DNA of 64,000 bases from NCBI GenBank assembly GCA_021371935.1, contig JAJFVF010000022.1, positions 220,419 to 284,418 of the forward strand. Direction: 5' to 3'. Source of the stretch: a bacterium (lineage in GTDB: Bacteria > Armatimonadota > UBA5829). Of the stretch, positions 1 through 64,000 are shown piece by piece. The notes under the pieces are model-generated. The model was not told the origin of the DNA. It saw nothing but the letters and a program-made list of their open reading frames with translations, and made no database searches. The position numbers were made by a program, and so were the translations under genes. The number at the start of each line of letters is the position of its first letter. Position 1 is the stretch's first letter.

Positions 1-127
1 CGAAAGCCTTTACATTCGGCCCCATGATGAACTGCCCACTTTTGATAGTGTTTTCCAGTTCATTGACCAACTGATCCCAAATCGAGTCTATTTCCGGTCG
101 TGTATTCAAAAGCGGTATTTTAGCCAT
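1..127 (-). CDS. DegT/DnrJ/EryC1/StrS-family sugar aminotransferase, N-terminal fragment (gene continues off the window)
   Basis: Reverse-strand translation reads MAKIPLLNTRPEIDSIWDQLVNELENTIKSGQFIMGPNVKAF, the typical DegT N-terminus. A SD-like AGAGGGA sits upstream of the ATG at 125-127. The gene lies 14 nt downstream of the oxidoreductase stop. Confidence 0.6.
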   Translation of the reverse strand, partial: MAKIPLLNTRPEIDSIWDQLVNELENTIKSGQFIMGPNVKAF

Positions 128-141
128 AGTCTTTATCCCTC

Positions 142-1080
142 TTATGATCGCAATCTTTCAATTGTTTTTTGCAATATTCTAATGACTTCTAGGCCATTTC
201 TGCCATCGGAAATTGGTGTCAGACGCTCCTCGCAGCACTTAATGAAGTGCTCCAATTCTAGTCTTAACGGCTGCCCACTGCCCTGATATATGACCTCGCT
301 GCCATTATCCACGTTCTGGAGATTGGTATCAATGGTCTTTTTGTGCAGCATCACAACCTGATCGGCTTCATTGTATTCCAGCATGGCATTAGTGCCGACG
401 ATGACCATTCCACGGTCCTTCTTAGGCCATAACCATGAGCAATGTAAATGCGTCTCTATGCCCTCGGGAAAACCTAGATGCAAATATATATCATCTTCCA
501 CATCCGTCTGAAGCACCCTATGACCCGTGATGTTAAGTTTGGAAGGCGACTTACCCAACAGATAAAGCACCACAGCGACATCATGCACGCCCAGGCTCCA
601 TAAAACGTTTTCAGCGCTCCTGGCTCTTCCAAGACCCAGCCTGTGCTGATGGATTGAGTGCACTTTGCCAATAAGGCCGTCGTCAAGTGCCTCTTTCAAC
701 CACTGTATGGCCGGTTGATGCAGTAAGAGATGCCCGACCATCAACACTCTATCCAGCTTGTCAGCCGTCTCCACGAGGTCTTCGGCATGAATTGCACGCA
801 GAGTCATCGGTTTTTCGATGAACACATCCTTGCCGTTCTGCAGCAACTCCATTCCGATATCATAGTGTGTGGGAGCAGGTGTGACAACAATAGCAGCAGC
901 AATGTCGCTTTCGAGCACATGGTTAATGTTATCCCACACCGGTATTCCTGGGTATTCAGACGCAAAGGCCGCTCTTGCTTCGGCGCTTGTTTCAACGATA
1001 GCGCCAAGCGAACCCATATCATGCAAGTTTTTGACGTGGTTCTTACCCCAGGCTCCCGCTCCGATTACTGCTACTTTCAT
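142..1080 (-). CDS. Gfo/Idh/MocA-family NAD(P)-dependent sugar oxidoreductase (WbpB-like)
   Basis: N-terminal Rossmann motif MKVAVIGAGAWG and a Gfo/Idh/MocA-like fold pattern. Operon context with the aminotransferase and hexapeptide acetyltransferase. Confidence 0.75.
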   Translation of the reverse strand: MKVAVIGAGAWGKNHVKNLHDMGSLGAIVETSAEARAAFASEYPGIPVWDNINHVLESDIAAAIVVTPAPTHYDIGMELLQNGKDVFIEKPMTLRAIHAEDLVETADKLDRVLMVGHLLLHQPAIQWLKEALDDGLIGKVHSIHQHRLGLGRARSAENVLWSLGVHDVAVVLYLLGKSPSKLNITGHRVLQTDVEDDIYLHLGFPEGIETHLHCSWLWPKKDRGMVIVGTNAMLEYNEADQVVMLHKKTIDTNLQNVDNGSEVIYQGSGQPLRLELEHFIKCCEERLTPISDGRNGLEVIRILQKTIERLRS

Positions 1081-1369
1081 ATTGAGGTGTTCCTTTCCAG
1101 TAACATTCTAATTATTTTAACACAAGCTTTTCCATTACCAAAAGTCCAACAACAGACTGCTTGTCAAATCTACTGAAATAAAAATGAGGCTGTGGATTGA
1201 TTATAGGCAGTCAAAACCGAACTCATTTCTGGTAAAAATCAGTTGGTGAAGCCTATCGAGCAAAAAGCAACACAAATTCTGTTGATTGATCGGCTATCAA
1301 TTGGGATTTCATTACCGGAGATGCTGCCTATGGCATGCCCTAAACAAAACAAGAGTTTGTCTGAATACT

Positions 1370-1951
1370 TTAGCCTTGTTTGATTACCTGAGTATCGCTT
1401 ACCTTCTTGTATGTGTGCCCGATAGTGTCTGTGAATGTGTCACTTGTGGAAAAATCCATAACGTCTCCATATGCACTCATCCAGCCGATTATCTTTGCGG
1501 GAACTCCGGCTACTATCGCATAGCTGGGGACATCCTTGGTGACAACAGCACCGGCTGCCACAAAAGCACACTCATGCAGCGTGATGCCGCACCTTATAGT
1601 GGCATTGGCACCTATGCTTGCACCGCGCTTGACTAGTGTTTTGTGATAGTGCTCACTGGAAGCCCGGGGATATTCGGAGCGTGGGGTAATCACGTTGGTA
1701 AAAACCATACTCGGTCCGCAAAACACATAGTCCTCCAAGATTACACCTTCATAGAGCGACACATTGTTCTGCACCTTACATTTATTGCCCACCTTAACAT
1801 TCGGAGACACACACACGTTTTGGCCAAAAATACAGCCCTCGCCGATTTCGGCTCCGGACATGATGTGGCTGAAATGCCAGATCTTTGTACCTTTGCCGAT
1901 TATTGCTCCTTCGTCAACATAAGCCGACTCATGTACAAAATAATCGCTCAT
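1370..1951 (-). CDS. Left-handed beta-helix (hexapeptide-repeat) sugar N-acetyltransferase (WbpD/PglD-like)
   Basis: Repeated [LIV]GxxxxI hexapeptide pattern throughout ([31 protein letters not shown] and similar). Adjacent to the oxidoreductase/aminotransferase pair. Confidence 0.8.
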
Positions 1952-2348
1952 TATCTATGCCCCTCAGTTCGTAATTTATTTTGGTGTTCAGTGAGAATGC
2001 GGGCGACCTTTCCAAAGAATCGCAGTTGCCATATAGATCACAACATAGAATGCACAGCGTCTATTATGCAGCCAACTCTATCACTGCAAGCGCTAAGTTG
2101 ATAGCAAAGCTGATCAACACCCGGTAGTGTTGAGTTATCCCTGAACTAATCTCATTCCTTCGTGCATTGGTAAATTGGGACCAATAGTAGCTTGTATTGC
2201 ATAATACGGACTTGCAGTTGATCATGTTCCCCACATCTGATGCAGCAGAAAATATAGCAAAAGAGTATAATTGATCTGTCTGATATAGTGTATTTCACGG
2301 GCAGCACTAGTGCATAAGTAGTCTGCCAAAGATCGGATTCAATCGTAT

Positions 2349-4130
2349 ATGTCAAACAAGAAAAGCTTTCCGCTCAGTGTGTGTATCTTTCCAGAACCGG
2401 GTCCAAATGCGGCGAGAACCGTCAGCTATCCCAACTATATCCATGAAATTCTAAAGCATGCCGGACTCTGTTACTCTTCTATAGACGTTGACGATATTGC
2501 AGGTGCTCTTGATGATATTAAGCTTCTGCTCACTGTCGGCGAATACACACTGCCCGATGAACTCGCAGACCGTCTTCGCAATTGGATAAAATACGGCGGC
2601 GCGCTGGTCAGCATAGGAGGAATCTGCGGGCTTGCGGATGTCTTTGGTGTCCAGCCGGAACTGCCGACATTTTCACGCCGGGCAGTCAAATTCAGCACGT
2701 TGGGCGAGGGCTATCTCGATCCTGATGACAAGAAGCATCAGATAATTGAGCATCTGGACATTCCACTCCATTTCTTCAACGGCATCTCCGTCATTGCTGA
2801 AGATGCACAGGTGATCGCACGAGTGCTCGATGCACATCACAGATCGACATCACACGCCGGAGTGACCGAGCGCAAATACGGTGATGGCAGATGCATTTTG
2901 ATCGCGTCGGACATTACCGGGTCGGTCGTTAGGATTCAACAGGGCGTGGGAGTCACTCGTGACGGTGTCTCTGCTCCAGACGGCACCGCTTCCATATGCG
3001 ATAATGCGCTAAAAAGCGGAGACGGCGGCGTCCTGGACTGGTTTTTTGATCGTGAGCAAGTGGTAGGAATGCCTGGTTACAGTGCGTTCACTCAACCGGT
3101 GGCCGACCAGCTTAGAGAACTGCTTATCAGGTCGATACTCTATCTGGCAAGTGATATCGGTCTGACGATCCCTCTTCTGTGGCTGTATCCGAGGAATCTG
3201 CCTGCCGTGGCTCATCTATCGCACGATTCTGATAATAACAATATCGAAAATGCGCAGAGAATGCTTGAAATCCTCAATGAGGCGGATATTCATTCAACCT
3301 GGTGCATAATCATGCCCGGATATCCCGAAAATATCATCGACGATATCAGGAAGTCGGGTCATGAACTTGCGATGCACTTTGACGCTATGTCCGGCCATAC
3401 GAACTGGAGCGAGGAAGAGTTCGACAAACAGTGGCGGGGACTGCTGGAGCTGTTCGGCGGCAAGAAACCGATATCGAATAAGAACCATTTCCTGCGCTGG
3501 GAAGGTGATGTTGAGTTCTTCGAATGGTGCGAGCGCCATAATATCATGCTGGACCAGTCCAAGGGCGGATCGAAAGCCGGTGATTCCGGGTTTACATTCG
3601 GCACATGCCATGTCTATTTCCCTGTGGACTTTAGAGAAAAAACACTGGATGTGCTCGAACTGCCGACTCTCACACAGGATTTAACAATTTCTGCTCCGGC
3701 TGAGCTTGCAGCGCCGTTGATCGCAGCCGCTCTCAAGCACCATGGCATATTCCATCCACTTTTTCACCCCGCACATGTCCTTAAAGAAGACGTTGCCGCC
3801 GTGCTTCAGAAAGTTATCGCCGATGCAAAGTCGGCCGGGTTGGAATGGTTCACAGCAGAACAGATCAACTCCTGGGAACGAGCCAGGCGCAGTGTCGAAT
3901 GGTCCGATTACCATGTGTTGGAAGACGGTGTCAGTGTAGTTGTCGAAGCAACTTCACCACTCAAGGACGCTTCACTAATGTGGCTGACTGCCGATGATGC
4001 GCAAATTGATATAGACGAATCAAACTCCGACACCAGCAAAGTAATACGGTGGGGGTTCAGATTCGTCTCGACTCTTGCAGACCTGCAACCCGGATCCAAA
4101 CGTGTTTTAAGACTGAACAGTCGTTATTGA
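2349..4130 (+). CDS. Two-domain protein: N-terminal class-I glutamine-amidotransferase-like (ThuA/DUF1355-like) region plus C-terminal NodB/CE4-type polysaccharide deacetylase-like domain
   Basis: CE4-like motifs HLSHDSD, GHELAMH (H-x-x-x-H) and FLRWEGD (R-x-P/G-like). Divergent from the sugar-modification cluster. Domain call made by eye only. Confidence 0.4.
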   Translation: MSNKKSFPLSVCIFPEPGPNAARTVSYPNYIHEILKHAGLCYSSIDVDDIAGALDDIKLLLTVGEYTLPDELADRLRNWIKYGGALVSIGGICGLADVFGVQPELPTFSRRAVKFSTLGEGYLDPDDKKHQIIEHLDIPLHFFNGISVIAEDAQVIARVLDAHHRSTSHAGVTERKYGDGRCILIASDITGSVVRIQQGVGVTRDGVSAPDGTASICDNALKSGDGGVLDWFFDREQVVGMPGYSAFTQPVADQLRELLIRSILYLASDIGLTIPLLWLYPRNLPAVAHLSHDSDNNNIENAQRMLEILNEADIHSTWCIIMPGYPENIIDDIRKSGHELAMHFDAMSGHTNWSEEEFDKQWRGLLELFGGKKPISNKNHFLRWEGDVEFFEWCERHNIMLDQSKGGSKAGDSGFTFGTCHVYFPVDFREKTLDVLELPTLTQDLTISAPAELAAPLIAAALKHHGIFHPLFHPAHVLKEDVAAVLQKVIADAKSAGLEWFTAEQINSWERARRSVEWSDYHVLEDGVSVVVEATSPLKDASLMWLTADDAQIDIDESNSDTSKVIRWGFRFVSTLADLQPGSKRVLRLNSRY

Positions 4131-4969
4131 CTGAGAAGTTCCTTAAGGCGCTTCAAGGCCTTCTGCTGCAGGCGCGAAACATGCATTTGAGAAATGTTGA
4201 GCCTCTTGGCTACTTCGGTCTGGGACATGTCCTTGAAAAAGCGATAATAGATTATCGCCTTTTCGCGAGGCTCCAGACAGTCCACGGCCTGCTTTAGATC
4301 GCCGTAGGTCTCTATGGACTGAAGCGAAGAGTCTATATCGCCCACAAACTCGGCAAGAGTCAACGGTGCGGATTCGCCCTCATACGGCAGCTTGCTGTCA
4401 AGAGAGACTGTATCATATGCGTTTCCGAGTTCGATCGCTTCAAGTGTCTCTTCTTCGCTCGCTCCGACCTTAACGGCAATCTCCTGGATCGACGGAGGAT
4501 GACCCAGTCGCTGGCTGAGTTCCTCAGATGCCTTGTTTGCGGCTAGGTTAAGCTCCTGTAGCCGCCTTGGGACCTTAAGGCTCCACGCCTTATCACGGAA
4601 ATGACGCCTTATCTCACCGACTATCGTGGGAGTGGCATAGGTGGAAAACTTTGTCCCCCTTTCGGGGTCGAACCTGTCGATAGCATTGATCAGCCCGATC
4701 ACACCAACCTGAACCAGGTCTTCAAGCGGCTCGCCTCTGTTTGCGAACTTGCCCGCCAGAAATCGGACCAGGTTCTGGTGCATGATGACCAGTCTGTCTC
4801 GTGTCTTTCGATCACGGAGGCGAACATATTCCCGAAAAAGGCTCTCGGCCTCTTCCTCGGTCCACTCAGCGACAGAACTCTTCTTTTTCGCCGTGGGGTT
4901 ATCGTTGTCCAGCATACTTGACCATCCGAACGCGCGTGCCGTTGTCATTCGGTTCCACATTGACCTCAT
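4124..4969 (-). CDS. sigB: Group-3 RNA polymerase sigma factor (SigB/SigF/SigG type)
   Basis: Sigma-70 regions 2-4 (FSTYATPTIVGEIRRHFRD; HTH near the C-terminus ISQMHVSRLQQKAL). Follows rsbW-like and rsbV-like genes. The true start is probably an internal Met (for example 4915) overlapping the rsbW stop. Confidence 0.85.
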   Translation of the reverse strand: MRSMWNRMTTARAFGWSSMLDNDNPTAKKKSSVAEWTEEEAESLFREYVRLRDRKTRDRLVIMHQNLVRFLAGKFANRGEPLEDLVQVGVIGLINAIDRFDPERGTKFSTYATPTIVGEIRRHFRDKAWSLKVPRRLQELNLAANKASEELSQRLGHPPSIQEIAVKVGASEEETLEAIELGNAYDTVSLDSKLPYEGESAPLTLAEFVGDIDSSLQSIETYGDLKQAVDCLEPREKAIIYYRFFKDMSQTEVAKRLNISQMHVSRLQQKALKRLKELLSQ

Positions 4970-5321
4970 CTACAAGTAAGGTTATGAGCAGCGCTCCAAG
5001 ATTCTCAGGTTCCTGTTCGGCGCTGTCGGCTGTCTCGCCGTCACTCCTGGGACCGGCCTCGTCTAGTATGTCTACAGTCAGCTTGTCGGGACCTATCTCA
5101 CTGCGCAGAATTATGCTGGATTCCGTCTTCGAGTTGCGCTCAGCCCACTCGACCGACGTTGTGCAGGCTTCCCCTACCGCCAGCCGGACATCCTCGACTT
5201 CATCATAAGAAAACTTCATGCGGCTGGCCACACCAAGAATCGCCAGCCTTGCTACACCAACATACTCCGGCTTGCACGGTATCCTCAGCTCCACACAAGC
5301 AGGACATTCGTTGTTTGGCAC
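4899..5321 (-). CDS. rsbW: Anti-sigma factor serine kinase (RsbW/SpoIIAB-type, HATPase_c)
   Basis: KPEYVGVARLAILGVASRMKFSYDEVEDVRLAVGEACT closely parallels B. subtilis RsbW. Sits between the STAS gene and the sigma gene with overlapping stops and starts. Confidence 0.85.
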   Translation of the reverse strand: MPNNECPACVELRIPCKPEYVGVARLAILGVASRMKFSYDEVEDVRLAVGEACTTSVEWAERNSKTESSIILRSEIGPDKLTVDILDEAGPRSDGETADSAEQEPENLGALLITLLVDEVNVEPNDNGTRVRMVKYAGQR

Positions 5322-5323
5322 GT

Positions 5324-5680
5324 TTACACTATCTCCTTTCCCATGACCTCACGGGCGTCTTCCTCGGAATTGTAGATATCGAAAATTTTATCCAATCCGG
5401 TGATCTCGAAAACCCGACGAATCCGAGGACTCGGGCAGATCAGCACCATATTGCCGTCAGCCTCTCGCATCCGCTTCAACCCTCCGATCAATACGCCGAG
5501 AGCCGTGCTGTCCAGATAATCGACCTTGGTGAGATTCACCATAAGTTCTTTTGCGCCGCTTTCGAGAATGTTGATGATCTGCTGCTTGAGCTGCGGCGCC
5601 GTGTATACGTCCACTTCACCTTCAAGTTCGATTAAGGGAAGCTCCTTCTCCAATGTCCTGACGTCTATTTTGAAGTTCAC
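5324..5680 (-). CDS. rsbV: Anti-sigma factor antagonist (STAS domain, RsbV/SpoIIAA-type)
   Basis: STAS pattern with the conserved phosphorylatable Ser context (YLDSTALGVLIGG). GTG start at 5680 preceded by GAGGTGA. Confidence 0.85.
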   Translation of the reverse strand: MNFKIDVRTLEKELPLIELEGEVDVYTAPQLKQQIINILESGAKELMVNLTKVDYLDSTALGVLIGGLKRMREADGNMVLICPSPRIRRVFEITGLDKIFDIYNSEEDAREVMGKEIV

Positions 5681-5762
5681 TCTGTGTCACCTCATCTTAT
5701 TCGGCGTCTCATTTGACTGCCGTCCTCATCTGTGGCACACATTCACATCCATCCCGTAACGA

Positions 5763-6098
5763 TTAGAACTCAGGATTTTCGGACTCTTCCGATGTCTCCT
5801 CTTTCTTCGACTTTATTGCCTGCTTGCCCGCATCAACCGCGCTTACGACCTTATCGCGAGTAGATTCAAGCAGTTCTTTGCTCTTTTTGACCAGTTCCTC
5901 GCTGGACTCAGAAAGGTCATGAACTATCTTGCCGGCCTTATCGCAGATATCATCCTTGGCATGCTTGATGTCGTCTCTCGTCTCACTGCCGGATTTTGGA
6001 GCAACAAGCAGCGCAGTTACTGCGCCTATGAGCGCTCCAAGACCCATCCCAGCCAGGAAATTTATGAATACACCTTTTTCCTCTCGATTTTCATTCAT
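5763..6098 (-). CDS. YtxH-like general stress protein
   Basis: Small protein with one N-terminal hydrophobic helix (FLAGMGLGALIGAVTALLVAP) and a charged K/E-rich tail. Overlaps the DUF948 gene by 8 nt. Confidence 0.6.
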   Translation of the reverse strand: MNENREEKGVFINFLAGMGLGALIGAVTALLVAPKSGSETRDDIKHAKDDICDKAGKIVHDLSESSEELVKKSKELLESTRDKVVSAVDAGKQAIKSKKEETSEESENPEF

Positions 6099-6495
6099 CG
6101 TTGGATTCCTCCTTTGATTGTTTGGCGCTTCTTAACGTCTTGATTCCTTCCTTTATCCCCTGCACCATCGAAAGCAGGGTTGCCCTCGAACTCGAAACTG
6201 CCTTTTCCGCAGCACCGACTATCGTCTTGCCTTCGACAAGGTCTTCGACGGATTGAGCAGCACGCCCCACCCTGTCTACCTGCATCCGTGTCGCGATCAC
6301 CAGATCATTTGTATGCCTCAGCACACGCCCGGCTTCTTCGGCTAACGGCATGATCTCTTCTCTGAAAGCCTTCAGAGTCTCCTCAAGCTCGTATGTCGCA
6401 CGAGAAAGCCGCCTGAAATATATGGCCAGTCCGACTACCAGTAATATAAGGATCACGCTCAGCAAAACTGTGACCGTGACCAAAAGCCAAATCAT
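6091..6495 (-). CDS. DUF948 (YtxG-like) membrane protein
   Basis: N-terminal TM helix followed by a coiled-coil-like region typical of DUF948. The ATGA overlap with the mnmA stop indicates translational coupling. Confidence 0.6.
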   Translation of the reverse strand: MIWLLVTVTVLLSVILILLVVGLAIYFRRLSRATYELEETLKAFREEIMPLAEEAGRVLRHTNDLVIATRMQVDRVGRAAQSVEDLVEGKTIVGAAEKAVSSSRATLLSMVQGIKEGIKTLRSAKQSKEESNDE

Positions 6496-7643
6496 CTGCG
6501 CACTTCACTTTCCAACGCCGATTCCACCCGGTCAGCTATTATCCCGCCGCCCAGAACCTCATCACCATCATAAAACACAGCCGACTGGCCTGGTGTGACT
6601 GCGCGCTGAGTCTGCTCGAAATCAAGCACGGCGCATTCGTCCGGCAAGGGTCTGAGGACCGCAGGCGAATCTTGCGCATTATACCTTATCTTCGCTGATA
6701 CGGCAATGGATTTCGAAAGTTTCTCACCCGATATCATATTTACATTCTTTATTAGCACGGCCTTTTGCCCAAACTCGCCCGGCTCGCCTAAAACTATAGT
6801 ATTCGACCGCACGTCAATCGCAATCACATACAATCTCCTGCCCGACGCCACACGCAGACCCCGGCGCTGGCCGACCGTGTAAAACGCTATCCCTTCATGC
6901 TCACCCAAGACCTTTCCTGAAGTGTCTACTATAGGTCCCGGCTGCATCAACTCCGGCGCAGACTTTCTTAGAAAATCCTGATATCCGCCGCCTGGTATGA
7001 AGCATATGTCCTGGCTTTCGGGTCTATCCGCCAGATGCAGATTCAACTGATCGGCCATGGCGCGCACTTCTTTTTTAGTATGATACCCCAGGGGCATGAG
7101 TATCTTACCCAACTGGCTTTGATTGAGCCTGTACAATACGTATGCCTGGTCTTTTGTCCTGTCCACACCCTTCAGCAGCTTCCACTTCGACGTCGACGCG
7201 TCCCATACTATTCGAGCATAGTGGCCTGTCGCAACATATTCCGCATCAAGTTCGTCCTGAGTATACTTGAGCAGTTCGCCGAATTTGATCCTGGGATTGC
7301 ACACCACACAGGGATTCGGCGTCCGGCCACGACTGTATTCGTCTACGAAATTCCTCACCACACATCCGGCAAACTCATTGCGGACATCGAGCACGTGATG
7401 CCGTATACCCAAATTCGACGCAACCCGCGACGCATCCTGCTCCGATTGACGCGCAATTTTTTCTATGGTCTCATCATCAGACGACCACATCCGCATCGTG
7501 ACCCCTATCACCTCGTAACCTTTGTCAAGGAGCATCGCGGCAGCAACGGAACTGTCGATGCCTCCGCTCATGGCAACAACTACCCTTTTTGGTTTGATGG
7601 TTTGAGAGTCTGATGGTTTGAGAGTCGCCTTGCTCTCTACCAT
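6492..7643 (-). CDS. mnmA: tRNA-specific 2-thiouridylase MnmA
   Basis: PP-loop VVVAMSGGIDSSVAA, GRTPNPCVVCN, Cys-containing C-terminal region. The ORF track extends to 7865, but that extension overlaps rarA and is probably not translated. Start placed at Met-75 (7643); 7667 and 7571 are alternatives. Confidence 0.8.
   Translation of the reverse strand: MVESKATLKPSDSQTIKPKRVVVAMSGGIDSSVAAAMLLDKGYEVIGVTMRMWSSDDETIEKIARQSEQDASRVASNLGIRHHVLDVRNEFAGCVVRNFVDEYSRGRTPNPCVVCNPRIKFGELLKYTQDELDAEYVATGHYARIVWDASTSKWKLLKGVDRTKDQAYVLYRLNQSQLGKILMPLGYHTKKEVRAMADQLNLHLADRPESQDICFIPGGGYQDFLRKSAPELMQPGPIVDTSGKVLGEHEGIAFYTVGQRRGLRVASGRRLYVIAIDVRSNTIVLGEPGEFGQKAVLIKNVNMISGEKLSKSIAVSAKIRYNAQDSPAVLRPLPDECAVLDFEQTQRAVTPGQSAVFYDGDEVLGGGIIADRVESALESEVRR
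7591..7629 (-). repeat. 36-nt motif (tandem 16-mer TGATGGTTTGAGAGTC x2) shared with 62290-62325
   Basis: GGTTTGATGGTTTGAGAGTCTGATGGTTTGAGAGTC matches GGTTTGATGGTTTGAGAGTGTGATAGTGTGAGAGTC at 33 of 36 positions. Confidence 0.7.
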
Positions 7644-7671
7644 CGAACCATCGAACGATCCAACCATCCGA

Positions 7672-9015
7672 CTATCCAATCCCATCCGAACCAGTCTTTC
7701 GCAGTTTTTCAAGGCGCTGCTTGAACTTTGCCTCATGGCCGTGCTCGGTCGGCTCGTAATACGGCCCACTGCTTGCGCCGGGCGGCAAATATTCTTGATC
7801 GACGTGATGGCCGGGGTAATCGTGCGGATATTTGTATCCCTTACCATGCCCGAGGACCTTTGCACCGGGATAGTGCGAGTCTCGCAGATGAACCGGTACC
7901 GGGGGTCCCTTTCTCTCCATTACGTCTCTGTTTGCGCGATCTATCGCCAGGTAGCTCGCGTTGCTCTTTGGTGCGCAGGCCAGATATACACTCGCCTGAG
8001 CCAGAGGAATCTGAGCCTCCGGCATGCCCACGAACTGCACAGCCTGCGCAGCCGCATTGGCTACAACCAGCGCCATCGGGTCAGCGTTTCCTATATCCTC
8101 CGCTGCGGCTATCACCAGCCGCCTCGCCACAAACTTCGGGTCCTCCCCTGCTGCCAGCATTCGCGCAAGCCAGTATACCGCCGCATCGGGGTCAGAACCG
8201 CGCATGGACTTGATATATGCCGAAACGGTATCGTAGTGGTTATCCCCATTCCTGTCGTATTTCAACACCCTTTTTTGAACAGCTTCTTCAGCAATTTTTA
8301 GTGTGACAGTCTTCAATCCTGTTTTGGAATCGATATCGGTTGACGCGACTGCCGATTCAAGAGCATTTAAGGCATTGCGGGCATCACCATCTGCTATGTC
8401 CACAATATGTGCCAAAGCGTCTTCTTCCACCACAATATTTTCACTGCCGAGGCCGCGCTCAGCATCATGCAAAGCACGGTCGACAAGCAATTGCACATTC
8501 TCATTTGAAAGAGGCTCGAACCTGAATATCCGCGCGCGAGAGAGCAGTGGTGTGTTGACCTCGAAATATGGGTTCTCTGTGGTTGCGCCGATAAGGACGA
8601 CCGTGCCATCCTCAACATGCGGCAGAAGCGCGTCCTGCTGGGCTTTATTAAATCGATGAATCTCATCGACAAAGAGAATCGTCTTTCGACCGTCGAGTTT
8701 GCGCTGCTCCTTTGACCGGGCAATCACTTTGCGCATCTCGGGAATGCCAGAAGTGACGGCGCTGAAGTTTTCAAACCGTGCCCGGCTGTGGTGAGCGATG
8801 ATTGCTGCCAGCGTGCTCTTGCCGCAGCCCGCCGGTCCCCAAAAAATCATGGAGGGCAGCTCATCTTTTTCAATTGACGTGCGGAGGAGAGTCCCGGGAG
8901 CCAGAATCTGCTCCTGGCCGACGAACTCGTCAAGAGTCCTAGGACGCATACGCGCGGCAAGCGGCTGCTGGGATAACTCTTCGGGTGTTTCCGGTAAAAG
9001 ATTGGGCATGTACAT
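7672..9015 (-). CDS. rarA: Replication-associated recombination protein A (RarA/MgsA AAA+ ATPase)
   Basis: Walker [10 protein letters not shown] and Walker [11 protein letters not shown], plus a MgsA C-terminal helical domain. Start chosen at MYMPNLL (9015) with GGGAAG upstream; the longer ORF to 9081 would run through a terminator hairpin. Confidence 0.85.
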
Positions 9016-9052
9016 AGACTTCCCAATTTTGGGTGCGAAATCCTGCACATGC

Positions 9053-9079
9053 GAAAAACGGCCCCGGAAATCCGGGGCC
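9053..9079 (-). terminator. Rho-independent terminator downstream of the C1 peptidase gene
   Basis: GGCCCCGG-ATTT-CCGGGGCC 8-bp GC stem followed by GTTTTTC on the minus strand. Confidence 0.6.
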
Positions 9080-9109
9080 ATAAATCTGCTTCATTTAAGG
9101 ATATCCTTA

Positions 9110-11713
9110 CTATCTAACTGCGCGGCTTCCCATCTGTGACCAGCCATTGTAAACTCCATAGACATCTTTGACATAAAGCCAGCATTTGCATTTCTTGCCG
9201 GACATAGACGGTTTCAGCTCAATGCTCCAATTGATCGCAAGTCCGTTTATATTGTTTTGCACAGTTGTGTTCTTGCAATATAGCTTGCATTGACTGTTCT
9301 CGATAACATAGTTGGAACCCGGCGTATAACCACCAATGTTCCTGCCACCTGTGTCATCTCTCAAATAAAGCCTGTCGGTCTGCACATTATACCAAACATA
9401 AACCGCATTTGACGTCGATTTTCTGTCGTTTATTAGGAGAGCGGCCATGCTGATTGACGAACAGCATGCAATATCAAAATAAACACTGCTGACCGTATAT
9501 ATGGCACCTGGACTGAAAGTGGCGCTCACGGGAATCAGACATACATTCCAAGGCTCGGTAAGCGGACGGAATGTATAATCACCGGCTTCGTCCCATCCTT
9601 TTGAGTTTCCACTGTTGTCCACCGCATAAAGCCATCCATAACAAACCTTATCTGCCATCGAAGGCTTCATTTCAATTACCCAGTTGATGGTGAGTGTGTT
9701 TCCACTCATGGATACGGTAGTATATTTGCAGCAGAGCTTACACTGACTGTTTTCTATAACCTCATCGGAACCGGGAGTATACCCCCCCATACTTATGCTG
9801 CCTGTATCATCTCTCAAGTAGAGTCTGCCTCCATAATAGATGCAATACACGGCATTAGTTCCATTTCTGGCCGTGTTTATCAGGAGTCGGACACTCTTGA
9901 TCGTTGACGCGCCCCCTGTGTCTGAGTGCTTGCTGACAAACGTATATTTCCAGTAACCTCTTAAATAGCCATCCGATGGAGTGAGACTGTCATTCGTAAT
10001 AACACTGCTGATCGTATAGACAGCTGACTTCACCGCACTGGGATTCATCCGACTCTTCCATGCCTTTGCCTTAAGAGTGAGCGAACTAGATACAGTCACC
10101 GATCCTCCAGATGCTATAACAGGGTCGCCGGTGGTAGGGTCATCACCGTCTGTGGTATAGTGAATCTCAGCTCCTGCAGTCGCGCAGGATATCGTAACTG
10201 CTTGAGGATTCGTATAGGTTCCGCCGTCCGGCAAGAAAGTCGGGGTGGAAACAGTTCCCGCTGCTGAAGCTGTATAGGCTTTCAAACAGGCGTTGGCATC
10301 ATAATAATTGAGGTCAAACCAACTATTTCCGTCCAGACTTGTAAAACTCTCATCCGGATTTGAGGTTGCCCTGCTGCTGTAATTTTCTATCGGATATTCT
10401 AAAGCCAGTGGATATGTACATCCCGGTGTTATTGTTTTTACCAACACAGTGAATTTGTGCCCATTCGTCACACTGACAGGCGAATTAAGTTTGATGGTGA
10501 CATAGCCCGGATTGGCAGCTGTTCCGGTCTGCGTCAGCCGCAAAGTGCCACCGGATATTGGACCGCTTGTTGGATCGGTATATACCCTTATCTCATAAGT
10601 CGTTGCCGGTACAACGGCATACCATCCTACCGCACTAATTGATGATGTGGATGTTGCAGTAAACTTGTTGGCAAACCAGACCGTCTCATTGTTATAGCCG
10701 TAATTTCCACACCAACCCAGTGTATCATACTGATATACAGCACTATAGTTGCTCGTAGGCTCAGTACCGACGCCGACCCAGTTTGATATGCCTATCAGTT
10801 TGTCATAGTAAGACACGTAAAAGAAACCATCATCACCCCAAGCGGTTCCCCAACTATTTTTTATTATAAATGCTCCATTGCCGGGCGCCGCAGGCGAAAA
10901 TTTGTTTTTATTGTAGTTGTCATCCCACCCGACAACACAAACCTTATGGTTGCCATTAGTTACGCCTCCCGTATAATAATAGGAATATGTAGCGGCATTG
11001 TATGAATCATCATCCCAATACATCCCAGTCGAAACCGCTCCATAGGTAACAACAGCTTGCTTGATGTCATTATTGTCCAGGGAACCGGTCCTATCAGGAA
11101 TGATGATACCATTCTGAAAGTGCTTCCGCACAGTGAGACCCAAAGGTGATGCACAGCTGTCGGGATTATATGGATCATCACTTTCGTTCACCGGTCCATC
11201 CCAACGCGCAAGGTAAGCCATCGCCTTAAGCTCTTGGCCGCCATCACAGCATCCACCATCAAATCCATTAAGATTTTTCATGTTGTTTTCTGAGAAGTCG
11301 CATTCCTCGCCGGGCATCAACACAGATTCCATTGAGCCCAAACTCGAAAATGTCCAACAACTCCCACATGAACCTTGATCCTCGACTCGTGTAAGCTTTC
11401 CCGTGTCACGCAGATCGTAATATGACGGCAGCGCAGCCTTGAGATCACCAAATATTTTCATTCCTTTAAGGTAAGACAAATCCACCGGCGCTGGGACGAA
11501 GCCCCGCGGAACTTCCTCCTCATTGACGCACATAAACCTGTCCATTCGTCCGGCGACATACTCGACAAATGCCGGATTCAATGGCGCGCGCTGCAAAGTC
11601 GGACCTGCCCCATGAACGCTTGAAACCGCCATGGAAAACATTGTAGTGAAGATGAAAACAAGACAAGTGAAGTACTTACGTGTTGCAGATAATCCCATTA
11701 CCGACGCCCCCAC
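9110..11713 (-). CDS. Secreted papain-family (C1) cysteine peptidase with large C-terminal extension including two tandem ~115-aa repeats
   Basis: Signal peptide; catalytic Cys motif QGSCGSCWTFSS; Asn/Trp region NSWGTAWGDDGFF. The C-terminus holds an Ig/chitobiase-C-like segment and a duplicated Cys-containing module (…LYLRDDTG…GGYTPGS…ENSQCKL…). Confidence 0.75.
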   Translation of the reverse strand: MGASVMGLSATRKYFTCLVFIFTTMFSMAVSSVHGAGPTLQRAPLNPAFVEYVAGRMDRFMCVNEEEVPRGFVPAPVDLSYLKGMKIFGDLKAALPSYYDLRDTGKLTRVEDQGSCGSCWTFSSLGSMESVLMPGEECDFSENNMKNLNGFDGGCCDGGQELKAMAYLARWDGPVNESDDPYNPDSCASPLGLTVRKHFQNGIIIPDRTGSLDNNDIKQAVVTYGAVSTGMYWDDDSYNAATYSYYYTGGVTNGNHKVCVVGWDDNYNKNKFSPAAPGNGAFIIKNSWGTAWGDDGFFYVSYYDKLIGISNWVGVGTEPTSNYSAVYQYDTLGWCGNYGYNNETVWFANKFTATSTSSISAVGWYAVVPATTYEIRVYTDPTSGPISGGTLRLTQTGTAANPGYVTIKLNSPVSVTNGHKFTVLVKTITPGCTYPLALEYPIENYSSRATSNPDESFTSLDGNSWFDLNYYDANACLKAYTASAAGTVSTPTFLPDGGTYTNPQAVTISCATAGAEIHYTTDGDDPTTGDPVIASGGSVTVSSSLTLKAKAWKSRMNPSAVKSAVYTISSVITNDSLTPSDGYLRGYWKYTFVSKHSDTGGASTIKSVRLLINTARNGTNAVYCIYYGGRLYLRDDTGSISMGGYTPGSDEVIENSQCKLCCKYTTVSMSGNTLTINWVIEMKPSMADKVCYGWLYAVDNSGNSKGWDEAGDYTFRPLTEPWNVCLIPVSATFSPGAIYTVSSVYFDIACCSSISMAALLINDRKSTSNAVYVWYNVQTDRLYLRDDTGGRNIGGYTPGSNYVIENSQCKLYCKNTTVQNNINGLAINWSIELKPSMSGKKCKCWLYVKDVYGVYNGWSQMGSRAVR

Positions 11714-11818
11714 CCTTAATTATTACCGCCTACCAAAGCGGCTATCATTTCCTCAGAGTTCCCATTCCGAGCGCCGATAAACCTGCATTATGCACTTTTT
11801 TTAGCCATGCAAGCTACT

Positions 11819-11892
11819 AACCCGGACTATGCGCATACCACATAATCCGGGTCTTTGAGAGCATTATTCACGTTCCTCGTGAATGATGCGGA
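11819..11892 (+). repeat. Double-hairpin intergenic repeat element, copy 1
   Basis: ACCCGGACTATGCG…CATAATCCGGG hairpin, then GTCTTTGAGA, then GCATTATTCACG…CGTGAATGATGC hairpin. About 85% identical to the copies at 14069, 33237 and 40529. Confidence 0.8.
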
Positions 11893-11972
11893 CTAAAGCG
11901 ATCGTTATACAAGTAAAAAACCTGGGGACAGCTATATGCAGACAGTAGCTTTTTTAGTGGCTCAGCAGTACA

Positions 11973-12422
11973 TCAAATTACTTCCAGCTTTTCAAGCATC
12001 TCGACGGCAAACTTATCTGCCTTCGTCTGCTTATAACGGCCGTTGCGTCCTTCGATGTGATCCAGATAGTGGGAGAATTCATGTAGAAAAATTGCGAGTG
12101 TGAGGTCTTCGGCATTATGAAACTGCTCTACACGCAGCTTCTGATATACCTGAGTCCGGCCCAGCCTATCCGTCTTCTCTACATACTCGGAGGTCTTGAA
12201 CTGAATTTTCATAGGATAATGGTTAAATCGATTGATCCTAAGACGTATCAGCCTGCCATGCTCGCGGCTCGGAGTCTTTCGATAATAAGTGCCGGATATA
12301 TAGCGGTTCGATCCTTTTGGGCAGTATTTGAGTTCCACCAGCAGACCATCTGTGGGATAGTCCGTAACCGCTTCCTTGAGAGCTGTGGATATATGCAGGT
12401 GCGTGTTATTAGCGATAATCAT
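11973..12422 (-). CDS. Small HExxH zincin-like protein (SprT/DUF45-like metal-binding motif), function unknown
   Basis: LHEFSHYLDHIEG (HExxH with downstream D/H/E). Overlaps the next gene by 4 nt. Confidence 0.35.
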   Translation of the reverse strand: MIIANNTHLHISTALKEAVTDYPTDGLLVELKYCPKGSNRYISGTYYRKTPSREHGRLIRLRINRFNHYPMKIQFKTSEYVEKTDRLGRTQVYQKLRVEQFHNAEDLTLAIFLHEFSHYLDHIEGRNGRYKQTKADKFAVEMLEKLEVI

Positions 12423-13711
12423 ACAGGCGGGAAACCCCTCCGGCCTGAAGAGTATAGCCTGTTCGTAAGATATGCGCCTATGAACGCCGTTATGAACACG
12501 CCAAAAAATGACCAGAGCATGGTTGGCTCATATTGGAGCTTGATAAATACTCCCGACGACACCTTTATACTGCCTGCACGGACCATCGACCGCCAGGCAA
12601 GTGTGCAGACAAACATGGTGATGCCGAGATATGCGGCATGGATTATCCCAATGCGCAAAGCTGTGGGCAGTGAACCATCCCGTGACCCCCAACGCACCGC
12701 CAAGGCACCCGAGATAAGCCCAATTATGGCCATCAGTCCGGCTCCTATATATGCTATGCTGCCGAATGGTATTACTTTTTCTTCTGCTTTCTTGTTCGCA
12801 GCAAGTTCGTTTTCATCTGAGGTTGTCGTTGCAGTGCGCAGTCGCAAGCCTTTATATAAATTAATTTCGGCTGCAAAGGGGCTCCTATCACCAGACACGA
12901 TTGCTGCGCGCAGCATGGCTCCATTGATAAGGCCATATGCTATGCCTGCGACAGTCGGCTGAAATTTGACTATCGCTCTGCCTGCTGGACCCTCAGGGTT
13001 TTCGGGACCCGTCTTTGAGATAAGCCAGGCCTGTGCGGCAATTGCAATTAAAAGCTGCAAGACAAGCATGATCGGTATTATGGATTTTCCGCAGACCCAC
13101 CAACGACTGACATGATGCCTTCTGTCAACTTTATGGATTGATAAATGACTGCCGATGTATGTGAAGATTACGCTGAACAGACCTGCAGCAAGCAATGTGC
13201 TTTTGAATGTCGGATGTAGAGGGAAACGTGGTGGGTCAAACTCATATCCGCCCGCTGAAGGCAGAGCGCCGGACTTGATCGACGCAGCAAAAAAACTGGA
13301 AAGCGCAGCCAGAACAAGCGCATATAGTATGCCTCCGATCACAGCCGGAGCAATTACACCAAAGCCTGTCGAACCCGCTCTCAGTCTGCCTGCTGCGTAA
13401 CCGGATACAAAAAGCGCCGCAATGGGGATGATTGCCCATGTGATTATCGGCAAGACTACATCAGCCGAAACCTTTGCGCCACCAAGAGTGCCACTGCCTT
13501 TAAGGGATGCATGTTGGATGGCACACAAATTCAGCCCTGCACGGGCAAACGCCGGGCCGCCATAATCCATTACATCGCCCGGAGAAGTGACATTAGCCAC
13601 ACCTGCCCTCAACAGGAAGAAGCATAAACCATAACCTATAGCCAATGCAACCACAGCCCCATATAGGGCCGCAATGATTGGGTTTACGGGTCTACTATCC
13701 ATCAATCTCAC
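12419..13711 (-). CDS. Polytopic integral membrane protein of unknown function (about 10 predicted TM segments)
   Basis: Many hydrophobic helices; no recognisable catalytic motifs. Co-operonic with the HExxH protein. Confidence 0.5.
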   Translation of the reverse strand: MRLMDSRPVNPIIAALYGAVVALAIGYGLCFFLLRAGVANVTSPGDVMDYGGPAFARAGLNLCAIQHASLKGSGTLGGAKVSADVVLPIITWAIIPIAALFVSGYAAGRLRAGSTGFGVIAPAVIGGILYALVLAALSSFFAASIKSGALPSAGGYEFDPPRFPLHPTFKSTLLAAGLFSVIFTYIGSHLSIHKVDRRHHVSRWWVCGKSIIPIMLVLQLLIAIAAQAWLISKTGPENPEGPAGRAIVKFQPTVAGIAYGLINGAMLRAAIVSGDRSPFAAEINLYKGLRLRTATTTSDENELAANKKAEEKVIPFGSIAYIGAGLMAIIGLISGALAVRWGSRDGSLPTALRIGIIHAAYLGITMFVCTLAWRSMVRAGSIKVSSGVFIKLQYEPTMLWSFFGVFITAFIGAYLTNRLYSSGRRGFPPV

Positions 13712-14000
13712 CGCCTGGTCTTTCTGCCCCGTACCGCACCCCAGGTTTTCAGCATCCTGCCCAAAACCATTATAGGATAATCCTCTTTAGGGTGCCCCCG
13801 GTCATGACTTAGTTGTCAAGAGACAAACATCCTTCATGAATTGTAAAACAGGCTTTCTGCAAGAAGCTCGCCGTTCCAACACATCATCATCGTCGGACTT
13901 AACCGGAAGACGCCGGGGCAAGAATGCCCCTCACAAGTGCTCCCGGGCTAAGAGTCCCCCGGATGATCAGGAAAAAGCAAATTACTCGCATTTATTATGC

Positions 14001-14030
14001 AAAAAACAGCCCCGGAAAAACCAGGGCTGT
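14001..14030 (-). terminator. Rho-independent terminator downstream of ABC ATPase gene and repeat copy 2
   Basis: ACAGCCCTGG-TTTTT-CCGGGGCTGT stem followed by TTTTTTG on the minus strand. Confidence 0.55.
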
Positions 14031-14068
14031 CTATCAAACCATCATACTATCTGACTATCACACTGTTA

Positions 14069-14143
14069 ACCTGGATTATGCGCCTCCCGAATAATCCGGG
14101 TCTCCAAGAGCATTATTCACGTTTTTCGTGAATAATGCGGGTT
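14069..14143 (+). repeat. Double-hairpin intergenic repeat element, copy 2 (abuts ABC ATPase stop codon)
   Basis: AACCTGGATTATGCGCCTCCCGAATAATCCGGGTCTCCAAGAGCATTATTCACGTTTTTCGTGAATAATGCGGG. Confidence 0.8.
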
Positions 14144-15239
14144 AGTAAATCGCCTTCTCAGTCCCTTTTTCAAACATATGCGTTTTGGCCATGTCGAAGA
14201 CGAGTTCGATATCCGAGCCTTCTTTTGCCTTGGTCTCGGCATCGATTGTGGCTTGCATCGCATGTGTTCCACACTGCAGATACAATGTCACGGTAGAACC
14301 CATCGGCTCGATCACCTCGACATCAGCTTTCACAACGTTGTCTGATGTCGCCTGGACGAGATTGGTCAGGTTTTTATCAAAAATGTCCTCGGGTCGGATG
14401 CCGAAATCGACCTCCTTGCCCACATATGCTTTCAACAGTTCGGCCTTATCCGCCGGCGGCTTGACTTTGAAACAGCCGCCATCGATCACGCCGCCATCTT
14501 CGATCTTGACCGAAAGGAAGTTCATGGACGGAGTGCCGATAAAGCCCGCTACGAACTTGTTTGCCGGTTTGTTATACAGCCCGAGTGGAGTATCCACCTG
14601 CTGCACCAACCCGCCACACATAACCATAATCCTGTCGCCCATTGTCATGGCCTCGACCTGGTCGTGTGTTACGTAAATTGTTGTGATACCCAGACTGCGG
14701 TGGAGCTTGATAAGGTCGGCACGGGTCTGAACGCGGAGTTTGGCGTCCAGGTTTGAAAGAGGTTCGTCCATAAGGAATACGGACGGCTCACGGACAATAG
14801 CTCTACCCAGCGCGACACGCTGTCTCTGGCCGCCCGAGAGCTGCTTCGGCTTCCTGTTGAGCAGATCAGTAAGCCCGAGCATCTCGGCAGCATCCGCCAC
14901 ACGGGTCTTTATATGTTCACGCGGGACCTTGCGCAGCTTCAACCCAAATGCCATGTTGTCAAAGACACTCATGTGAGGGTAGAGAGCATAGTTCTGAAAG
15001 ACCATTGCGATGTCGCGGTCTTTTGGTGATACGTCATTAACCACCCTGTCGCCGATAACCACTTCACCGGAAGTGATCTCTTCCAGACCGGCGATCATTC
15101 GCAGGCAGGTCGTCTTGCCACAGCCCGAAGGTCCTACGAAAACCATAAACTCTTTGTCTTTGATTTCGAGGTCCACATCATTGACAGCAGTGACTTCTTT
15201 GAAAGACTTGGTAAGATTCTTGAGGATGACTTGCGCCAT
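14142..15239 (-). CDS. Sugar ABC transporter ATP-binding protein (MalK/MsmK/UgpC type), orphan (no adjacent permease)
   Basis: Walker [10 protein letters not shown], signature LSGGQRQR, Walker [13 protein letters not shown]-terminal TOBE-like domain. Start chosen at MAQVIL (15239) after a strong GGAGGAA SD; the ORF track starts 18 nt earlier. Confidence 0.85.
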
Positions 15240-15437
15240 GTTAGAGGTTTCCTCCATCTTTGCTTCGGGCTTGTCCCCATTTTGCCGAAGCGGCTAAGTT
15301 AATTATTTCCCCGGGACAGGGGGCGGCATATGGACTGCCGCAGCCATATACAGATTATATGATGAGCAGCAAGGCCTGTCAAACAAAAAGACGTGATTAT
15401 ATCATCGTGCAACTTCTGATAGTTGATCGCTTAACAA

Positions 15438-15466
15438 TTGACTACCGAGCACTCAGCCCGTAATAT
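15438..15466 (+). promoter_or_regulatory. Putative sigma-70-type promoter for the yjbQ-like gene
   Basis: TTGACT – 17 bp – TAATAT. Confidence 0.35.
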
Positions 15467-15490
15467 GATATCATCACACACTTGGAGCGT

Positions 15491-15907
15491 ATGATGACGA
15501 CACACACGAAATATCTATGGTTCAATACGGATAAAAGGCGCGAACTGGTCAACATCACCGATCAGTGTCAGAATGCTCTGGAAGAAAGCGGCATTCAAGA
15601 AGGGATGATGCTGGTATCAGCCATGCATATCACCGCCGGGGTTTGGGTCAATGACAACGAACCCGGAATCTGGCAGGACGCAATGGACATGCTCGAAAGG
15701 CTCGCACCCGAAGGTCCAGATTATCGACATCACCGCACGGGTGAGGATAACGGCCATGCCCACCTCAAGAATCTGCTAATGCACCATCAGGTCATAATCC
15801 CGATAACCGACGGCAGGTTGGACCTGGGGCCATGGCAGACTATATTCTACGCCGAGTTCGACGGCCAGCGCAGAAAAAGAGTGATTATCAAGGTGATGGG
15901 AGAATAG
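15491..15907 (+). CDS. YjbQ/UPF0047-family protein
   Basis: [12 protein letters not shown]…HL… pattern of UPF0047. The ORF track starts at a TTG at 15482; the ATG at 15491 or 15494 is more likely. Confidence 0.7.
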
Positions 15908-16040
15908 AAAACAACTCGGTGTTGCGAGAGCAAGCAAGGCTCGGCGAGAGCCTCGCCCTCCCGCTATGCCGTTATTGATATGGACCAGTTCCAACTGAGT
16001 CGAAACCCAATCGGATTACCGAACACTACTGCGAACAACA

Positions 16041-17705
16041 TTATACTTCCATCACGACCGGCACAATCATCGGCCTGCGATGGGTCCGCTCATATATGAA
16101 CTTCGCCAGAGCCTTGCGGCAGCCCGCCTTGACATCATCCAGGCCTTCGAGCCCATTGTCCTCTATCAAGTCCTGGAGTGTTGTCAGGAGTACTGACTTT
16201 GCCTCTTCGGTGATCCCGACGCCCAATTCCTCGCCGACAAACCCGCGGGAGAGTATGTCAGGACCAGAGACAATCTCCTTGCGACCATGATCGATGCCGA
16301 TTACTGCTATCAGCACACCGTCCTGCGACAGATGCTTACGGTCGCGAAGGACTACGTCCTCGACATCCCCTACACCAAGGCCGTCGACCATTACAGTCCC
16401 GGCACTTACCTTCTCAGTGACCTCTGCGCTCTCACCATCGGTCTCAAAGACATCACCGGGATACATACGAAACACCCGCTCACTCGAATATCCCAGCCCA
16501 TCCGCCAGGTCAACGAACTTGGCATAATGCCTCTGCTCACCGTGGACGGGTATGATATACTTCGGCTTCAGAAGATTGAGCATCAGGCGAATATCTTCCT
16601 GATTGCCATGGCCGGAGACATGCACATGCGTATAAGGCTCATATATCACATCCGCGCCCTGCCTGAAGAGCCTGTTGATCGTGCGCATAATCAAGTCCTC
16701 ATTGCCGGGAATGGGAGTGGCGCTGATGATGACGGTGTCGCCTTCATCTATTTTGATCTGCTTGTGCTCATCGCTGGCCATGCGAGACAGAGCAGAGAGA
16801 GGCTCACCCTGGCTGCCCGTGGTCACAATAACAGTTTCACTCGGGCTCAGGTCATATAGCTCATTGAGCTGCAATCGTGTATCTTTCGGCACTTTCAGAT
16901 AGCCAAGCTCCTCGGCGATGCGGCAGTTTTCAGCCATACTTCGACCAACTACAGCCACTCGCCTGCCATGATGAGCCGCTATGTTATACACCTGCTGAAT
17001 ACGATGAATATTCGAGGCAAAGGCTGCGATAATTATCCTGCCTTTGGCAGCGGCGAAGATTTTCTCAAATGTATCGCCGACCATGCTCTCGCTCGGTGTG
17101 AAACCAGGCTTTTCTACGTTGGTCGAATCGCACAAAAACGCAAGCACGCCATCTTCGCCGATCTTCGCCAGGCGACTGACATCGGCCAAATGTCCGTCGA
17201 TCGGCGTCTGATCGAATTTGAAATCACTGCTGTGGACAATCGTGCCAACCGGCGTCTTTATCACCAGTCCTGAAGCATCGGGTATGCTGTGGGAAACACG
17301 AACGAACTCAACAGTGAACTCACCCACCTCTATGATATCACCCGAATTGACCTCATAGAGCTGTGCGACATCGTCCAGATGATGCTCACTGAGTTTATTC
17401 ATGACAAATCCCAGCGTCAGAGGAGTCCCCCAGACCGGCACATCCAACCTTCGCAGCACATACGGCAGCGCGCCGATATGATCCTCATGGCCGTGCGTTA
17501 GCACAATGCCCAGGATTTTCTCAGCATTCTCCTCAAGAAAAGTGGTGTCGGGGATTACTATGTCGACACCAAGCATGTCCTCGTCGGGGAACATCAGACC
17601 TGCGTCTACGATCAGTATCCGGTCGTTATATTGATAGGCGGTCATGTTCTTGCCTATCTCCATGACACCGCCAAGTGGGATTATCTGCAACTTCTGTGAA
17701 TCCAT
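16041..17705 (-). CDS. rnj: Ribonuclease J (metallo-beta-lactamase/beta-CASP)
   Basis: HGHEDHIGALPYV motif, beta-CASP region, length 554 aa and N-terminus MDSQKLQIIPLGGVMEIGKNM typical of RNase J. Confidence 0.9.
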   Translation of the reverse strand: MDSQKLQIIPLGGVMEIGKNMTAYQYNDRILIVDAGLMFPDEDMLGVDIVIPDTTFLEENAEKILGIVLTHGHEDHIGALPYVLRRLDVPVWGTPLTLGFVMNKLSEHHLDDVAQLYEVNSGDIIEVGEFTVEFVRVSHSIPDASGLVIKTPVGTIVHSSDFKFDQTPIDGHLADVSRLAKIGEDGVLAFLCDSTNVEKPGFTPSESMVGDTFEKIFAAAKGRIIIAAFASNIHRIQQVYNIAAHHGRRVAVVGRSMAENCRIAEELGYLKVPKDTRLQLNELYDLSPSETVIVTTGSQGEPLSALSRMASDEHKQIKIDEGDTVIISATPIPGNEDLIMRTINRLFRQGADVIYEPYTHVHVSGHGNQEDIRLMLNLLKPKYIIPVHGEQRHYAKFVDLADGLGYSSERVFRMYPGDVFETDGESAEVTEKVSAGTVMVDGLGVGDVEDVVLRDRKHLSQDGVLIAVIGIDHGRKEIVSGPDILSRGFVGEELGVGITEEAKSVLLTTLQDLIEDNGLEGLDDVKAGCRKALAKFIYERTHRRPMIVPVVMEV

Positions 17706-17730
17706 ACTTATTTCTAACTCAAATCCTTTT

Positions 17731-18024
17731 CTAGCGTGGTTTTATTAGCCTGCCGAGATCAGCAGCAGACTTTGTGGGAGTAAACTCGATTATATTATAG
17801 CGAGCAATCTGCTCGACATAATACGGATCATTTCGCAGTATCTCATCAACCTCATCCCTTGAATCCAGGTCAAGAAGTATAACCCCGCCGGTCCTCGGTT
17901 TCATAGGACCGGAACAGATGAAAATGCCCCGGTCATTGAGCTTATCCAGATATGCCAGATGCAAAGGTAGAACACGCTCCACTTCTTGCATCGGTTTTAT
18001 GTATGAGCCGTATATTACAAACAT
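17731..18024 (-). CDS. YciI-like (Dabb-fold) protein
   Basis: 97 aa with a YCII-like pattern (…ILRNDPYYVEQIARYNIIEFTP…). Confidence 0.55.
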   Translation of the reverse strand: MFVIYGSYIKPMQEVERVLPLHLAYLDKLNDRGIFICSGPMKPRTGGVILLDLDSRDEVDEILRNDPYYVEQIARYNIIEFTPTKSAADLGRLIKPR

Positions 18025-18117
18025 TGCATTTACTCTTCACTGATCATAGTTCTGTTTCACCGATGGCATGTGAGTCGGGGGCAAGAATACCCCCGACTAT
18101 CAGTCACTGTTCCCCAT

Positions 18118-18146
18118 TCCCTACTTCCTACTTCCTACTTCCTACT
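18118..18146. repeat. Tandem heptanucleotide repeat (CCTACTT)x4 between asd and the YciI-like gene
   Basis: ccctacttcctacttcctacttcctacttcac read directly. Confidence 0.8.
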
Positions 18147-19161
18147 TCACATATCCCCGCTCGATAGCCATCTCGGCAATCTGGACAGCGTTCAATGCGG
18201 CACCCTTGCGGATGTTATCGGCAACTACCCACAAATCCAGAGTGTTCGGGTTGCAAGTATCCTGGCGGATGCGGCCTACGTAGGTCGGGTCCGTGCCCTC
18301 AGCAAACAAAGGCATAGGGAAACGGCCTGCCGCAGGGTCATCGATCACTTCTATACCCGGCCAATCGGCAAGAGCCTTGCGCGCCTGATCAGCCGTAATA
18401 GGATTCTCGAACTCGACGTTGATCGTCTCAGAATGTGCCCGAAATACAGGCACACGCACACATGTAGCGGAAACTGCAAGTTCGTCTATACCGAAAATCT
18501 TGCGGGTCTCTTTTATCATCTTTATCTCTTCGCCGAAATAGCCGTCGAACTCACCTCTAAGAGTGCTGATCTGCGGGATCAGGTTCGCAAATATCTGAGC
18601 CGGGTAGACATCGTGAGTAATCTGTTTGCCTTCGGCATAATCCCTGGCCTGCTGCTCAAGCTCTTTGATTGCAGAGCTGCCACTGCCTGAGACGGACTGA
18701 TATGTCGAGACGACTATCCTCTTCATCTTGGCAATCTTATGCAGTGGTGCAAGGGCATGAACCATCTGAATAGTGCTGCAGTTCGGGTTTGAGACAAAAC
18801 CTTGATGTTTCGCCAGAGCGTCCGGGTTGACCTCCGGCACCACCAGCGGTACGCGCGGGTCCATACGGAAATCATCGCCATTATCGACCACGAATGCACC
18901 CTTTTCGACCGCCAGCCAGCCAAAGACCTGGCTCGCGCCCTTTGCACCTTCCGTGCCGGCAAAAAACGCTATGTCGATCCCATCGAATGCATCCGCTGTG
19001 GTCTCCTTGACCTGATACTCATCACCATCGATCATTTGTTTACGTGATGACCTGGCGAGAATAACAAGGTCCGACATCGGGAAACTGCGACCACGCAGCA
19101 CTTTGACCATTTCTTCGCCGACGGCACCAGCGCCGACGACTGCAACTCTGTAATCTGACAC
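18142..19161 (-). CDS. asd: Aspartate-semialdehyde dehydrogenase
   Basis: VAVVGAGAVG Rossmann motif, active-site region SNPNCSTIQMV, length 339 aa. Confidence 0.9.
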   Translation of the reverse strand: MSDYRVAVVGAGAVGEEMVKVLRGRSFPMSDLVILARSSRKQMIDGDEYQVKETTADAFDGIDIAFFAGTEGAKGASQVFGWLAVEKGAFVVDNGDDFRMDPRVPLVVPEVNPDALAKHQGFVSNPNCSTIQMVHALAPLHKIAKMKRIVVSTYQSVSGSGSSAIKELEQQARDYAEGKQITHDVYPAQIFANLIPQISTLRGEFDGYFGEEIKMIKETRKIFGIDELAVSATCVRVPVFRAHSETINVEFENPITADQARKALADWPGIEVIDDPAAGRFPMPLFAEGTDPTYVGRIRQDTCNPNTLDLWVVADNIRKGAALNAVQIAEMAIERGYVK

Positions 19162-19177
19162 TTCCTTAGATTTCCTC

Positions 19178-19978
19178 CTACAACAATTTGTCCAGTCCGT
19201 AGACCAGAGCTTTTATAGTAGACGCTCGCCGCACCGCGAGCAGAACGCCCGGCATAAAACTTGTTCTGTCAATGCTGTCATGCCTGATCGTGAGGATCTG
19301 ACCTGTACCACCAAACAGGACTTCCTGGTGGGCTACCAGCCCAGGCAGGCGCACACTGTGTATCTGAATATCACTATGCTTATCGCCCCTGGCAGGGTCG
19401 TCATCGGAACCAAGAGGCTTTTCCCACTCTATCCCCGATTCAAGCCTGGACGCTTCGATCATCTCGGCAGTCTTGATGGCCGTCCCGGAAGGTGAATCGA
19501 TCTTCTTGTCATGATGAAGCTCGATTACCTCCACATTAGGCATATACTTCGCAGCCTCGGCGGCAAATTTCATCATCAGCACCGCACCTATCGCGAAGTT
19601 GGGTATCACCATCGCACCGGTACCTGTGCTTTCGGCAAGCCTGCCTATCTCGTCAAGCTCCTGCGCACTGATGCCGGTTGTCCCGATAATAGGAACCACC
19701 CCGGCATTCAGCATTGCCCTCACATTATCCATATCGAACGGCTTGGCGAAATAGATAACTACATCCGGCTTGGACTGCGCAAGTAATTTTTTGAAATCGG
19801 ATTCTATGTTAAAGCTCAGTCCGGGCACACCCGTTGCTTCAGAGGCGTTTGTGCCTGCGCAATACACATCACAACCGCCGACGAGCTCCATATCATCCGC
19901 GCCCGCAACTGCCCTCATAACCTCACGACCCATTTTGCCGCATGCGCCAAGCACTGCGACTTTTATCTTGTCAGACAT
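19178..19978 (-). CDS. dapB: 4-hydroxy-tetrahydrodipicolinate reductase
   Basis: KVAVLGACGKMGREV, EVIELHHDKKIDSPSGTA (DapB signature). Confidence 0.9.
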   Translation of the reverse strand: MSDKIKVAVLGACGKMGREVMRAVAGADDMELVGGCDVYCAGTNASEATGVPGLSFNIESDFKKLLAQSKPDVVIYFAKPFDMDNVRAMLNAGVVPIIGTTGISAQELDEIGRLAESTGTGAMVIPNFAIGAVLMMKFAAEAAKYMPNVEVIELHHDKKIDSPSGTAIKTAEMIEASRLESGIEWEKPLGSDDDPARGDKHSDIQIHSVRLPGLVAHQEVLFGGTGQILTIRHDSIDRTSFMPGVLLAVRRASTIKALVYGLDKLL

Positions 19979-19981
19979 TTA

Positions 19982-21247
19982 TTACTCCGATGTCAGCATA
20001 CTGCCTTCGATCAGATCGGCATGCTTCTTAAAGGGTCCTATGGCGGCAATCGCAAACTTGGAGTCCTCGAAAAGCTGTGAGGCGACCGCGGCGACATCAT
20101 CTTTGGTCACTGCCATGATCGACCCGATTATCTCTTCGAGCCGCACCAGTCTGCCGAAGTACATCTCGCTTTTGGCCAGCCTGCTCATCCTGTTGGACAT
20201 GCTCTCCTGGCCGAGGACCAATGCTCCCCGGATCTGATTTTTTGCCCGCTCAAGCTCCGCGTCGGTCACGCTGCTCTTCTTGATATTCTCGCACTCGGTC
20301 TGGGTCAGTTCAAGCACGTACTTAATATTCTGGATGCTGGTTCCACCATAGATAGCGAACATACCGGCTTCCTGATATGACGCCGAATATGAACCTATGG
20401 CATACGCCAGACCGCGCTTCTCGCGAATCTCCTGGAAGAGCCTTGAACTCATCCCGCCACCAAGCGCCGAATCGATAGCCGCCAGAGCGTATTTTTCTCT
20501 GCTGTCCTGGGCATAACCGCGGGTCCCAAGGCAAAAATGCACCTGCTGGGTCGTCTTGTCGATCACACGCACATCCAAATTGATGCGAGCATCATGCATT
20601 ACTCTGGGAGTCCTCTTGCCTGCAAGGTCACCAAATGCTTTTGCCACCAGATCGACAAACTCGCGGTGGTCTATGTTGCCTGCAGCAGATATTACGAGCG
20701 CATCCGGGCAATAAAATTCACCCAAATATGCAAGCAGGTCATCGCGAGTCAGATTCTTTACGACCTCACCGGAACCGATCACCGAATTTCCGAGCCGATG
20801 ACCTTTCCAAAGCACCTCCGCGAGCAGGTCGTGCACATGGTCTTCGGGGGTATCCTGATGACGCCCAATCTCTTCGATCACGACATTCTTCTCGCGATCC
20901 ATCTCAGCCGGGTCCAGAACAGAATTGAGGACCATATCCGATATGATCTCTACTGCCTTCGACAGATGCTCACGCAACACTTTGGCATAGTAGCATGTGA
21001 ACTCTTTATCGGTAAATGCGTTCAAATGACCGCCAAGGCTGTCCATCTCATCGGCAATCTGCTTCGCGCCTCGAGTGTGCGTCCCCTTGAATAGCATATG
21101 CTCGATGAAATGGCTGATGCCCATGCGCGAATCAATCTCATCACGAGAACCTGCATGCGCCCATATGCCTACGGACACACTGTCGACATAGGGCACGTGC
21201 TCGCTCAAAATCCGTATTCCATTTGGGAGAATCGTCTTGCTAACCAC
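19982..21247 (-). CDS. M16-family zinc peptidase (MlpA/YmxG-like, single unit)
   Basis: Inverted zincin motif HFIEHMLFKGT. Position between pnp and dapB matches the B. subtilis ymxG locus. Confidence 0.8.
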   Translation of the reverse strand: MVSKTILPNGIRILSEHVPYVDSVSVGIWAHAGSRDEIDSRMGISHFIEHMLFKGTHTRGAKQIADEMDSLGGHLNAFTDKEFTCYYAKVLREHLSKAVEIISDMVLNSVLDPAEMDREKNVVIEEIGRHQDTPEDHVHDLLAEVLWKGHRLGNSVIGSGEVVKNLTRDDLLAYLGEFYCPDALVISAAGNIDHREFVDLVAKAFGDLAGKRTPRVMHDARINLDVRVIDKTTQQVHFCLGTRGYAQDSREKYALAAIDSALGGGMSSRLFQEIREKRGLAYAIGSYSASYQEAGMFAIYGGTSIQNIKYVLELTQTECENIKKSSVTDAELERAKNQIRGALVLGQESMSNRMSRLAKSEMYFGRLVRLEEIIGSIMAVTKDDVAAVASQLFEDSKFAIAAIGPFKKHADLIEGSMLTSE

Positions 21248-21431
21248 GATTTACCTTTCATCGCCAATATGGCCAAAATGCCACCGAATGCCCCACGCTC
21301 GACAACGCAGGTAACACTCCCGGTGGCATCATAGTCTAAAAGTCTGAAAGTTCGAAAGTCAAAAAGCTAAGCACATATATCACGTTCACCCCAACTTTTT
21401 GACTTTTCGACTTTATAACCTTTTGACTGAC

Positions 21432-23654
21432 TTACTGCTTCTTGGTTCGGAACCTCGCTCCAGGACCGTCACCGCCCTCACGAGGTCGGTCGCGGTACCC
21501 ACCGCGATCAATGTGCGGTCTACTGCCTCCGCGCCCACCGCGAGACTCGGGCGGCGGTGGAACATAGCCTTCGTCACCCTCGATCAGACCACGACGTGTC
21601 AAACGAATCTTGCCGTCCGGACTAATCTCTATTACCTTGACCAGCAGTTCATCACCTAGCTTGCAGACATCCTCAGTCCGCTCGACGCGCTCCTTGGCAA
21701 GCTGAGATATATGAACCAGACCATCTTTGCCGGGAATCAACTCCACAAATGCGCCAAATGGTTCGATGCGAGTAACTTTTCCCGTATAAATCTGGCCTAC
21801 CTCGACCTCTTTGGTGATGTCCTCAACTATCTTTTTGGCCCGCTCACCACCGACTGCGTCGACCGAAGTTATGTAGACATGACCGTCCTGCTCGATATCG
21901 AGCTTCGCACCGGTCTCGGCTTCTATCTTCTTGATTACCTTGCCGCCAGGACCGATTATGTCGCCTATCTTGTCGGGGTGAATCTCCACGACAAAGACCC
22001 TCGGCGCATATTCGCTCATGGTCTCCCTGGCCTCGGGAATAGCCTCAGCTATCACATCAAGGATATTCATTCTTGCTGCCTTGGCCTTTTCCAGAGCGCC
22101 GACAACTACATCGCGATCCAGACCGTCTATCTTGGTGTCGACCTGGATGGCAGTGATGCCATCGCGTGTGCCCGCTACCTTGAAGTCCATATCGCCATGG
22201 AAGTCTTCAAGCCCCTGGATATCGGTCAACAATACTCTCTTGTCCTCACCGGTAATCAGACCGATGGATATGCCGGCGACCGGCGCCTTGAGATTGACGC
22301 CTGCATCAAGCAGAGCTAGAGTACATCCGCAAGTACTGGCCATGGATGTCGAGCCGTTCGATTCCAATACTTCCGAAGTCATCAACATCGCATATGGAAA
22401 ATCTTCCTGCGCAGGGATCATAGGCCTCAAGGCCTTTTCGGCAAGCGCTCCATGACCCACCTCACGCCTGCCTGCGCTCCTCAACGGGCTGACCTCGCCG
22501 ACACTGTAAGGAGGGAAATTGTAGAAGTGCATAAAGCGCTTCTCGCCGTCCTCTTCGAGATTATCGATAATCTGAGCATCATCAAGCGAACCGAGCGTGA
22601 GAGTGGTAAGCACCTGGGTCTGACCTCTGGTGAAGAGACCTGAACCATGCACACGCGGGAGCAGTCCTACTTCTGCGAACAGCGGCCTTATGTCATCCAG
22701 CCCTCTGCCACCGGCGCGAGCACCCTCATCAAGGATCATCTTGCGGACTTGTTTCTTGATGACTTTATATACGACCTCGCCAATCTCGGCATCACGGTCG
22801 GGATATTCTTCAGCGAGTTCATCCTTGAGATGAGCCTCAAGATCAAAAATTGCCTTCTCTTTGCCCGCATTGGCCGGGTCTTTGATGAAATCGGCTATCT
22901 TTGGAGCGATTTTCGCTGATATTTCTTCGTAGAGCTGAGGGTCAGGAGTAAGGATGGGGACTTCAGCCTTGGGCTTGCCCACTTTTTCTACCAACTCGCT
23001 CTGCAAAGCAACAAGCTTCGCTATTGCCTCATGGGCAAAGTCAAGCGCCTCCGCCAACACGTCCTCTTGAACTTCGCTGGCTTCAAGCTCGATCTCCATA
23101 ACTTTGCCGTCCATCCCGGCGACCACAAGCTCCATATCGGCTTCTTTGATCTGCTCCAGGGAAGGGTTTAAGACAAACTCACCGCCGATCCGGCAGACTC
23201 TGACGCAGCCGATCGGACCGCCCCAGGGTATATCTGAGACAGCTATGGCAGCGGATGCAGCCACTACCGCAAGAACATCGGCTGGAGCGTCCGGCTCCAT
23301 TGAAAGAGGCATCGCGATAACCTGAACATCGTTTCGCATGCCATCGGCAAAGAGCGGCCTTATCGGCCTGTCGATTAAGCGAGAGGTGAGGACAGCTTTC
23401 TCTGAGGGACGCCCGCCCCTCTTCACAAAACCACCGGGAATCTTGCCTACGGCGTATTTTCTCTCTTCATAATCGCAAATAAGAGGGAAGAAGTTCATTC
23501 CTTCCCTCGGTTTGGCACTCATTGTCGCCGTGGCCATAACTACCGTTTCGCCACAGCTCAGCAATACTGCGCCGTTAGCCTGGTTTGCTATGCGCCCTGT
23601 CTCCAGAGCTATAGTCTTGCCACCAAGCTCGATCTCCACTTTGTTAATTGTCAT
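21432..23654 (-). CDS. pnp: Polynucleotide phosphorylase with C-terminal RGG-rich tail
   Basis: Two RNase PH domains, KH and S1 domains; 740 aa. Tail …RGGRGGSRPHIDRGGYRDRPREGG…. Confidence 0.95.
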   Translation of the reverse strand: MTINKVEIELGGKTIALETGRIANQANGAVLLSCGETVVMATATMSAKPREGMNFFPLICDYEERKYAVGKIPGGFVKRGGRPSEKAVLTSRLIDRPIRPLFADGMRNDVQVIAMPLSMEPDAPADVLAVVAASAAIAVSDIPWGGPIGCVRVCRIGGEFVLNPSLEQIKEADMELVVAGMDGKVMEIELEASEVQEDVLAEALDFAHEAIAKLVALQSELVEKVGKPKAEVPILTPDPQLYEEISAKIAPKIADFIKDPANAGKEKAIFDLEAHLKDELAEEYPDRDAEIGEVVYKVIKKQVRKMILDEGARAGGRGLDDIRPLFAEVGLLPRVHGSGLFTRGQTQVLTTLTLGSLDDAQIIDNLEEDGEKRFMHFYNFPPYSVGEVSPLRSAGRREVGHGALAEKALRPMIPAQEDFPYAMLMTSEVLESNGSTSMASTCGCTLALLDAGVNLKAPVAGISIGLITGEDKRVLLTDIQGLEDFHGDMDFKVAGTRDGITAIQVDTKIDGLDRDVVVGALEKAKAARMNILDVIAEAIPEARETMSEYAPRVFVVEIHPDKIGDIIGPGGKVIKKIEAETGAKLDIEQDGHVYITSVDAVGGERAKKIVEDITKEVEVGQIYTGKVTRIEPFGAFVELIPGKDGLVHISQLAKERVERTEDVCKLGDELLVKVIEISPDGKIRLTRRGLIEGDEGYVPPPPESRGGRGGSRPHIDRGGYRDRPREGGDGPGARFRTKKQ

Positions 23655-23672
23655 TGAAAATATACTTATCTC

Positions 23673-23942
23673 CTAGCGTCTGATGCCGAGCCGAGCAATC
23701 ACATCACGATACCGGGTGATGTCCTTGTTGCTCAGATAGTTCAGCAGCCTTCTGCGCTGGCCGACCATCATCAACAAGCCTCTTCTGGAGTGGTGATCTT
23801 TCTTGTGCTCCTTTAGATGCTCGGTGAGCTGGTTGATCCGAGCGCTGAGCAGTGCTATCTGAACCTCCGGCGAACCCGTATCGCCATCGTGCTGCTTGTA
23901 CTCGTCTATTAATTCTGTTTTCTTCTCTTTAACAAGCGCCAA
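23673..23942 (-). CDS. rpsO: 30S ribosomal protein S15 (TTG start)
   Basis: [16 protein letters not shown]…[17 protein letters not shown], 89 aa. GGAGGTG sits 7 nt upstream of the TTG. Confidence 0.95.
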
Positions 23943-23960
23943 TTAATTGCACCTCCAAAT

Positions 23961-23998
23961 CGAAATGCAAAAGCCTTCCATACAGCTTTTGCATTTCG
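23961..23998 (-). promoter_or_regulatory. Long perfect hairpin in rpsO 5' leader (candidate S15 autoregulatory element or upstream terminator)
   Basis: CGAAATGCAAAAGC-N10-GCTTTTGCATTTCG 14-bp stem ending about 10 nt before the rpsO SD on the minus strand. Confidence 0.4.
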
Positions 23999-24059
23999 AC
24001 TCATACCCGAAGAGTGTATCACAAACAGGAATCCACTGTCAAATCATGCGCAAACCGTG

Positions 24060-24893
24060 TTATGAACTTGGGACGGGGATTATCTCATTGCAATGGGCTA
24101 TGTATAGATCACCCCGAAAACCCGACCTCTCCTTCGCCTGCCTTGCAGCCTTGATCACATCATCTATTATATACCGATCTGATATATGGCATAAAACCAG
24201 CAACTTTACATCGTTGCTTGCGCCCCACTCCACAGCCGTCTCTAGAGCAGCATGTCTGTTGGACTCAATCGATGCCAGGCTGCTGTCGCTTGAAAGAAAA
24301 GTCGCTTCGTGAACAGCCAAATCCAGACGTCCATAGGGCGTGTGTACCGCCTCAGAGCCGTCACCCGTATATAAAAACACTGGATGATAACGACATACAT
24401 TCTCGCCGGTGGCCGGGTCGGGAAATTTGCGTTCCTGCTGGATCTCATAGCCCAGGCAGAGTTGGCCGCGCACATGCCTCATCTCAAAGGCGACCACCCG
24501 CGTCGGACGCTTCGTATCCGGTATTTCGACCTCCGAGCCGACTTCCATCGGCTGGACATAGAGCGGATATCTGAGCAGACCCGACTGCTTTTGCTCGATA
24601 TACTCCAGCAGCGCATTTATCCATCGGTCATGCTTGGGATAATATATAATCAACGGCTTGTCACGTTCGCCGGACGCAAGATTGCGGATATTCACCAGGT
24701 TCGATATGCCGGCGATGTGGTCCTCATGCCCATGACTCAAAAACACATGGCGGATGCCGAAGACCTTGGTGCCCAGGGTCGTGGCGACGCCCTCGCCCGC
24801 GTCAAAAAGACACCGGGTCGGCTTATGATAAAACCACTGGCTGTAGAGCGCCAGTGAAAACGATATCAGAATGTCATTTGGATTCATCGGCAT
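24060..24893 (-). CDS. rnz: Ribonuclease Z-like MBL-fold hydrolase
   Basis: LFDAGEGV…, HxHxDH motif LSHGHEDHIAG, VHEATF, LVLCHISDRY, all paralleling B. subtilis RNase Z. Confidence 0.65.
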   Translation of the reverse strand: MPMNPNDILISFSLALYSQWFYHKPTRCLFDAGEGVATTLGTKVFGIRHVFLSHGHEDHIAGISNLVNIRNLASGERDKPLIIYYPKHDRWINALLEYIEQKQSGLLRYPLYVQPMEVGSEVEIPDTKRPTRVVAFEMRHVRGQLCLGYEIQQERKFPDPATGENVCRYHPVFLYTGDGSEAVHTPYGRLDLAVHEATFLSSDSSLASIESNRHAALETAVEWGASNDVKLLVLCHISDRYIIDDVIKAARQAKERSGFRGDLYIAHCNEIIPVPSS

Positions 24894-25077
24894 GATTGAT
24901 ACAGTTCAGTTACCTGGGATTTTGGCTCAGCAGGAGCTTCGCCCTCCCAATAATTAGCTTTCCGGGAGGGCGAGGTTCCCACCGAGCCATATTTGCCCTC
25001 ATAAAACTGAACTTTCTCCATAGCTTGGCTGTTTGAGCAATTTGTGATAATGTAGAGTATACCCAAGGTGAGTGAGC

Positions 25078-25680
25078 ATGGCAAACGAATCCGCAACTTC
25101 ATGGAAAGACAGGCGAAAAGAGCAGCTTCATGACGATCTTGTGGCAGCAGCAGCGGGGCTGTTTCGAGAAAAGGGGTTCAATGCTGTATCCGTGGAGGAT
25201 ATCGTTGCCGCAACAGGCATCGCCAAAGGGACATTTTACCTCTATTTCAAGACAAAAACCCAAATTGTCGAGTCCGTGCTCGGGGCATGTCTGGACGATC
25301 TTGAAAAACGGATATCCACAGCACTGGAGGCGGCTTCTTCAGATGCGTCTGACCCTCTTCAGGCTGTGGTGGGAATCATAATGCAGTTCCTGCAGGAAAA
25401 TCCCGGCTTCGTAACACCGATTATGGATGCTGCCCCGGTCCCCGATATTGGAGAGGCTGTCCTGTTACGATGCCGCACTGTCACAATCTCGGTATTTGAG
25501 CGTCTGCTTAGGATGGGAATGCTGCAGGGCAGGTATCGCGAAATTGACCCACAGGCTGCATCGCTTGCACTTCAGGGAATGCTCTCCGGTCTTGTTCGGT
25601 TTTCCGCTGATGTTGACATCAAGTTCACAGATGTCGGCGAGATAGCAGTGGAACTTTTCGAGCGCGGAGTCAAGCGATGA
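25078..25680 (+). CDS. TetR/AcrR-family transcriptional regulator
   Basis: N-terminal HTH LFREKGFNAVSVEDIVAATGIAKGTFYLYF. Start at the ATG after AAGGTGAG; the ORF track starts at a GTG 6 nt earlier. Confidence 0.8.
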   Translation: MANESATSWKDRRKEQLHDDLVAAAAGLFREKGFNAVSVEDIVAATGIAKGTFYLYFKTKTQIVESVLGACLDDLEKRISTALEAASSDASDPLQAVVGIIMQFLQENPGFVTPIMDAAPVPDIGEAVLLRCRTVTISVFERLLRMGMLQGRYREIDPQAASLALQGMLSGLVRFSADVDIKFTDVGEIAVELFERGVKR

Positions 25681-25892
25681 AGTGTAATTGTGCGGCTCGG
25701 CATGAGCTTCACCCTCCATGCATGCTCGTCATCGTAAGACAATATCCCTCCTGAACCAAATATCGGCAAAGATAGATACTCGATCATTCACAAAATCGCT
25801 TCCCTTTTTTCAACACTTGTGATAAAATATGGGCTTGAAGCCCACCTATTACTCGGTGGGCATACCGTTATATATTGCCGGGAGATAGTTGC

Positions 25893-26369
25893 GTGGATTT
25901 TTCAGACGAGAAGATCGTGCTCACGCGCGATGGCTACGACGAGATTCAGCGGGAGCTTAATGAGATCATGACCGTGAAGCGGCCCGCCATAATCGATAGA
26001 ATCAGAGAAGCCAGACAACTGGGCGATCTGAGCGAAAATTTTGATTATCAGGATGCAAAGCATTCACAAGCAATGCTGGAAGCAAGGCTCAAAGAACTCA
26101 AAACCATTCTCAGCCACGCCAGTGTGGTCGAGACTATGGATAATAACGGCTGTGTCGGCATAGGCTCAAAGGTGACAGTTAAAGACCTTGCTGACGGTTT
26201 CGAGGATGAATACACCATCGTCGGACCCACAGAGTCCAGCCCGGCTGAAGGCAAGATATCTCTGGAATCATGCCTTGGAAGCGCATTGATGGGTCACAAG
26301 CAGGGAGACGAAGTTGATGTACGCGCCCCCGGCGGAGTGATTAACTATCAGATCGTATCGGTGCAATGA
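25893..26369 (+). CDS. greA: Transcription elongation factor GreA
   Basis: LTRDGYDEIQRELNEI…, C-terminal FKBP-like domain. GTG start chosen after GGGAGA; the ORF track starts at a TTG at 25875. Confidence 0.85.
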   Translation: MDFSDEKIVLTRDGYDEIQRELNEIMTVKRPAIIDRIREARQLGDLSENFDYQDAKHSQAMLEARLKELKTILSHASVVETMDNNGCVGIGSKVTVKDLADGFEDEYTIVGPTESSPAEGKISLESCLGSALMGHKQGDEVDVRAPGGVINYQIVSVQ

Positions 26370-26920
26370 GTCACCCGAATATAATAGACAAATCGAACAG
26401 CGCCCTGGTTGTCATAGACATCCAGGACCCGCTCCTCAAAGTGATCCATGAAAGCGAGCGGATGGTCGCCAATGTCATCAAGCTCATTGAAGCCGCAAAA
26501 GTATTCGATCTGCCAATACTCGTGCCGCTTCAATATGCCGCGCGGCTGGGTGATGTACATGAGCCTATTGCGAACGCTCTGCCGACGGACAAGCGTTTCG
26601 ACAAAATGACTTTCAGCTGCGTCGGTTCGCTCGATTTTCTCGATGCGCTGCAGGCGACCGGACGTAATCAAGTGATTCTGTGTGGAATAGAGGCACATGT
26701 ATGCGTCAATCAGACGGCTCACGATCTCCTGGAACGCAACTATTCGGTTCATGTTATTGAGGATGCAGTATCATCCAGGAGACGTGATGACTGGGAGTGC
26801 GCCGTCGAGAAGATGCGCAGTTCGGGATGTGTGATCTCATCGACTGAGATGGCGATTTTCGAGCTTACGCGCGATGCATCAATTCCTGAGTTCAAACGCA
26901 TTCTGCCGATTGTCAAATAG
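26366..26920 (+). CDS. Isochorismatase-family cysteine hydrolase
   Basis: ALVVIDIQ…, ILCGIEAHVCV (catalytic Cys). ATGA overlap with the greA stop. Confidence 0.8.
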   Translation: MSHPNIIDKSNSALVVIDIQDPLLKVIHESERMVANVIKLIEAAKVFDLPILVPLQYAARLGDVHEPIANALPTDKRFDKMTFSCVGSLDFLDALQATGRNQVILCGIEAHVCVNQTAHDLLERNYSVHVIEDAVSSRRRDDWECAVEKMRSSGCVISSTEMAIFELTRDASIPEFKRILPIVK

Positions 26921-26970
26921 ATTTCCCTCCGCGCTATGGGAGGAAAACGATAAGCCCGGCGGAGGTTAAA

Positions 26971-27450
26971 TTGACCGAAATTTTCACGATAGGCCACAGC
27001 AATCATGACCTGCTCGATTTCTTGAATATATTGAAGCGCAGCAGGACCCAGGTCCTCGTCGATGTCCGCAGCGAACCCTACAGCCGCTATGCCTCACAGT
27101 TCAACAAAACCGAATTCCAAAGGCATGTCGAGACGGCTGGGATTACATATCGATACTCAGGCAACTCAATAGGCGGCAAACCCAAAGATATGTCGCTCTA
27201 CACCCCATCCGGCGCTCCCGATTATGACAAACTCGCAAAGACCGAATCTTTTCAAAATGAGCTTAAAGCAATCGTAGAAATCGCAAAGACCAAGCGAGTG
27301 GTTATAATGTGCAGTGAGGCAGACCCGATGACATGCCACCGCGAGAGAATTCTGGCACAAATTCTGCGAAGCTGGGGGATAGATGTGAAGCATATCATGC
27401 CGGATGGCAGCATCGCGAAGGTGGAACAACCAGGGCTCTTTAAGAATTAG
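26971..27450 (+). CDS. DUF488-family protein
   Basis: TIGHSNH motif at the N-terminus, about 160 aa. Confidence 0.6.
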   Translation: MTEIFTIGHSNHDLLDFLNILKRSRTQVLVDVRSEPYSRYASQFNKTEFQRHVETAGITYRYSGNSIGGKPKDMSLYTPSGAPDYDKLAKTESFQNELKAIVEIAKTKRVVIMCSEADPMTCHRERILAQILRSWGIDVKHIMPDGSIAKVEQPGLFKN

Positions 27451-27494
27451 TATTTTACATTTTGTATTTTATATTTGGCTGGATGCGTCAGGCA

Positions 27495-29135
27495 TCATCC
27501 GACAATGCAGGAAAGCAGAGACTGCAGTCTCTCGCTCTCACAAATTGGCTCCTTTGTGTCGTGATCCACAGCTTCAAGCGCTCCACCAATTACTCGCGTT
27601 TCGAGCGTGCCGCTAGCATACGGATTGCCTTTGAGATGAGGCGCATCCAAAAGACCCTGTTTGATAGCTCCGGTGATTACAGCCGGATCTGAGAAAGCAT
27701 CCTCCTCATCTCTACCGAAGTCACGGATTGCGCCCAGCAGGACTTCAGCTTCATCCATAAGGTATTTCCTGCGCCTGCCGACCTCTTCACTGCCTATCAA
27801 AGCCTGCATACCGGTCTGGCAATTCTTGAGCACGCCATGGACTATCTCGCAGCTTTCTATCACATCGTCAGCCGAGGCCGCATGGTCGCCCTCGCAGTAA
27901 CCAACCACATGAATGATATGCGGCGCAACCGCCAGAGAAAGCATAGTCGATGCCGCAAGCTGCCCCTTTGCCTTGTTCATCTGAGGTGACAGGTGCAGCA
28001 GCCCGGCTCTGACCTGTCTGAAAGAATAGAACTCAGGCCCGTGCAGACTCTCCACCATTTCTATCTGGGCCTGAACCTTTGCCAGGTCCATCACAGGCGA
28101 AAGACCAGGAGGGGTATTGAACATATACTGAGCAATGTAATGCGACACGCCCATCTGCTTCGCATTGTATGCCGCCAGATAGGCCATAACAACCGATATG
28201 ACATCGTGGGCATCGCGCAAGCCCCAATGGTGGGGCTCATTGACCTCCACTGGAATTCCACGCTCGGCATGCCAGCGCATACACTCCTGGTTCTCACGGA
28301 TTGCCCCCTCCGGCGTGCGATTCGAGCGTCCGTCCAAGACGCTGTACCAGCACAATGGTATCGCCGCCCAGGCATTTGATATAGTCTCCGCCGACATTTT
28401 TGCCCAGGATATAAGGTCGCGAGTGCCGCTGTATACACGCAGCAGGGGATAGTTTCCACACTGCGCAGCGCTATACATCGCGGTCAGATCTTCGCGTCTG
28501 CGAACTGGAACGCCGCCTGCGCCGTCCATAGTCGGGTCCATCTCCTCCGGGCGGAAGAATGACTCCTGCGCGTTCTGGTCCGGTGCAATCGAAATTATAT
28601 CGAGCACACCGGACTCGGCGATTTTGCGAACACCGTTTATAGTCGCGTCAAGGTCGGGCAGACCGAAATGATGCCTAAGCAGCGGGTATGGGTGCTTGTG
28701 TTCGAGCCGCTCGAGCAGCGTGCCGGTGCATTCAGTGCAGGATTTACCCGCTTCCTCGCCTTTCAGATATGTCCACACGGCATCAGTGTTCTCAAGCCCG
28801 GTGAAATAATACTCGAACCAATCCAGTTCCTTGACCGCTTCGCACACGGGAGGCGTTCCACCGAAGACAAACCGCCTGTCAAGCAGTTCCGAGCGCTCCA
28901 GAGCCGACTTGAGATCACTGACCAGGCGCTTACCGACTTCAGGGGTCAATCGATAGCTGACACCGACTATATCGGGATCATGCTCGCGGACTGCTTCGAC
29001 AAAATCATCTACGCTAACTGCCGCGCCCAAGAATACTGTCTTGTAACCAAGCTGCTGTGCGATGCCCAATAGCCCGGCCACACCCGCCACATGCACGCAG
29101 TTTCCCAGTGCTCCGGCAACTATAGTTCCGCGCAT
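27495..29135 (-). CDS. B12-binding-like domain fused to a large C-terminal TIM-barrel-like domain, possibly glutamate/methylaspartate-mutase (E-subunit)-like
   Basis: N-terminal Rossmann-like B12-binding fold pattern (TIVAGALGNCVHVAGVAGLLG…DIVGVSYRLT), but a non-canonical NCVHVAG where DxHxxG is expected. The C-terminal 400 aa have no recognisable motif; the mutase-E resemblance is by eye only. Confidence 0.3.
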   Translation of the reverse strand: MRGTIVAGALGNCVHVAGVAGLLGIAQQLGYKTVFLGAAVSVDDFVEAVREHDPDIVGVSYRLTPEVGKRLVSDLKSALERSELLDRRFVFGGTPPVCEAVKELDWFEYYFTGLENTDAVWTYLKGEEAGKSCTECTGTLLERLEHKHPYPLLRHHFGLPDLDATINGVRKIAESGVLDIISIAPDQNAQESFFRPEEMDPTMDGAGGVPVRRREDLTAMYSAAQCGNYPLLRVYSGTRDLISWAKMSAETISNAWAAIPLCWYSVLDGRSNRTPEGAIRENQECMRWHAERGIPVEVNEPHHWGLRDAHDVISVVMAYLAAYNAKQMGVSHYIAQYMFNTPPGLSPVMDLAKVQAQIEMVESLHGPEFYSFRQVRAGLLHLSPQMNKAKGQLAASTMLSLAVAPHIIHVVGYCEGDHAASADDVIESCEIVHGVLKNCQTGMQALIGSEEVGRRRKYLMDEAEVLLGAIRDFGRDEEDAFSDPAVITGAIKQGLLDAPHLKGNPYASGTLETRVIGGALEAVDHDTKEPICESERLQSLLSCIVG

Positions 29136-30301
29136 TGTTTCGTCTCCTTTTCTTCAGGCTCGCCCTCCAGAATAAACCGGCGTATGTCTTTCAGGCTTTT
29201 TCCCGCCAGACCGAGGCTCTCGGCGTTCCTGCCTTTTGCCCTGTAGTCCGTCTCATGCAAAATCGAGCCGAGCAGGATGATCGAGTCTATAACCGGTGTC
29301 GGCACGCCTACCATCTCTCCCAGAGACGCTATAGGCACAAGGCTCATCGGGATATCCTCGCTTATATAACGATGATATACACTCTTGGGAGCCTTGATGC
29401 CATCATAACCTCTGTTGGCCCGCATCGCCTCATGCAAAGTGCGCCCTGCGGCGTCATAGGCAATATAGAGCCACTCGCGCGCGGACATTGCCCTGAAACC
29501 GAGAGCCTCGGCTACGGCAACACGCTCCTTATCCATCTTTTCGAGAATCTGAGATACAGCGGGAGTGATGCCTTCCGTATAATAATCGAAATCGCCGTTT
29601 GTGCTTTCGATGCGAGCGGCGTTGAGGACAGTGACCGCCGGGTGGAATATCGCGCCGATATTGTCGAGGCTGGTCTTCATCACATTATCGCCGGGCACAA
29701 ACTGAGGAAACGCGGTCCTAAGCTTGCCTACCACCTCGGGTGTGCTATGTGCAGGCAGAGCTGCTACGGGGATGCTGTTCTTGACGCGGAATATCTTGGT
29801 CTGCGCCGGATTCATCGACCGGCTGGCGTATATGAATGTCTGCGCCTCGGCTACGACCACATCAGCGCAGCACCCACAGTCACGTATGACTTTGGACACC
29901 TCCAATGCACCGCCCGTCCTGCCGGGATTGAGCACTATCATCTGGCCGTCGACAAGGTGAGGAGCGATCTGTTCGGCAATTGGCCTGTGCGCGGTTGCAG
30001 GGACCACGACCATTAGAATATCGCGTCCGGCGATGGCCTCGGATGGGATGGAGGTAACAATTTTGAGAGCAGCGAAGCCGTGAGGAATTGTGTCCTGGCA
30101 GCCGGATATGATCTCTATCCCACCTGCAGACTGGATCGAACGGAGCCTTTCCGGACTGCGGTTATATAGTGAGACATCAAAGCCCATCAGAGAAAGCTGC
30201 CCTGCCACGGCTGTTCCACCATGGCCTGCTCCGAGGACTGCGAAACTGGGCGCACTCCTGTTTTCCATTATATGTCCTCCATTTATGTACAAGACACCCA
30301 A
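29120..30301 (-). CDS. Opine (octopine/nopaline-type) dehydrogenase-family NAD(P)H oxidoreductase
   Basis: FAVLGAGHGGTAVAGQL, IVLNPGRTGGALE, LNAARIES…DYYTEGITP, VPTPVIDSI, GRNAESLGLAG track bacterial opine dehydrogenases. A 16-nt overlap with the upstream gene implies an operon. Confidence 0.7.
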   Translation of the reverse strand: MGVLYINGGHIMENRSAPSFAVLGAGHGGTAVAGQLSLMGFDVSLYNRSPERLRSIQSAGGIEIISGCQDTIPHGFAALKIVTSIPSEAIAGRDILMVVVPATAHRPIAEQIAPHLVDGQMIVLNPGRTGGALEVSKVIRDCGCCADVVVAEAQTFIYASRSMNPAQTKIFRVKNSIPVAALPAHSTPEVVGKLRTAFPQFVPGDNVMKTSLDNIGAIFHPAVTVLNAARIESTNGDFDYYTEGITPAVSQILEKMDKERVAVAEALGFRAMSAREWLYIAYDAAGRTLHEAMRANRGYDGIKAPKSVYHRYISEDIPMSLVPIASLGEMVGVPTPVIDSIILLGSILHETDYRAKGRNAESLGLAGKSLKDIRRFILEGEPEEKETKQCAEL

Positions 30302-30627
30302 CGGCAGCGAAACAGGAATGCTCTCTGCTTATCTTCCTGCCGCGCCTGCGAGGTTAGCTGTCGGGCTGGGGTCGGAAGCATGACCCCTCTCCATAACGAA
30401 GATTAGCCCCGTAAATCGGTTCCCCCGTTTTCGCACGATTGCGAAATTCGGCGTCCAAATTATAGACATGTATATGCTTAGTATTCTAGACGCTCTTCAT
30501 CGAGTTTTAGTTCCAATTTTCTGCGTATATCAAAATCAAAATCGAGCTTGTTCGCAATATAAAAACCTGGTATAATTACCAGGTTGGGGAAAGAATATCC
30601 CCTCTCCTTTCTATCTCCTTTAAACTT

Positions 30628-30656
30628 GGGGGCTATGAGTGCCCCCTCTTTTTTTC
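30628..30656 (+). terminator. Strong orphan rho-independent terminator on plus strand with no upstream plus-strand CDS
   Basis: GGGGGC-TATGAGT-GCCCCC followed by TCTTTTTTT. Confidence 0.55.
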
Positions 30657-30685
30657 TTGACAATAATGCCGCGCTGTGAGATATT
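30657..30685 (+). promoter_or_regulatory. Putative sigma-70 promoter for the PPIase gene
   Basis: TTGACA – 17 bp – GATATT, about 40 nt upstream of the start. Confidence 0.4.
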
Positions 30686-30721
30686 TTCCTGCAGGACAAA
30701 CCATTTCCAGAGGTGCTAAAT

Positions 30722-31279
30722 ATGCAATTCTACACAATATCAGCAATCGCTCTGGCGGCTCTTATTTCAGCTAACGCCACATTTGCTGCCGAAGCCGTAA
30801 AAGATGAAAAACCAGAAACCGGGCGCTGGGCAGTCATCGAGACGAACAAGGGCACGATCAAGTTTGCGCTTTATGAGAAAGATGCGCCAATCACCACGAA
30901 AAACTTTATCGAGCTGGCAAACTCAAAGTTTTATGACGGGCTGACGTTTCATCGCGTCGTCCCGGGGTTTGTGATACAGGGCGGCGATCCGAATGGTGAC
31001 GGCACCGGCGGTTCACCAAACAAGATCAAACTTGAAGTCTCACCCAAACTCAAGCACGATGCAGCCGGTGTGGTGGCTATGGCGCGCGCATCCGACCCGA
31101 ACTCCGCCAGCTGCCAGTTCTATATCACACTTGCCGCAGTCCCTTATCTGGATATGAACTACGCGGTCTTTGGCCGAGTGGTAGAGGGACTGGATGTTGT
31201 GAAAAAGATACAGATCGGGGATGTGATGAAAACCGTGCGAATTGTCGATCCGCCGAAACCGAAAGAAGATAAGAAATAG
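30722..31279 (+). CDS. Secreted cyclophilin-type peptidyl-prolyl cis-trans isomerase
   Basis: Signal peptide, [22 protein letters not shown] motifs. ATG chosen after AGAGGTG; the ORF track starts at a GTG at 30713. Confidence 0.9.
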
Positions 31280-31286
31280 CCTGCTT

Positions 31287-31321
31287 ATATTGCCTCCGAG
31301 CGTATTGTTCGGAGGCAATAT
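31287..31321. terminator. 13-bp perfect inverted repeat between convergent genes (terminator-like hairpin)
   Basis: ATATTGCCTCCGA-N9-TCGGAGGCAATAT lying exactly between the two stop codons. Confidence 0.4.
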
Positions 31322-32638
31322 TCAACGACGTAGCTCCCATGAGTAATCGCCGAGTTTAGGTGACTTTTTATTGCTGCCGACAGGTTTTCCACCATCATCT
31401 TTCAGGTCCTCTCCAATGCTGTAGAGCAAGAACCCACTGCCATTCGGCCTATAGACGAAGTCATTTCCACTAAAAATATCTTTTGGTAACACAACCCTTA
31501 GCTTTTGGCGCAATTCATTCAGTGAAAGCGGGTACCTGCCGTATTTACGCCTGAATGACTCCAGCATCAAAATAATCTTTGCCCCATCTATAGAAACTAT
31601 ACCAGTGTCCCTGACAATTCGGATGCGCACATATAGTGGTATCATAATGGAAGTAGTTATTGCGTATCTGGGCAAATGCTGCGTAAGCAATCCTTTTTGC
31701 TTCGCTTGCCTGTAAGATAACCCTGCGTTTTTTATCTCCTTATTCATCAAGTCAAGGTAACACTTCTCATCCAGACTAAAAATGATACGCATGACTTGAC
31801 TGGGCTTTTTTGACTTGATATCCGTGTTGTGATCTGCACCCACACTCAACCTACTTAGATCATAAAACTTATTGATTCCAACAGCTCTTTCGGTTATTAG
31901 AGCATGAGTGTATCCGGTATTCAAATCGTTGCTTGAAAGCAGTTTCATTAAGCGCTGTGTCTGTGCCTCGGAAAAACTGCCATAATCAAGAGCTGAATAA
32001 ATAGCCCCTGTCCCCATTTTGATGAGGGCAATTCTGGCCAGGAATGGGATTAAAGCCGGCTCGTTTGAAAAACTTGCAGCCATTTTTAAAGATGACTCTA
32101 TATTGCATCCGGCTTTGTCCATCGAACCTTCTCGTGCGCTCAATATCGCTCTCGCAGTCGTCAGAGTAGCAAGATTGCGCATCCCCTGGCACATTGATGT
32201 ATCGGGAAATAAGCCCTCTTTCCATCCAAGAGGAAAACGGCAGTAGTCAATTTTGTCTGCCTGGCTTATCAGATCAAAGACTTCCTCATATTTATCGACA
32301 ATAGGCTTCGACTCAGCCCAGGGTCTGGTGTCGCGTGTCCCATTCATAGGCTTGATAAGTTGACGCAGTGTGGCAAAGTCTTGACTTTTGTAGTGCTGTG
32401 AAATCAACTTAAATGCTTTTATATAAACATCAGCCGCGTTTTGGCAGCCGGGCAGTCGATTAACTTCCATATCTGCTCTACACACAGGCTCGCCTGAGGC
32501 TTTGATATTTGCAATTTCATTGCGAACCCTGCTGCCTGTTGTAAGGAATGGCCAAGTAAAATATGCAGCAATTCCTATGCACACTATAACTACAGACAAC
32601 CCCAATAAAATTGTTATCCTTGCCGTATATCGAGACAT
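31322..32638 (-). CDS. N-terminally membrane-anchored protein of unknown function with GspG/pseudopilin-like C-terminal motif
   Basis: One N-terminal TM helix. The C-terminus FSGNDFVYRPNGSGFLLYSIGEDLKDDGG resembles the conserved C-terminal strand region of type II secretion major pseudopilins. There is no class-III signal peptide. Confidence 0.35.
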   Translation of the reverse strand: MSRYTARITILLGLSVVIVCIGIAAYFTWPFLTTGSRVRNEIANIKASGEPVCRADMEVNRLPGCQNAADVYIKAFKLISQHYKSQDFATLRQLIKPMNGTRDTRPWAESKPIVDKYEEVFDLISQADKIDYCRFPLGWKEGLFPDTSMCQGMRNLATLTTARAILSAREGSMDKAGCNIESSLKMAASFSNEPALIPFLARIALIKMGTGAIYSALDYGSFSEAQTQRLMKLLSSNDLNTGYTHALITERAVGINKFYDLSRLSVGADHNTDIKSKKPSQVMRIIFSLDEKCYLDLMNKEIKNAGLSYRQAKQKGLLTQHLPRYAITTSIMIPLYVRIRIVRDTGIVSIDGAKIILMLESFRRKYGRYPLSLNELRQKLRVVLPKDIFSGNDFVYRPNGSGFLLYSIGEDLKDDGGKPVGSNKKSPKLGDYSWELRR

Positions 32639-32707
32639 AATATAAGTCCTCGTGTTTGTTTGTAAGGCATGTAAAATCGTTCTCGGTTGAAGGCAAATAT
32701 CCTGCTG

Positions 32708-33199
32708 TTAAATCGATCGCAGCTTTTCAGAATGAGCATGGCAGACCGCCAGAGCCAGAGCATCGGCTGCATCGTCCGGCTTGGGTATCTCGCGAAGACT
32801 CAGGATTCTTTGGATCATGAACTGAATCTGCTTCTTTTCGGCGCCGCCATAGCCGACCACCGCCTGCTTGACCTCCATCGGGGTATATTCAACCACGGTC
32901 AGCCCTCGCTGGGCGGCAGCAAACTGCATCACACCGCACGCCTTGCCGACTGCAATCGCCGTAGTCTGGTTCTTGGCGAAAAACAGTCTCTCCATCACGA
33001 TTACATCGGGTTGATATTGGTCGATGATCTTGTTGAGTTCGTTATAGATATCCAAAAGACGCTCGGGGGCGGATTTCTTTGGGCTGGTCTCTATTGCGCC
33101 GTAGTCGACCATCTTCGGACTCACACCTATTTTGTCCACTACGCCATATCCCGTCGTGGCTGTTCCGGGGTCTATTCCTAATATTCGCAAGGTCTGCAT
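32708..33199 (-). CDS. ruvC: Crossover junction endodeoxyribonuclease RuvC
   Basis: ILGIDPGTATTGYGV, DVIVMERLF, DDAADALALAVCHA catalytic-residue pattern. Confidence 0.9.
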   Translation of the reverse strand: MQTLRILGIDPGTATTGYGVVDKIGVSPKMVDYGAIETSPKKSAPERLLDIYNELNKIIDQYQPDVIVMERLFFAKNQTTAIAVGKACGVMQFAAAQRGLTVVEYTPMEVKQAVVGYGGAEKKQIQFMIQRILSLREIPKPDDAADALALAVCHAHSEKLRSI

Positions 33200-33236
33200 G
33201 AGTGCATTCTACAGGCGAATTTGTTCCCGGTCAACT

Positions 33237-33310
33237 AACCCGGATTATGCGCTTTCCGCATAATCCGGGTCTCCGAGAGCATTATTCATGTTTCTCGTGA
33301 ATAATGCGGG
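33237..33310 (+). repeat. Double-hairpin intergenic repeat element, copy 3 (in ruvC 5' region)
   Basis: AACCCGGATTATGCGCTTTCCGCATAATCCGGGTCTCCGAGAGCATTATTCATGTTTCTCGTGAATAATGCGGG; the first stem is 14 bp and perfect. Confidence 0.8.
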
Positions 33311-33504
33311 CTAAATCTATAATAAATCGACGCCGAGCAGCCATAATACTAATGAACTACACAAAGATACGTCCAAAGTCCCATTTACACCTGGTAAAAA
33401 ACTGGGGATAATCCTAGTGTAGTACGAACATAGCTCATACATAAGTTTTAAGCATTGAGCCTAAACTAAAGATTGAAAAAGTAAATATATCAGGAGATCG
33501 GACC

Positions 33505-33534
33505 CGGACCCATGTTTGGGTCCGTTTTCCTTTG
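33505..33534 (+). terminator. Putative intrinsic terminator upstream of ECF sigma gene
   Basis: CGGACCC-ATGTTT-GGGTCCG followed by TTTTCCTTTG. Confidence 0.35.
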
Positions 33535-33604
33535 TACACCTATTTTAGATGTCTTGCTAAAGTGGTAAACTTTTTCTAGTCACTCTACGTTAATATACCA
33601 GAGG

Positions 33605-34210
33605 ATGAGAGCAGCACAGATGCGACCGGCAAAAGCCGTCACCACACAGGACGGACAGTTGATAGGCAGCTTCAAACGGGGGCAGGCCGAGGCCTTTGAC
33701 CGTTTGATGGAGGCGCACACCGACAAGGTGTTTGCGCTGGCATGGTCGGTCCTGATGAATGCTGATGATGCCATGGATGCGGTCCAGGAGGTCTTCATTA
33801 AGCTGTATAAAGCACTGCCATCGATGTCCGAATCCGATAATTTGAACGCGTGGCTCTATCGGGTCTGCCTTAATCACTGCATCGACCGCAAACGCAGAGC
33901 TAAAAACTCGAGGACAGAATTTACTGACGATGACTGGGAGCATCTGCAAGGCAACTTGGCCGATGAGCCTGAATATCGTATGTATCAGAGTGAAGTGGGG
34001 CGGGTAATACGCGCCGCGGTGGACAAGCTGCCCGAGCGCCAGAGAATGGTATTCATTCTCAGGCACTACAGACTTCTTTCTATAAATGAGATCGCGCAGG
34101 CACTAGGATGCACCACCGGCGCGGTCAAGGCGCATCTTTCGCGCGCAACCGCTCGTTTGCGCGACCGGCTTGCAGGGACAATTGTCTTTGAAGCCGGGGA
34201 GGTGAAATAA
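33605..34210 (+). CDS. ECF-subfamily RNA polymerase sigma factor
   Basis: Sigma70_r2 (…VQEVFIKLYKA…WLYRVCLNHCIDRKR) and r4 (…LSINEIAQALGCTTGAVKAHLSRA). An alternative start lies at 33620. Confidence 0.85.
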   Translation: MRAAQMRPAKAVTTQDGQLIGSFKRGQAEAFDRLMEAHTDKVFALAWSVLMNADDAMDAVQEVFIKLYKALPSMSESDNLNAWLYRVCLNHCIDRKRRAKNSRTEFTDDDWEHLQGNLADEPEYRMYQSEVGRVIRAAVDKLPERQRMVFILRHYRLLSINEIAQALGCTTGAVKAHLSRATARLRDRLAGTIVFEAGEVK

Positions 34211-34211
34211 A

Positions 34212-34931
34212 ATGAATTGCAGACAGGTCCGTAAACTTATGGGAGCATATCTGTATGGAGACCTGGAACCGGAAGATATGCGCGATATCAGGCTGCATGC
34301 GCAGGTATGTGATAAATGCCGTGCCGACCTGGAAAGCCGCGGGCAGGTCATCTCATCGCTGAGCGCTCAAGCGCCGGTTCTGCAAGATCACGACAAGCAG
34401 CGGATCGCTCGGAATGTGAAAGAAGCAATAACCGGGTTGGATCACGAAGATATCAGACTGAACCGCACGAATGAGCCGGACACAGGCCTATGGTGGCTGC
34501 GACCGGCATCGGCTGTCGCTATAGCAGGTTTTCTGCTGGCAGGTTTTGCAATAGGCAGGCACATCGGCGGTGGGCTTTCTGCAGGCTCCAGGCAGTCAAC
34601 CGACATCAGCAAAGCAAGGGTAACAATCACCGAGGCAGCCCCAGACAACTCATCTGATAATGCAACAGAAGCCAGCACCGATACGCACCAAAGCAACTCA
34701 CGCTCGAAAAAGATAGAAAATATGGCCGATTATGCTCGAAGGATGGCAATACCCGCAGTCACCGGCCCGACAGACAGAAACAGCAATCAAGATAAGCGCA
34801 GGCACGTAATACATGAGGAGCCGCTGAGTGTGGCAGGACAATCGGACATAAAGGGAGAACAGGACAATAAAGACACGACAAAACTGCCAAAACCCACAGG
34901 TCTTAATGATGCGCAGACAGCCAATGAATAA
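34212..34931 (+). CDS. Anti-sigma factor with N-terminal zf-HC2-like motif and single TM helix
   Basis: HAQVCDKCRADL Cys/His cluster, TM segment AVAIAGFLLAGFAIG. Lies immediately after the ECF sigma with a 1-nt gap. Confidence 0.6.
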   Translation: MNCRQVRKLMGAYLYGDLEPEDMRDIRLHAQVCDKCRADLESRGQVISSLSAQAPVLQDHDKQRIARNVKEAITGLDHEDIRLNRTNEPDTGLWWLRPASAVAIAGFLLAGFAIGRHIGGGLSAGSRQSTDISKARVTITEAAPDNSSDNATEASTDTHQSNSRSKKIENMADYARRMAIPAVTGPTDRNSNQDKRRHVIHEEPLSVAGQSDIKGEQDNKDTTKLPKPTGLNDAQTANE

Positions 34932-35982
34932 TCACATTTACATAAGAGTATTCTTTATCGCTATAGTCGTCTTTATTTCAGCAGTAACAATATCAGGTGC
35001 ATTCGCGCAGACACGCGCATCAGTTACGGTGAGCGCCGTGACCGAGGATAGCTACTCGCCGGTCGTTTTGATTATAGACGGCAAGCTGGTGGAAGTGGAA
35101 TCGCTCCAATTTATGCGCGGCCAGCAGGTGATGATCTGGCTGCGCGATCTGGAAAACCTCGGCTGGGGCAAAGCATATTCAGACAAGTCCGGCGAGATCA
35201 TATTCAAGGGTAACGGAGTCACTCTCTCATTTACCAAGAATGGCGGGCTGGCCAAAGTCAACTCGCTGTCTGTAAAGCTGCCGGTCGATACATACACCCG
35301 AGACGGAAAACTGATGGTCCCACTCTCGTTTACGGCAAAAGCGCTCGGATATGACTGTGAGATTGCCTACAAACCGGTGGCTGCCATAAAAACGTATTCC
35401 CGCCCCGCAACCACGCCGGAGTCTAATTCACTGGAAGGCAGAGTCATATATGCGGGCAAAGGCGCGGCGGGAATCAAAGTGCGGGCAGTTGATAGGGATT
35501 TTAATGTCGTAGGCGACACCGTCACCGATGCGAACGGCACCTACAGGTTCGACAACCTCCCTGCAGGTGAATACGCGGCGTTCGTCTATACCAAAGACAA
35601 CCCCACCTATTTCAATCGTGTCTCAGAAGCAGCGGTCCTCAACAAAGGGGACGAAGCTCACCTCAAACCCATATCACTTGGACGTATTCTCGCGCCAAAA
35701 TCCCCAAAACCAGGTGGAATGGCAAAAAACTCAAGCGGCAATGTGCTGCTGGAGTGGACCAAGTGCGAAGCAGCAGTATCATACGAACTGACAATTGCAA
35801 GAAAAAACAGTGAGCCGAGCCTGGCATTCACTTCAAAAGAACCGAAAGCACGTATACCCGCCAATAAATTGAAGCATGGCGAAATGTATGAAGCACAGGT
35901 ATCCGCGCTCGATGCCAATGGAGACTATGTCGGCGGCACGGTGGGCGCAGGCGGCGAGCCATGGTCGTTTGTATTTGAGTAA
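34906..35982 (+). CDS. Secreted protein with copper-amine-oxidase-N-terminal-like and carboxypeptidase-regulatory-like (CarbopepD_reg) domains
   Basis: Signal peptide; GRVIYAGKGAAGIKVRAV…TDANGTYRFDNLPAGEY. Overlaps the anti-sigma stop, making it the third gene of the ECF module. Confidence 0.4.
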   Translation: MMRRQPMNNHIYIRVFFIAIVVFISAVTISGAFAQTRASVTVSAVTEDSYSPVVLIIDGKLVEVESLQFMRGQQVMIWLRDLENLGWGKAYSDKSGEIIFKGNGVTLSFTKNGGLAKVNSLSVKLPVDTYTRDGKLMVPLSFTAKALGYDCEIAYKPVAAIKTYSRPATTPESNSLEGRVIYAGKGAAGIKVRAVDRDFNVVGDTVTDANGTYRFDNLPAGEYAAFVYTKDNPTYFNRVSEAAVLNKGDEAHLKPISLGRILAPKSPKPGGMAKNSSGNVLLEWTKCEAAVSYELTIARKNSEPSLAFTSKEPKARIPANKLKHGEMYEAQVSALDANGDYVGGTVGAGGEPWSFVFE

Positions 35983-36019
35983 ATTCGCATTTTGACACGT
36001 TTTCTGCGATAATGTACGC

Positions 36020-39000
36020 ATGCTGGAATCTATTATTTCATCAATGATCCCTGTCGTCGGCGCAGACGGCAGTTCCCGCAGACCTCGGCGTTCCCGCCGG
36101 CAGCGGCCACCCCATGAAGATATGGGCAACTGGATATGGATACAAAGCGCCGAGACCACTCGTAATTATTATCTCTACGCGCGCAAAACATTCGACCTAC
36201 CCGCAAAGCCCAGCCGAGCAATCATCAAAACATCTGCAGACAGCCGTTATAAGCTCTATGTGAACGGCGAATACGTCGGCAAGGGACCCGTGCGAAGCGC
36301 AGCGGGCATCAGTTATTACGACACGTATGATATCACAGGAGTGCTTTCCAAAGGCAAAAATGTCATCGCGTTCCATGTCATGCATTTCGGTGAGAACACG
36401 TCAATGTGCGCGCTTCGCAGACCAGGCCTGATCTGTAAAGCGGAAATAGAGCTAAATGACCAAAAGCTGGAAATAGAAACCGATCAGGCATGGAAAGTGC
36501 ATCGCGCATCCGATTGGACCGGCCAGAGCGCTCGCATCAATAACAACCTCGGTTTCCAGGAAGTCTATGACAGCGCGGAGCGTATGGACGGTTGGAATGA
36601 GATCAAGTTTAAAGAAAAAGGCTGGGAAGAGGCCTGCATAGTGGGCACAGCGCCTGCAATGCCATGGGGCAAACTCATTGAGCGCGCTATTCCACAGCTC
36701 GATGAAGAGAAAATCCTGCCCGCTTCAATAGTCGGATTATATAACTCGCCTGAGCACAGTAAGGAGACCGCTGCGCAGACGGTGCCTGAGATCATGGCGG
36801 CATCCGAGCTTGTCGATCTCAACGCCGGCAGCGTCAAGCATGCTGAAGCACTGCTGACAGAGACCGGAAGCTGCCAGGTCAAGACTCCCCGCGGCGATGG
36901 AGGAGTCGTGATTATACTCGATTTCGGTCGAGAAGTGTTCGGCAATGTAGAGATAGGCATCGGCGGCTCGGGCAGCGGAACTATGGATATCGGCTATAGT
37001 GAACTGCTCGAAGACGGCCATGTGAAACCCACTCGCGGCGATATGAAATACACCGACCGCGTGGTCCTCAAAAAGGGAAAACTTAACTGGCAGAGCTTCG
37101 AGCCGCGCGCATTCAGGTATATGCAGATCGAGTTTCATGCGTGCTCCAAGGCGGTCGCGCTGGAACATATCAGAGTCAACCAGACCACCTACCCCACCGA
37201 GCTTATCGGCAGTTTCGAGTGCAGTGACCCGCTCCTAAACGACATCTGGAAGACCTGCGCATACACTGCAAAACTGTGCATGGAAGACACGTTCATCGAC
37301 TCGCCATGGCAGAGCAGATCGCAGTGGTGGGCGGACGCCAGAATCGAATCGCGAACGGCATATTATGCATTCGACGACGTCAAGCTGCTGGCTCAGGGTC
37401 TCAGGCAGATTGCCGATACTCAGGATCGCAGCGGCGCGGTCATGGGCACATATCCCGCATCGGAGGATAAACTGGTCCCGGACTTTGCGCTTAATTGGGT
37501 CTTTTCGATCCTTGATTACTATGCATTCTCGGATGATTCGGGTTTGGTGCGCGATCTGTATCCCAACGTGCGCAGGCTGATGAGTTGGTTCGATCGATAT
37601 CAGAACGATTTTGGACTAATCGGCGAAGTGCCCGGATGGATATTCATCGACTCGGCTGATCTGGAACGGCATGGTGTGCTGACATCCCTCAACTGCCTGT
37701 ACTATCAAGCTCTGAGGGTGACGGCTGCCCTTGCATCAATTTTGGGAAAAGGCAATGAAGCGGATGACTATAACGAGTCCGCCCGAGTGCTCAGACTTGC
37801 GATCAACAAATATCTCTACTCGCCCGAGAAAGGGCTGTATGCGGACTGCCTGAAAGACGGCAAACTGGCGGACAAATTCAGCGCTCAGACAAACATACTC
37901 GCCGCGCTCTTCGATATCCCCGACCATTATTGCAAGGCCGCTATCATACGCACTCTGCAGGGCAACATGCTCTCTGAAACCAGGACACCGTATTTCACAT
38001 CGCACTTGCTCGAAGTGCTATACTCGATGGATCGCCATAAAGAGGCTCTCGATATGATGCGCCGGAAGTGGGGAAGGAGCGTAGAGCAAGGCGGTGGAAC
38101 GTTCCCTGAGTTCTTCGGTGATAACGGCAGCAAGTGTCATGGCTGGGCATCGGGTCCAGCGCGCGATCTCATCGCCGAATATGTCGGGATAAAGCCCATA
38201 CTGGGCATGCATCGATTTTCTGTCACCCCGCATGAAGGCGACCTTGAATGGGCAAAAGGGTCCATTGCAACCCGGACCGGGCTGTTGACCATCGAATGGC
38301 GTTCCACACCCAGGTCGTTCACTATAGAAGCGCGGGTTCCAGACGGTCTGAAAGTTGACATATACCCACCCTGCCCTATGAACACAAAGATAACGCTCGA
38401 CGGCAAGGCGCATCCGTCATGCCTGGTTACCATTGGCGGCGGCAATCACACCATAAAAGTGACATCGGCCAGGCTTCCAAAGCCAAAACCGCTGGGCAAA
38501 CTGCCGAAACCTGTCCCGATACCGATCGTGGAACTGCTCGATGATCTGTCGGTGCAAGATCGCAAAAATCTCGGATTGATAACCAGCCGCCATGAAAGAA
38601 ACGGCTCCAGGCGGTCACGCCTGAAGACTTCCCGCAAGTCGAAAATCGAAGAGGCGCCAATCGAAATACTCCCTACTCCTGAACTGGAAACACTGGTCGA
38701 AGAGACGGAGATGATACCGGAAATCGCCGCATCGGCAACTGAAACCGCTCCCGAGGCCGAGACAAAGCCCCAGAAGAGACGGTCCCGCCGTGGTGGACGC
38801 GGCAGGAACAAGCCTGCACCGCAAGAGACGGCCGTCGCTCAAGTGCCTGAGGAAAAAGTCGAAGTTGAAGCTGTAATCAGCAATGAGCCGCTTGAAACGG
38901 CAGATGAGCCGAAAAAGACGAGCAGGAAGCGTTCACATCGCGGAGGCAGACGAAGGTCTTCCAAGTCATCACAAGAGGCACAAACGCCTGCTGATGTGCC

Positions 39001-39346
39001 GACAGAGATCGAACCCGCCGCTGAGTCTCCATTGTCGGTTGAAGACGCATCGCCTGAGCTGGTTACTGAAGCAGCAGTCGAAGCAGCACCCAAACCCGCC
39101 AGAAAACGCACTCATCGGGGTGGAAGAAAACGCTCTACATCCAAAAAGTCTTTGGAAGAAGCTGCCGAGAGCAGCCCAATAGAGCCGGTCGTCGAAGCCA
39201 CACCTGAACCTGCTCCAGAGGCTGCAGCCCAGGAAGCACCTAAGAAAAAACGGCGCACATACACCAGGCGACCAAGGAAAAAACCAACTGAAAACACTGA
39301 GCAGGCTGACAGTTCTAAAACCATGCAGGATCAGCCTGCCGAGTAG
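36020..39346 (+). CDS. GH78 (alpha-L-rhamnosidase)-like six-hairpin glycosidase fused to a ~270-aa acidic/arginine-rich C-terminal tail with three R-x-HRGGR-like repeats
   Basis: N-terminal YARKTFDLPAKPSRAIIKTSADSRYKLYVNGEYVGKGP (Bac_rhamnosid_N pattern); FECSDPLLNDIW…FIDSPWQSRSQWWAD catalytic-domain pattern. Tail motifs RRSRRGGRGRNK, RKRSHRGGRRRSSK, RKRTHRGGRKRSTSKK, KKKRRTYTRRPRKK. The true start may be Met-35 (36122). Confidence 0.5.
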   Translation: MLESIISSMIPVVGADGSSRRPRRSRRQRPPHEDMGNWIWIQSAETTRNYYLYARKTFDLPAKPSRAIIKTSADSRYKLYVNGEYVGKGPVRSAAGISYYDTYDITGVLSKGKNVIAFHVMHFGENTSMCALRRPGLICKAEIELNDQKLEIETDQAWKVHRASDWTGQSARINNNLGFQEVYDSAERMDGWNEIKFKEKGWEEACIVGTAPAMPWGKLIERAIPQLDEEKILPASIVGLYNSPEHSKETAAQTVPEIMAASELVDLNAGSVKHAEALLTETGSCQVKTPRGDGGVVIILDFGREVFGNVEIGIGGSGSGTMDIGYSELLEDGHVKPTRGDMKYTDRVVLKKGKLNWQSFEPRAFRYMQIEFHACSKAVALEHIRVNQTTYPTELIGSFECSDPLLNDIWKTCAYTAKLCMEDTFIDSPWQSRSQWWADARIESRTAYYAFDDVKLLAQGLRQIADTQDRSGAVMGTYPASEDKLVPDFALNWVFSILDYYAFSDDSGLVRDLYPNVRRLMSWFDRYQNDFGLIGEVPGWIFIDSADLERHGVLTSLNCLYYQALRVTAALASILGKGNEADDYNESARVLRLAINKYLYSPEKGLYADCLKDGKLADKFSAQTNILAALFDIPDHYCKAAIIRTLQGNMLSETRTPYFTSHLLEVLYSMDRHKEALDMMRRKWGRSVEQGGGTFPEFFGDNGSKCHGWASGPARDLIAEYVGIKPILGMHRFSVTPHEGDLEWAKGSIATRTGLLTIEWRSTPRSFTIEARVPDGLKVDIYPPCPMNTKITLDGKAHPSCLVTIGGGNHTIKVTSARLPKPKPLGKLPKPVPIPIVELLDDLSVQDRKNLGLITSRHERNGSRRSRLKTSRKSKIEEAPIEILPTPELETLVEETEMIPEIAASATETAPEAETKPQKRRSRRGGRGRNKPAPQETAVAQVPEEKVEVEAVISNEPLETADEPKKTSRKRSHRGGRRRSSKSSQEAQTPADVPTEIEPAAESPLSVEDASPELVTEAAVEAAPKPARKRTHRGGRKRSTSKKSLEEAAESSPIEPVVEATPEPAPEAAAQEAPKKKRRTYTRRPRKKPTENTEQADSSKTMQDQPAE

Positions 39347-39355
39347 TCACATTAA

Positions 39356-39383
39356 TGGGGCGCTACTCCAACGTTGCGCCCCA
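39356..39383. terminator. GC hairpin between convergent genes (terminator-like)
   Basis: TGGGGCGC-N12-GCGCCCCA. Confidence 0.35.
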
Positions 39384-39390
39384 ATTATAA

Positions 39391-40284
39391 TCAGCTCTTT
39401 CTGGCCCAAAATGTGGTTCGCTCCAGTGAATCCTCATACGGGGCATCATCTCTATCTCCGAAGTGCTTCTCTACTACGAAACCATGCTTTTCAAGCCACT
39501 CGCGCACTTCGTATGTGCTTATTGGATGTTTCTGTTGAACGGTCTCCTTGGTTGTAATGGTTCCATCCGGGCTGGTCACAATAACCCAGCGCTTTGCTCG
39601 CCACAGCCGTTTGGGAGCATCGAACCAAATTGTTTCGCTCTCCCATTCAAACCGAATGCCGTCTGCGCTGGTCCAACTGCCTATTATTCCCGAATGACGC
39701 CCGGGCTGCCTCCAGGACTCAGCAAGTTCGCATTCCATATGGTCGCTGTCATAATAGAGATATCCGCCCGGCTTAAGCGCACGAGCGGCTGAGGCTATGC
39801 AGCCCTCCTGCTCCTCCGGCGTGGCAAGCTCATAAAAACAATTGCCGCCCAAAATCACCAGGTCGAAGGCCTGCGGCCAGACATACTCAGTGACATCTGC
39901 CTCGATAAACGACACCCTACCCAACACCTCCTGAGAGAGCGCCATTGCTTTGCGCCTGGCTCGATCCATAAGAGCCTTTGATTTGTCGATCCCGACCAGC
40001 TCATGGCCGTCCTGAGCAAGCGGGATCAGTATTCGACCCGTGCCGCAAAACGGCTCCAAAATCCTCATGTTCTTACGTGCACCGATCAATCGGCGAATCT
40101 GAACGACATCATCGATGTCGCGCTGAGTGAAATCATACCACTGAGCTATATGCGGATCCAGGTCATACCAGTTAACATCATTCTTACTCAAGTTTGCGTC
40201 TCCTTTGACTTTGTTCCGAATGCCTGGGCTATTCGGCGGAGCGCATTGTCGGACTTTGTTACCGAAGCTTCGCTCCATAAGCAA
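39391..40284 (-). CDS. Class I SAM-dependent methyltransferase
   Basis: Motif I ILEPFCGTGRILIPLA, acidic post-I residue, motif II DLVILGGN. Confidence 0.75.
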   Translation of the reverse strand: MLMERSFGNKVRQCAPPNSPGIRNKVKGDANLSKNDVNWYDLDPHIAQWYDFTQRDIDDVVQIRRLIGARKNMRILEPFCGTGRILIPLAQDGHELVGIDKSKALMDRARRKAMALSQEVLGRVSFIEADVTEYVWPQAFDLVILGGNCFYELATPEEQEGCIASAARALKPGGYLYYDSDHMECELAESWRQPGRHSGIIGSWTSADGIRFEWESETIWFDAPKRLWRAKRWVIVTSPDGTITTKETVQQKHPISTYEVREWLEKHGFVVEKHFGDRDDAPYEDSLERTTFWARKS

Positions 40285-40528
40285 GTAATAATGTGTACGT
40301 CATATCAAGTGCCTCCTTTCTCTAAGCAATTTACGGTCAGTAAATTGCACGATTGCATGTAGTTTTACTGTTATGAAAAACTATAGTGGTATGCAAGCGA
40401 CCAACCGTGATTTACTTAGGGCATTGCGCCCTCCAACTATATAGAATGAAAGTCCCACATGGATAAACCACCGCCGAAGGGAAAATGGCAGCCGAGCGTG
40501 AAGATACCTGTACGTATATGGGTATATA

Positions 40529-40601
40529 CCCGCATTATTCACGAAGAACGTGAATAATGCTCTCGGAGACCCGGATTATGCGCTTCCCGCATAATCCGGG
40601 T
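40529..40601 (-). repeat. Double-hairpin intergenic repeat element, copy 4 (inverted orientation), flanked by GGGTATATACCC palindrome
   Basis: The reverse complement matches the consensus of copies 1-3. A 12-bp perfect palindrome at 40520-40531 overlaps its end. Confidence 0.8.
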
Positions 40602-40633
40602 ATAAGTCGGGAAAGACTTTTGGAGGCAGGCAA

Positions 40634-43342
40634 TTGAGAAGAATCAACCACTTTATAGTCCTTGCGATAATATTCCAGGCTCTGGTGATATCGTGCGCTT
40701 GGGGGCAGGCATCGGGCGTGGTCGAGACAAAGCTCGACAACGGCCTGGTGGTGCTCACCAAAGAAGTGCATGCCGCACCGGTGTTCACTGCGCAGGTGTG
40801 GTTCAAGGTCGGCTCGCGCAATGAGCATACCGGCATCACAGGCATCTCGCACATGCTCGAACACATGCTCTTCAACTCCAGCAAGAACTATAAAAGGGGC
40901 GAAATCAGCTCAATGATTCGCAAGCGCGGCGGCATCGAAAACGCCGCCACATGGACCGACTTCACATATTACTGGCAACTGCTGTCAAGCGACAACCTCG
41001 AATTCTCGATGAAGACCCTCGCCGAACGTGTGGGCAATGCGCTGTTGCTCAAAGATGAGTTCGCAAATGAGCGCACGGTCGTCCTTTCAGAGCTTCAGGG
41101 TGATGAGAACAATCCCGGCTGGCTGGTCTATCGCGACAATATGTCCACTGCATTCATGGCTCACCCGTACCAGTGGCCGGTGATCGGTTGGGAGTCGGAC
41201 GTGAGAAATATAGACGTCAGTCAGCTCCGCGCATATTATTATACCTATTATCATCCAAACAACGCGACACTTGTCCTGGTCGGCGATTTCAATACTCAAA
41301 AGGCTCTGGCACTGGTAAAGAAATACTTCGGCGACAAGCCCAAAAAGCAGCTTCCAAGGCCGGTATACACCACCGAGCCGCCTCAAAAGGGCGAGCGCGA
41401 CGTGGTCGTCAGGCAGGAAGGCAGCACACAGCGAATCATTCTGACATATCATATTCCTGATATCAATGATCCAGATTCGTATCCGCTTATGGTTTTGGAC
41501 CAGGTAATCAGCGGCGGCAGGGCGAGCAGGCTGTATCAATCTATGGTCGAGTCCGGACTGGCGACTTCGGCATGGTCGAATGCGGGCATTCGCAAAGACC
41601 CATGTCTGTTCTTTATCGGAGCCACCGCAAGGCAGGGGATAGACGCTGATGCGCTGGAAAAAGAACTGATCAACCAGATCGAAAAACTAAAATCCACTCT
41701 GCCGACAGATGAAGAGATGCAGGCCGCCAAGAATCAGCTCGAAGCATATGTAATCTTCCAGAACGACAGCGTATCGGACCAGGGCGAACAGCTTGGTTAC
41801 TATAACACTGTCGCAAACTGGCATTACCTTGAGACTCTGATTCCACGGATAAAGGCCGTGACCTCCGAAAGAGTGCGCGATGTGGCTCGAAAATATCTGG
41901 TGGCGGAGAACATGACCAAAGCCACATTCATCCCGACAAACGGCTCCAAGGGCGGGAGTAACGGTGTGCCAACAGGTCCGGTGCATTATGATAAGCGCAT
42001 GCCCGATCTGTGTAATTATACTTCTGCGGCAGTGTCAAAAACAGCGCCGGTCAAGCCTTTACCCATAAAAAATGCATCGAGCAAAAGCTTGACGAAGCCA
42101 TACAGGACAGTGCTGCCCAACGGTATGGTCGTGATCGTGCAGGAAAACCATTCCAACCCGACTGTTGCGGTCTCAGGTTATATCAAGGCAGGCAGTTACT
42201 TCGACCCCAAGGACAAAGGGGGCACTGCCGCGCTTGTTGCCGAGATGATAGGCAGGGGAACAAAGACCCGCTCAGCTCTCGATCTGGCAAAGCTGGTCGA
42301 ATACGTCGGGGCAAATGTCGATACGTCGGCTGATGTAGAATATATGAGCTTTAGCGCCAAATCTCTGACCAAAGACTTCCCACTGATACTCGATATCTTA
42401 TCCGATGAACTGCGCAATGCCGATTTTCCGCAGGACCAGTTCGATAAGGCCATCAGCGAAAGAGCATCCGCACTTGAACAGAGCAAGGAATCACCAGAGT
42501 CCATGGCCTATCGTGCTTTTTATAACACCGTATTTCCGGCGGACCACCCATATCATGAGTTGACTGCCGACCAGGCGCAGCAGGAGATGAAGAACATCAC
42601 CCGCAGCGATCTGGTGAGCTTCTATAACGCTTATTACAGGCCGGACACGACGATCATCACGATTGCGGGCGATGTGACCGGCTCGCAGGCCGTGGAGTTG
42701 GTTAAAAAATACTTCGGCGACTGGAGCGTATCCGGTCCCACCCCGACAATCGACGTCCCTACCATTCAGACGCAGACTCAACCTGATAAGGTCGTGATTC
42801 CTATGGCGGACAAGAGCGAGGTGAATGTGATCTATGGCTATGCACTTGGAGTTAAGCGCTCAGACCCTGATTATTATGCGCTGCGTGTGATGAACCAGGT
42901 CCTCGGCGGTGGCGGTGCGCTCGGAAGCATTTTGGGGACGGCTATGCGCGAAAAGCGTGGGCTTGTCTATAATGTCTATTCGACATTCGATGCATCTTTA
43001 GGTGCAGGTCCGTGGTATGTCACTCTCGGCACAAATCCAAAGAATGTCGATCAGGCGATAGATGTGCTCAAGGCCGAGATGGACAAGATGAAAGAGAACG
43101 GTGTCTCGAAGGACAAATTCATACAGGCAAGAGACTTCATCATAGGCATTTTCCCAATCGCTCTGGAGACCAATGAAGGTGTCGCGCGAGTGCTTCTGAA
43201 CGCTGAATTCTATGGTCTTGGCATGGACTATCTGCAGAACTACTCGAAGATTTACGGATCGGTGACGCTCGACCAGGTGAACGCCGCCGCAAAGAAATAT
43301 TTGCACCCGGATAATGGCACTCTGGTAATTGCAGGTTCTTAG
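40634..43342 (+). CDS. Secreted two-unit M16-family zinc peptidase (PqqL-like)
   Basis: Signal peptide; HxxEH motif ISHMLEHMLF in the first unit; a second M16 unit lacking the motif. TTG start after GGAGG. Confidence 0.8.
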   Translation: MRRINHFIVLAIIFQALVISCAWGQASGVVETKLDNGLVVLTKEVHAAPVFTAQVWFKVGSRNEHTGITGISHMLEHMLFNSSKNYKRGEISSMIRKRGGIENAATWTDFTYYWQLLSSDNLEFSMKTLAERVGNALLLKDEFANERTVVLSELQGDENNPGWLVYRDNMSTAFMAHPYQWPVIGWESDVRNIDVSQLRAYYYTYYHPNNATLVLVGDFNTQKALALVKKYFGDKPKKQLPRPVYTTEPPQKGERDVVVRQEGSTQRIILTYHIPDINDPDSYPLMVLDQVISGGRASRLYQSMVESGLATSAWSNAGIRKDPCLFFIGATARQGIDADALEKELINQIEKLKSTLPTDEEMQAAKNQLEAYVIFQNDSVSDQGEQLGYYNTVANWHYLETLIPRIKAVTSERVRDVARKYLVAENMTKATFIPTNGSKGGSNGVPTGPVHYDKRMPDLCNYTSAAVSKTAPVKPLPIKNASSKSLTKPYRTVLPNGMVVIVQENHSNPTVAVSGYIKAGSYFDPKDKGGTAALVAEMIGRGTKTRSALDLAKLVEYVGANVDTSADVEYMSFSAKSLTKDFPLILDILSDELRNADFPQDQFDKAISERASALEQSKESPESMAYRAFYNTVFPADHPYHELTADQAQQEMKNITRSDLVSFYNAYYRPDTTIITIAGDVTGSQAVELVKKYFGDWSVSGPTPTIDVPTIQTQTQPDKVVIPMADKSEVNVIYGYALGVKRSDPDYYALRVMNQVLGGGGALGSILGTAMREKRGLVYNVYSTFDASLGAGPWYVTLGTNPKNVDQAIDVLKAEMDKMKENGVSKDKFIQARDFIIGIFPIALETNEGVARVLLNAEFYGLGMDYLQNYSKIYGSVTLDQVNAAAKKYLHPDNGTLVIAGS

Positions 43343-43356
43343 CCTAAAATTCGCAT

Positions 43357-44940
43357 TTGAGCAGGCCAATAATTTTTGTATACCAAACACTTGGTGCTCC
43401 GGTTGTGATAACTGACGGTTGTGCCAAACCACAGAGGGATCGTTTGTATTCGGTCAGAGTTCGTATATTGCTTCTGCTGCTGATTCTGGTTGGGCTGATC
43501 ATCCTGGTGATCGGCTCATGGCATTGGCATCAATCCGCACAACTGGAAACAATACGAGATGCTTCCTCAAAAGGCTATGTGACGCTGATGGCGGAAATTG
43601 ATAAAGAGGAGAGTCTCTGTAAACGCACCACATTAATGTTTGGTGCCTTTATATGTTTTATCGCCGTTGCTTTATACGCCATAATGATCCGATGGGTATG
43701 CCGTCCTTTCATAGCACTGTCGAAAGCCATGACCGAACAGTCGCCTGAGCCTCTGTGTGTGCTCGATGGTGACAGAAGCGAGTTCGGGCAGTTTGCATCG
43801 CTCATACGCGATCACATTCAGCAGACGTCAGACCTCAAGACAATCATCGATTCGATTCTAATTGGAGTCGTTATAATTGATGCCCGGACACATGAGATAC
43901 TCGATGTCAATCCGACTGTCGCTGCTATGATCGGATCATCAAAGGAAGAGATAATCGGGCATGAATGTCATCATCACATTTGCCCGGCAGAGAGGGGCAA
44001 GTGTCCCGTCACGGACCTTGGGCAGACTGTTGACTTCTCATCTGAACGTGTCTGTCTTACAGCCGATGGGCTCCGAGTTCCGATTCTGAAGACAGTGGTT
44101 CCGATCACACTAAACGGCAGGAAGTGCCTGCTTGAAAACTTTATAGATATCTCCAAACACAAGGAAGTCGAAGAAGCACTAAGGCTCGCTAAGGAAGAGG
44201 CAGAGGCTGCAAATCAAGCGAAAAGCGAATTCCTGGCAAATATGAGCCATGAGATCCGCACGCCGATGAACGGCATCATCGGTATGACTCAACTAGCCCT
44301 CGAAACCCAGCTTACTGATGAACAGCGAGACTACCTGCAATACGTAAAGTCCTCAGCCGATACGCTGCTGACTCTGATAAACGATGTTCTCGATTTTTCA
44401 AATATGCAGGCCAAAAAGCTGGAGTTGGAATCAGTCGACTTCAGCCTGAGGAATATGCTGCGGGACACGATTGCCTGCTTTACGACAAAAGCGGACACCA
44501 AAGGATTGGAACTAACATACAATGTTAGGGAAAACGTGCCGGATAGCCTGATCGGCGATCTTGTGCGAACGCGCCAGGTTATCATGATCCTGATCGGAAA
44601 TGCGATCAAGTTCACTGAGCATGGCGAGATTGCGTTGAGCGTAGAAATGAATGCCTGCGCTGATAATAAAACGACCTTGCTATTCTCAGTTTCAGATACA
44701 GGCATCGGCATCCCACCCGAAAAGAAAAAGACGATATTTCTTCCGTTTGAGCAGGCCGATGGTTCATTGACCAGAGACTACGGCGGTTTGGGACTCGGTC
44801 TGGCAATCACACACGATCTTGTGCGGCTTATGGGCGGAGAGATATGGTTCGACAGTGAGATCGGCATGGGCTCGACATTCCATTTTACACTAGCATTCGA
44901 TCTACCCTCGTCCAGTCGAGCGGATCAGGAAGCAGCATAA
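43357..44940 (+). CDS. Membrane-bound PAS-domain sensor histidine kinase (no receiver domain, no adjacent response regulator)
   Basis: Two TM helices, PAS-like segment, H-box [15 protein letters not shown]1/G2 boxes (DTGIGIP…GGLGLGLAI). Confidence 0.8.
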
Positions 44941-45073
44941 ATGGCTATTATCACACGTCAGTGAGTGTAAAGTTCAAAAAGCCGATTATCGTTAAAATCC
45001 AGCATACGTTACCTAACACCCATATCATTCTGAGTCTGGATATCCGAATCCTGACCCCAAATGGAGGTGCATT

Positions 45074-45757
45074 ATGAACAAACGAATTCTATTGTTTAGC
45101 TGCGCGCTGGTTCTTCTGACAACGTGCTGCTGCGCATTTGCGTCCGACGGAAAAAAGTCTGATGATGTGTATATCACACTGCCGCAGCCGCAAATTGACA
45201 CAACGGTCACAGTGGACCAGGCGATAAAGCAGCGGCGATCCGTTCGGACTTACGCATCCGAGCCGGTCAGCCTGCAGCAGGTCTCACAGCTTTTGTGGGC
45301 TGCTCAGGGAATTACCGACCCGGCGACAGGCCATCGCACTGCGCCTTCGGCCATGGCGACTTATCCTCTGACTGTGTATCTGGTGGCTGCAAATGTAAAA
45401 GACCTGACCCCTGGAGCATATGAATATATACCCGACGGGCACAAACTCAAGCCGGTCAAAGATGGTGATCAGCGCATCAATATCGGTAATCAGCCGCAAA
45501 TGGTGAGCGCTCCCGTGCTGTTCGTATATGCCGCCGATTACAAGGTCACCGGTGAGAAATTCGGCAAGGAAAAGGCCAAAGAGTTCGCATGCATTGAGAT
45601 CGGTCATTCTGCGCAGAATGTACTATTGGAAGAAGTCGCTTTGGGTCTTATCGGTGTGGGAATGGCCGGGCTTGACCAAGCAAAAACCACAGCCACCCTC
45701 GGGCTAACAAAGAGTCAGGAGCCGCTGTATGTCGTGTCCGCGGGAAAGAAGCTTTAG
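45074..45757 (+). CDS. Nitroreductase/SagB-type dehydrogenase-family protein with lipoprotein-type signal peptide
   Basis: RRSVRTY start of the nitroreductase fold; SAQNVLLEEVALGLIGVGMAG. N-terminal LLTTCCC lipobox-like sequence. Confidence 0.5.
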   Translation: MNKRILLFSCALVLLTTCCCAFASDGKKSDDVYITLPQPQIDTTVTVDQAIKQRRSVRTYASEPVSLQQVSQLLWAAQGITDPATGHRTAPSAMATYPLTVYLVAANVKDLTPGAYEYIPDGHKLKPVKDGDQRINIGNQPQMVSAPVLFVYAADYKVTGEKFGKEKAKEFACIEIGHSAQNVLLEEVALGLIGVGMAGLDQAKTTATLGLTKSQEPLYVVSAGKKL

Positions 45758-45827
45758 GCGGGCTGTCGCTATCTGAGATTGTGGGCTTCCATTTCTGGCG
45801 CGACCGGATATCGCACCCGACCATTAA

Positions 45828-46778
45828 TCATTTGGCACCCAATACCTGTTTATGGAAGTCGCCATGCATTCTGCGCAGTGCGCTGCGGCACTCGCGCGGG
45901 CTGTAACCCCAGAACTTTTTGAAGACACGACTGAAATATTGAGGCGATGGATAGCCAAAGTGGTCGGCGATGCCGGTCACTGTGTTGTGTGTGTCCTCCA
46001 GCATCCTGATTGCGGCGTGCATCAACACATGCCTAATATAGCCGCTGAGGGTCATACCGGTCTTTTCGGCGAAAACATGAGACAGGCGTGACTCGCTCAG
46101 GCAGCAGGCGTCGGCAATCTGTTTTATGCTCAGACCGTGGCGTGAATTGGCGTCTATATAAGCTCTGGCGCTGCCCACCACATCGCAAAATGCCTGTCGG
46201 TCTCTGGCGCTGGGCGCGATCTTGCGGGCAATGAGATATAGTATTCGAGTCATCAGGCTGCTGACCACGTTCTGCACACCGAAGTTGGACCTCCTCAACT
46301 CATCCAGCATCTGAGCGAGGAGCGGCTTGAGATCATAACAGTCATGAAACTGTCTGCGGCGGTTTTTCATATATGCAAAACCAAGCTCCTCCGGCTCTAT
46401 CCTATCAATCCCAAAATATATAAAATGCCATCCTTCCTTCTCCTTACTGATGGGGCTGAACTGATGAATGTCGCCTGGTTTCGTGACGAGCACATCACCA
46501 GGGCGCAATATATACCTTTTCTGACCGATAAGCACATCAACTTCGCCAGTCAGGAATAGACTGAACTCATAGTGTCCATGAGTATGCAGACTGACAACAT
46601 TATCCGGGCTGTGTATCACATCACCCACGTATATCGGATATGGTTTGATATCACGGTCCGCGCTCACAAACAAACATTCATTGTAATAGAGATTTTGTTT
46701 CATATACCTGCACGCCGAATAGTATTGCAGCCGTCCGGCTCCCCAGAAAAAATCAGCAATATCAGCATTATAAGACAC
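45828..46778 (-). CDS. AraC-family transcriptional regulator (cupin + HTH)
   Basis: C-terminal dual HTH (…IKQIADACCLSESRLSHVFAEKTG…IADHFGYPSPQYFSRVFKKFWGYSP). Divergent from the sugar-catabolic operon. Confidence 0.8.
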   Translation of the reverse strand: MSYNADIADFFWGAGRLQYYSACRYMKQNLYYNECLFVSADRDIKPYPIYVGDVIHSPDNVVSLHTHGHYEFSLFLTGEVDVLIGQKRYILRPGDVLVTKPGDIHQFSPISKEKEGWHFIYFGIDRIEPEELGFAYMKNRRRQFHDCYDLKPLLAQMLDELRRSNFGVQNVVSSLMTRILYLIARKIAPSARDRQAFCDVVGSARAYIDANSRHGLSIKQIADACCLSESRLSHVFAEKTGMTLSGYIRHVLMHAAIRMLEDTHNTVTGIADHFGYPSPQYFSRVFKKFWGYSPRECRSALRRMHGDFHKQVLGAK

Positions 46779-46889
46779 AATTCTGCATCTAGCAACCTGT
46801 GATGCTCAGCATATTTTGACATGGTAATCACAGCGCACAGTTTACCTCGTGCTATACTGAATTTGTCGAATAACCTGCGGAGGTCATAT

Positions 46890-47738
46890 ATGGCAAAAAG
46901 AATAGGATTCTACGATAACAAACTTGAAAACTGGCATGCAAACACATATCTGGAAATCTTGCGCGACAAGTTGCCGGACTGCGGATACGAGATATCTGTC
47001 TGCAAAGCTCTGGACGAAGCCGATGGACGCGAGTGGGCAAAAAAGAACAATGTACCTTATGCAGGGTCTATCGAAGAGTTCGCCGATAAGTGCGACTATG
47101 TGATGATCCTTGCTCCGAGCGACCCCGAACTCCATCTTCAGATGGCCGAGACTATCCTACCGCTTGGCAAGACTACCTTTATCGACAAAACTTTCGCACC
47201 GGACCTTGCGACTGCACGAAAGATATTTGCATTGGCCGACAAGCACAATGTCGCCGTAATAACCACTTCAGCACTCAGATTCACGGACGAGTTCAATGCC
47301 GTGGTCAAGGAAATCGGCAAGAGCGGTATTAAACATATGTCGATGTGGGGCGGTGGAAGGTCGTTCGGCGAATACAGCATACACCCGGTCGAGGGTATTA
47401 TCTCCACCATGGGCGCGGATGTCACGCATGTAATGCGCTGGGGAGATGAACAGTTCAGCCAGGTAAATATGAAATTCAAAGGCGGTCGGACTGCCACTGC
47501 ATATGTTTATGTCAATATTGCATGCCCATATATGGCTGTAATAACGGATGCGAAGGAAGTCAAGTTCCATAATGTCGACTCACCGATATTCGACACTCAG
47601 ACAAAGCATATTCTCGACTTCTTCGCCAAAGGCAAACCCACAATCCCGCGCGAGGAGTCTTTGGCAGTCAGAGAAATTCTTGATATCGCGAGCGACCCGA
47701 AAAACCATGGCAAGTGGGTCGCAACCAGTCTTGCATAA
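46890..47738 (+). CDS. Gfo/Idh/MocA-like oxidoreductase with degenerate dinucleotide-binding motif
   Basis: Central DYVMILAPSDPELHLQMAETILPLGKTTFIDKTFA fits the Gfo fold, but the N-terminus lacks GxGxxG. Start placed after GGAGG. Confidence 0.4.
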   Translation: MAKRIGFYDNKLENWHANTYLEILRDKLPDCGYEISVCKALDEADGREWAKKNNVPYAGSIEEFADKCDYVMILAPSDPELHLQMAETILPLGKTTFIDKTFAPDLATARKIFALADKHNVAVITTSALRFTDEFNAVVKEIGKSGIKHMSMWGGGRSFGEYSIHPVEGIISTMGADVTHVMRWGDEQFSQVNMKFKGGRTATAYVYVNIACPYMAVITDAKEVKFHNVDSPIFDTQTKHILDFFAKGKPTIPREESLAVREILDIASDPKNHGKWVATSLA

Positions 47739-47747
47739 GGGAGGATT

Positions 47748-48704
47748 ATGATGACTTATAAAGCAGCAATAATCGGTTGTGGCAATATTGCGCGGTCCCA
47801 TTCATCCGGCTACAAAGCCGCTGGCGCAGAAGTGATTGCAGTCACGGATGTCTATGAGGAACCGGCCAACACCCTGGCATCAGAACTCGGAGCCAAAGTA
47901 TATCGCGACTTCAAAGCTCTGATAGATCAGGCAAAGCCGGATGTGGTGAGCATATGCACCCCACCCGCGTTTCATGAGCAGGCGGCTGTTTACGCACTCG
48001 AAGCCGGAGTAAACGTATTATGTGAAAAGCCCATGGCCCACAGCGTAAAAAGTGCCCAGGCAATCAAGAATGCGGCGGACGCAAGTAAGGGTCTTTTCAT
48101 GCCTGCATTCAGACACAGGTTCATTCCTGCAAACATCAAACTCAAAGAAATGATAGCCGAAGGTAAGATCGGCGATGTTGTCGTATTTAACAATGCGTTC
48201 GGCGGACCGATGTTCAATATGGAAGGTAAATGGTTCACCAAGAAGGACATCGCGGGCGGCGGGTGCCTGCTGGACACCAGCAGCCATTCGGTCGATCTAT
48301 TCAGGTTCATGATCGGTGAGATAAAAAGCCAGAATGGCGCAATCACTCGTCACTTCAAGAGCACGGACGTTGAAGATGCGGGTATGATCTGCGTCTCAAC
48401 ACAAAATGGCGCCATGGGAAACATTCAGAGCGGCTTTGTGCTGGGTGACTGGGTAGCAAATATAGAAATTTATGGGACCAAGGGACACCTGATCTTTGAT
48501 TACAATACCGGACCGAACGTGAAATACCGCGCCACAGGAGAGAGCGAATGGACCACTATCGAACTATCGCCCTCAACCGGATTCAATGAAGAAATAGAGC
48601 ATTTTTTGGGCGCAATAGGCGGCAAACATCCGCTTGCCATTACGGCATATGACGGACTGAGATGTGCAGAGGTAATTTTCTCGGTGTATGGACAGAATTC
48701 CTAG
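47748..48704 (+). CDS. Gfo/Idh/MocA-family oxidoreductase
   Basis: AAIIGCGNIARSH, EKPMAHS motif. Confidence 0.8.
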   Translation: MMTYKAAIIGCGNIARSHSSGYKAAGAEVIAVTDVYEEPANTLASELGAKVYRDFKALIDQAKPDVVSICTPPAFHEQAAVYALEAGVNVLCEKPMAHSVKSAQAIKNAADASKGLFMPAFRHRFIPANIKLKEMIAEGKIGDVVVFNNAFGGPMFNMEGKWFTKKDIAGGGCLLDTSSHSVDLFRFMIGEIKSQNGAITRHFKSTDVEDAGMICVSTQNGAMGNIQSGFVLGDWVANIEIYGTKGHLIFDYNTGPNVKYRATGESEWTTIELSPSTGFNEEIEHFLGAIGGKHPLAITAYDGLRCAEVIFSVYGQNS

Positions 48705-48780
48705 CGTAAGCTATCCCTCCAGGTAAGATACCTGGAGGGATAGCAATTCCTAATCACCACCAGAAAACAGAGAGGACAAC

Positions 48781-49617
48781 ATGAAAATAGGAGCGTTTTT
48801 GAGTTCGTTTGCGCTGGGAGTCGAGGACTCGCTCGCAAAGTGCAAAGAACTCGGGTTGGATGGAGTGCAGCTTTCCGATGTGAGAGGTGAGCTTTCGATA
48901 GAAGAGCTTACCGAGAGCAGCGCGGCGGACTGCAGGAGGCTGGTCGAATCCTACGGACTGAAGATAAGCGCGGTCTGTGGAGACATCGGCGGCAACCAGT
49001 TCACATGCGAAAGCGATGTGGACGAACGTATAGCTCGCACGAAACATATCATGAATATAACGCGAGCGTTGGGCTGCGAGATCGTGCAGACACACATCGG
49101 CGAGATTCCAAATGATCCCGATGCGAAAGAATGGCGCGTGATGCAGTATGCAATGGATATCTTGGGCGAATATGGTGATAAGATCGGCTGCTTCCTGGCT
49201 ACCGAAACCGGTCCCGAAGAACCGGCGCTCATGAAAAAATTCCTCGACACTATCAAGCACGATCTAATTAAGGCCAACAATGATCCGCAAAATCTGCCCG
49301 CCACATTCCTTGTGCAACACGCTGTAAAACACGATTCAATTAAGGTCAACTATGATCCCGCCAACCTTGTAATGAACGGGTTCGATCAGATCGGTGGAGT
49401 CGGCATTCTCGCTGATTATATCGTTCATACTCACGCCAAAGACGGGATCAAACACGGCGGCGAGGTTCCTCTTGGAGAGGGGGCAGTCAATTTCCCTGCC
49501 TATCTTAAGGCGTTGAAGGATATAGGTTATGATGGGTTCTTCGTGATTGAAAGAGAGACCGGACCAAACCCTGTTGATGACATAGCAATGGCTGCCAACT
49601 TCCTCAGAAGTTTGTAA
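48781..49617 (+). CDS. Sugar phosphate isomerase/epimerase (xylose-isomerase-like TIM barrel)
   Basis: AP-endonuclease-2 / TIM barrel pattern with conserved E/H/D positions (…QTHIGEIP…HTHAKDG…). Confidence 0.75.
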   Translation: MKIGAFLSSFALGVEDSLAKCKELGLDGVQLSDVRGELSIEELTESSAADCRRLVESYGLKISAVCGDIGGNQFTCESDVDERIARTKHIMNITRALGCEIVQTHIGEIPNDPDAKEWRVMQYAMDILGEYGDKIGCFLATETGPEEPALMKKFLDTIKHDLIKANNDPQNLPATFLVQHAVKHDSIKVNYDPANLVMNGFDQIGGVGILADYIVHTHAKDGIKHGGEVPLGEGAVNFPAYLKALKDIGYDGFFVIERETGPNPVDDIAMAANFLRSL

Positions 49618-49646
49618 TGAAAACGGCCCGGCTTCAAAGAGCCGGG
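49611..49646. terminator. Bidirectional rho-independent terminator between convergent isomerase and MFS genes
   Basis: AAAACG GCCCGGCT-TCAAAG-AGCCGGGC TTTTTAT, with an A-tract and T-tract on either side. Confidence 0.65.
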
Positions 49647-49650
49647 CTTT

Positions 49651-51138
49651 TTATTGAGCGTTTTCTGACTCCAGCGCGGTATCAGTCTCTTGGTTGACCG
49701 CATGCGTATGCCTCAGTGCCAGCTCGTCCTCTTCAAACCTGGGAGGAAGGAAACTGTCGTCACCGCCCAACTTCAACCACAGCTTATACAGTTTGACCCT
49801 GAAAAAGAACGAAAGGCCACCAAACACCAGAATCCATATAAAGAAAAACCGGTAATAATAATCGCCGCCGAGGTGCAGGTGATGCCCGCTGAAGAACTTC
49901 AGCCAATCCATATAATAGCCGCATAGGAATCCCACGATCATCATCACAAATGAGCGAAGAACCGCATTGGCACTGGAAAACTGGCCGTATCTCGTGTGAG
50001 GCAGCAGTCTCATAAACAAAGGCAGCTCGGATGCTGTCAGCACCACACTTACCGGCAGAGTAATGGCAGTTATTATGATGGTTAATGTCAAAACCATATG
50101 ATGGCGCATGTGCAAAAAGAAAATTGCGTTCAGCGGGACAAATATCAATGTCCAGGCCATGGCCGTCATACCGACCCGTATCGGGTGTTTCTTGTCGACA
50201 TAATAGCCTGCGGGTATGAGGAGCAGCGTCGCGACCACACCGGCCACACCACCAATGATCCCCATCTCTTTCATGGTAAGCCCTATATCCAGGTTTCGGA
50301 AGACAACGAAGGTGTTTACGGCAAGTGACGCCATCCAGAATGCGTTGGACAGATAGAAATACCAGTAGAATTTGTGGCAGTAAGATTCCTTAAAGAAAGT
50401 TTTGATCCCCGCGAAAGTGGAGTTTCTGCTCTTCTCCATCTTGGGGGCAGGGGGATACTCACCCTCTTTGACATTCAGACACATGGCCAAAAAACCGACA
50501 AAATAGAGAATGCCGAACCCGACAAAAATTTGGGTGGAATGACTCCTGGCATACTGAAAGATGAAAAAACTGAAAAAAGCGCCGGCAGCAGTGCCCACAG
50601 CTCTAAAGAGTGCCATAAATCTGCCCAGATGCTCCTGCGGAACCACATCATTAAACAAATAATAATAGACCGAACCGACGATCATATTAAAAAACTGATA
50701 GCCCGCCACTAAAACCGCTATCAGGCCGATAGTCAGCGCAACTTCGGAAGAAACGCTGTGGTGGAAGAAGTGAGTAAAGAAAAACCTGCCGATCTGTCTG
50801 GAAAAACCGGTCAATACAAGAAACAGACCCACAAAAGGCGTAGAGAAAATCAAATAGGGAATTCGCCTGCCGAATCTGCTGCGGTATCGGTCACTCATGA
50901 AACTAACGACAGGACACACGGTCAGATTGAACGCATTGGCGATTGTGTTGATGTAGGTTGAGATAATCAGATTGGAAGCGCCCAGGCTCTTGAGCATAAA
51001 CGGCAATACCGAAGGCTCGACCGTCTCCATTAACGTAAAGCAAAAGTCACCCCACAGCAGCCATATGAAGAGCACGACAAGCGCACGCTTTGTATATTCC
51101 AGAGTTCCGACTCGATACGTGGTAGACGCAGTGGACAT
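49651..51138 (-). CDS. MFS transporter, glycoside-pentoside-hexuronide (GPH)-type sugar:cation symporter
   Basis: 12 TM pattern, about 495 aa, MFS_2-like loops. Adjacent to the sugar catabolic genes. Confidence 0.6.
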   Translation of the reverse strand: MSTASTTYRVGTLEYTKRALVVLFIWLLWGDFCFTLMETVEPSVLPFMLKSLGASNLIISTYINTIANAFNLTVCPVVSFMSDRYRSRFGRRIPYLIFSTPFVGLFLVLTGFSRQIGRFFFTHFFHHSVSSEVALTIGLIAVLVAGYQFFNMIVGSVYYYLFNDVVPQEHLGRFMALFRAVGTAAGAFFSFFIFQYARSHSTQIFVGFGILYFVGFLAMCLNVKEGEYPPAPKMEKSRNSTFAGIKTFFKESYCHKFYWYFYLSNAFWMASLAVNTFVVFRNLDIGLTMKEMGIIGGVAGVVATLLLIPAGYYVDKKHPIRVGMTAMAWTLIFVPLNAIFFLHMRHHMVLTLTIIITAITLPVSVVLTASELPLFMRLLPHTRYGQFSSANAVLRSFVMMIVGFLCGYYMDWLKFFSGHHLHLGGDYYYRFFFIWILVFGGLSFFFRVKLYKLWLKLGGDDSFLPPRFEEDELALRHTHAVNQETDTALESENAQ

Positions 51139-51286
51139 TCTATACTCTTTCTGGGAAGTCTTGTTGTTTGATTATAGCAGAAACAACCTGATATTTAACA
51201 GTAGCTTACAAAAGAATGAATTACAGGCAGTCATAGGGAAGAGTAATAGTGTGACGAAAACAATACATATGTAAGGGTGATTGTCG

Positions 51287-53638
51287 ATGCGTAGAGTTGC
51301 ATTCTTGGCATTATTATTGACCATAGTCATAACACAGACTGCTTTCGCGAGCGGTAATTTCCAAGTCTGGGTCTCCGACCCGCTCGTCAACATTATGCAG
51401 GACACCGCAAAACCGTCCATCACACCAACCCAGATCAACGTGACCGCGGCGCGAAATGAATACGAAAGCGCGCAGGTCGTGGTTACGCCATCATCCGACA
51501 TAACTGCACTCACTGCGAGCGTAAGCTCAATATCCGGTCCGGCAAACCCGAAGCCGACGGTATCGTTGAACTTCGTGGGATATGTGCCGGTGGAGCATGG
51601 CACGCCATACACGCCGTCAGAAAACCTGGTCGCCACTGCCCCGACCAGCTTTCCCGATCCGCTGCTGGAATCGACTTCTGTCTCAGTGACAGCACCCAAC
51701 AATCAGCCGATCTGGCTGACTGTACGCATTCCACTTAACGCCAAACCGGGAACGTATACAGGCACTGTGACAGTCATCGGCGACGGCACGTCGATATCCG
51801 TCCCATTGATGATAAACGTAGCCTCGGCAATTCTGCCCGACAAACGCACGTTCAAATGCACAAATTGGCTCAGTTATGACCCAATTGCGGATTATTACAA
51901 TACGTCTCTGTGGAGCACGAAATATTGGACTCTTGTATCGGCGTATGCTCAGTGTATGGCAAAACACCGAATGAATGTGCATCTTACGCGGATAAACAAA
52001 CTCATTGTGGGTCACCAGGACGACGGTGGCAACCTCACATTCGACTTCACGCGGTTCGACAAATGGGTTCAGACATTTCTGGATGCGGGCGCGCTCGATA
52101 TTATCGAGGGTGGGCACCTCTCCGGCAGAAAGAGTTGGGAGGGAACGGACTATTATGTATGGTATCCCGACATATACGACACAGGCGGCAGCAATGTCAG
52201 ACCACACAATATAATCGCCACTTCCGACCAGGCCAGGCAATTTTTCTCCGTATATCTGCCCGCAGTCCAGCAGCACCTTATCGACAAGGGCTGGATCGAC
52301 ATGTATATCCAGCACGTGGGAGACGAACCGCTTTCGCAGAGCGCGGCAAGCTATAGGAACGTGGCAGCAATAGTCCGCCAATATGCTCCACAGCTCAAGA
52401 TAGTGGATGCGGTCGAGACCACTGATCTTGTCGGCGCAATCGACATATGGGTCCCCCAGCCCCAGGACTACGCCGCCAATTCGACTTTTTATGAACAGAG
52501 AAAAGCCGCGGGCGATGAGGTTTGGATATACACATGTCTGACGCCCAAGGGTCTGTATATGAACCGGTTCGTCGATTACCCACTGATCGACACCCGGCTT
52601 CTGCACTGGGCAAACTATAAATACAAACTTCCCGGTTATCTGCACTGGGGGTTCAACGCATGGCACGGTGACCCGTTCACCAACATTGAGATGAATTATG
52701 GCTCTACCACAACCGCATTCGATCCGCCGGGTGATACTCATATAGCCTATAAGGCCACCAACGGCCCTATGAGTTCCATTAGGCTTGAAGCGCTGAGAGA
52801 TGGGATCGAGGACTATGAATTGCTCAAGCTCCTGGAAAAGACGAACCCGACCAGGGCGCAGTTGATTTGCGACTCCGTGGTTACATCCTGGACAAGTTAC
52901 ACGCGCGACCCGGCGACATTCCGTGCGGCGAGGGCACAGCTATTGTCTTCACTGACTGAAAATGCAGTCGATGTCACGCAGGTCAAGTCACTTCCCGCAG
53001 GCAGCAGTGTGTTTCTGACGAATGGAGTGATCACAGGCGATCTCAGACCTCCATCCGGCAGCCTGGACTTGTTCTATGTAGAAAAAGACGACCGCACGTC
53101 AGGCATAGGCATATTATCACCGGGCAGCGCGTCATATACGGCAGGTCAGCGTGCGGATATATTCGGAAAAACAAGCATTCTGGACGGTGCCGAGCTTGTT
53201 ATCGAGCCGGATGCGGTGTCTGTATGTTCCGGCACAGCCATTGGCGCCCTGGCAATGACCAATAAAGCATCAGGGGGTTCCGGTTTCGGCGATCAACCCG
53301 GTGTATATGACGATGCATCCCTGCCTGCGCCGATAAGTTCACTCGGCGCATCTTCCATAGGCAAACTGGTCAGGACCTGGGGCGAGGTTACAGGCTCCGG
53401 CGAAACGTTTCTGGGCACTGTGTTTTGGATAAACGACGGCTCCGACCTCAAGGACGGCTTCACGACTTCCCAGGGCAATGCATCCTCAGGGCTTGGAGTG
53501 CTGATGCCTCCCGGCCTGCTGTATATACCCTCCGGCTTTGTGACAGTGACCGGTATACTCCGCGCTGTCCCAAACCCATCGGGGCTGCCTGTAAGGCTGC
53601 TTGTTCCGCGTAACAACAGCAGTGATATCTCAAATTAA
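51287..53638 (+). CDS. Secreted hypothetical protein, possibly DUF4091/GH123-like glycoside hydrolase
   Basis: Signal peptide; motifs DEVWIYTC, GYLHWGFNAW, LRDGIEDYELL recalled from DUF4091-type proteins. Not verified. Confidence 0.3.
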   Translation: MRRVAFLALLLTIVITQTAFASGNFQVWVSDPLVNIMQDTAKPSITPTQINVTAARNEYESAQVVVTPSSDITALTASVSSISGPANPKPTVSLNFVGYVPVEHGTPYTPSENLVATAPTSFPDPLLESTSVSVTAPNNQPIWLTVRIPLNAKPGTYTGTVTVIGDGTSISVPLMINVASAILPDKRTFKCTNWLSYDPIADYYNTSLWSTKYWTLVSAYAQCMAKHRMNVHLTRINKLIVGHQDDGGNLTFDFTRFDKWVQTFLDAGALDIIEGGHLSGRKSWEGTDYYVWYPDIYDTGGSNVRPHNIIATSDQARQFFSVYLPAVQQHLIDKGWIDMYIQHVGDEPLSQSAASYRNVAAIVRQYAPQLKIVDAVETTDLVGAIDIWVPQPQDYAANSTFYEQRKAAGDEVWIYTCLTPKGLYMNRFVDYPLIDTRLLHWANYKYKLPGYLHWGFNAWHGDPFTNIEMNYGSTTTAFDPPGDTHIAYKATNGPMSSIRLEALRDGIEDYELLKLLEKTNPTRAQLICDSVVTSWTSYTRDPATFRAARAQLLSSLTENAVDVTQVKSLPAGSSVFLTNGVITGDLRPPSGSLDLFYVEKDDRTSGIGILSPGSASYTAGQRADIFGKTSILDGAELVIEPDAVSVCSGTAIGALAMTNKASGGSGFGDQPGVYDDASLPAPISSLGASSIGKLVRTWGEVTGSGETFLGTVFWINDGSDLKDGFTTSQGNASSGLGVLMPPGLLYIPSGFVTVTGILRAVPNPSGLPVRLLVPRNNSSDISN

Positions 53639-53743
53639 CACCATTCTACCAAAACACCACACGATTCTACCATATACTTATGCCTAATGTTGCATACAAT
53701 GAACAACATGCACAACCGTTACGTGCCGGTGGGAGTTATCGAC

Positions 53744-54496
53744 ATGAGAAAATGTAGAGGCTTTACCCTAATCGAACTGCTGGTGGTAATCGCAATCATT
53801 GCAATACTTGCGGCGATCCTATTACCCGTCCTCACAAACGCCAAACGCGCGGCATTGGGCGCCAAATGCATAAGCAACCTCAAGCAGGTCGGCTGTGCCA
53901 CCGCGATGTATATGTCGGATAACGGCAACAGATACCCTCCGTATAGAGTCCCAGACCCCCTTGGAACAACCTCGGAAGCAGGAGCATGGTATACTGCGGC
54001 CCTTATGTATTCCAAGACCAAACTTGTCTCACGATGCCCGCTAGACGGTGGAAAAAACGGCACCGATGCCGGGGCGCCGGATTATTGGCGCAATGCATAT
54101 ACCGATTACTGGGCGGGGCTTGCGTCATATAACACCTCTGTACCGCCGCCGCTGGAGACCGAGCTTGTATATAAGCGAAACACCGTTTATCTGATGGACG
54201 GCCCCATCGGTTCCAAAGAAGGCGCCACCATAAATGCGCAGCATAATTGGTACGGTCCTCCTACCTCTTGGGAACCCGATTATCAGGAAGCCGTAAACTC
54301 AGAAAAACGGCACGGAGGAGGGGCGAACGTGTTATTTTTGGACTGGCACGTGAAACTGGTCAGACCAAATGAGTGGAAATCTTCTGCTGCCAATTCAGCT
54401 CAAGGAGATCCCCTTAAAGAAAAACTCGGGATAAATATACCCGACCCGTGGTGCAATCGAAATGATGGCAGTCATCCGTGGTTTCGAGGAAACTAG
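53744..54496 (+). CDS. Prepilin-type N-terminal cleavage/methylation domain protein with DUF1559 (H-X9-DG) domain
   Basis: [23 protein letters not shown] class-III signal; C-terminal [15 protein letters not shown] motif. Confidence 0.8.
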
Positions 54497-54681
54497 TGCG
54501 ATTGCGCGTATCTCAGATCAGATTATGCGGGGGTAGTTGATTCGTGACGCTGCCCACACCGCACAATTCTCCTTCGAAAATGCGGAGCATTTTCGTTCCC
54601 TTCGTGGCGAACACAACAACACCGCGGAGCAGTCGCGAAAGTGTTCATGCCACGATTCCTAACAAGACTTTTGAGTGATTG

Positions 54682-56001
54682 TTAGTTATTCCCAAATTCA
54701 TCGATACCACTGGCAGCTTTGTGTGTATGCGGTGTATGTCTGATAAATGGCTTATCCGATACATAAAGCCAGCAACCACCACATATCAGACCTGCACCGA
54801 GATGGACAATCCCTAAAGGCATTATCAGTGATCGCTGGCAACAGGAAACAATGAGCATACCTATACTACCAGCCATACCCAGCGCAAAGTTTATCAGTGA
54901 TGATGCCGAACCCACAGCGTTATGCTCCTGCTCCAGCATCAGGTTCGTACTGGGTGGACGTATGATGCCACTGGCGAAGGACGCAGGTATGATAGAAAGA
55001 AGAAATGCCCAAGGACATAGATGACCAAGTAAGCAAATTGACAGGCCACTTACAGTCATCAGCCCAAAGCACACATTGATAATCGCCTTATTGTGCATGT
55101 GCCTTGACAGGTGCAGAAACAGTATTGGTCCCAATACTTGGCATATTGCATTGAGAGTAAAGAAGTAGCTGTAACCGAACTCACTGACTCTGAACTCCTT
55201 TATGTAGATAAAAGACGATGCTGAGATGTAAGCAAACATCGGCATCAGTACAAGCGAGAACGGCACGAGGAGCGAAGTAAAACCGGGGTTCTTCAGCACT
55301 ATACCCAACTGGCAAAACGTAGTGAAGATGCTGCCCTTATGACGTACAATAGCAGGCTCCCTTATAAATGAACTCCATACTATCGCCGCCACGCCCAACA
55401 TAGACACGACCCAGAATATGCCGCGCCAGGAAGTAAACTTCAAAATTAACGCTCCAAATACAGGTGCCACCATTGGGCCTACAAGCAGCATCGATTGTAT
55501 TATTACCAAGCATTTTTCTCTTTTTCTGCCGTGAAACATGTCTTTGGCGAGCGCGGTTGAAATTGCAGGTGTCGATGCACCTCCAACAGCCTGCAAGACC
55601 CTGCAAATGATCAGCTGCTGCGCATTGGCGCAGAATGAACACAGTATGGTCGACACGGCAAATATTGATAGGCCTGTGTAGAGCGTGGATTTGCGCCCGT
55701 ATTTATCGCTCAGTGGACCCCAAAGCAATGAAGTAATGCTGAAGCAGGCAAAAAACAGAGTCAGTGTAAGACTGATAATCTGTGTACTAGCATGGAGATT
55801 TCTTGCCATTACAGGCAAAGCTGGAAGATACATGTCCGTGGATAACGGAATGCATGCTGCCAATAGCCCGAGAAAACACATGGTACCTACACCGCCAGAC
55901 GGCTTCTGTTCTATGTGTGGCTCCTTGACTACTTCGTTTAAATCAACATATTCTTCCTCTGGCGGCCTACGGTCAATTGTGGTGTTCTCGGTTATGGGCA
56001 A
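54682..56001 (-). CDS. MFS efflux transporter, Bcr/CflA family
   Basis: LGLLAACIPLSTDMYLPALP and DKYGRK motifs. TTG start preceded by AGGAGGA, 14 nt after the TetR stop. Confidence 0.75.
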   Translation of the reverse strand: MPITENTTIDRRPPEEEYVDLNEVVKEPHIEQKPSGGVGTMCFLGLLAACIPLSTDMYLPALPVMARNLHASTQIISLTLTLFFACFSITSLLWGPLSDKYGRKSTLYTGLSIFAVSTILCSFCANAQQLIICRVLQAVGGASTPAISTALAKDMFHGRKREKCLVIIQSMLLVGPMVAPVFGALILKFTSWRGIFWVVSMLGVAAIVWSSFIREPAIVRHKGSIFTTFCQLGIVLKNPGFTSLLVPFSLVLMPMFAYISASSFIYIKEFRVSEFGYSYFFTLNAICQVLGPILFLHLSRHMHNKAIINVCFGLMTVSGLSICLLGHLCPWAFLLSIIPASFASGIIRPPSTNLMLEQEHNAVGSASSLINFALGMAGSIGMLIVSCCQRSLIMPLGIVHLGAGLICGGCWLYVSDKPFIRHTPHTHKAASGIDEFGNN

Positions 56002-56015
56002 TTCTACTTATCCTC

Positions 56016-56642
56016 CTATTTCACTATCAGAAAACACGACTTAATGAAGTCCTTTGCACCCCGGACTGAGGCACGACTATTCAACTCATTCTTATCCAAA
56101 AGGCAAAACGAGACCATGCCGACTATCATGTTTGCCAAGGCGCGGGGTGAGACTTCGGAAGGGCGTAAACCCTGGTCACGCTGTATTAACTCAGCAATCA
56201 TCTCTAGATTTGCACTAATCCGATCTCGAGCATAATCAGCTGTCGGATTTTCCATGTTGGCTATCTCTCGCTGGATTATACGCATCACATATGTGTGCTG
56301 ATAGAACAAATCAAAAAAGAAATCTATGAAACGAGCTACCAGTCCGGATGCAGTTGGACCGGATGCGAGAAGAGCGCGCAACTCTTGCTCTTCGACATCA
56401 AAACAGCCTGATACGATAGCCTGCAAGAGACCCTGCTTACCACCAAAATAGTGGTTGATAAGTGATATATTGCAGTCTGCCTGTGCAGCTATTTCACGAG
56501 TGCTTGTGCCATCATACCCTTGCTTGGCAAACAACTCCGTGGCGGCGTCAATGAGTCTGGCTTTCGTATCGATTGAAGTCTTATCATTTGAATGCGTGTC
56601 GTTCATAGGTATAGTATAAGCCAACAGACAGCAATTTGTCAA
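56016..56642 (-). CDS. TetR/AcrR-family transcriptional regulator (co-operonic with Bcr-type MFS)
   Basis: HTH ATELFAKQGYDGTSTREIAAQADCNISLINHYF. The start may be the internal Met at 56606. Confidence 0.8.
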   Translation of the reverse strand: MTNCCLLAYTIPMNDTHSNDKTSIDTKARLIDAATELFAKQGYDGTSTREIAAQADCNISLINHYFGGKQGLLQAIVSGCFDVEEQELRALLASGPTASGLVARFIDFFFDLFYQHTYVMRIIQREIANMENPTADYARDRISANLEMIAELIQRDQGLRPSEVSPRALANMIVGMVSFCLLDKNELNSRASVRGAKDFIKSCFLIVK

Positions 56643-56822
56643 TCAATCGTTTGATTATATAATTCACTTGACGGCATATGATACAGGCTGAAAAGCCATA
56701 AATCGGCTGATAACCGGCAGTGGGGATGGTGTTATTGCGGAGTTCGGACTAATCTTTGGACAAAAAGCAGAGGATATGCTCACCAGGCGTCCAGTGAACA
56801 TTTTCCTCTGCGAATGTGCGAC

Positions 56823-57278
56823 TTAAGCCGTTGTTTTCTCAACCAATGTAGTGATACTTTCTTCGGACATGCCGAGTACAGCAGACAGCTCTTCACCAAG
56901 TAACTTTTTGGCATGTTTTAGCTGACGCTGCTGAGTTACCCTGGGGTAACGTGTTTTAGGTTGTATTACTCCATGCCGGATAGCACGAGCAAGATCAATG
57001 GGATCAGACCAACTTATTTCATGCTCTTCGGAGCAGAGGCTGGTATCGTCCGATTCGCCGGAAAGTATACTTACTGCTTGCTGAAGTTCTTCAGCGGTGG
57101 CCAGCGGCCGAACACCGATTTCGTCCACCGCCTCTACTGCCACCAGGATTGTTGAGGATATGGATGGTTTGGGAATAACAAAATAATCCCTGGCTTTGCC
57201 GTCTTTCAGGCGTTTCTCAATCGACTCTATAACACACACGCCATATCTAGGATGTAAAACTGTGTCACCGATTTCCAT
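56823..57278 (-). CDS. CarD/CdnL-family RNA-polymerase-binding transcription factor
   Basis: N-terminal Tudor-like RID MEIGDTVLHPRYGVCVIESIEKR…DYFVI plus a C-terminal helical domain. Confidence 0.8.
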   Translation of the reverse strand: MEIGDTVLHPRYGVCVIESIEKRLKDGKARDYFVIPKPSISSTILVAVEAVDEIGVRPLATAEELQQAVSILSGESDDTSLCSEEHEISWSDPIDLARAIRHGVIQPKTRYPRVTQQRQLKHAKKLLGEELSAVLGMSEESITTLVEKTTA

Positions 57279-57758
57279 GCTGGGAAATCGCCCCCTTTCA
57301 AGACTCTCTGTCTATTGACGATTCCAATATCGTTCGCCATACGGACGAGAGACAAATGCAAATCGCTTGAGTGTGCGCTTACTACAGGTTGTGGTCTACG
57401 CTATTGCCCAGGCCATATATAGTATTATAGCCTCATTCCGCGTATGTGTCAAGCAATAGACATACATGACTTGTATATACTTATATTGCGGTATATGTTG
57501 TAAATATACAGGGCTAGTCACAAATGTAGATGCAAAATGGCGATAATATATATAAGATATGGAATGAATATAGATATAATGGTGGGGTATACGTGTATAA
57601 CCTATGCACATCTGCACGCTAAAATGTGTAATAAAAAAGAGGATAATTAAGAATTCAATAGTGCACTCGAAAATCCGGTCGAAGTAAAGGGGATCAATTC
57701 GATTGTGCATGACGCCAATAGATGTGTGTTCGTGATAAGCATCACCAAGATTGGGTAA

Positions 57759-58547
57759 TCAGCGTCTCGAAATCACATTGTCCAACAGGAGTTTGTGCAG
57801 AGTTGGGTTGGCGGTAAGAATTTCAATATCGGGGTTGCAAAGGTCTAGCGGGTCGCCATGGAAGTCCGACACTACTCCCCCAGCCTCCTCGACTATCAAT
57901 ATGCCCGCGGCTACATCCCACGGATTCAGGCCGCCCTGCATATAGGCATGAAGCCTTCCGGCAGCAATATACGCCAGCACCAGAGCTGCTGAACCTAATC
58001 GCCTGAAATAGGACGTGTCGCGGCTGATCTGCTCGATATAATCGACAAACATCTCACGGTCCACTTTGCGCCTTACCCAGCTCACCGAGACCAGACTGTC
58101 CTCCAGAGACTCCTGTGCGGATACATGAATCCTCTCACCATTCAAATAGGCTCCGCCGCCGTGATTGGCAAAATACATTTCATCGTGAATCGGGTCGTAG
58201 ATGACACCCATTTCGGGCTTGCCGTCAGCAGTAACTGCAATCGAAACACAGAAGAAGGGAATGCCGGTCATATAGTTTCGAGTGCCGTCGAGCGGGTCGA
58301 TTATCCATACCCTGCCACTGTCACCCTCACCGACCACCCCGCTCTCCTCCGATAGGATGCGGTCATTGGGGTATTGTTCGCGGATGCGGTCTATTACGAA
58401 TTTTTCAGAGGCTATATCTACCTCAGTAACTATATCTCCAAGGTCTGCTTTTGTACGCCATTTTTTGACTGCATGAAATTTGTCTCTTATAATCTCACCC
58501 GCGCCCAGCGCGAGGTCTTTCATAAAATCTTCCTGCTGCAAACTCAC
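57759..58547 (-). CDS. Inositol monophosphatase-family protein (SuhB/IMPase)
   Basis: WIIDPLDGT metal-binding motif, …VSWV…GG…. Confidence 0.85.
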   Translation of the reverse strand: MSLQQEDFMKDLALGAGEIIRDKFHAVKKWRTKADLGDIVTEVDIASEKFVIDRIREQYPNDRILSEESGVVGEGDSGRVWIIDPLDGTRNYMTGIPFFCVSIAVTADGKPEMGVIYDPIHDEMYFANHGGGAYLNGERIHVSAQESLEDSLVSVSWVRRKVDREMFVDYIEQISRDTSYFRRLGSAALVLAYIAAGRLHAYMQGGLNPWDVAAGILIVEEAGGVVSDFHGDPLDLCNPDIEILTANPTLHKLLLDNVISRR

Positions 58548-59830
58548 TATCTTGCTTCCAATTCTCCCTTTGGCGGTATTATTATTTCTCGCCCTACTTG
58601 CAAGCTTTTCATTTCATCAATCTTATTATACTCCGCCAGAGAATATGCGAACTTCGCATTACCATAGAATTTTCTGCATACGCTCCATAGCGTATCGCCC
58701 CTTTGCAGAGTATATGCCTGTGTCTTGATCTCCATCGGCTTGACATGAGGCTTTTGCTGCACGACATAAGCTTCATGACTCGGATTCACACCCGATATTA
58801 TTTTGTTCGATATCGGCAAACGTATGGCTGCCATACACAGCGCCGCCGCCATTATTATACCGATTATGATATTGCGCAGCGTGTGACCCACCCTGCGCTT
58901 GCCCTTACTCTGCCGCCTGACCGCACTGGCAGCTCCCACCAGACCATAGTTCGGACAAAGGCCTATTGTGCCGTCATGCCAATAGAAAAAACCATCCTTG
59001 CCCATAGTCGGGTCGAGCACATATGCCACCATATTCGGGTGTCTGAAGAAATGCCTGTGAATGAACACATCCGCATCGGACATGAACACTCCCCAGCCTG
59101 CATGTGTATGGAACCAACCCAATACATCCAGGTCGCCATAGCACTTATCGCGATCCAGTAGTATCTGATCCCACGCTTGCAGGTCAATCTTTACGCTGGT
59201 CCGGCTCCCTTTTGCATCATAAGCCGGCAGCACCGCCTTGATGTGTATGGCGCGTTCATGTTCTTCGTCGGTGACGGTCCCGAGCAGCAGACCCGCACAC
59301 TCAGTGTGCCTGTCCTTGCTCGCAAAATCCTCAATCTGCCTGTGAACCGCTGCGTCAATACGCACATCCACCTTAAGGTCGAGCCGAACATCCTCGGTGA
59401 TCAGTCTCTGGTTCAAGATTTTCACATCGGAATGCTGCACAGGATCACGTTCGAGAACATTGTTTTCGTCAAACGCGAAATCCATGGTCTCCTGTGCCGC
59501 TGTGATATCCGGGACAATCCTGAAAACGGGGTGATCTGGAAGATCGAGGTCGGTTAGTCTTGATTGAGGGTCGATTGCACTGCCGCGTAACTGCACTAAG
59601 CCGTAGCTGATTGGATAATTGTCCGAACCCACGCTCGGTAACTTGGCCAACTCGGCAATGCGGCTTGCCACCTGCAGGACCGACCAGTCATCCGGCAGCA
59701 AGCACTCATATGCCCAAATCTCGGCGGCGTCTAAGACCATTGAGGTTATATGTCCCATCTGCGACACCTCCATAGACCTTACGAGCATATATTTACAGCT
59801 TTTTTTGATTTTGTCAAGTAGAGCATGCAT
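58547..59830 (-). CDS. Membrane-anchored JAMM/MPN+ metallopeptidase-domain protein with C-terminal LysM domain and N-terminal domain of unknown function
   Basis: JAMM motif E…HTHAGWGVFMSDAD (E, HxH-x7-S-xxD). TM helix IIIGIIMAAALCMAAI. LysM YTLQRGDTLWSVCRKFYGNAKFAYSLAEYNKI…GREIIIP. Confidence 0.6.
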   Translation of the reverse strand: MHALLDKIKKSCKYMLVRSMEVSQMGHITSMVLDAAEIWAYECLLPDDWSVLQVASRIAELAKLPSVGSDNYPISYGLVQLRGSAIDPQSRLTDLDLPDHPVFRIVPDITAAQETMDFAFDENNVLERDPVQHSDVKILNQRLITEDVRLDLKVDVRIDAAVHRQIEDFASKDRHTECAGLLLGTVTDEEHERAIHIKAVLPAYDAKGSRTSVKIDLQAWDQILLDRDKCYGDLDVLGWFHTHAGWGVFMSDADVFIHRHFFRHPNMVAYVLDPTMGKDGFFYWHDGTIGLCPNYGLVGAASAVRRQSKGKRRVGHTLRNIIIGIIMAAALCMAAIRLPISNKIISGVNPSHEAYVVQQKPHVKPMEIKTQAYTLQRGDTLWSVCRKFYGNAKFAYSLAEYNKIDEMKSLQVGREIIIPPKGELEAR

Positions 59831-59938
59831 GTTTCGGGTTATGCGATAGCGAGTTATGAGTTAAGGCTTGCCGGTCATTAACTGCTACCGAAGCAACAAA
59901 CCGATTTTCAAAATGCGGAAGTCGCAATATAATATATA

Positions 59939-60748
59939 TTGCGATTATACAGTGCAGGCGGCAGGGACATGGATACATCTCGATATTTGGATGACTTGAG
60001 AGCGAATTCGCACTCTCCGCGAGAGATTGATTGGCTCCACGAGTGTATTGCAGCGATACAATGGGAGAGCCGTATGTCTCCACATTTTCTTCTTCATTCG
60101 TATTGCGACCTACCGGTTGAAGCAGTTGTTGACCAGACATTTATTGATGCGCTGGAACAGATGCATGTTGAGCTTACGGCATTTCTTTCGCTATCAACAC
60201 ACACTAAACACGAAAGAATTAGCCTCAAGACGACCTTTACCTGCTTTATTGTTCAGATCAATGCCTCGCGGCAATTCGGCTCCATCTGTAGTCCGAATGT
60301 GCTGTTTTACGTAATGAACCCGATAGTGGCCCCTCTTCATTCGGAGTTCCATATGCTGCGCTTTCGCCATGAGCTAACCCACCTTTTGTGGGGGCAGGCA
60401 TATGGCGAAGCTCCTCCGTTGTTCATGGAAGGTCTCGCGGAGTATGCGGGTTACCTAGGGGCAGCGGACGAGTTGAAATTACCCGTCATGGCAACGCTGA
60501 CCGAAGTACCACCGTTGGCTGATATAGCGATTGCGGACGACTATTGGAAGCATGGAGGGGTAGCATTGTACCGTGCTAGTGGAGCCTGGGTACAGTATCT
60601 GGTTGAGCGATGGGGATGGGAAAAGTTGAAACAACTGTTCTTGCTTACAGAATATACCGACACACAAATCCAGGATCATTTCGCGCAAGTCTACGCTCAA
60701 AAACTTGAGACTGTAGAGGCTGATTGGCGAAATCACATCTTAAAATAG
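59939..60748 (+). CDS. Peptidase_MA_2-like (gluzincin-type) putative zinc metallopeptidase
   Basis: HELTHLLWG…PLFMEGLAEYAG (HExxH plus downstream Glu in the EGLAEY context). The TTG start lies inside a 23-bp palindrome; an alternative ATG is at 59969. Confidence 0.5.
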   Translation: MRLYSAGGRDMDTSRYLDDLRANSHSPREIDWLHECIAAIQWESRMSPHFLLHSYCDLPVEAVVDQTFIDALEQMHVELTAFLSLSTHTKHERISLKTTFTCFIVQINASRQFGSICSPNVLFYVMNPIVAPLHSEFHMLRFRHELTHLLWGQAYGEAPPLFMEGLAEYAGYLGAADELKLPVMATLTEVPPLADIAIADDYWKHGGVALYRASGAWVQYLVERWGWEKLKQLFLLTEYTDTQIQDHFAQVYAQKLETVEADWRNHILK

Positions 60749-60988
60749 GGAGCAATTTGGTCCCTTCGGCAGCAGTCAATCACACACTGCGTATTGGTTT
60801 CCCACATTTGCACTGCCAAAGCCACAGAACCCACAGCAAACGACATCTTCCAGCCAAATGCGTGTTCACGATATGCGAACAATATTTAGCCGAAATATCA
60901 TAGCCTGTTAGCTACATTTTGCTTGAGTTGCCGCCTTATAATTATGGGAGGGTATTTTTCAGGCCGGCAGCCGGTTTCAATATAAACA

Positions 60989-61061
60989 CAAAAAAAGCAA
61001 AACGAACTGAGCGTGAACCCCAAAATTTGAGCACAAGACAGTTCGTTTTGCCTGATTTTTT
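60989..61061. terminator. Bidirectional rho-independent terminator (13-bp stem, 30-nt loop) serving icd and possibly the MA-peptidase gene
   Basis: AAAAAAA GCAAAACGAACTG-N29-CAGTTCGTTTTGC CTGATTTTTTAT. Confidence 0.6.
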
Positions 61062-61079
61062 ATAGTTGTGGAAGCGGGA

Positions 61080-62240
61080 TTATGCCAGTTCCCTGATGAT
61101 CGCGTCAGCTACTTGTGAGGTGCCGACTGCACTTGGGTCGTTGCGGTCAGGCTTCATGTCATATGTAACGTCTTTGCCTTCGGCAACAACCTTTGCAACT
61201 GATGCTTCAAGCCTGTCGGCTGCGTCATTCTCGCCGATGTGCCGCAGCATCAGCATGCCGGAAAGAATCATCGCAATCGGGTTCACCTTGTTCTGACCTT
61301 TATACTTCGGCGCGCTGCCATGCGTCGGTTCAAAGAGAGCAACCGTGTCACCAATATTCGCACCGGGAGCCACTCCCAGCCCGCCCACCAGACCTGCACA
61401 CAGGTCTGAGAGAATATCGCCGTAGAGGTTAGGCAGGCAAATTACATCATAAAGCTCGGGCTTCTGAACAAGCTGCATGCACATATTGTCTACCAGGCGC
61501 TCATTATACACGATCCCGGCGCCTTTGCCTGCGCAGTCGGCCAGAGTCGGATCACCCTGTTCAGGCTCAAGATCGCTCCACTCAAATTTGGCGCCGTATG
61601 CTTTGGCAACCTCACGAGCGACCTTATAGAATAGACCGTCGGTGAACTTCATGATATTCGCCTTGGCCACGGCCGTGACGCTTTTGCGGCCATTTGCGAT
61701 GGCATAGTCGAACGCCAGCTTGACGATCCGTCGTGTGCCGGTGACCGATATCGGCTTGATCGAGATAGCAGAATCCTCACGAATCTTGCCGCCGGACATT
61801 TTTATGACCTGGTTGGCTTCATCTGAACCCAAGTCCCACTCAACGCCAGCATATAGATCCTCGGTGTTCTCACGCACGATAACCAGGTCGACATCCTGAT
61901 ACTTGGACCTTATGCCGGGATAGAACTTGCAGGGACGGACGCACGCATAAAGGTCTAGCTCCTTGCGCAGCGCGACATTCACGCTGCGAAATCCCTTGCC
62001 GATGGGAGTGGTAATCGGTCCCTTGAGCGCGACTTTGTTTGTCCTGATGCTCTCGATGACCTCTGACGGCAGCGGTGTGCCATACTTGTCCATGACATCC
62101 ACACCGGCATCCTTGACATCCCATTCTATATCGACCCCGGTTGCTTCGATGACCCTGCGAGTCGCTTCAGTGATCTCGGGTCCGGTGCCGTCGCCGGGGA
62201 TTAGAGTGATCTTATACGCCAACTGACTGTCCTCCAACAT
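61080..62240 (-). CDS. icd: NADP-dependent isocitrate dehydrogenase
   Basis: [13 protein letters not shown]; [22 protein letters not shown] (IDH hallmark SxNVALR); [12 protein letters not shown]. Confidence 0.85.
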
Positions 62241-62289
62241 ATTGTTTCAAACAAACTGTACCACGGAGGCAGGCAGAGTGTCAAACGCG

Positions 62290-62325
62290 GGTTTGATGGT
62301 TTGAGAGTGTGATAGTGTGAGAGTC
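62290..62325 (-). repeat. Second copy of the 36-nt motif, in the icd 5' leader
   Basis: See the 7591-7629 entry. Located about 50 nt upstream of the icd start codon on the minus strand. Confidence 0.7.
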
Positions 62326-62333
62326 CGACGGTT

Positions 62334-63167
62334 CTAGACTTTCAGGAGGAATACTGCGACCATAAGGATGGCAAAGACTATCCGATAGACAACAAATGCT
62401 GTCAGAGAATTTTTGCGAAGGAAGCTGATGAGGAAATGTATCGCAATATAACCGAAAACGGCTGCGCTTGCAAACCCCCAGCCGAATGCTGCCCATTCTT
62501 GAGAAGGCATACCAGTGTGCAAGACTTTTTTGAGCGCCATCATGCCTGCGCCAAAGACAATGGGGGTCGAAAGTAGAAAGCTGAACCTGGCGGATGCTGA
62601 ACGGTCGAGATTCCTGAACAGCCCGGCTGTGATCGTGATTCCAGACCTCGATACGCCCGGCAGCAGCGCCATTGCCTGCGCAATGCCGATTATGATATAG
62701 TCCACATATGTCATGTGAGCAATATCACGCTGCTTTTTGCCGAGACGATCAGCCAGAAGCATTATCAGACCGAATATGGCCATAGCAGGCGCAACAATAT
62801 ACCACACGCTGAGCTTGGCCTCGATCAGATCATCCCACAAATATCCCACTATTGCTGCAGGCACACAAGCCACAATTATTGGAACAAACAGGCGGCCGCT
62901 TACACCAGCGGAATCGTCCTTGTCATACACCTTGCCCTTGAATATGTGAGAGAAAAAGCTCGAAAGAATCGATATCCAGTCGCGCCAGTAATATACAACC
63001 AGAGCGAGAAGAGTGCCCAGGTGGGCTGCTACGTCGAATGCCTTGCCCTGGTAGTTCCAATGGAGCAGATATGGGATCGCTATAAGGTGTCCCGAACTGC
63101 TGACGGGGATGAACTCAGTGAGGCCTTGGACGGCTCCCAATATAATGGCTTGCCATGCAGATAACAA
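62334..63167 (-). CDS. uppP: Undecaprenyl-diphosphate phosphatase
   Basis: LGAVQGLTEFIPVSSSGH motif; …GISRSG…; 8 TM. Confidence 0.9.
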   Translation of the reverse strand: MLSAWQAIILGAVQGLTEFIPVSSSGHLIAIPYLLHWNYQGKAFDVAAHLGTLLALVVYYWRDWISILSSFFSHIFKGKVYDKDDSAGVSGRLFVPIIVACVPAAIVGYLWDDLIEAKLSVWYIVAPAMAIFGLIMLLADRLGKKQRDIAHMTYVDYIIIGIAQAMALLPGVSRSGITITAGLFRNLDRSASARFSFLLSTPIVFGAGMMALKKVLHTGMPSQEWAAFGWGFASAAVFGYIAIHFLISFLRKNSLTAFVVYRIVFAILMVAVFLLKV

Positions 63168-63182
63168 TATTCCACTCCAAAT

Positions 63183-64000
63183 TTATACCGCGGCGAGATC
63201 GCCGGATTCATCTTCAATATCCAACAGGGGCACTTTGCCATGTGGACGGATGTAGTAGAGCCGGATCAGCTCTCGTATGATTGCCGCAACCGGAGCAGCA
63301 AGAAACATTCCGATCAGACCGCAAAACTCTGCGCCGACCAGGAGCACAATTATCACCACCGCAGGGTGAAGCCTGAGACGGTCACCGATCAACTTGGGCA
63401 TAATAAACTTGCTCTCGGCAAAGTGCATCACTATAACAAATATCAGCAAATACATCGGCACGGCGAGGCCGTGGAAGTTCAAAAGTCCTACCAGCACGAT
63501 AGGAATGCCGCTCACGACCGGGCCTATCACCGGAATTGCACGGGTAATAGCTGCAAAAAGAGCAAGCACTATCACATAAGGAACATTGAGTATCCCCAGA
63601 AAGATTCCCGTCAGCACACCGGCAATCACACACAGGATTATCTGACCAACGACATAACTCTGCAAAATCATACCGATCTCATGGCCGATCCTGATCGCCT
63701 CACGGCGGCGGCGCCTCGGCACCAGACCATACATCTCACGGGTGAGCGTTCTGTGATCGAGCACGAAATAAAACGCCAGCACAGGGATCAGTATAAGCTC
63801 AAGCGCCAGACCGATCCACGACTTCGTGACAGTGAGCAGCCTCTGGATATATACACCGAATGTCTTGGTGAATCCTGAATAGTCCAGGTTGCCGATAAGA
63901 TTCTTGAAATCGTAGGGAACTGCCTTTGCATACCATCTCTCGAAGCTGCCCGCAAAACCACTCAACTGGTCCGCATACTCCCCAAAACTGCTCGTGAACC
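63183..64000 (-). CDS. AI-2E family transporter (UPF0118/PerM-like), N-terminus beyond window
   Basis: Multi-TM protein with AI-2E-like C-terminal segments (…ITRAIPVIGPVVSGIPIVLVGL…). The ORF runs to the window edge. Confidence 0.65.
   Translation of the reverse strand, partial: FTSSFGEYADQLSGFAGSFERWYAKAVPYDFKNLIGNLDYSGFTKTFGVYIQRLLTVTKSWIGLALELILIPVLAFYFVLDHRTLTREMYGLVPRRRRREAIRIGHEIGMILQSYVVGQIILCVIAGVLTGIFLGILNVPYVIVLALFAAITRAIPVIGPVVSGIPIVLVGLLNFHGLAVPMYLLIFVIVMHFAESKFIMPKLIGDRLRLHPAVVIIVLLVGAEFCGLIGMFLAAPVAAIIRELIRLYYIRPHGKVPLLDIEDESGDLAAV

Follow-up and report, generated by a model that had tools for sequence, protein, structure and literature searches.

The four dispersed intergenic repeats in the window (the whole stretch of Armatimonadota DNA analyzed here, 64,000 nucleotides in length) are, at a probability that we place near 0.85, copies of a 72-bp non-autonomous, non-coding transposon (MITE). 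A preliminary description had recognized a dispersed intergenic repeat family of MITE type, and this view is borne out by terminal inverted repeats, flanking target-site duplications and empty sites in relatives. The element is a new example of well-known selfish DNA and not a new kind of system.

The 72-bp element and its paired hairpins

All four previously described repeats were found where they had been placed, and a check of the window ORFs confirmed that every copy is intergenic. The repeat itself had been given an extent of ∼75 bp; the element proper is 72 bp (CCCGG...GCGGG), and the leading "A" and trailing bases that had been included are part of the 4-bp flanking duplications. A 31-nt core, searched with up to 3 mismatches, matched exactly the 4 sites against an expectation of 0 (100 shuffles), while the end motifs had no further occurrence in the window and a profile search recovered no weaker copies there. 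The 78.4 kb of the source genome that was covered (the window and 14.4 kb of flanks) holds 4 copies, all within 29 kb, with the following features:

11817 to 11820, + strand: left target-site duplication of copy 1, CTAA
11821 to 11892, + strand: MITE copy 1, 72 bp, the most diverged copy, with 3' terminus GCGGA
11893 to 11896, + strand: right target-site duplication of copy 1, CTAA
14066 to 14069, + strand: left target-site duplication of copy 2, TTAA, with 1 mismatch to the right side
14070 to 14141, + strand: MITE copy 2, 72 bp
14142 to 14145, + strand: right target-site duplication of copy 2, TTAG
33235 to 33238, + strand: left target-site duplication of copy 3, CTAA
33239 to 33310, + strand: MITE copy 3, 72 bp, hairpin 1 perfect
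33311 to 33314, + strand: right target-site duplication of copy 3, CTAA
40525 to 40528, - strand: target-site duplication of copy 4 on the element 3' side, TATA on the - strand
40529 to 40600, - strand: MITE copy 4, 72 bp, inverted, hairpins 1 and 2 perfect, hairpin-1 loop flipped
40601 to 40604, - strand: target-site duplication of copy 4 on the element 5' side, TATA on the - strand

We searched metagenome contigs with a pattern for hairpin 1 only, which returned 17 contigs, and 14 further full copies from this search lie on 14 JGI metagenome contigs. The probability that the family reflects chance similarity or an assembly artefact is negligible given that no chance matches are expected, that 20.5 kb containing copies 3 and 4 is also present in the public MAG record GCA_039683595.1, and that the element occurs in independent JGI metagenomes. 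A short-read contig from the same sample (L059) breaks inside copy 4, but this shows just that the repeat is difficult to assemble.

On both strands, every copy forms two separate hairpins (-32 to -43 kcal/mol, z = -5.3 to -9.4) with stems of 12 to 13 bp, and the double-hairpin consensus given earlier was correct. Imperfect terminal inverted repeats are present on every window copy (CCCGGATTAT.C / CCCGCATTAT.C), the element ends being CCCGGATTATGCG at the 5' side and CCCGCATTATTCACG as the reverse complement of the 3' end. Comparison of the 5' CCCGGATTATGC with the reverse-complemented 3' end, CCCGCATTATTC, shows identity at 10 of 12 positions, and these termini are kept in 18 copies. Moving inward from either end, a spacer of 5 nt separates the terminal repeat from an inverted copy of itself, which makes each end a 12- to 13-bp palindrome, and the two palindromes are joined by a linker of ∼10 nt; no ORF is present in the 72 bp. 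This layout is unusual for a MITE, as the usual MITE ends pair with each other, and the separate palindrome per end superficially resembles the ends of IS200/IS605 elements.

Pairwise identity among the four window copies is 82 to 90% and increases to 88 to 94% once copy 4 is corrected for its inverted hairpin-1 loop, which reads GGAAG where the family has the reverse complement, CTTCC. The stems are near-invariant among the copies, and part of the loop difference noted earlier is this inverted loop and not substitution.

Target-site duplications and empty sites

The window copies are flanked by 4-bp target-site duplications (CTAA, TTAA/TTAG, CTAA, and TATA for copies 1 to 4), and we examined the same positions in all 18 full copies, comprising the 4 in the window and the 14 on JGI contigs. 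Identical 4-bp flanks, mostly CTAG, were found in 13 of the 18, with the remaining 5 lacking a perfect duplication (3 with a 1-nt difference and 2 unmatched). Five kinds of flank occur (CTAG, CTAA, TTAG, TATA, and CAGG), and the left and right sides change together from copy to copy, with CTAA/CTAA present three times alongside TTAG/TTAG, TATA/TATA, and CAGG/CAGG. Shuffling of the right flanks gave a mean of 3.9 matches and reached 13 in 0 of 100,000 shuffles. Of the 13 perfect duplications, 12 read CTAG, CTAA, or TTAG, with TATA and CAGG as the exceptions to a YTAR target. A TA duplication of the IS630/mariner type inside CTAG was rejected, since under it the outermost bases of the element would have to vary along with the flank, and the TATA or CAGG flanks could not be accommodated.

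At the positions of copies 2 and 4, related Armatimonadota contigs are uninterrupted and lack the element. Copy 2 adjoins the TAA stop codon of a minus-strand gene for a MalK/UgpC-like ATPase (14142-15257), with the stop (14142-14144) lying inside the right-hand duplication and the ATPase terminator kept downstream of the insertion, so that the copy sits between stop codon and terminator. The orthologous site reads "atttacTAAtcg" in one relative (L002) and "atttacTAGtcg" in another (L001), while the filled site in the window, in reverse complement, reads "atttacTAA[element]TTAAcag". A gap of 20 nt separates the end of copy 4 from the ribosome-binding site (GGAGG) of a gene for an M16 peptidase; at the site of this copy a UBA5829 relative (L005) has "ATGGGTATATAGTCGAG" and the window has "ATGGGTATATA[element]TATAAGTCGGG". 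Compared with these orthologous sites, the insertion at copies 2 and 4 is a discrete 76-bp addition, made up of the 72-bp element and a 4-bp duplication.

Synteny with the relatives is lost at the other two copies. Copy 1 lies between the stop of a 149-aa ORF (11973) and the start of a cysteine-protease gene (∼11700), bordering a segment of 2.1 kb and two genes that L001 and L002 lack. Copy 3 occupies the divergent region between ruvC (32708-33199, - strand) and an ECF sigma factor gene (33605-34210, + strand), directly upstream of a -35-like TTGACC for ruvC (33234-33229) that adjoins its duplication; the nearest relatives have Nramp beside ruvC and thus offer no orthologous intergenic region for comparison with this copy. 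We also considered a composite transposon in which copies 1 and 2 moved the intervening 2.2 kb, and rejected it: copies 1 and 2 are flanked by separate duplications (CTAA/CTAA and TTAA/TTAG), the outer flanks are mismatched (CTAA versus TTAG), and the two ORFs in between encode no transposase but an HExxH protein and a multi-pass membrane protein.

The flanks and empty sites also bear on a different origin, in which the repeats would be REP/BIME-like or IS200/IS605-derived (PATE-like) elements, the hairpins being what a Y1 tyrosine transposase (RAYT or TnpA) recognises and the element having moved as single-stranded DNA that inserted 3' of a specific tetranucleotide. The RAYT-mobilised REP/BIME/REPIN sequences are likewise short extragenic palindromes, sometimes paired with a variable linker, that occur in many copies and often after stop codons, and IS200/IS605-derived PATEs and Nezha-type MITEs have a hairpin at each end with a tetranucleotide beside each. 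Here too a separate hairpin stands at each end, similar to REP doublets and to the ends of IS200/IS605, and a tetranucleotide, usually CTAG, is found next to both; solo hairpin-1 units exist (L034/L050, L047), and a faint Y1_Tnp match was obtained for a 216-aa protein encoded in the genome of a relative (L054/L055), but no element copy is present in the 34 kb read from that genome. We consider this origin very unlikely. Y1 transposition proceeds without target duplication and with a right cleavage tetranucleotide fixed in the element (PATEs and Nezha-type MITEs insert 3' of a fixed tetranucleotide that is not duplicated), whereas the flanking tetranucleotide here is variable and the same on both sides of a copy, a co-variation that shuffling did not reproduce. 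REPs lack both target-site duplications and terminal inverted repeats, the latter also being absent from IS200/IS605 ends, PATEs, and Nezha-type MITEs, and this element has both. The conserved GTAG-type 5' tetranucleotide of REPs has no counterpart here. REPs are also linked to a Y1 transposase gene, and no Y1_Tnp domain was found in the window and its flanks (78 kb). The REP/BIME-RAYT alternative offered in the preliminary description thus does not hold, as variable, co-varying 4-bp duplications and clean empty sites are not made by IS200/RAYT-type transposition.

Conservation of the arms and the proposed mode of transposition

The near-invariance of the stems had been taken as a sign of selection on structure. 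A structured RNA or regulatory module selected by the host (an mRNA-stabilising double stem-loop, an attenuator/terminator, or a small RNA), spread or retained for its fold, would fit hairpins that are very stable on both strands, positions consistently near gene ends and 5' leaders, and arms far more conserved than the loops and linker. The last of these is evident in the arms of hairpin 2, which played no part in finding the JGI copies and are variable at 5 of 24 columns, in comparison to 20 of 20 for the linker and loops. A covariance check of 25 base pairs across 15 distinct copies, however, yielded 0 compensatory substitutions, with all stem changes one-sided, and does not sustain the claim of structural selection. 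The orientation of the element relative to neighboring genes is variable, promoter and terminator scans identified no T-tail terminator and no sigma-70-like promoter within it, and there was no Rfam match at the gathering score (at E ≤ 10, just sub-threshold microRNA-like hairpin noise). Relatives' orthologous genes are without the element, and the flanking duplications are a mark of insertion. Taken with these results, selection for an RNA fold is highly unlikely. Because the loops and linker vary freely and no compensatory change was observed, the arms are conserved at the level of sequence, not of an RNA fold, and are probably transposase binding sites.

We hypothesize that a DDE-type transposase would bind the conserved arms and mobilise the MITE by a cut-and-paste or copy-paste route, with 4-nt staggered target cuts and subsequent repair giving rise to the duplication. 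Its gene would lie in an autonomous IS at another place in the genome, and the enzyme, judging from the 4-bp YTAR target, is probably IS5-like. Copies would build up at stop codons or immediately past them, as well as in promoters and leaders, because YTAR contains TAA or TAG and because genic insertions would be selected against. Once inserted, the element is probably near-neutral passenger DNA, but if transcribed, its two stable stem-loops could alter the stability or translation of a neighboring mRNA, and copies 2 and 4 lie where such an effect might arise. The window copies diverge from each other by 5 to 18% and therefore do not demonstrate recent activity in this genome.

The element shares with the IS5 family and its derived MITEs short terminal inverted repeats, a bias toward non-coding DNA, and a 4-bp YTAR duplication (CTAG, CTAA, TTAG), IS5 itself making a 4-bp duplication at 5'-YTAR-3' (PMC5009759; PMC10379815). 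It differs in that each terminus is duplicated in inverted form to make its own hairpin, and in that no transposase or parent IS was found in the DNA read. As had been noted earlier, no window ORF contains a transposase domain, and the same is true of the flanking 14.4 kb. An autonomous IS or transposase with these ends was found neither in the window and flanks, nor beside the JGI copies, nor in 807 kb of collected loci, in plasmids, or in viral contigs. Since the termini (CCCGGATTAT...) are unlike the ends of E. coli IS5, it is the target motif alone that points to a family for the mobilising enzyme. Candidates also include further DDE families that make 4-bp duplications, such as IS1380 (the ends of which start with CC) and IS701.

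An unlikely alternative is that the repeats represent a minimal transposon of two palindromic modules served by an Armatimonadota-specific, undescribed transposase, or a double stem-loop co-opted by the hosts as a portable structure for mRNA ends or leaders. Hairpins 1 and 2 would in the two-module case resemble each other, and each would be able to flip or to occur alone; the transposase would recognise hairpin or cruciform ends and yet cut with a 4-bp stagger, a hybrid of the "hairpin-end" and "TIR+TSD" styles.

Distribution of the family and its significance

As a MITE family, the element extends beyond this genome. At least one JGI contig carrying a copy is also from Armatimonadota, and the family is present in higher-GC hosts (55 to 62% GC), where PGI is closest to Armatimonadota proteins. 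The linker-containing ATAATCCGGGTCTNNNAGAGCATTATTCA had 0 matches in genome contigs (185,579 species genomes) and the linker-containing CCGGGTCTNNNAGAGCATTATTC had 0 matches in JGI metagenome contigs; the linker, and hence the exact 40-nt core that had been proposed for counting copies, is by these searches specific to this lineage. Copies are absent from the close relative contigs L001, L002, and L005 and from one locus each of ∼30 other genomes, and no related sequence was detected in plasmid and viral collections. Such a patchy distribution is typical of mobile DNA.

Several of the metagenome contigs depart from the simple pattern. In L049, an insertion, tandem or nested, sits at the duplication that flanks a different copy. 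In one metagenome contig the element lengthens an ORF by 10 codons, and solo hairpin-1 units occur in L034/L050 and L047. We rejected the solo units of L047 and L050 as ends of a full-length IS, the inward ORFs being ordinary genes for a cupin, a UPP synthase, and an AsnC-like regulator. A second partial copy in L047 belongs to a different local repeat, and a 16-nt match in L018, without hairpin context, was attributed to chance.

Among bacterial repeats, the element is most readily compared to Correia/CREE of Neisseria, RUP of pneumococcus, ERIC, and the QMITEs of Coxiella, which are similarly small, non-coding, intergenic, and multi-copy (reviewed in PMC3184786 and PMC10969869). It shares with classical bacterial MITEs terminal inverted repeats with a target-site duplication, strong secondary structure, and presence or absence among relatives, and at 72 bp it falls at the small end of their size range. 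It differs in its own sequence and in its host phylum, in having two independent terminal hairpins in place of one long foldback, and in its 4-bp YTAR duplication, in comparison to the TA of Correia and RUP.

A search of the available literature found no paper covering both Armatimonadetes and MITEs, and the element appears to represent the first MITE family reported from Armatimonadota, a poorly studied and mostly uncultured phylum. The element opens no new mechanism and settles no long-standing question, but the family is an aid to annotation that explains short-read contig breaks and intergenic "hairpins". It also provides a marker of recent transposase activity and, given that the arms hardly differ between hosts with 51% and with ∼60% GC, possibly of horizontal exchange between Armatimonadota lineages. 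Finally, it offers a compact case in which the conservation of palindromes in repeats need not imply selection on RNA structure.

Four copies of a double-hairpin element

A sequence of ~75 nt can be read directly at four sites in the window, the last inverted, and a 31-nt core allowing ≤3 mismatches matched exactly these four sites, with 0 matches expected from 100 dinucleotide-preserving shuffles. The 72-bp elements and their flanking tetranucleotides (left/right) are as follows.

Copy 1: 11821-11892, plus strand, CTAA/CTAA
Copy 2: 14070-14141, plus strand, TTAA/TTAG
Copy 3: 33239-33310, plus strand, CTAA/CTAA
Copy 4: 40529-40600, minus strand, TATA/TATA

All four are intergenic, share 82-90% pairwise identity and on either strand form a pair of distinct hairpins, each with 12-14 base pairs (-32 to -43 kcal/mol; z of -5.3 to -9.4 versus shuffles), so that the preliminary description of the repeats, their consecutive hairpins and their placement between genes stands. 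End-motif, general repeat and profile searches of the window returned no further or partial copies.

The host DNA is armatimonadotal by its closest named homologues: those of the MalK/UgpC-like ATPase beside the element are 87% identical and labeled "MAG: Armatimonadota bacterium." A RuvC homologue at 99% identity pointed to NCBI assembly GCA_039683595.1, in which a segment of contig JBDKRD010000018.1 (313,153 bp) is 100% identical to window positions 22708-43190 (record position = window + 220404). Flanking DNA of the same organism, 9.86 kb on the upstream side and 4.55 kb on the downstream side, contains zero element copies. The 78.4 kb of the source genome covered by the window and its flanks thus holds four copies, all within 29 kb, and because of this clustering the earlier extrapolation to hundreds of copies genome-wide is weak. 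A Logan short-read contig with the M16 peptidase gene, assembled from the source sample (SRR15035646), begins inside hairpin 1 of copy 4 (contig positions 1-40, window 40572-40611); the 32-nt exact stretch common to copies 3 and 4 suffices to explain this end, and the element fragments short-read assemblies of the source organism.

The element reads CCCGGATTATGCG, a 5-nt loop, CGCATAATCCGGG, a linker of ~10 nt, GCATTATTCACG, a second 5-nt loop, CGTGAATAATGC and GGG. At its two ends the outermost 12 nt form inverted repeats (10/12 identical), and an inverted copy of each end lies next to it, an arrangement that produces the two hairpins, themselves similar (GGATTATGC versus GCATTATTC). Aligning 15 distinct copies shows almost no variation in the arms, in contrast to the loops and linker, where each of the 20 columns varies. 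The preliminary description had seen selection on structure in this pattern, a reading that pair counting over the same 15 copies leaves unsupported: 98.4% of cells are paired, yet no pair has changed on both sides and stem substitutions are one-sided without exception. What is conserved is the arm sequence itself, as would be expected for transposase binding sites or for descent from active masters. Three copies have one loop reverse-complemented relative to the rest of the family (hairpin 1 of copy 4 and of metagenome contig L048; hairpin 2 of metagenome contig L046). Perfect palindromes are able to flip their loops, and such a flip explains half of the 8 differences that separate copy 3 from copy 4. 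The element matches no known RNA family at gathering scores, with only hairpin noise at E ≤ 10, and signal scans found neither a T-tail terminator nor a sigma-70-like promoter inside the element.

Insertion sites and target-site duplications

Two copies can be compared with uninterrupted sites in relatives. Around copy 2, the flanking genes of two related Armatimonadota contigs, L001 and L002, share ~82-84% nucleotide identity with the window; the end of their ATPase gene reads "...atttacTAA tcg..." in L002 and "...atttacTAG tcg..." in L001, with a terminator ~35 nt past the gene end. The corresponding window sequence is "...atttacTAA [72 bp] TTAA cag...", after which come a similar spacer and the terminator. 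At the methyltransferase/M16-peptidase intergenic site of copy 4, the window reads "ATGGGTATATA [72 bp] TATAAGTCGGG" and the orthologous site of Armatimonadetes bacterium UBA5829 reads "ATGGGTATATAGTCGAG." Copies 2 and 4 are therefore clean 76-bp additions, comprising the 72-bp element and a 4-bp duplication.

Across 18 full copies (4 in the window and 14 in JGI metagenomes), identical tetranucleotides stand on both sides of 13 and 3 others are one base off; as listed, the matching tetranucleotides are CTAG (eight copies), CTAA (three), and TTAG, TATA and CAGG (one apiece). When right flanks were reassigned at random between copies, the mean was 3.9 matches and 0 of 100,000 trials reached 13. 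Since the tetranucleotide varies from copy to copy and agrees between the two sides of any one copy, it is a true target-site duplication lying outside the element. An IS630-style duplication of 2 bp (TA) inside CTAG is at odds with TTAG/TTAG, CTAA/CTAA, TATA and CAGG. The target consensus YTAR, duplicated over 4 bp, matches the one reported for IS5 (PMC5009759; PMC10379815). YTAR contains TAA or TAG, which fits the precise coincidence of several copies with stop codons, namely copy 2 and those in metagenome contigs L036, L038, L042 and L043.

The ORFs between copies 1 and 2 encode one membrane protein and one HExxH protein, and the two copies could be imagined as a composite transposon moving the intervening 2.2 kb as a unit; this is rejected because each copy has its own duplication. 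We note that the 2.1-kb segment at ~11897-14000, whose two ORFs lack Pfam hits (one of 149 aa with an HEFSH motif, the other for a multi-pass membrane protein of 430 aa), is missing in L001 and L002, where the ATPase terminator directly precedes the protease gene; copy 1 lies at one edge of this indel.

Related copies and other repeats

Patterns that include the linker matched nothing in 185,579 species-representative genomes or in JGI metagenomes. A pattern restricted to hairpin 1, which left the hairpin-2 arms outside the search, found 17 JGI contigs, 14 with the complete two-hairpin element and 3 with hairpin 1 alone. The complete elements have the same arms (5 of 24 columns vary in the hairpin-2 arms), other loops and a different linker (e.g., GGCATTCAGA versus TCTCCGAGA). 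The JGI contigs have a GC content of 55-62%, compared with 51% for the window. In contig L039, the PGI gene adjoining the element (2863-2934) is closest to Armatimonadota proteins; its stop is replaced (CAG versus TAG in the relative L056), and the frame (ORF 2906-4819, minus strand) runs 10 codons into the element, ending at a TAA inside hairpin 2. Contig L049 (342-449) carries a 5'-truncated copy (hairpin 2 only), then GTAG, then a complete copy, which is a tandem or nested insertion at the older copy's duplication site.

Other repeats occur in the window and in other contigs. Metagenome contig L047 carries a different repeat, GTTGTAGGAGCCGTCTC(G/C)AGACGGCGAT(T/C)TGCGAGCGTGA, at 3194-3260 and 5858-5960; it is itself palindromic, starts with GTAG (in that respect REP-like), and its two inverted occurrences adjoin solo or partial hairpin-1 units. 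Short arrays in which units of 7-8 nt repeat in tandem (e.g., GGTTTGAT/GGTTTGAGA, GTCAAAAA and CCTACTT) lie as follows.

Window: 7590-7693, 14031-14066, 18120-18148, 21333-21428, 27450-27476, 62290-62341
Other contigs: L001 484-600; L002 9579-9612; L056 11725-11830

These arrays start directly after stop codons and occur at orthologous positions in relatives with differing unit sequences. A period-7 AGAC array lies after PGI in a different Armatimonadota lineage. Several arrays are paired with an inverted version of themselves, as downstream of mgsA and pnp, and would fold into long imperfect hairpins. The arrays may act as terminators or 3'-end structures, or may bind proteins.

The window also encodes a c-di-AMP (ydaO-type) riboswitch (30328-30463, minus strand; 85.7 bits), which immediately precedes an octopine/nopaline-dehydrogenase-family gene (29120-30301); next comes the gene of a protein with a B12-binding domain (27495-29135). 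Another MAG (L029) retains part of the aptamer. A UBA5829 relative (GCA_002431715.1; L054 1491-2141, L055 1754-2404) encodes a 216-aa protein with a faint Y1_Tnp (PF01797) match, possibly a RAYT/IS200-like gene; the DNA read from this relative contains no double-hairpin element.

Proposed mobilization in trans

The preliminary description had offered REP/BIME or MITE-type elements. Target-site duplications, terminal inverted repeats and empty sites bear out the MITE part, but the duplications and terminal inverted repeats contradict a REP/RAYT or IS200/IS605 element. Small size, multiple copies and patchy distribution are further MITE features, and the double-hairpin element is most likely a MITE mobilized in trans by a DDE transposase. 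As described earlier, the window lacks a cognate transposase: DDE or Y1 domains occur in none of its ORFs, nor in its flanks or beside the JGI copies, and no parent IS was found in these places. We hypothesize that the transposase, whose DDE class we infer, would recognize the CCCGSATTAT..C arms and integrate the element at YTAR via 4-nt staggered cuts; the element's inner arms presumably have a role as well. The target motif, on which the assignment rests, suggests an IS5-like enzyme. IS1380- and IS701-type enzymes also make 4-bp duplications, and an enzyme of either type is a possible alternative to an IS5-like one.

A stop codon and a terminator flank copy 2, copy 3 adjoins a -35-like box and a ribosome-binding site follows copy 4 at a distance of 20 nt; judging from these positions, the three could possibly affect neighboring genes. 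The library searched yielded no paper mentioning Armatimonadota and MITEs together, and by that measure this new member of an otherwise familiar class of element is apparently the first MITE family described for the Armatimonadota.

Follow-up and report, generated by a model that had tools for sequence, protein, structure and literature searches.

A candidate c-di-AMP-responsive operon of an opine dehydrogenase and a single-chain B12 isomerase-type protein

Operon organisation and the riboswitch leader

The window analysed here, the whole 64-kb stretch of bacterial DNA, carries on its minus strand an opine dehydrogenase (ODH) gene as the 5' gene and, as the 3' gene, one encoding a 546-residue B12-binding protein (Table 1). 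The original prediction was that an opine dehydrogenase forms an operon with a mutase-type protein whose B12-binding domain is non-canonical; family profiles, fold match and co-conservation agree with this, and both reading frames and their 16-nt overlap were found as described. The gene order had, however, been given in reverse, with the B12 protein upstream and the ODH downstream. The mutase ATG lies at 29135 and the ODH stop codon at 29122-29120, giving an overlap of exactly 16 nt, which probably reflects translational coupling of the two genes. An overlap of identical length is present in three related loci (L001-L003), and in 71 of 75 loci the ODH-mutase intergenic gap is estimated at no more than 60 nt. 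Translation of the ODH is likely to begin at ATG 30268, as GGAGG is found at 30276-30280, 7 nt before this codon, and homologues align from this Met; TTG 30301 is merely the outermost start of the reading frame. The operon stands isolated amid housekeeping genes (PNPase, GreA, RuvC and cyclophilin).

Table 1. Features of the operon, with coordinates in the window
Feature	Coordinates	Strand	Basis or remarks
c-di-AMP riboswitch aptamer (ydaO/yuaA class, RF00379)	30328-30463	minus	Rfam cmscan, 85.7 bits
Possible expression-platform hairpin, tentative (CAGGAA...UUCCUG then UUUC)	30303-30341	minus	Minimum-free-energy fold; between aptamer and ribosome-binding site
ODH gene (opine dehydrogenase family)	29120-30268	minus	382 aa from ATG 30268; reading frame extendable to TTG 30301
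Overlap of ODH stop and mutase start, 16 nt	29120-29135	minus	Read from sequence
Gene for single-chain B12 isomerase-type protein, 546 aa	27495-29135	minus	B12-binding domain and GlmE-like TIM barrel; cofactor probably adenosylcobalamin

The Rfam cmscan hit to RF00379 compares with a gathering score of 38 (E 1.4e-18) and covers model positions 1-134 of 134 without truncation. On the same strand, 60 nt separate the end of the aptamer from the ODH ATG, which places the aptamer in the 5' leader of the operon; control by c-di-AMP is predicted. Rfam also places RF00379 upstream of the ODH in four other loci (L058, L048, L055 and L005). By a two-block motif search, the riboswitch core occurs no more than 600 nt upstream of the ODH in 26 of 65 assessable related loci, and this search agreed with Rfam on all 23 loci checked (four of four motif-positive loci confirmed, none of 19 motif-negative loci positive). 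In locus L020 the motif precedes an AsnB-ODH-mutase arrangement. Neither a T-box nor an amino-acid riboswitch, either of which could have pointed to the substrate, was found in 19 of the loci without the c-di-AMP riboswitch. Approximately 60% of related loci lack the riboswitch, including all Bacteroidales and the archaeon, and any osmotic link is therefore not universal. The hairpin between the aptamer and the ribosome-binding site is weak and was not called by a terminator scan, and any regulatory role of it is putative. The riboswitch had been overlooked in the original prediction.

The opine dehydrogenase

CENDH-type opine dehydrogenases, named here after N-(1-D-carboxyethyl)-L-norvaline dehydrogenase (CENDH), catalyse the NAD(P)H-dependent reductive condensation of an amino acid with a 2-oxo acid. 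The membership of this enzyme family proposed at the outset was confirmed by the Octopine_DH profile PF02317 (176.9 bits against a cutoff of 30, E 3.3e-52, profile positions 3-149 of 150), and a PDB search matched the ODH over its full length to CENDH (1bg6; E 1.6e-77). The N-terminus is an NAD(P)-binding Rossmann domain with a glycine-rich loop, G-A-G-H-G-G, and the NAD_Gly3P_dh_N, ApbA and F420_oxidored profiles match residues 20-124, all above their cutoffs. His209, Arg300 and Asp305 align with CENDH His202, Arg292 and Asp297, the catalytic residues in the CENDH and OcDH structures; this set is kept in 75 of 77 related loci. At the level of aligned residues, the catalytic His/Arg/Asp of CENDH-type enzymes is intact in the ODH.

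An ODH-family enzyme is reported to catalyse the last step in the synthesis of staphylopine, pseudopaline and yersinopine (bioRxiv 10.1101/641969), and a metallophore had been suggested as a possible product. An opine-type, staphylopine-like metallophore is nevertheless highly improbable here. Neither a nicotianamine-synthase-like CntL nor a metal importer or exporter was present among the neighbour clusters of 81 loci or in the window, and the ODH resembles CENDH, with staphylopine-type dehydrogenase chains unmatched at E<=0.001 in the PDB search. Moreover, the predicted regulator is c-di-AMP rather than a metal sensor, and a c-di-AMP riboswitch before the operon points to osmotic or potassium homeostasis rather than to a metallophore.

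The B12-binding protein

The 546-residue protein comprises a B12-binding domain (approximately residues 1-125) followed by a GlmE-like TIM barrel (approximately 140-546). The first of these matches PF02310 over residues 4-97 (44 bits, cutoff 32.1) and carries the motifs C13-x-H15-x-x-G18, S60-x-L (S60-Y-R-L) and G92-G93 (F91-G-G), of which H15, G18, SxL and GG are retained throughout the family and also by distant relatives. All 41 homologues compared share the stretch G-N-C-V-H-V-A-G at residues 11-18, and 79 of 81 related loci have the motif in the form CxHxxG, one other locus having Asp; distant relatives have the canonical motif with Asp (DPHTxG or DAHTLG). Replacement of DxHxxG by N-C-V-H-V-A-G, as originally described, holds in that the motif is present, but only the Asp is replaced and the His and Gly are retained. 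By its motifs, the domain is of the base-off/His-on type, with DxHxxG changed at the Asp alone, to Cys.

The faint resemblance of the remaining 400 or so residues to the glutamate mutase E subunit was borne out by fold searches, in which the best match of the protein was glutamate mutase E, with a TIM barrel of the GlmE type, and the closest fold relatives were glutamate mutase and the lysine and ornithine aminomutases. Among the results was 8t0v, the solved structure of an adenosylcobalamin (AdoCbl) enzyme; it comes from the species that carries locus L058 and was counted in favour of B12 use. Of the two profiles suggested for this protein in the original prediction, B12-binding (PF02310) matched as above, but Met_asp_mut_E (PF06368) gave no Pfam match at E<=1, which counts against a mutase. 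A single relative, P0136 (42% identical), barely passes PF06368 (27.5 against 26.6 bits). Pfam and NCBIfam recognised the B12 domain alone, and PDB searches with the single sequence and two family profiles returned B12 domains only, never GlmE.

Alignment to E. coli O157 GlmE was made with hhalign, at an alignment probability of just 48%. In this alignment E415, which is invariant in 81 of 81 loci, pairs with GlmE E329 in the motif K-S-P-H-E, and E329 is probably the equivalent, with a presumed one-residue numbering offset, of the glutamate mutase Glu330 that contacts the adenosyl group (PMC4413051). Approximately 140 residues are invariant among 41 aligned homologues, many of them within the barrel. 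The residues that bind glutamate in the glutamate mutase structures 1cb7 and 1i9c are Arg66, Arg100, Arg149, Glu171 and Tyr181. Within the aligned region these are not kept, Arg149 corresponding to Tyr235, Glu171 approximately to Ala257 and Tyr181 approximately to Gly269 (hhalign, 48% probability; Arg66 and Arg100 lie outside the alignment), which again argues against a mutase; the protein has instead the invariant Arg residues R143, R154, R233, R270, R273, R307 and R376.

In three distant relatives (P0155, P0163 and P0164) the protein is fused to PF13941, a family to which the E. coli gene annotated as glutamate mutase L belongs with a score of 467.8 bits. A GlmL/MutL-type component was, however, absent from the window ORFs scanned and from the recurrent neighbours. 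Likewise counting against a mutase, no adenosyltransferase or cobalamin gene turned up among the 20 neighbouring or large ORFs of the window that were scanned, nor did one recur among the neighbours. A search of the window for a cobalamin riboswitch was also negative.

Could the protein, rather than being an isomerase, carry methyl groups on a corrinoid, act as a methyltransferase, or serve in B12 sensing or regulation? By sequence, its N-terminal domain is matched best by corrinoid components of methyltransferase systems (1y80, 7xcn and MtgC-like NCBIfam models), and the change from Asp to Cys departs from the consensus of both mutases and MetH. Nevertheless, these matches span only the B12 domain of approximately 100 residues, and the methyltransferase-system models (MtgC, MtbC, MtaC and TIGR02370) score 12-32 bits against cutoffs of 215-450, so that the placement in a non-mutase family envisaged as an objection to the original prediction is not borne out. 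The B12 domain begins at residue 2-4, which leaves no space for an N-terminal helical cap. The fusion of relatives to a glutamate mutase L-type component, and the invariant residues of the barrel, which suggest an enzyme active site, also make such a role extremely unlikely. The protein is related to glutamate mutase and consists of a single chain. A PLP-dependent aminomutase was considered and rejected on three grounds: residues 1-130, which include the B12 domain, contain no invariant or near-invariant Lys that could carry PLP, the barrel residue K390 is Gln in 9 of 81 loci, and the domain order is reversed.

Conservation and gene neighbourhoods

Of 81 related loci, drawn from at least six phyla, 75 carry the ODH gene directly upstream of the B12 protein gene and in the same orientation, so that the pair is co-conserved, a point on which the original prediction had been made to depend. 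The carriers include Armatimonadota, Clostridia, Bacteroidales, Ignavibacteria, Aminicenantes and one Methanomicrobia genome assembly; Caldanaerobacter subterraneus, Tepidanaerobacter acetatoxydans and a Fusibacter sp. are carriers that can be cultured. An ODH gene also accompanies four of five distant relatives examined, the B12 proteins of which are 28-36% identical; in locus L091 the gene upstream of the mutase was considered as a divergent ODH and rejected on inspection. The B12 protein family comprises at least 7,989 protein clusters and at least 550 species, and ODH and mutase form an ancient, nearly obligate pair. A full-text literature search found no published description of it, in keeping with the original statement that no described pathway couples a cobalamin mutase with an opine dehydrogenase; a paper on metagenomic ODHs mentions neither genomic context nor B12 (PMC10787698).

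In 32 loci an AsnB-like gene follows in the same orientation, no more than 1.5 kb downstream, and in two it lies upstream. Among 33 AsnB-like neighbours, 29 lack the N-terminal catalytic (glutaminase) Cys, and their scores against the NAGGN amidotransferase model (110-204 bits) are well under its cutoff of 570. In locus L085 the ODH is followed by a mutase::ATP-grasp fusion and then a GATase, ATP-grasp genes lie alongside the pair in L091 and L094, and MscS mechanosensitive channels, which fit an osmotic link, are nearby in nine loci. The 64-kb window itself contains no AsnB-like or MscS gene, a point against the function proposed below.

Certain neighbours raise the possibility that ODH and mutase make an unusual acid for the cell envelope, which an amide ligase would join to an amino sugar or to peptidoglycan, with the riboswitch serving wall homeostasis. 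Distant relatives lie inside glycan-synthesis clusters, with Alg14, GT28 and MurJ in L090, a DegT aminotransferase, ATP-grasp, acyltransferase, Wzx and GT2 in L094, and Bac_transf, GT1, a sugar-transfer ATP-grasp, DegT and FdtA in L091. Alanopine and N-epsilon-(1-carboxyethyl)lysine are known as amide-linked O-antigen constituents (PMC10609480). The AsnB-like neighbours without the N-terminal Cys may use some amine in place of ammonia derived from glutamine, D-Ala-D-Ala ligase (Ddl) and Lgt genes lie near the pair in the Tepidanaerobacter group, and relative P0141 has a weak Peptidase_M15 domain. c-di-AMP riboswitches also govern cell-wall genes, which weighs against an osmolyte as the product. 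Still, an envelope role appears unlikely for the window operon, which sits alone between housekeeping genes: glycosyltransferases, flippases and sugar-nucleotide enzymes are not among the recurrent neighbours in its clade, and Ddl and Lgt are confined to six related loci each, with Ddl mostly on the opposite strand.

The carriers are fermentative anaerobes, and the closest fold relatives of the B12 protein are all fermentation enzymes. As opine dehydrogenases are generally known to be reversible, the ODH could instead cleave an opine or secondary amine oxidatively and the mutase rearrange the freed amino acid for fermentation, as in the methylaspartate pathway. Such a catabolic function is improbable, since methylaspartase, mesaconase, thiolase and other downstream catabolic genes are not recurrent beside the pair, no substrate-uptake system is consistently linked to it, the recurrent third gene encodes an ATP-consuming amide synthetase and c-di-AMP control is atypical of catabolic operons.

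Proposed function

The reading that we favour, with about an even chance of being correct, is that the cassette makes a rearranged N-carboxyalkyl amino acid and is induced at low c-di-AMP, with osmoadaptation as a plausible purpose. Riboswitch, opine dehydrogenase and fused B12 isomerase would then form, in this order, one minus-strand transcription unit, for which our confidence, taken jointly with the whole biosynthetic proposal, is likewise balanced. The mutase would use AdoCbl to rearrange, by a radical 1,2-shift, the skeleton of an acidic amino acid, acting either on the amino acid before condensation or on the opine itself, and ODH and mutase together would yield a branched or beta-type N-carboxyalkyl amino acid. 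In approximately 40% of related loci a third enzyme would convert one carboxylate to an amide, this being an AsnB-like adenylating amide synthetase or, in one variant, a mutase-fused ATP-grasp with a glutamine amidotransferase. A possible route, in which every chemical step is modelled on the closest characterised relative of each enzyme, runs from a glutamate-type to a 3-methylaspartate-type moiety (mutase), followed by N-carboxyethylation (ODH) and formation of an asparagine-type amide (AsnB-like enzyme).

c-di-AMP riboswitches are off-switches, and c-di-AMP drops when cells need potassium or osmolytes; osmotic or potassium stress would therefore be expected to switch the operon on. A compatible solute or other osmoadaptive metabolite would be the most likely product; against this it must be set that the habitats of the carriers are mostly digesters, sewage and groundwater, and not notably saline.

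A bolder and doubtful extension is that ODH and the fused B12 protein operate as a single obligate system and constitute a new class of AdoCbl-dependent isomerase acting on the opine (a secondary amine) or its imine, the product of which would often be amidated by the Cys-less AsnB-like enzyme; such cassettes would supply a hitherto undescribed family of c-di-AMP-controlled compatible solutes in at least six phyla, and related ones glycan acyl groups. A pyruvate-derived imine would here take the role of PLP in the known aminomutases, and a 1,2-shift could, for example, convert an N-(1-carboxyethyl) amino acid to its N-(2-carboxyethyl) or a branched isomer.

To our knowledge, only about a dozen AdoCbl-dependent isomerases have been described and new ones are rare, and we know of no B12 enzyme with an opine dehydrogenase as invariant partner. 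The B12 protein belongs to a large, highly conserved and uncharacterised family with an unusual Cys in the cobalt-ligand motif, and the proposed function would tie B12 radical chemistry to second-messenger control of osmotic homeostasis. The riboswitch, which predicts that the operon is on at low c-di-AMP, provides an experimental handle. If the product is an osmolyte, it would account for some of the tolerance of anaerobic-digester bacteria to salt and ammonia, and if the distant cassettes feed surface glycans, they bear on the biosynthesis of unusual O-antigen acyl groups.

Comparison with known systems

In its type the B12 domain matches that of GlmS (PRK02261, 29 bits) in the glutamate mutase GlmS/GlmE (with GlmL), and relatives are fused to a GlmL-type domain; a possible further likeness is the conserved Glu that aligns, at 48% probability, with the putative equivalent of the adenosyl-contacting Glu330. 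In contrast to glutamate mutase, the protein is one polypeptide with the S-like domain N-terminal to the E-like barrel, identity is just 15% with no PF06368 match, CxHxxG replaces DxHxxG, and Arg149 and Glu171 are not kept at the aligned positions. Glutamate mutase is partnered by methylaspartase, whereas the partner at the window operon is an opine dehydrogenase, with no GlmL gene nearby. [quoted passage not shown] CENDH of Arthrobacter (1bg6) shares with the ODH its two-domain architecture and the His/Arg/Asp at the catalytic positions, but is a stand-alone enzyme of an aerobe, whereas the ODH gene is probably coupled in translation to that of a B12 isomerase and placed under a c-di-AMP riboswitch.

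The same RNA class, in the same 5'-leader position, controls the c-di-AMP riboswitch regulon (ydaO/kimA, ktr, kdp, opu and cell-wall hydrolases), which consists of osmoregulatory transporters and wall-remodelling enzymes (PMC3766115). Members described in the searchable literature are transporters and hydrolases, and a B12 isomerase with an ODH is not among them. The NAGGN (N-acetylglutaminylglutamine amide) osmolyte pathway depends on Ngg (an ATP-grasp fusion) and AsnO (an AsnB-like amidotransferase). It differs in that its GNAT/dipeptide-forming step is missing from the ODH-mutase cassette, its precursor does not come from an ODH and a B12 mutase, and most AsnB-like partners of the pair lack the glutaminase Cys. 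The logic would nevertheless be the same, with an acid derived from an amino acid being amidated by AsnB-family or ATP-grasp chemistry to give a less charged solute.

Organisation of the operon and its surroundings

The two minus-strand genes of the pair overlap by 16 nt, as the original prediction had stated, with the mutase ATG at 29135 and the opine dehydrogenase (ODH) stop codon at 29122-29120. The gene order given there was reversed, however: the 5' gene encodes the ODH and the 3' gene the 546-aa B12 protein, also referred to here as the mutase. The most probable ODH start codon is the ATG at 30268, which yields a protein of 382 aa: GGAGG lies 7 nt before it, and the homologues align from that Met. 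The TTG at 30301 marks the furthest upstream start that the ORF allows. AAGGAG stands ahead of the mutase ATG.

Pfam searches of the neighbours place PNPase, a metallo-beta-lactamase-fold protein, TetR, GreA, an isochorismatase and DUF488 on one flank, and a cyclophilin, a 438-aa ORF without assignment, RuvC and a sigma factor on the other. Since these flanking housekeeping genes have their own transcripts, the operon is self-contained. The stretch separating the promoter region of the riboswitch from the cyclophilin gene contains a cluster of terminator-like hairpins on both strands; one on the minus strand includes a T-run and would shield the operon from minus-strand transcription coming from upstream. 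The isochorismatase-family gene of the window is convergent with the pair, two genes away, and another lies directly upstream of the ODH in a Methanomicrobia locus, an association that may be coincidence.

Coordinates of features in the window and, with an L number, in related loci elsewhere
Feature	Position	Strand	Basis
ODH ORF	29120-30301	minus	ORF scan
546-aa B12 protein ORF	27495-29135	minus	ORF scan
c-di-AMP riboswitch, RF00379	30328-30463	minus	Rfam, 85.7 bits, full length
Terminator-like hairpins	30564-30646	both	
Hairpin with T-run	30585-30564	minus	
438-aa ORF	31322-32638	minus	no Pfam match
593-aa ORF	2349-4130	plus	no Pfam match
Isochorismatase-family gene	26366-26920	plus	
Isochorismatase-family gene, Methanomicrobia	L044:1744-2295		
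AsnB-like gene	L058:7706-9208		
AsnB-like gene	L016:7672-9120		
AsnB-like gene	L071:7643-8989		
Mutase with ATP-grasp fusion	L085:1174-3765		
Peptidase_C26/GATase gene	L085:3762-4463		
P0155, PF13941 fusion	L086:3908-7588		
DDE transposase (IS element)	L026:4839-5876		
Riboswitch core motif away from ODH	L078:11180-11243		motif search alone
Riboswitch core motif away from ODH	L014:2837-2934		motif search alone

The opine dehydrogenase

The assignment of the 5' gene product to the opine dehydrogenase family, already made in the original prediction, is borne out by its match to PF02317 (176.9 bits), accompanied by an N-terminal NAD-binding domain, and by end-to-end alignment (E 1.6e-77) with the solved structure of N-(1-D-carboxyethyl)-L-norvaline dehydrogenase (CENDH, 1bg6). 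His209, Arg300 and Asp305 of the ODH are the aligned counterparts of CENDH His202, Arg292 and Asp297, which we take to be the catalytic residues, and the trio is kept in 75 of 77 related loci. In a search of PDB sequences at E<=0.001 the ODH hit no staphylopine-type dehydrogenase chain, and there is little support for reading the pair as a metallophore pathway.

The B12 protein as a probable glutamate-mutase-like isomerase

Residues 4-97 of the B12 protein match PF02310 (44 bits, cutoff 32.1), and this N-terminal domain is similar to GlmS, the glutamate mutase component, and to corrinoid proteins, with scores far under all specific family cutoffs. His15, Gly18, S-Y-R-L and F-G-G are conserved within it. 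The cofactor-ligand motif reads G-N-C-V-H-V-A-G; the altered DxHxxG that had been predicted is thus present, but only the Asp is replaced, by Cys, with His and Gly retained. The CxHxxG form occurs in 79 of 81 distinct related loci and Asp in one. Because relatives at 28-36% identity carry the canonical DPHTxG or DAHTLG, the superfamily is a normal His-on B12 family, with the Cys form as a clade-specific variant. The homologue alignment contains no conserved Lys in the B12 domain, which makes a PLP-type aminomutase unlikely.

The faint likeness of the large domain to the glutamate mutase E subunit, also predicted, was strengthened by fold comparison, in which the best match was 1cb7_B (score 26.9; 367 residues aligned, 15% identity), followed by lysine 5,6-aminomutase alpha (23.2), ornithine 4,5-aminomutase (23.0), acyl-CoA mutases (17-19) and methyltransferase-type barrels (13-14). 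Sequence comparison agrees with the likeness to glutamate mutase. Aligning a profile of the family to GlmE of E. coli, itself confirmed as PF06368, gave E 1.8e-4 over 298 columns, with a common G-T-x-D motif, and the homologue P0136 (42% identical) narrowly passes PF06368. Invariant Glu415 seems to align with GlmE E329 in K-S-P-H-E, the probable equivalent of Glu330, which in glutamate mutase interacts with the adenosyl group (PMC4413051). In contrast to glutamate mutase, the glutamate-binding Arg149 and Glu171 are not kept at the aligned positions (Tyr235 and about Ala257), and another set of Arg residues is invariant in the family.

Three homologues (P0155, P0163 and P0164; 826-1266 aa) are fusions with a PF13941 domain, the family to which the gene annotated as glutamate mutase L in E. 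coli belongs, and these fusions support radical AdoCbl chemistry in the superfamily. The P0155 gene adjoins oligopeptide ABC ATPases and a peptidase C45/AAT gene. We conclude that the 546-aa protein is a single-chain, glutamate-mutase-like putative isomerase of a separate family, with a substrate that is probably other than free glutamate; a non-isomerase role for it finds little support.

Spread of the family and conservation of the pair

The B12 protein is matched by at least 7,989 clusters at 90% identity, named only 'cobalamin B12-binding domain-containing protein', 'hypothetical protein' or 'methylmalonyl-CoA mutase cobalamin-binding subunit', and by 761 clusters at 50% identity (E<=0.001), and is encoded in at least 550 species genomes. 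Its closest relatives are in Armatimonadota; clostridial carriers include Formimonas, Tepidanaerobacter, Caldanaerobacter, Thermoanaerobacter and Fusibacter, with further carriers in Bacteroidales, Ignavibacteria, Aminicenantes and one Methanomicrobia genome assembly. The ODH is better conserved than the mutase, with 78% against 62% identity to the Firmicute Formimonas. G+C content is 0.56 at 28001-30000, the operon, against 0.47 in the adjacent 30001-34000, which together with the high ODH identity suggests lateral transfer of the cassette between phyla.

Co-conservation of the two genes held when other genomes were compared, the ODH lying directly upstream of the mutase on the same strand in 75 of the 81 loci, with an estimated gap of <=60 nt in 71 of them. 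An IS element separates the two genes in one of the 75, L026 from an Anaerovoracaceae genome assembly. In two loci the ODH is downstream on the other strand, and the remaining four end at a contig boundary where an ODH could sit, before or within the mutase gene (L061, L062) or within about 100-430 nt after it (L034, L074); there is therefore no confirmed absence of the ODH among the 81 loci. The pairing extends well beyond the clade of the window, to relatives at 28-36% identity, where the ODH is immediately upstream of P0176 (L088, L089), P0206 (L090) and P0239 (L094) and three genes downstream of P0159 (L091); P0225 (L093) has an AsnB-like gene upstream and its contig ends soon after the mutase. 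The MutL-fused P0155 is the sole case among the distant relatives examined with no ODH nearby.

Predicted control by c-di-AMP

A c-di-AMP riboswitch, overlooked in the original prediction, lies 60 nt ahead of the ODH start and is the sole Rfam match in the 64-kb window. Rfam also places RF00379 ahead of the ODH in Caldanaerobacter, Tepidanaerobacter, Fusibacter and another Armatimonadota genome. A two-block motif search, concordant with Rfam at each of the 23 loci examined by both methods, placed the motif <=600 nt upstream of the ODH in 26 of the 65 loci that could be assessed; L020 has it ahead of AsnB-ODH-mutase. The riboswitch was not found in the loci searched from Bacteroidales, the archaeon and several clostridial lineages, and an Rfam scan of riboswitch-negative loci revealed no other known RNA element in its place. 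Two core-motif matches lie away from the ODH. The c-di-AMP riboswitches are off-switches, and c-di-AMP governs potassium and osmolyte homeostasis.

Amide-forming partners and proposed function

Downstream of the mutase, 32 loci carry a gene for an AsnB-like protein (PF00733 with a GATase domain), which adjoins the mutase gene in loci of the L004-L083 range such as L058, L016 and L071; in two loci such a gene precedes the ODH. Of 33 copies, 29 have Ala, Gly or Ser where the N-terminal nucleophilic Cys would be; the M-x-G-I-A-G N-terminus is retained, many copies are only about 445 aa, and the Caldanaerobacter copy scores 482 bits against an AsnB equivalog cutoff of 499. The Cys-less enzymes may draw on free ammonia, or they may make a different amide or a lactam, as relatives of the beta-lactam synthetase type do. 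In L085 a C-terminal RimK/GshB-type ATP-grasp fusion of the mutase, with a class-I glutamine amidotransferase encoded by the next gene, seems to take the AsnB-like role, and could be an amidotransferase or a glutamyl ligation and hydrolysis pair. ATP-grasp ligases also lie beside the pair in L091 and L094. MscS-type mechanosensitive channel genes are near the pair in nine loci, directly downstream in L004. The 64-kb window contains no AsnB-like or MscS gene.

Beside what is observed, namely the two enzyme families, the variant B12 motif, the deep pairing, the riboswitch and the recurrent amide-forming partner, we infer that the ODH and mutase form a biosynthetic cassette for a rearranged N-carboxyalkyl amino acid, one carboxylate of which would then be amidated in many lineages; a catabolic role for the pair is little supported. 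In the clade of the window this product would be a free metabolite made at low c-di-AMP, which would point to osmotic or potassium stress. A chemically coherent but unproven three-step route, based for each enzyme on its nearest characterised relative, would have the mutase convert a glutamate-type moiety to a 3-methylaspartate-type moiety, the ODH add an N-(1-carboxyethyl) group and the AsnB-like enzyme form an asparagine-type amide. The mutase and ODH steps could occur in either order, and the opine itself could be the mutase substrate.

The main rival explanation would have the product attached to the envelope of the cell. ODH-mutase cassettes with canonical DxHxxG in L090, L091 and L094 (28-36% identity) lie inside polysaccharide or O-antigen-like clusters with DegT, FdtA, sugar-transfer ATP-grasp, acyltransferase, Wzx/MurJ and glycosyltransferase genes, and O-antigens are known to carry acyl groups of the opine type (PMC10609480). 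However, no glycan genes lie beside the pair in the clade of the window. The 732-aa mutase homologue P0141 is extended at its C-terminus, and the extension matches Peptidase_M15 (VanY-like) weakly (E 5e-4, under the Pfam cutoff), a faint hint of a link to the cell wall.

Comparison with known systems

No published account of the family, the pair or its c-di-AMP control was found in full-text literature covering few subscription journals, so that an earlier report is possible. The hypothesis concerns a large and conserved family and lends itself to direct testing in culturable carriers. The components are of known kinds, namely an opine dehydrogenase, an AdoCbl-type mutase fold and a c-di-AMP riboswitch; what is new relative to the literature found is a single-chain architecture, a ligand motif in its Cys variant, an obligate partnership with an ODH and the regulatory link.

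Follow-up and report, generated by a model that had tools for sequence, protein, structure and literature searches.

The 64-kb stretch of DNA analysed here (the window) carries on its forward strand one continuous open reading frame of 1108 aa, in which a core of the GH78 family is flanked by a short N-terminal leader and a long C-terminal tail. The original prediction had described this frame as uninterrupted through three repeats of a basic motif and a terminal motif, and all four motifs were found as quoted (boxes 1–3 and the C-box). The features of the locus are as follows:

35984..36013, forward strand: promoter-like element TTCGCA-18-(TG)cGATAAT, from a consensus scan
36020..39346, forward strand: open reading frame, 1108 aa, ATG start; 35-aa leader, GH78 core (aa 36 to ~832) and ~275-aa tail
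36020..36124, forward strand: leader, aa 1–35, with hydrophobic stretch MLESIISSMIPVVGADG (36020–36070) and basic box SRRPRRSRRQRPP (36074–36112)
36125..38515, forward strand: GH78 core, aa 36–832, with N-terminal beta-sandwich domains, (alpha/alpha)6 domain and C-terminal beta-sandwich
37292..37342, forward strand: degenerate catalytic motif FIDSPWQSRSQWWADAR; clade consensus DCPWRERAQWWGDAR
38099..38116, forward strand: TFPEFF motif with Glu697
38516..38644, forward strand: proximal tail, with motif PIPIVELLDDLS (aa 833–844) and basic block RKNLGLITSRHERNGSRRSRLKTSRKSK (aa 848–875)
38645..38764, forward strand: acidic spacer 1, aa 876–915, including the conserved LPxPExxxxVxExEIIPE
38765..38812, forward strand: basic box 1 KPQKRRSRRGGRGRNK, aa 916–931, followed by the conserved ETAxAQVPEE
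38912..38965, forward strand: basic box 2 KKTSRKRSHRGGRRRSSK, aa 965–982
39092..39148, forward strand: basic box 3 KPARKRTHRGGRKRSTSKK, aa 1025–1043
39239..39283, forward strand: C-box PKKKRRTYTRRPRKK, aa 1074–1088, the most conserved motif of the tail
39284..39346, forward strand: short acidic/polar C-terminal end, aa 1089–1108, and stop codon
39351..39388, no strand assigned: 16-nt inverted repeat ATTAATGGGGCGCTAC / GTTGCGCCCCAATTAT

The consensus scan that detected the promoter-like element is by itself not above chance; its extended -10 element TTTCTGnGATAAT, 5–9 nt upstream of the ATG, is kept in the orthologues at loci L001, L006, L009, L015, L016 and L028 and is replaced by a plain TATAAT in L003. 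As the -10 hexamer ends 6 nt 5' of the ATG, a leaderless mRNA is implied. Conservation of both the leader and the extended -10 just upstream of it marks 36020 as the true start on sequence grounds, and with it the Arg-rich N-terminus that had been made conditional on this start; the public NCBI model (P0001) begins at M35 of the reading frame and hence places the start 34 codons too late. At the 3' end, the inverted repeat separates the convergent GH78 and methyltransferase genes and is probably a bidirectional terminator, marking the true end of the GH78 gene.

The core matches the Pfam models Bac_rhamnosid_N, Bac_rhamnosid, Bac_rhamnosid6H (9.2e-38) and Bac_rhamnosid_C, with the N-terminal and concanavalin-like domains above the Pfam cut-offs and the C-terminal domain just under (21.5 vs 22.1 bits). 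Sequence matches in the PDB were 2OKX (4e-99) and 3CIH (4e-40), the AF2 model of the core exhibits pLDDT >90, and the best 11 Foldseek matches of this model are all GH78 proteins. Bacillus sp. GL1 RhaB (PDB 2OKX) displays the same multi-domain fold and domain order (Foldseek E=7.5e-56, TM-score 0.71, target-normalised). These comparisons bear out the assignment of the first ~830 aa to a six-hairpin glycosidase: judged by sequence and model, the fold is that of the GH78 alpha-L-rhamnosidase family, and the protein, in which inspection showed no export signal, is probably cytoplasmic. Solved GH78 proteins and tail-less homologues end at ~830–1030 aa and possess neither a disordered tail nor an Arg-rich leader.

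The original prediction did not mention that the catalytic acid of the window copy is missing. Gln431-Ser432 (followed by Arg433) stand where the clade has R-E/D (consensus R-E-R), and the Glu of this pair corresponds to RhaB Glu572, the catalytic acid position in D-x-P-x-R-[DE]-R-x-x-W-x-G-D: RhaB has Tyr571-Glu572, most GH78s have Arg then Glu/Asp, and solved GH78 structures exhibit E or D at the Glu572 position, whereas the window copy has Ser432. Retained are Asp427 and Asp439, which match the substrate-binding RhaB Asp567 and Asp579, and Glu697, which matches RhaB Glu841, the second catalytic carboxylate; these GH78 residue roles were proposed by Cui et al., as cited in PMC3663046. With Gln-Ser in place of the catalytic Arg-Glu, in the window genome and its closest relative, the canonical rhamnosidase activity of the window copy is probably impaired. 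In spite of this replacement the core is still strongly constrained (dN/dS 0.084). The catalytic site is intact in 56 of 89 tailed homologues. Losses are more frequent among these than among the tail-less relatives, but not significantly so (p=0.066, with sequences that are not independent), and the tail is therefore not tied to lost enzymatic function.

The tail is rich in E (15%), A (11.4%), R (10.6%), P (9.9%) and K (8.4%) and devoid of F, W and C; it has no match in Pfam or NCBIfam. Its charged fraction is 0.37 at a net charge per residue of +0.01, and its charge blockiness exceeds that of all 1000 shuffles (z=6.6). AF2 assigns pLDDT <50 to residues 855–1108 and places one short helix only in the proximal tail (845–850, pLDDT 53–64), so that the tail is predicted to be intrinsically disordered with alternating charge blocks. 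The P-x-V-E-L/V-L motif of the proximal tail (PIPxVELLDE) is present in 52 of 90 tails and the C-box in 36 of 90, at a median distance of 19 aa from the C-terminus and with R-Y-RR invariant in the alignment. As a DNA pattern the C-box matches once in the window, with 0 matches expected by chance; a scan of metagenome contigs with this pattern, which does match in the window, gave 0 matches. Of 600 pattern matches that the tail alignment had in metagenome contigs, tblastn confirmed none, presumably owing to low-complexity masking. A word-indexed protein search with the tail scored none of 4488 candidates, the identical protein included, probably as an effect of composition-bias filtering, and a C-box profile scored none of 665 candidates even at E≤10. 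Whether other protein families end in a C-box is thus addressed by the exhaustive tail-profile search described below. RGGR-type boxes occur nowhere else in the window in any frame. RGG/RG motifs, as reportedly defined by Thandapani et al. in 2013, comprise at least two RGG or three RG separated by gaps of 0–4 residues: each tail box contains a single RGG and so falls short of the di-/tri-RGG definition of RGG/RG-box proteins, with only box 1 (RGGRGR) reaching the weaker di-RG pattern.

Near-zero net charge combined with a high charged fraction, together with the wide variation in tail length and box number (0–6), would suit a tail that has no specific ligand outside the protein, either a generic solubility or spacing device (an entropic bristle) or an autoregulatory tail in electrostatic contact with the core. 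However, the boxes and the short motifs (C-box, PIPxVELLDE and AQVPAEP) are positionally conserved, and the spacers between boxes are of regular length (clade median 43 aa, IQR 41–48 aa; 32–43 aa in the window copy), which suggests specific interactions of the tail. The boxes are also more constrained than the spacers (dN/dS 0.13 vs 0.20), and we consider an explanation without a specific ligand decidedly unlikely.

Tails of the same composition were found in 89 homologues, most of them with boxes; among the 95 closest homologues, most carry tails of 100–440 aa with 0–6 boxes. In the phylogenetic tree the 89 tailed sequences form one clade, with all 25 tail-less sequences outside, and every reference-genome locus at ≥42% identity stems from Armatimonadota or from unclassified-bacterium MAGs. 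Judged from this tree, the fusion of the tail to GH78 has a single origin in one Armatimonadota clade. The tail was not found on other proteins: in a motif-based scan of the window and 17 related loci (~0.34 Mb), GH78 proteins were the only ones with multi-box tails, while a composition-only scan was swamped by off-frame Arg-rich ORFs in the GC-rich MAGs. The original prediction had named tails of this kind on unrelated secreted proteins as evidence against it, and none was found in this ~0.34 Mb; the secreted GH20 protein encoded nearby in L001 begins with a classical signal peptide and is tail-less.

That the tail is an annotation or assembly artefact, with a chance ORF, a gene fusion or a frameshift extending a normal ~830-aa GH78, has next to no probability. 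Such errors do occur in the GH78 gene: a frameshift breaks the orthologue of L009, a long-read MAG, in two, but the tail is retained there in another frame, and the fused protein is found in ~90 independent assemblies; presence of the tail in the 89 homologues excludes the assembly-specific fusion that the original prediction had proposed to check. A run of 273 stop-free codons has a probability of 3.5e-5 under the local base composition and 3.5e-6 under that of the window, in line with the earlier estimate that an open frame of 270 codons is unlikely by chance. Moreover, dN/dS in the tail is well under 1 (0.17), and the terminator-like hairpin lies directly 3' of the stop codon. A tandem DNA repeat artefact as the source of the tail was likewise rejected: TRF detected no tandem repeat in the window copy, so that the three boxes represent diverged units. 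The orthologue loci L012 and L005 still show tandem DNA repeats (180 nt and 159 nt, respectively), in line with modular growth of the tail. Taken together, these results show a genuine tail that is translated and conserved, evolves under purifying selection and, in the sequence examined, is specific to the GH78 orthologue group.

The leader (consensus ~MLxSlISlLPavVGADGg-RRSRRGGRSRR; dN/dS 0.34) is kept in most tailed orthologues. Its residues 1–13 are hydrophobic and amphipathic (mean Kyte-Doolittle 1.2–2.0, helical hydrophobic moment ~1.5), and an Arg cluster comes next, an arrangement that, together with several polybasic patches, could act as a membrane tether: like known polybasic and amphipathic membrane-targeting sequences, the hydrophobic N-terminus and the polybasic boxes would bind anionic phospholipids and hold the enzyme at the inner membrane face, for example by sugar importers. 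RNase E, which has both a membrane-targeting helix and Arg-rich segments, offers a parallel. Nevertheless, we hold such tethering to be unlikely: AF2 predicts no confident helix in the leader (pLDDT <50 for residues 1–25), the hydrophobic stretch spans only ~9–12 residues and includes Ser, Pro and Gly, the leader is absent from some tailed orthologues (e.g. P0041, P0057 and P0072), and anionic membranes would repel the long acidic spacers. Inspection, the only means by which the leader was judged, revealed no Sec, Tat or lipoprotein signal and no membrane anchor. Sec/Tat export was rejected on the layout of the leader, which has no basic n-region ahead of the hydrophobic stretch, a stretch of at most 12 aa, and ~8 Arg directly after it. 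Targeting to a microcompartment or encapsulin was also rejected: the annotated ORFs of the window include no BMC or encapsulin domains, and leader-like N-termini were found across 17 loci on GH78 orthologues only.

Across the related loci, no gene of RNA metabolism accompanies GH78 with any consistency, which counts against the RNA-binding explanation given below. Gene order is shared only with the closest relative, at 76% identity, and the recurrent downstream block (TPR, LytR-CpsA-Psr, cytidylyltransferase-like and aldehyde-dehydrogenase-like genes) looks like housekeeping genes and is convergent to GH78; for these reasons synteny was rejected as a functional clue. The LytR-CpsA-Psr gene, which belongs to a cell-wall polymer ligase family and at five loci is encoded on the other strand a few kb 3' of GH78, would fit a role of the boxes as a substitute for a carbohydrate-binding module (CBM), targeting the enzyme to polyanionic rhamnose glycans (pectic, gellan-like, ulvan-like or cell-wall) outside the cytoplasm, and clusters of basic residues do bind acidic polysaccharides in other systems. 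This explanation is very unlikely, however: an Arg cluster after the hydrophobic stretch disfavours export, RhaB, the closest solved relative, is described as an intracellular enzyme, the signal-peptide-bearing GH20 neighbour is tail-less, the downstream block is of the convergent, housekeeping-like kind, and the window copy is missing its catalytic acid.

Similar tails were sought with a tail-only profile in an exhaustive search of 1.84 billion proteins, which gave 43 matches, 2 of them GH78 representatives and 41 others. By Pfam, with counts given per model that may overlap, the latter comprise 15 with an RNase E/G thioredoxin-like domain, 11 with the RNase_E_G catalytic domain, 4 with TRAM, 4 with S1, and 1 each with PSP1, NYN+OST-HTH, HARE-HTH+Mrr and Card1; among the matches carrying a Pfam domain, no further metabolic enzyme was identified. 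The likeness of the boxes to the tails of RNA enzymes, drawn in the original prediction, thus recurred in a search whose matches were for the most part C-terminal tails of RNase E/G; their E-values, 1e-8 to 1e-3, are distorted by compositional bias in low-complexity sequence. The closest single match is the RNase E/G P0162, whose tail exhibits KTKRRRHRGGRGRGK boxes and a terminal PRRRYYRPRKKK and aligns with all three boxes in register (hhalign probability 97.9%, E=4e-13, statistics likewise inflated by compositional bias). As homology and convergence are inseparable in low-complexity sequence, the likeness may reflect convergent composition rather than common function or ancestry. The window GH78 protein has no RNase_E_G domain by Pfam, and no RNase E/G gene is present in the window or the fetched related loci.

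Among known systems, the C-terminal scaffold of RNase E (E. coli AR1/AR2; the BR-body domain of Caulobacter, PMC10412687) is likewise disordered, with alternating acidic and Arg-rich blocks, and the GH78 tail shares with it a short basic/aromatic motif near the C-terminus. The GH78 tail differs in sitting on a glycosidase rather than a ribonuclease fold and in its terminal motif (RRTYTRR vs RRGWWRR in Caulobacter). Eukaryotic-type RGG/RG boxes and the RGG tails of bacterial DEAD-box helicases and PNPases also carry Arg-Gly-Gly cores in disordered basic segments, but the GH78 box is a single RGG inside a poly-Arg/Lys run (RRSRRGGRGR) in place of clustered RGG; the PNPase of the window itself, with the C-terminus ESRGGRGGSRPHIDRGGYRDRPREGG, has a short, Gly-rich tail that is unlike the GH78 tail in having no acidic spacers. 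The degradosome of E. coli includes a metabolic enzyme, enolase. That of Caulobacter includes another, aconitase (PMC10412687), and both are precedents for metabolic-enzyme folds associated with RNA-decay assemblies, although they are clients bound via short motifs of RNase E, whereas here the GH78 fold itself bears the scaffold-like tail.

The explanation that we favour, and to which we grant an even chance, is that the tail is a multivalent RNA- or polyanion-binding module on a GH78 protein of the cytoplasm whose catalysis is probably impaired. A GH78-fold protein would have gained, once and in one Armatimonadota clade, two disordered appendages: the 35-aa leader and a blocky polyampholyte tail of ~275 aa. 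The tail would grow by duplication of units of ~55–60 aa, each consisting of an acidic E/P/A/T spacer followed by a K-RRRR-S-R-R-G-G-R-G-R box, and would end in the conserved basic/aromatic short motif PKKKRRTYTRRPRK. The Arg boxes would serve as multivalent polyanion sites, with RNA as the most likely ligand, although they would bind DNA, polyphosphate, anionic lipids or acidic glycans as well; the acidic spacers may hold the tail soluble and permit block-to-block contacts. A partner protein may bind to the terminal C-box, much as PNPase is docked by the terminal RRGWWRR motif of Caulobacter RNase E. A further-reaching version, to which we assign a low probability, takes the membrane-targeting-like leader, the Arg-rich RNA-binding blocks and the terminal docking motif as an RNase-E-style kit on a glycosidase fold, which would make the GH78 protein a scaffold or obligate client of an RNP body or degradosome-like assembly. 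Docking of a partner such as PNPase would then fall to the C-box, and the sugar pocket would be a sensor or dispensable, so that the catalytic site could erode repeatedly while the core stays constrained. If this were true, the near-identical tail design of P0162 would send both proteins to the same assembly.

Glycoside hydrolases usually bear carbohydrate-binding or anchoring modules rather than disordered tails of the nucleic-acid type, and we know of no other glycoside-hydrolase family with an RNase-E-like disordered tail; a literature search for GH78 proteins with such tails, or for Armatimonadota rhamnosidases, found nothing. The combination of GH78 with an RNase-E-like polyampholyte is a conserved, single-origin fusion whose active site has eroded in some lineages, and it lends itself to testing how disordered charge-block tails direct ordinary enzymes to bacterial compartments that are RNA-rich or polyanionic, within a phylum whose cell biology has hardly been approached by experiment. 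Metabolic predictions based on CAZymes score the GH78 gene of these MAGs as a rhamnosidase, while some copies, that of the window included, are probably without canonical activity.

The open reading frame under study was examined together with its conserved N-terminal leader, its catalytic motif and the basic boxes of its tail:

Features of the GH78 gene (positions in the window or residues of its protein)
36020-39346, + strand: GH78-tail ORF, 1108 aa, ATG start
35984-36124: leader and extended -10 region, from conservation in orthologues
37292-37342: catalytic motif with the R-E pair changed to Q-S, from alignment to the clade
aa 916-931: box 1, from motif search
aa 965-982: box 2, from motif search
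aa 1025-1043: box 3, from motif search
aa 1074-1088: C-box, the near-terminal basic box, from motif search

The original prediction's three RGGR-type boxes and its terminal KKKRRTYTRRPRKK were all found in this ORF, with the C-box peptide reading PKKKRRTYTRRPRKK; outside the ORF, no frame of the 64-kb window contains a further box of the RGGR type. The tail (last ~273 aa) is rich in E, R, K, A, P, S and T and devoid of F, W and C, with a charged-residue fraction of 0.37, a net charge near zero and a charge blockiness above that of 1000/1000 shuffles (z=6.6). It has no Pfam or NCBIfam match; residues 855-1108 are predicted to be disordered (AF2 pLDDT <50), and a weak helix is predicted by AF2 at residues 845-850. 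Such a long open frame had been held to be unlikely by chance, and indeed the probability of 273 codons without a stop is 3.5e-5 or lower.

The fusion of the GH78 core to the tail is real: most of the 95 closest homologues (to about 38% identity) carry the tail, as comparison of orthologues had been proposed to reveal, and most are 950-1270 aa long, with tails mostly of 100-440 aa that are of like composition and exhibit 0-6 boxes. At identities of 38% or less the homologues are mostly ~830 aa long and tail-less, but tails also occur in a few sequences from Armatimonadota at 37-39% identity. When the cores were placed on a neighbour-joining tree, all 89 tailed sequences grouped in one clade of 95 leaves (the other six being truncated gene calls or having short basic tails) and the tail-less sequences lay outside it (25/25), a distribution consistent with the tail having been gained a single time. 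Reference-genome loci of at least 42% identity are all MAGs labelled Armatimonadota/Armatimonadetes or plain 'bacterium'. Comparison with the 76%-identical orthologue of the closest related locus, L001, gave dN/dS values of 0.084 for the core and 0.17 for the whole tail (boxes 0.13, spacers 0.20) and of 0.34 for the leader, all approximate with dS at 1.0-1.8 and hence close to saturation. A 16-nt inverted repeat directly follows the stop codon and separates the two convergent genes. One related locus, a long-read MAG, displays a split gene (L009 9980-13302), in which the core ends at ~693 aa and the tail continues in another frame as a box-bearing ORF (11422-13302, 4 boxes); a sequencing frameshift is the probable cause and would explain the 692-aa length of the homologue P0078. 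The reading of the tail as an annotation or assembly artefact is effectively excluded, and we give it practically no credence.

The N-terminus had been described as Arg-rich if translation begins at 36020, and most tailed orthologues in fact possess a homologous leader of ~36 aa, about MLxSlISlLPavVGADGg-RRSRRGGRSRR…ED-GKWIW, whose box is of the same kind as those of the tail. The NCBI model (P0001, 1074 aa) leaves this leader out and begins at M35 (nt 36122). No Shine-Dalgarno sequence precedes the 36020 ATG; what lies upstream is TGcGATAAT, an extended -10-like element whose end is 6 nt from the ATG. The same TTTCTGnGATAAT is present in L001, L006, L009, L015, L016 and L028 at 5-9 nt from the start codon, with a plain TATAAT in L003. 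The conservation of a -10 element so near to the ATG argues for a leaderless mRNA as a conserved trait and for 36020 as the true start, indicating that translation would begin 34 codons before the public P0001 start. In a rival reading of the tail's role, which we consider unlikely, the leader together with the polybasic patches would tether the protein to the membrane.

A Sec/Tat signal in the leader was rejected by inspection: there is no basic n-region before the hydrophobic stretch, which is at most 12 aa long, is interrupted by Ser, Pro and Gly residues and is directly followed by about eight Arg. Binding of acidic glycans by the tail, which we hold to be very unlikely, would need export, but inspection found no export signal.

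The anatomy of the tail was derived from 90 tails of GH78 homologues:

Elements of the GH78 tail, in order, and tandem repeats in two related loci
Proximal motif P-I/H-x-V-E-L/V-L-D/E-E, then basic stretch RRSLGLTxSRR: motif in 52/90 tails
Acidic segment after the proximal basic stretch: contains LPAPExDATVGExEIIPE
Basic boxes: consensus K-RRRR-S-R-R-G-G-R-G-R, at least one in 77/90 tails
C-box: [ED]-x-x-P-K-K-K-R-R-T-Y-T-R-R-P-R-K, in 36/90 tails, median 19 aa from the C-terminus
L012 12619-13109: tandem DNA repeat in the tail, 180 nt x 2.7 copies, 82% identity
L005 3433-3937: tandem DNA repeat in the tail, 159 nt x 3.2 copies, 80% identity

Acidic E/P/A/T spacers part the boxes (median 43 aa, IQR 41-48), a short acidic end follows the C-box, and the boxes are positionally orthologous between close relatives. 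The tail could also be a non-specific solubility or autoregulatory device, although this appears rather improbable to us. The true tandem repeats in L012 and L005 imply growth by unit duplication, and in some lineages the spacer-plus-box unit is therefore still duplicating; in the window's copy TRF finds no DNA tandem repeat, so that its units have diverged. In the most distant tailed members (L010, L013, L014 and L017) the tail opens with a helical-looking ELEREAAERAKEE and the boxes are without GG, e.g. KRKRHRRRGRRSKSS. The GG-less boxes suggest that the RGG core is not essential to the design of the tail.

The assignment of a GH78-like fold is borne out for residues 36-~832, which belong to the GH78 family by Pfam, PDB 2OKX and Foldseek: the core matches Bac_rhamnosid_N, Bac_rhamnosid and Bac_rhamnosid6H (9e-38), with Bac_rhamnosid_C slightly under the Pfam cut-off, it matches Bacillus RhaB (PDB 2OKX) at 4e-99, its AF2 pLDDT is >90 throughout, and the best 11 Foldseek matches of the protein in the PDB are GH78 rhamnosidases (11/11). 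In the catalytic-acid region the consensus of the tailed clade is DCPWRERAQWWGDAR; the window's protein and its 76%-identical relative carry DSPWQSRSQWWADAR, with Arg changed to Gln431 and Glu to Ser432. The register was confirmed by alignment to four solved GH78 enzymes, the same position being Glu572 in RhaB, Asp in BT1001 and KoRha and Glu in DtRha. Cui et al., as cited in PMC3663046, proposed that the key residues are Glu572 and, acting with it, Asp567 or Glu841; the window's GH78 keeps Asp427, Asp439 and Glu697. Amongst other tailed homologues the catalytic-acid position is Asp in P0003-P0008 and Asn in P0009, and the catalytic residue has been independently lost in several other tailed lineages (P0021, P0035, P0062, P0068 and P0075). 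An intact R-E-R motif is seen, for instance, in the orthologue P0010. Because the R-E pair is Q-S, canonical rhamnosidase activity is probably impaired in the window's copy; its core is nonetheless strongly constrained (approximate dN/dS 0.084 against L001). At least one of the four catalytic positions is lost in 33/89 tailed versus 5/29 tail-less sequences (Fisher p=0.066, sequences not independent), which is a trend only towards more catalytic-site loss in tailed homologues.

The window is an ordinary chromosomal region, in which synteny around the GH78 gene is kept only with the closest relative:

Genes around the GH78 gene
33605-35982, + strand: ECF sigma factor, zf-HC2 anti-sigma factor and Cu_amine_oxidN1/CarboxypepD_reg protein, directly upstream
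~0-8 kb downstream, convergent, in L003, L006, L009, L015 and L018: block of TPR, LytR_cpsA_psr + LytR_C, cytidylyltransferase-like and aldehyde-dehydrogenase-family genes

The zf-HC2 and Cu_amine_oxidN1/CarboxypepD_reg ORFs overlap by 26 nt, and the stop codon of the latter ends 37 nt upstream of the GH78 start. The genes downstream in the window code for a methyltransferase (convergent), an M16 peptidase and a histidine kinase. RNase J (16041-17705) and PNPase are encoded 12-20 kb upstream, and genes for rhamnose catabolism, microcompartments, encapsulins or RNA helicases are absent from the window. The recurrent downstream block of the five loci has the look of housekeeping genes rather than of an operon shared with GH78. 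Of these loci, L018 lies on the 3.05-Mb contig JBMNES010000001.1 of a complete or near-complete MAG. The zf-HC2 anti-sigma factor has its own Ser/Thr/Asp/Asn/Lys-rich low-complexity region (34599-34883). An 867-aa protein (9110-11713, - strand) combines a papain-family Peptidase_C1 with Lectin_like and CHB_HEX_C_1/Fn3_assoc domains, an unusual architecture with no relation to the tail.

Multi-box tails, C-boxes or the leader were not found beyond GH78 orthologues in the window and ~335 kb of 17 tail-bearing loci, and in the sequence examined the tail is specific to this orthologue group. Identical tails on unrelated secreted proteins, which would have pointed to a generic linker, were likewise absent from the window and the 17 loci: a secreted GH20 of 946 aa (L001 7104-9944), encoded between the Cu_amine_oxidN1 and GH78 genes of L001 and absent from the window, carries a classical signal peptide and lacks a tail. 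The likeness to RNA-binding tails held for the architecture of RNase E tails, through profile matches, but not for the window's own PNPase (21432-23654, - strand), whose tail (21438-21584, - strand; IEGDEGYVPPPPESRGGRGGSRPHIDRGGYRDRPREGGDGPGARFRTKK) is of a different style: short and Gly/Arg-rich, with clustered RGG and without acidic spacers, unlike the GH78 boxes. Profile A2, built from GH78 tails with the core left out, was run exhaustively against 1.84 billion representative proteins (E<=1e-3) and gave 43 matches, two being GH78 representatives; the number is this low because HMMER strongly penalises such composition.

Pfam models among the other 41 A2 matches (counted per model; one protein may count in several)
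RNase_E_G_Thio: 15
RNase_E_G: 11
TRAM: 4
S1: 4
PSP1: 1
NYN + OST-HTH: 1
HARE-HTH + Mrr: 1
Card1: 1
Without domain: the rest, many being short fragments

Among the matches of this search, no glycosidase or metabolic enzyme besides GH78 was recognised. As judged from these matches, the proteins outside GH78 that share the tail architecture are chiefly RNase E/G and other RNA enzymes. Eight matches (P0133, P0136, P0143, P0150, P0153, P0156, P0157 and P0158) end in RRGWW[RQ]R; this motif (EKPRRGWWRR) is the docking site for PNPase in Caulobacter RNase E, whose disordered domain also has 'arginine-rich charge blocks' that act with RNA to bring about the condensation of BR-bodies (PMC10412687). A different common C-terminal motif, (E)YVPMSEW(I/G)(D/E)DF, is found on P0138, P0142, P0146, P0149, P0152 and P0159. 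P0162, an 871-aa RNase E/G (RNase_E_G, 2e-94; contig ERZ27247880:k141_586763) matched by A2 at its C-terminal end, has a tail that resembles the GH78 tail in its two KTKRRRHRGGRGRGK boxes, third box RRRHRSHRKK and E/P/A/T-rich spacers, and has a terminal PRRRYYRPRKKK box 13 aa before its end, like the C-box; hhalign against the GH78 tail profile aligned three boxes in register, at a probability of 97.9% (E=4e-13). Two loci carry this RNase E/G, which follows radical-SAM and DUF2344 genes:

L082 3478-6093: P0162
L084 13112-15076: second locus

Being of low complexity, these matches show a common architecture but do not necessarily imply a common ancestry.

Our analyses establish the GH78 tail as a real, translated, conserved and disordered blocky polyampholyte of single origin with Arg-rich boxes and conserved short motifs. 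Our literature searches brought up no GH78 protein, and no Armatimonadota rhamnosidase, with a tail of this kind: core and tail are each of a known kind, whilst their pairing is new, as is the repeated active-site erosion within the tailed clade. We infer that the tail is a putative multivalent module for binding polyanions, most likely RNA, by which the GH78 protein would be tethered or partitioned, with the C-box as a motif that may dock a partner.
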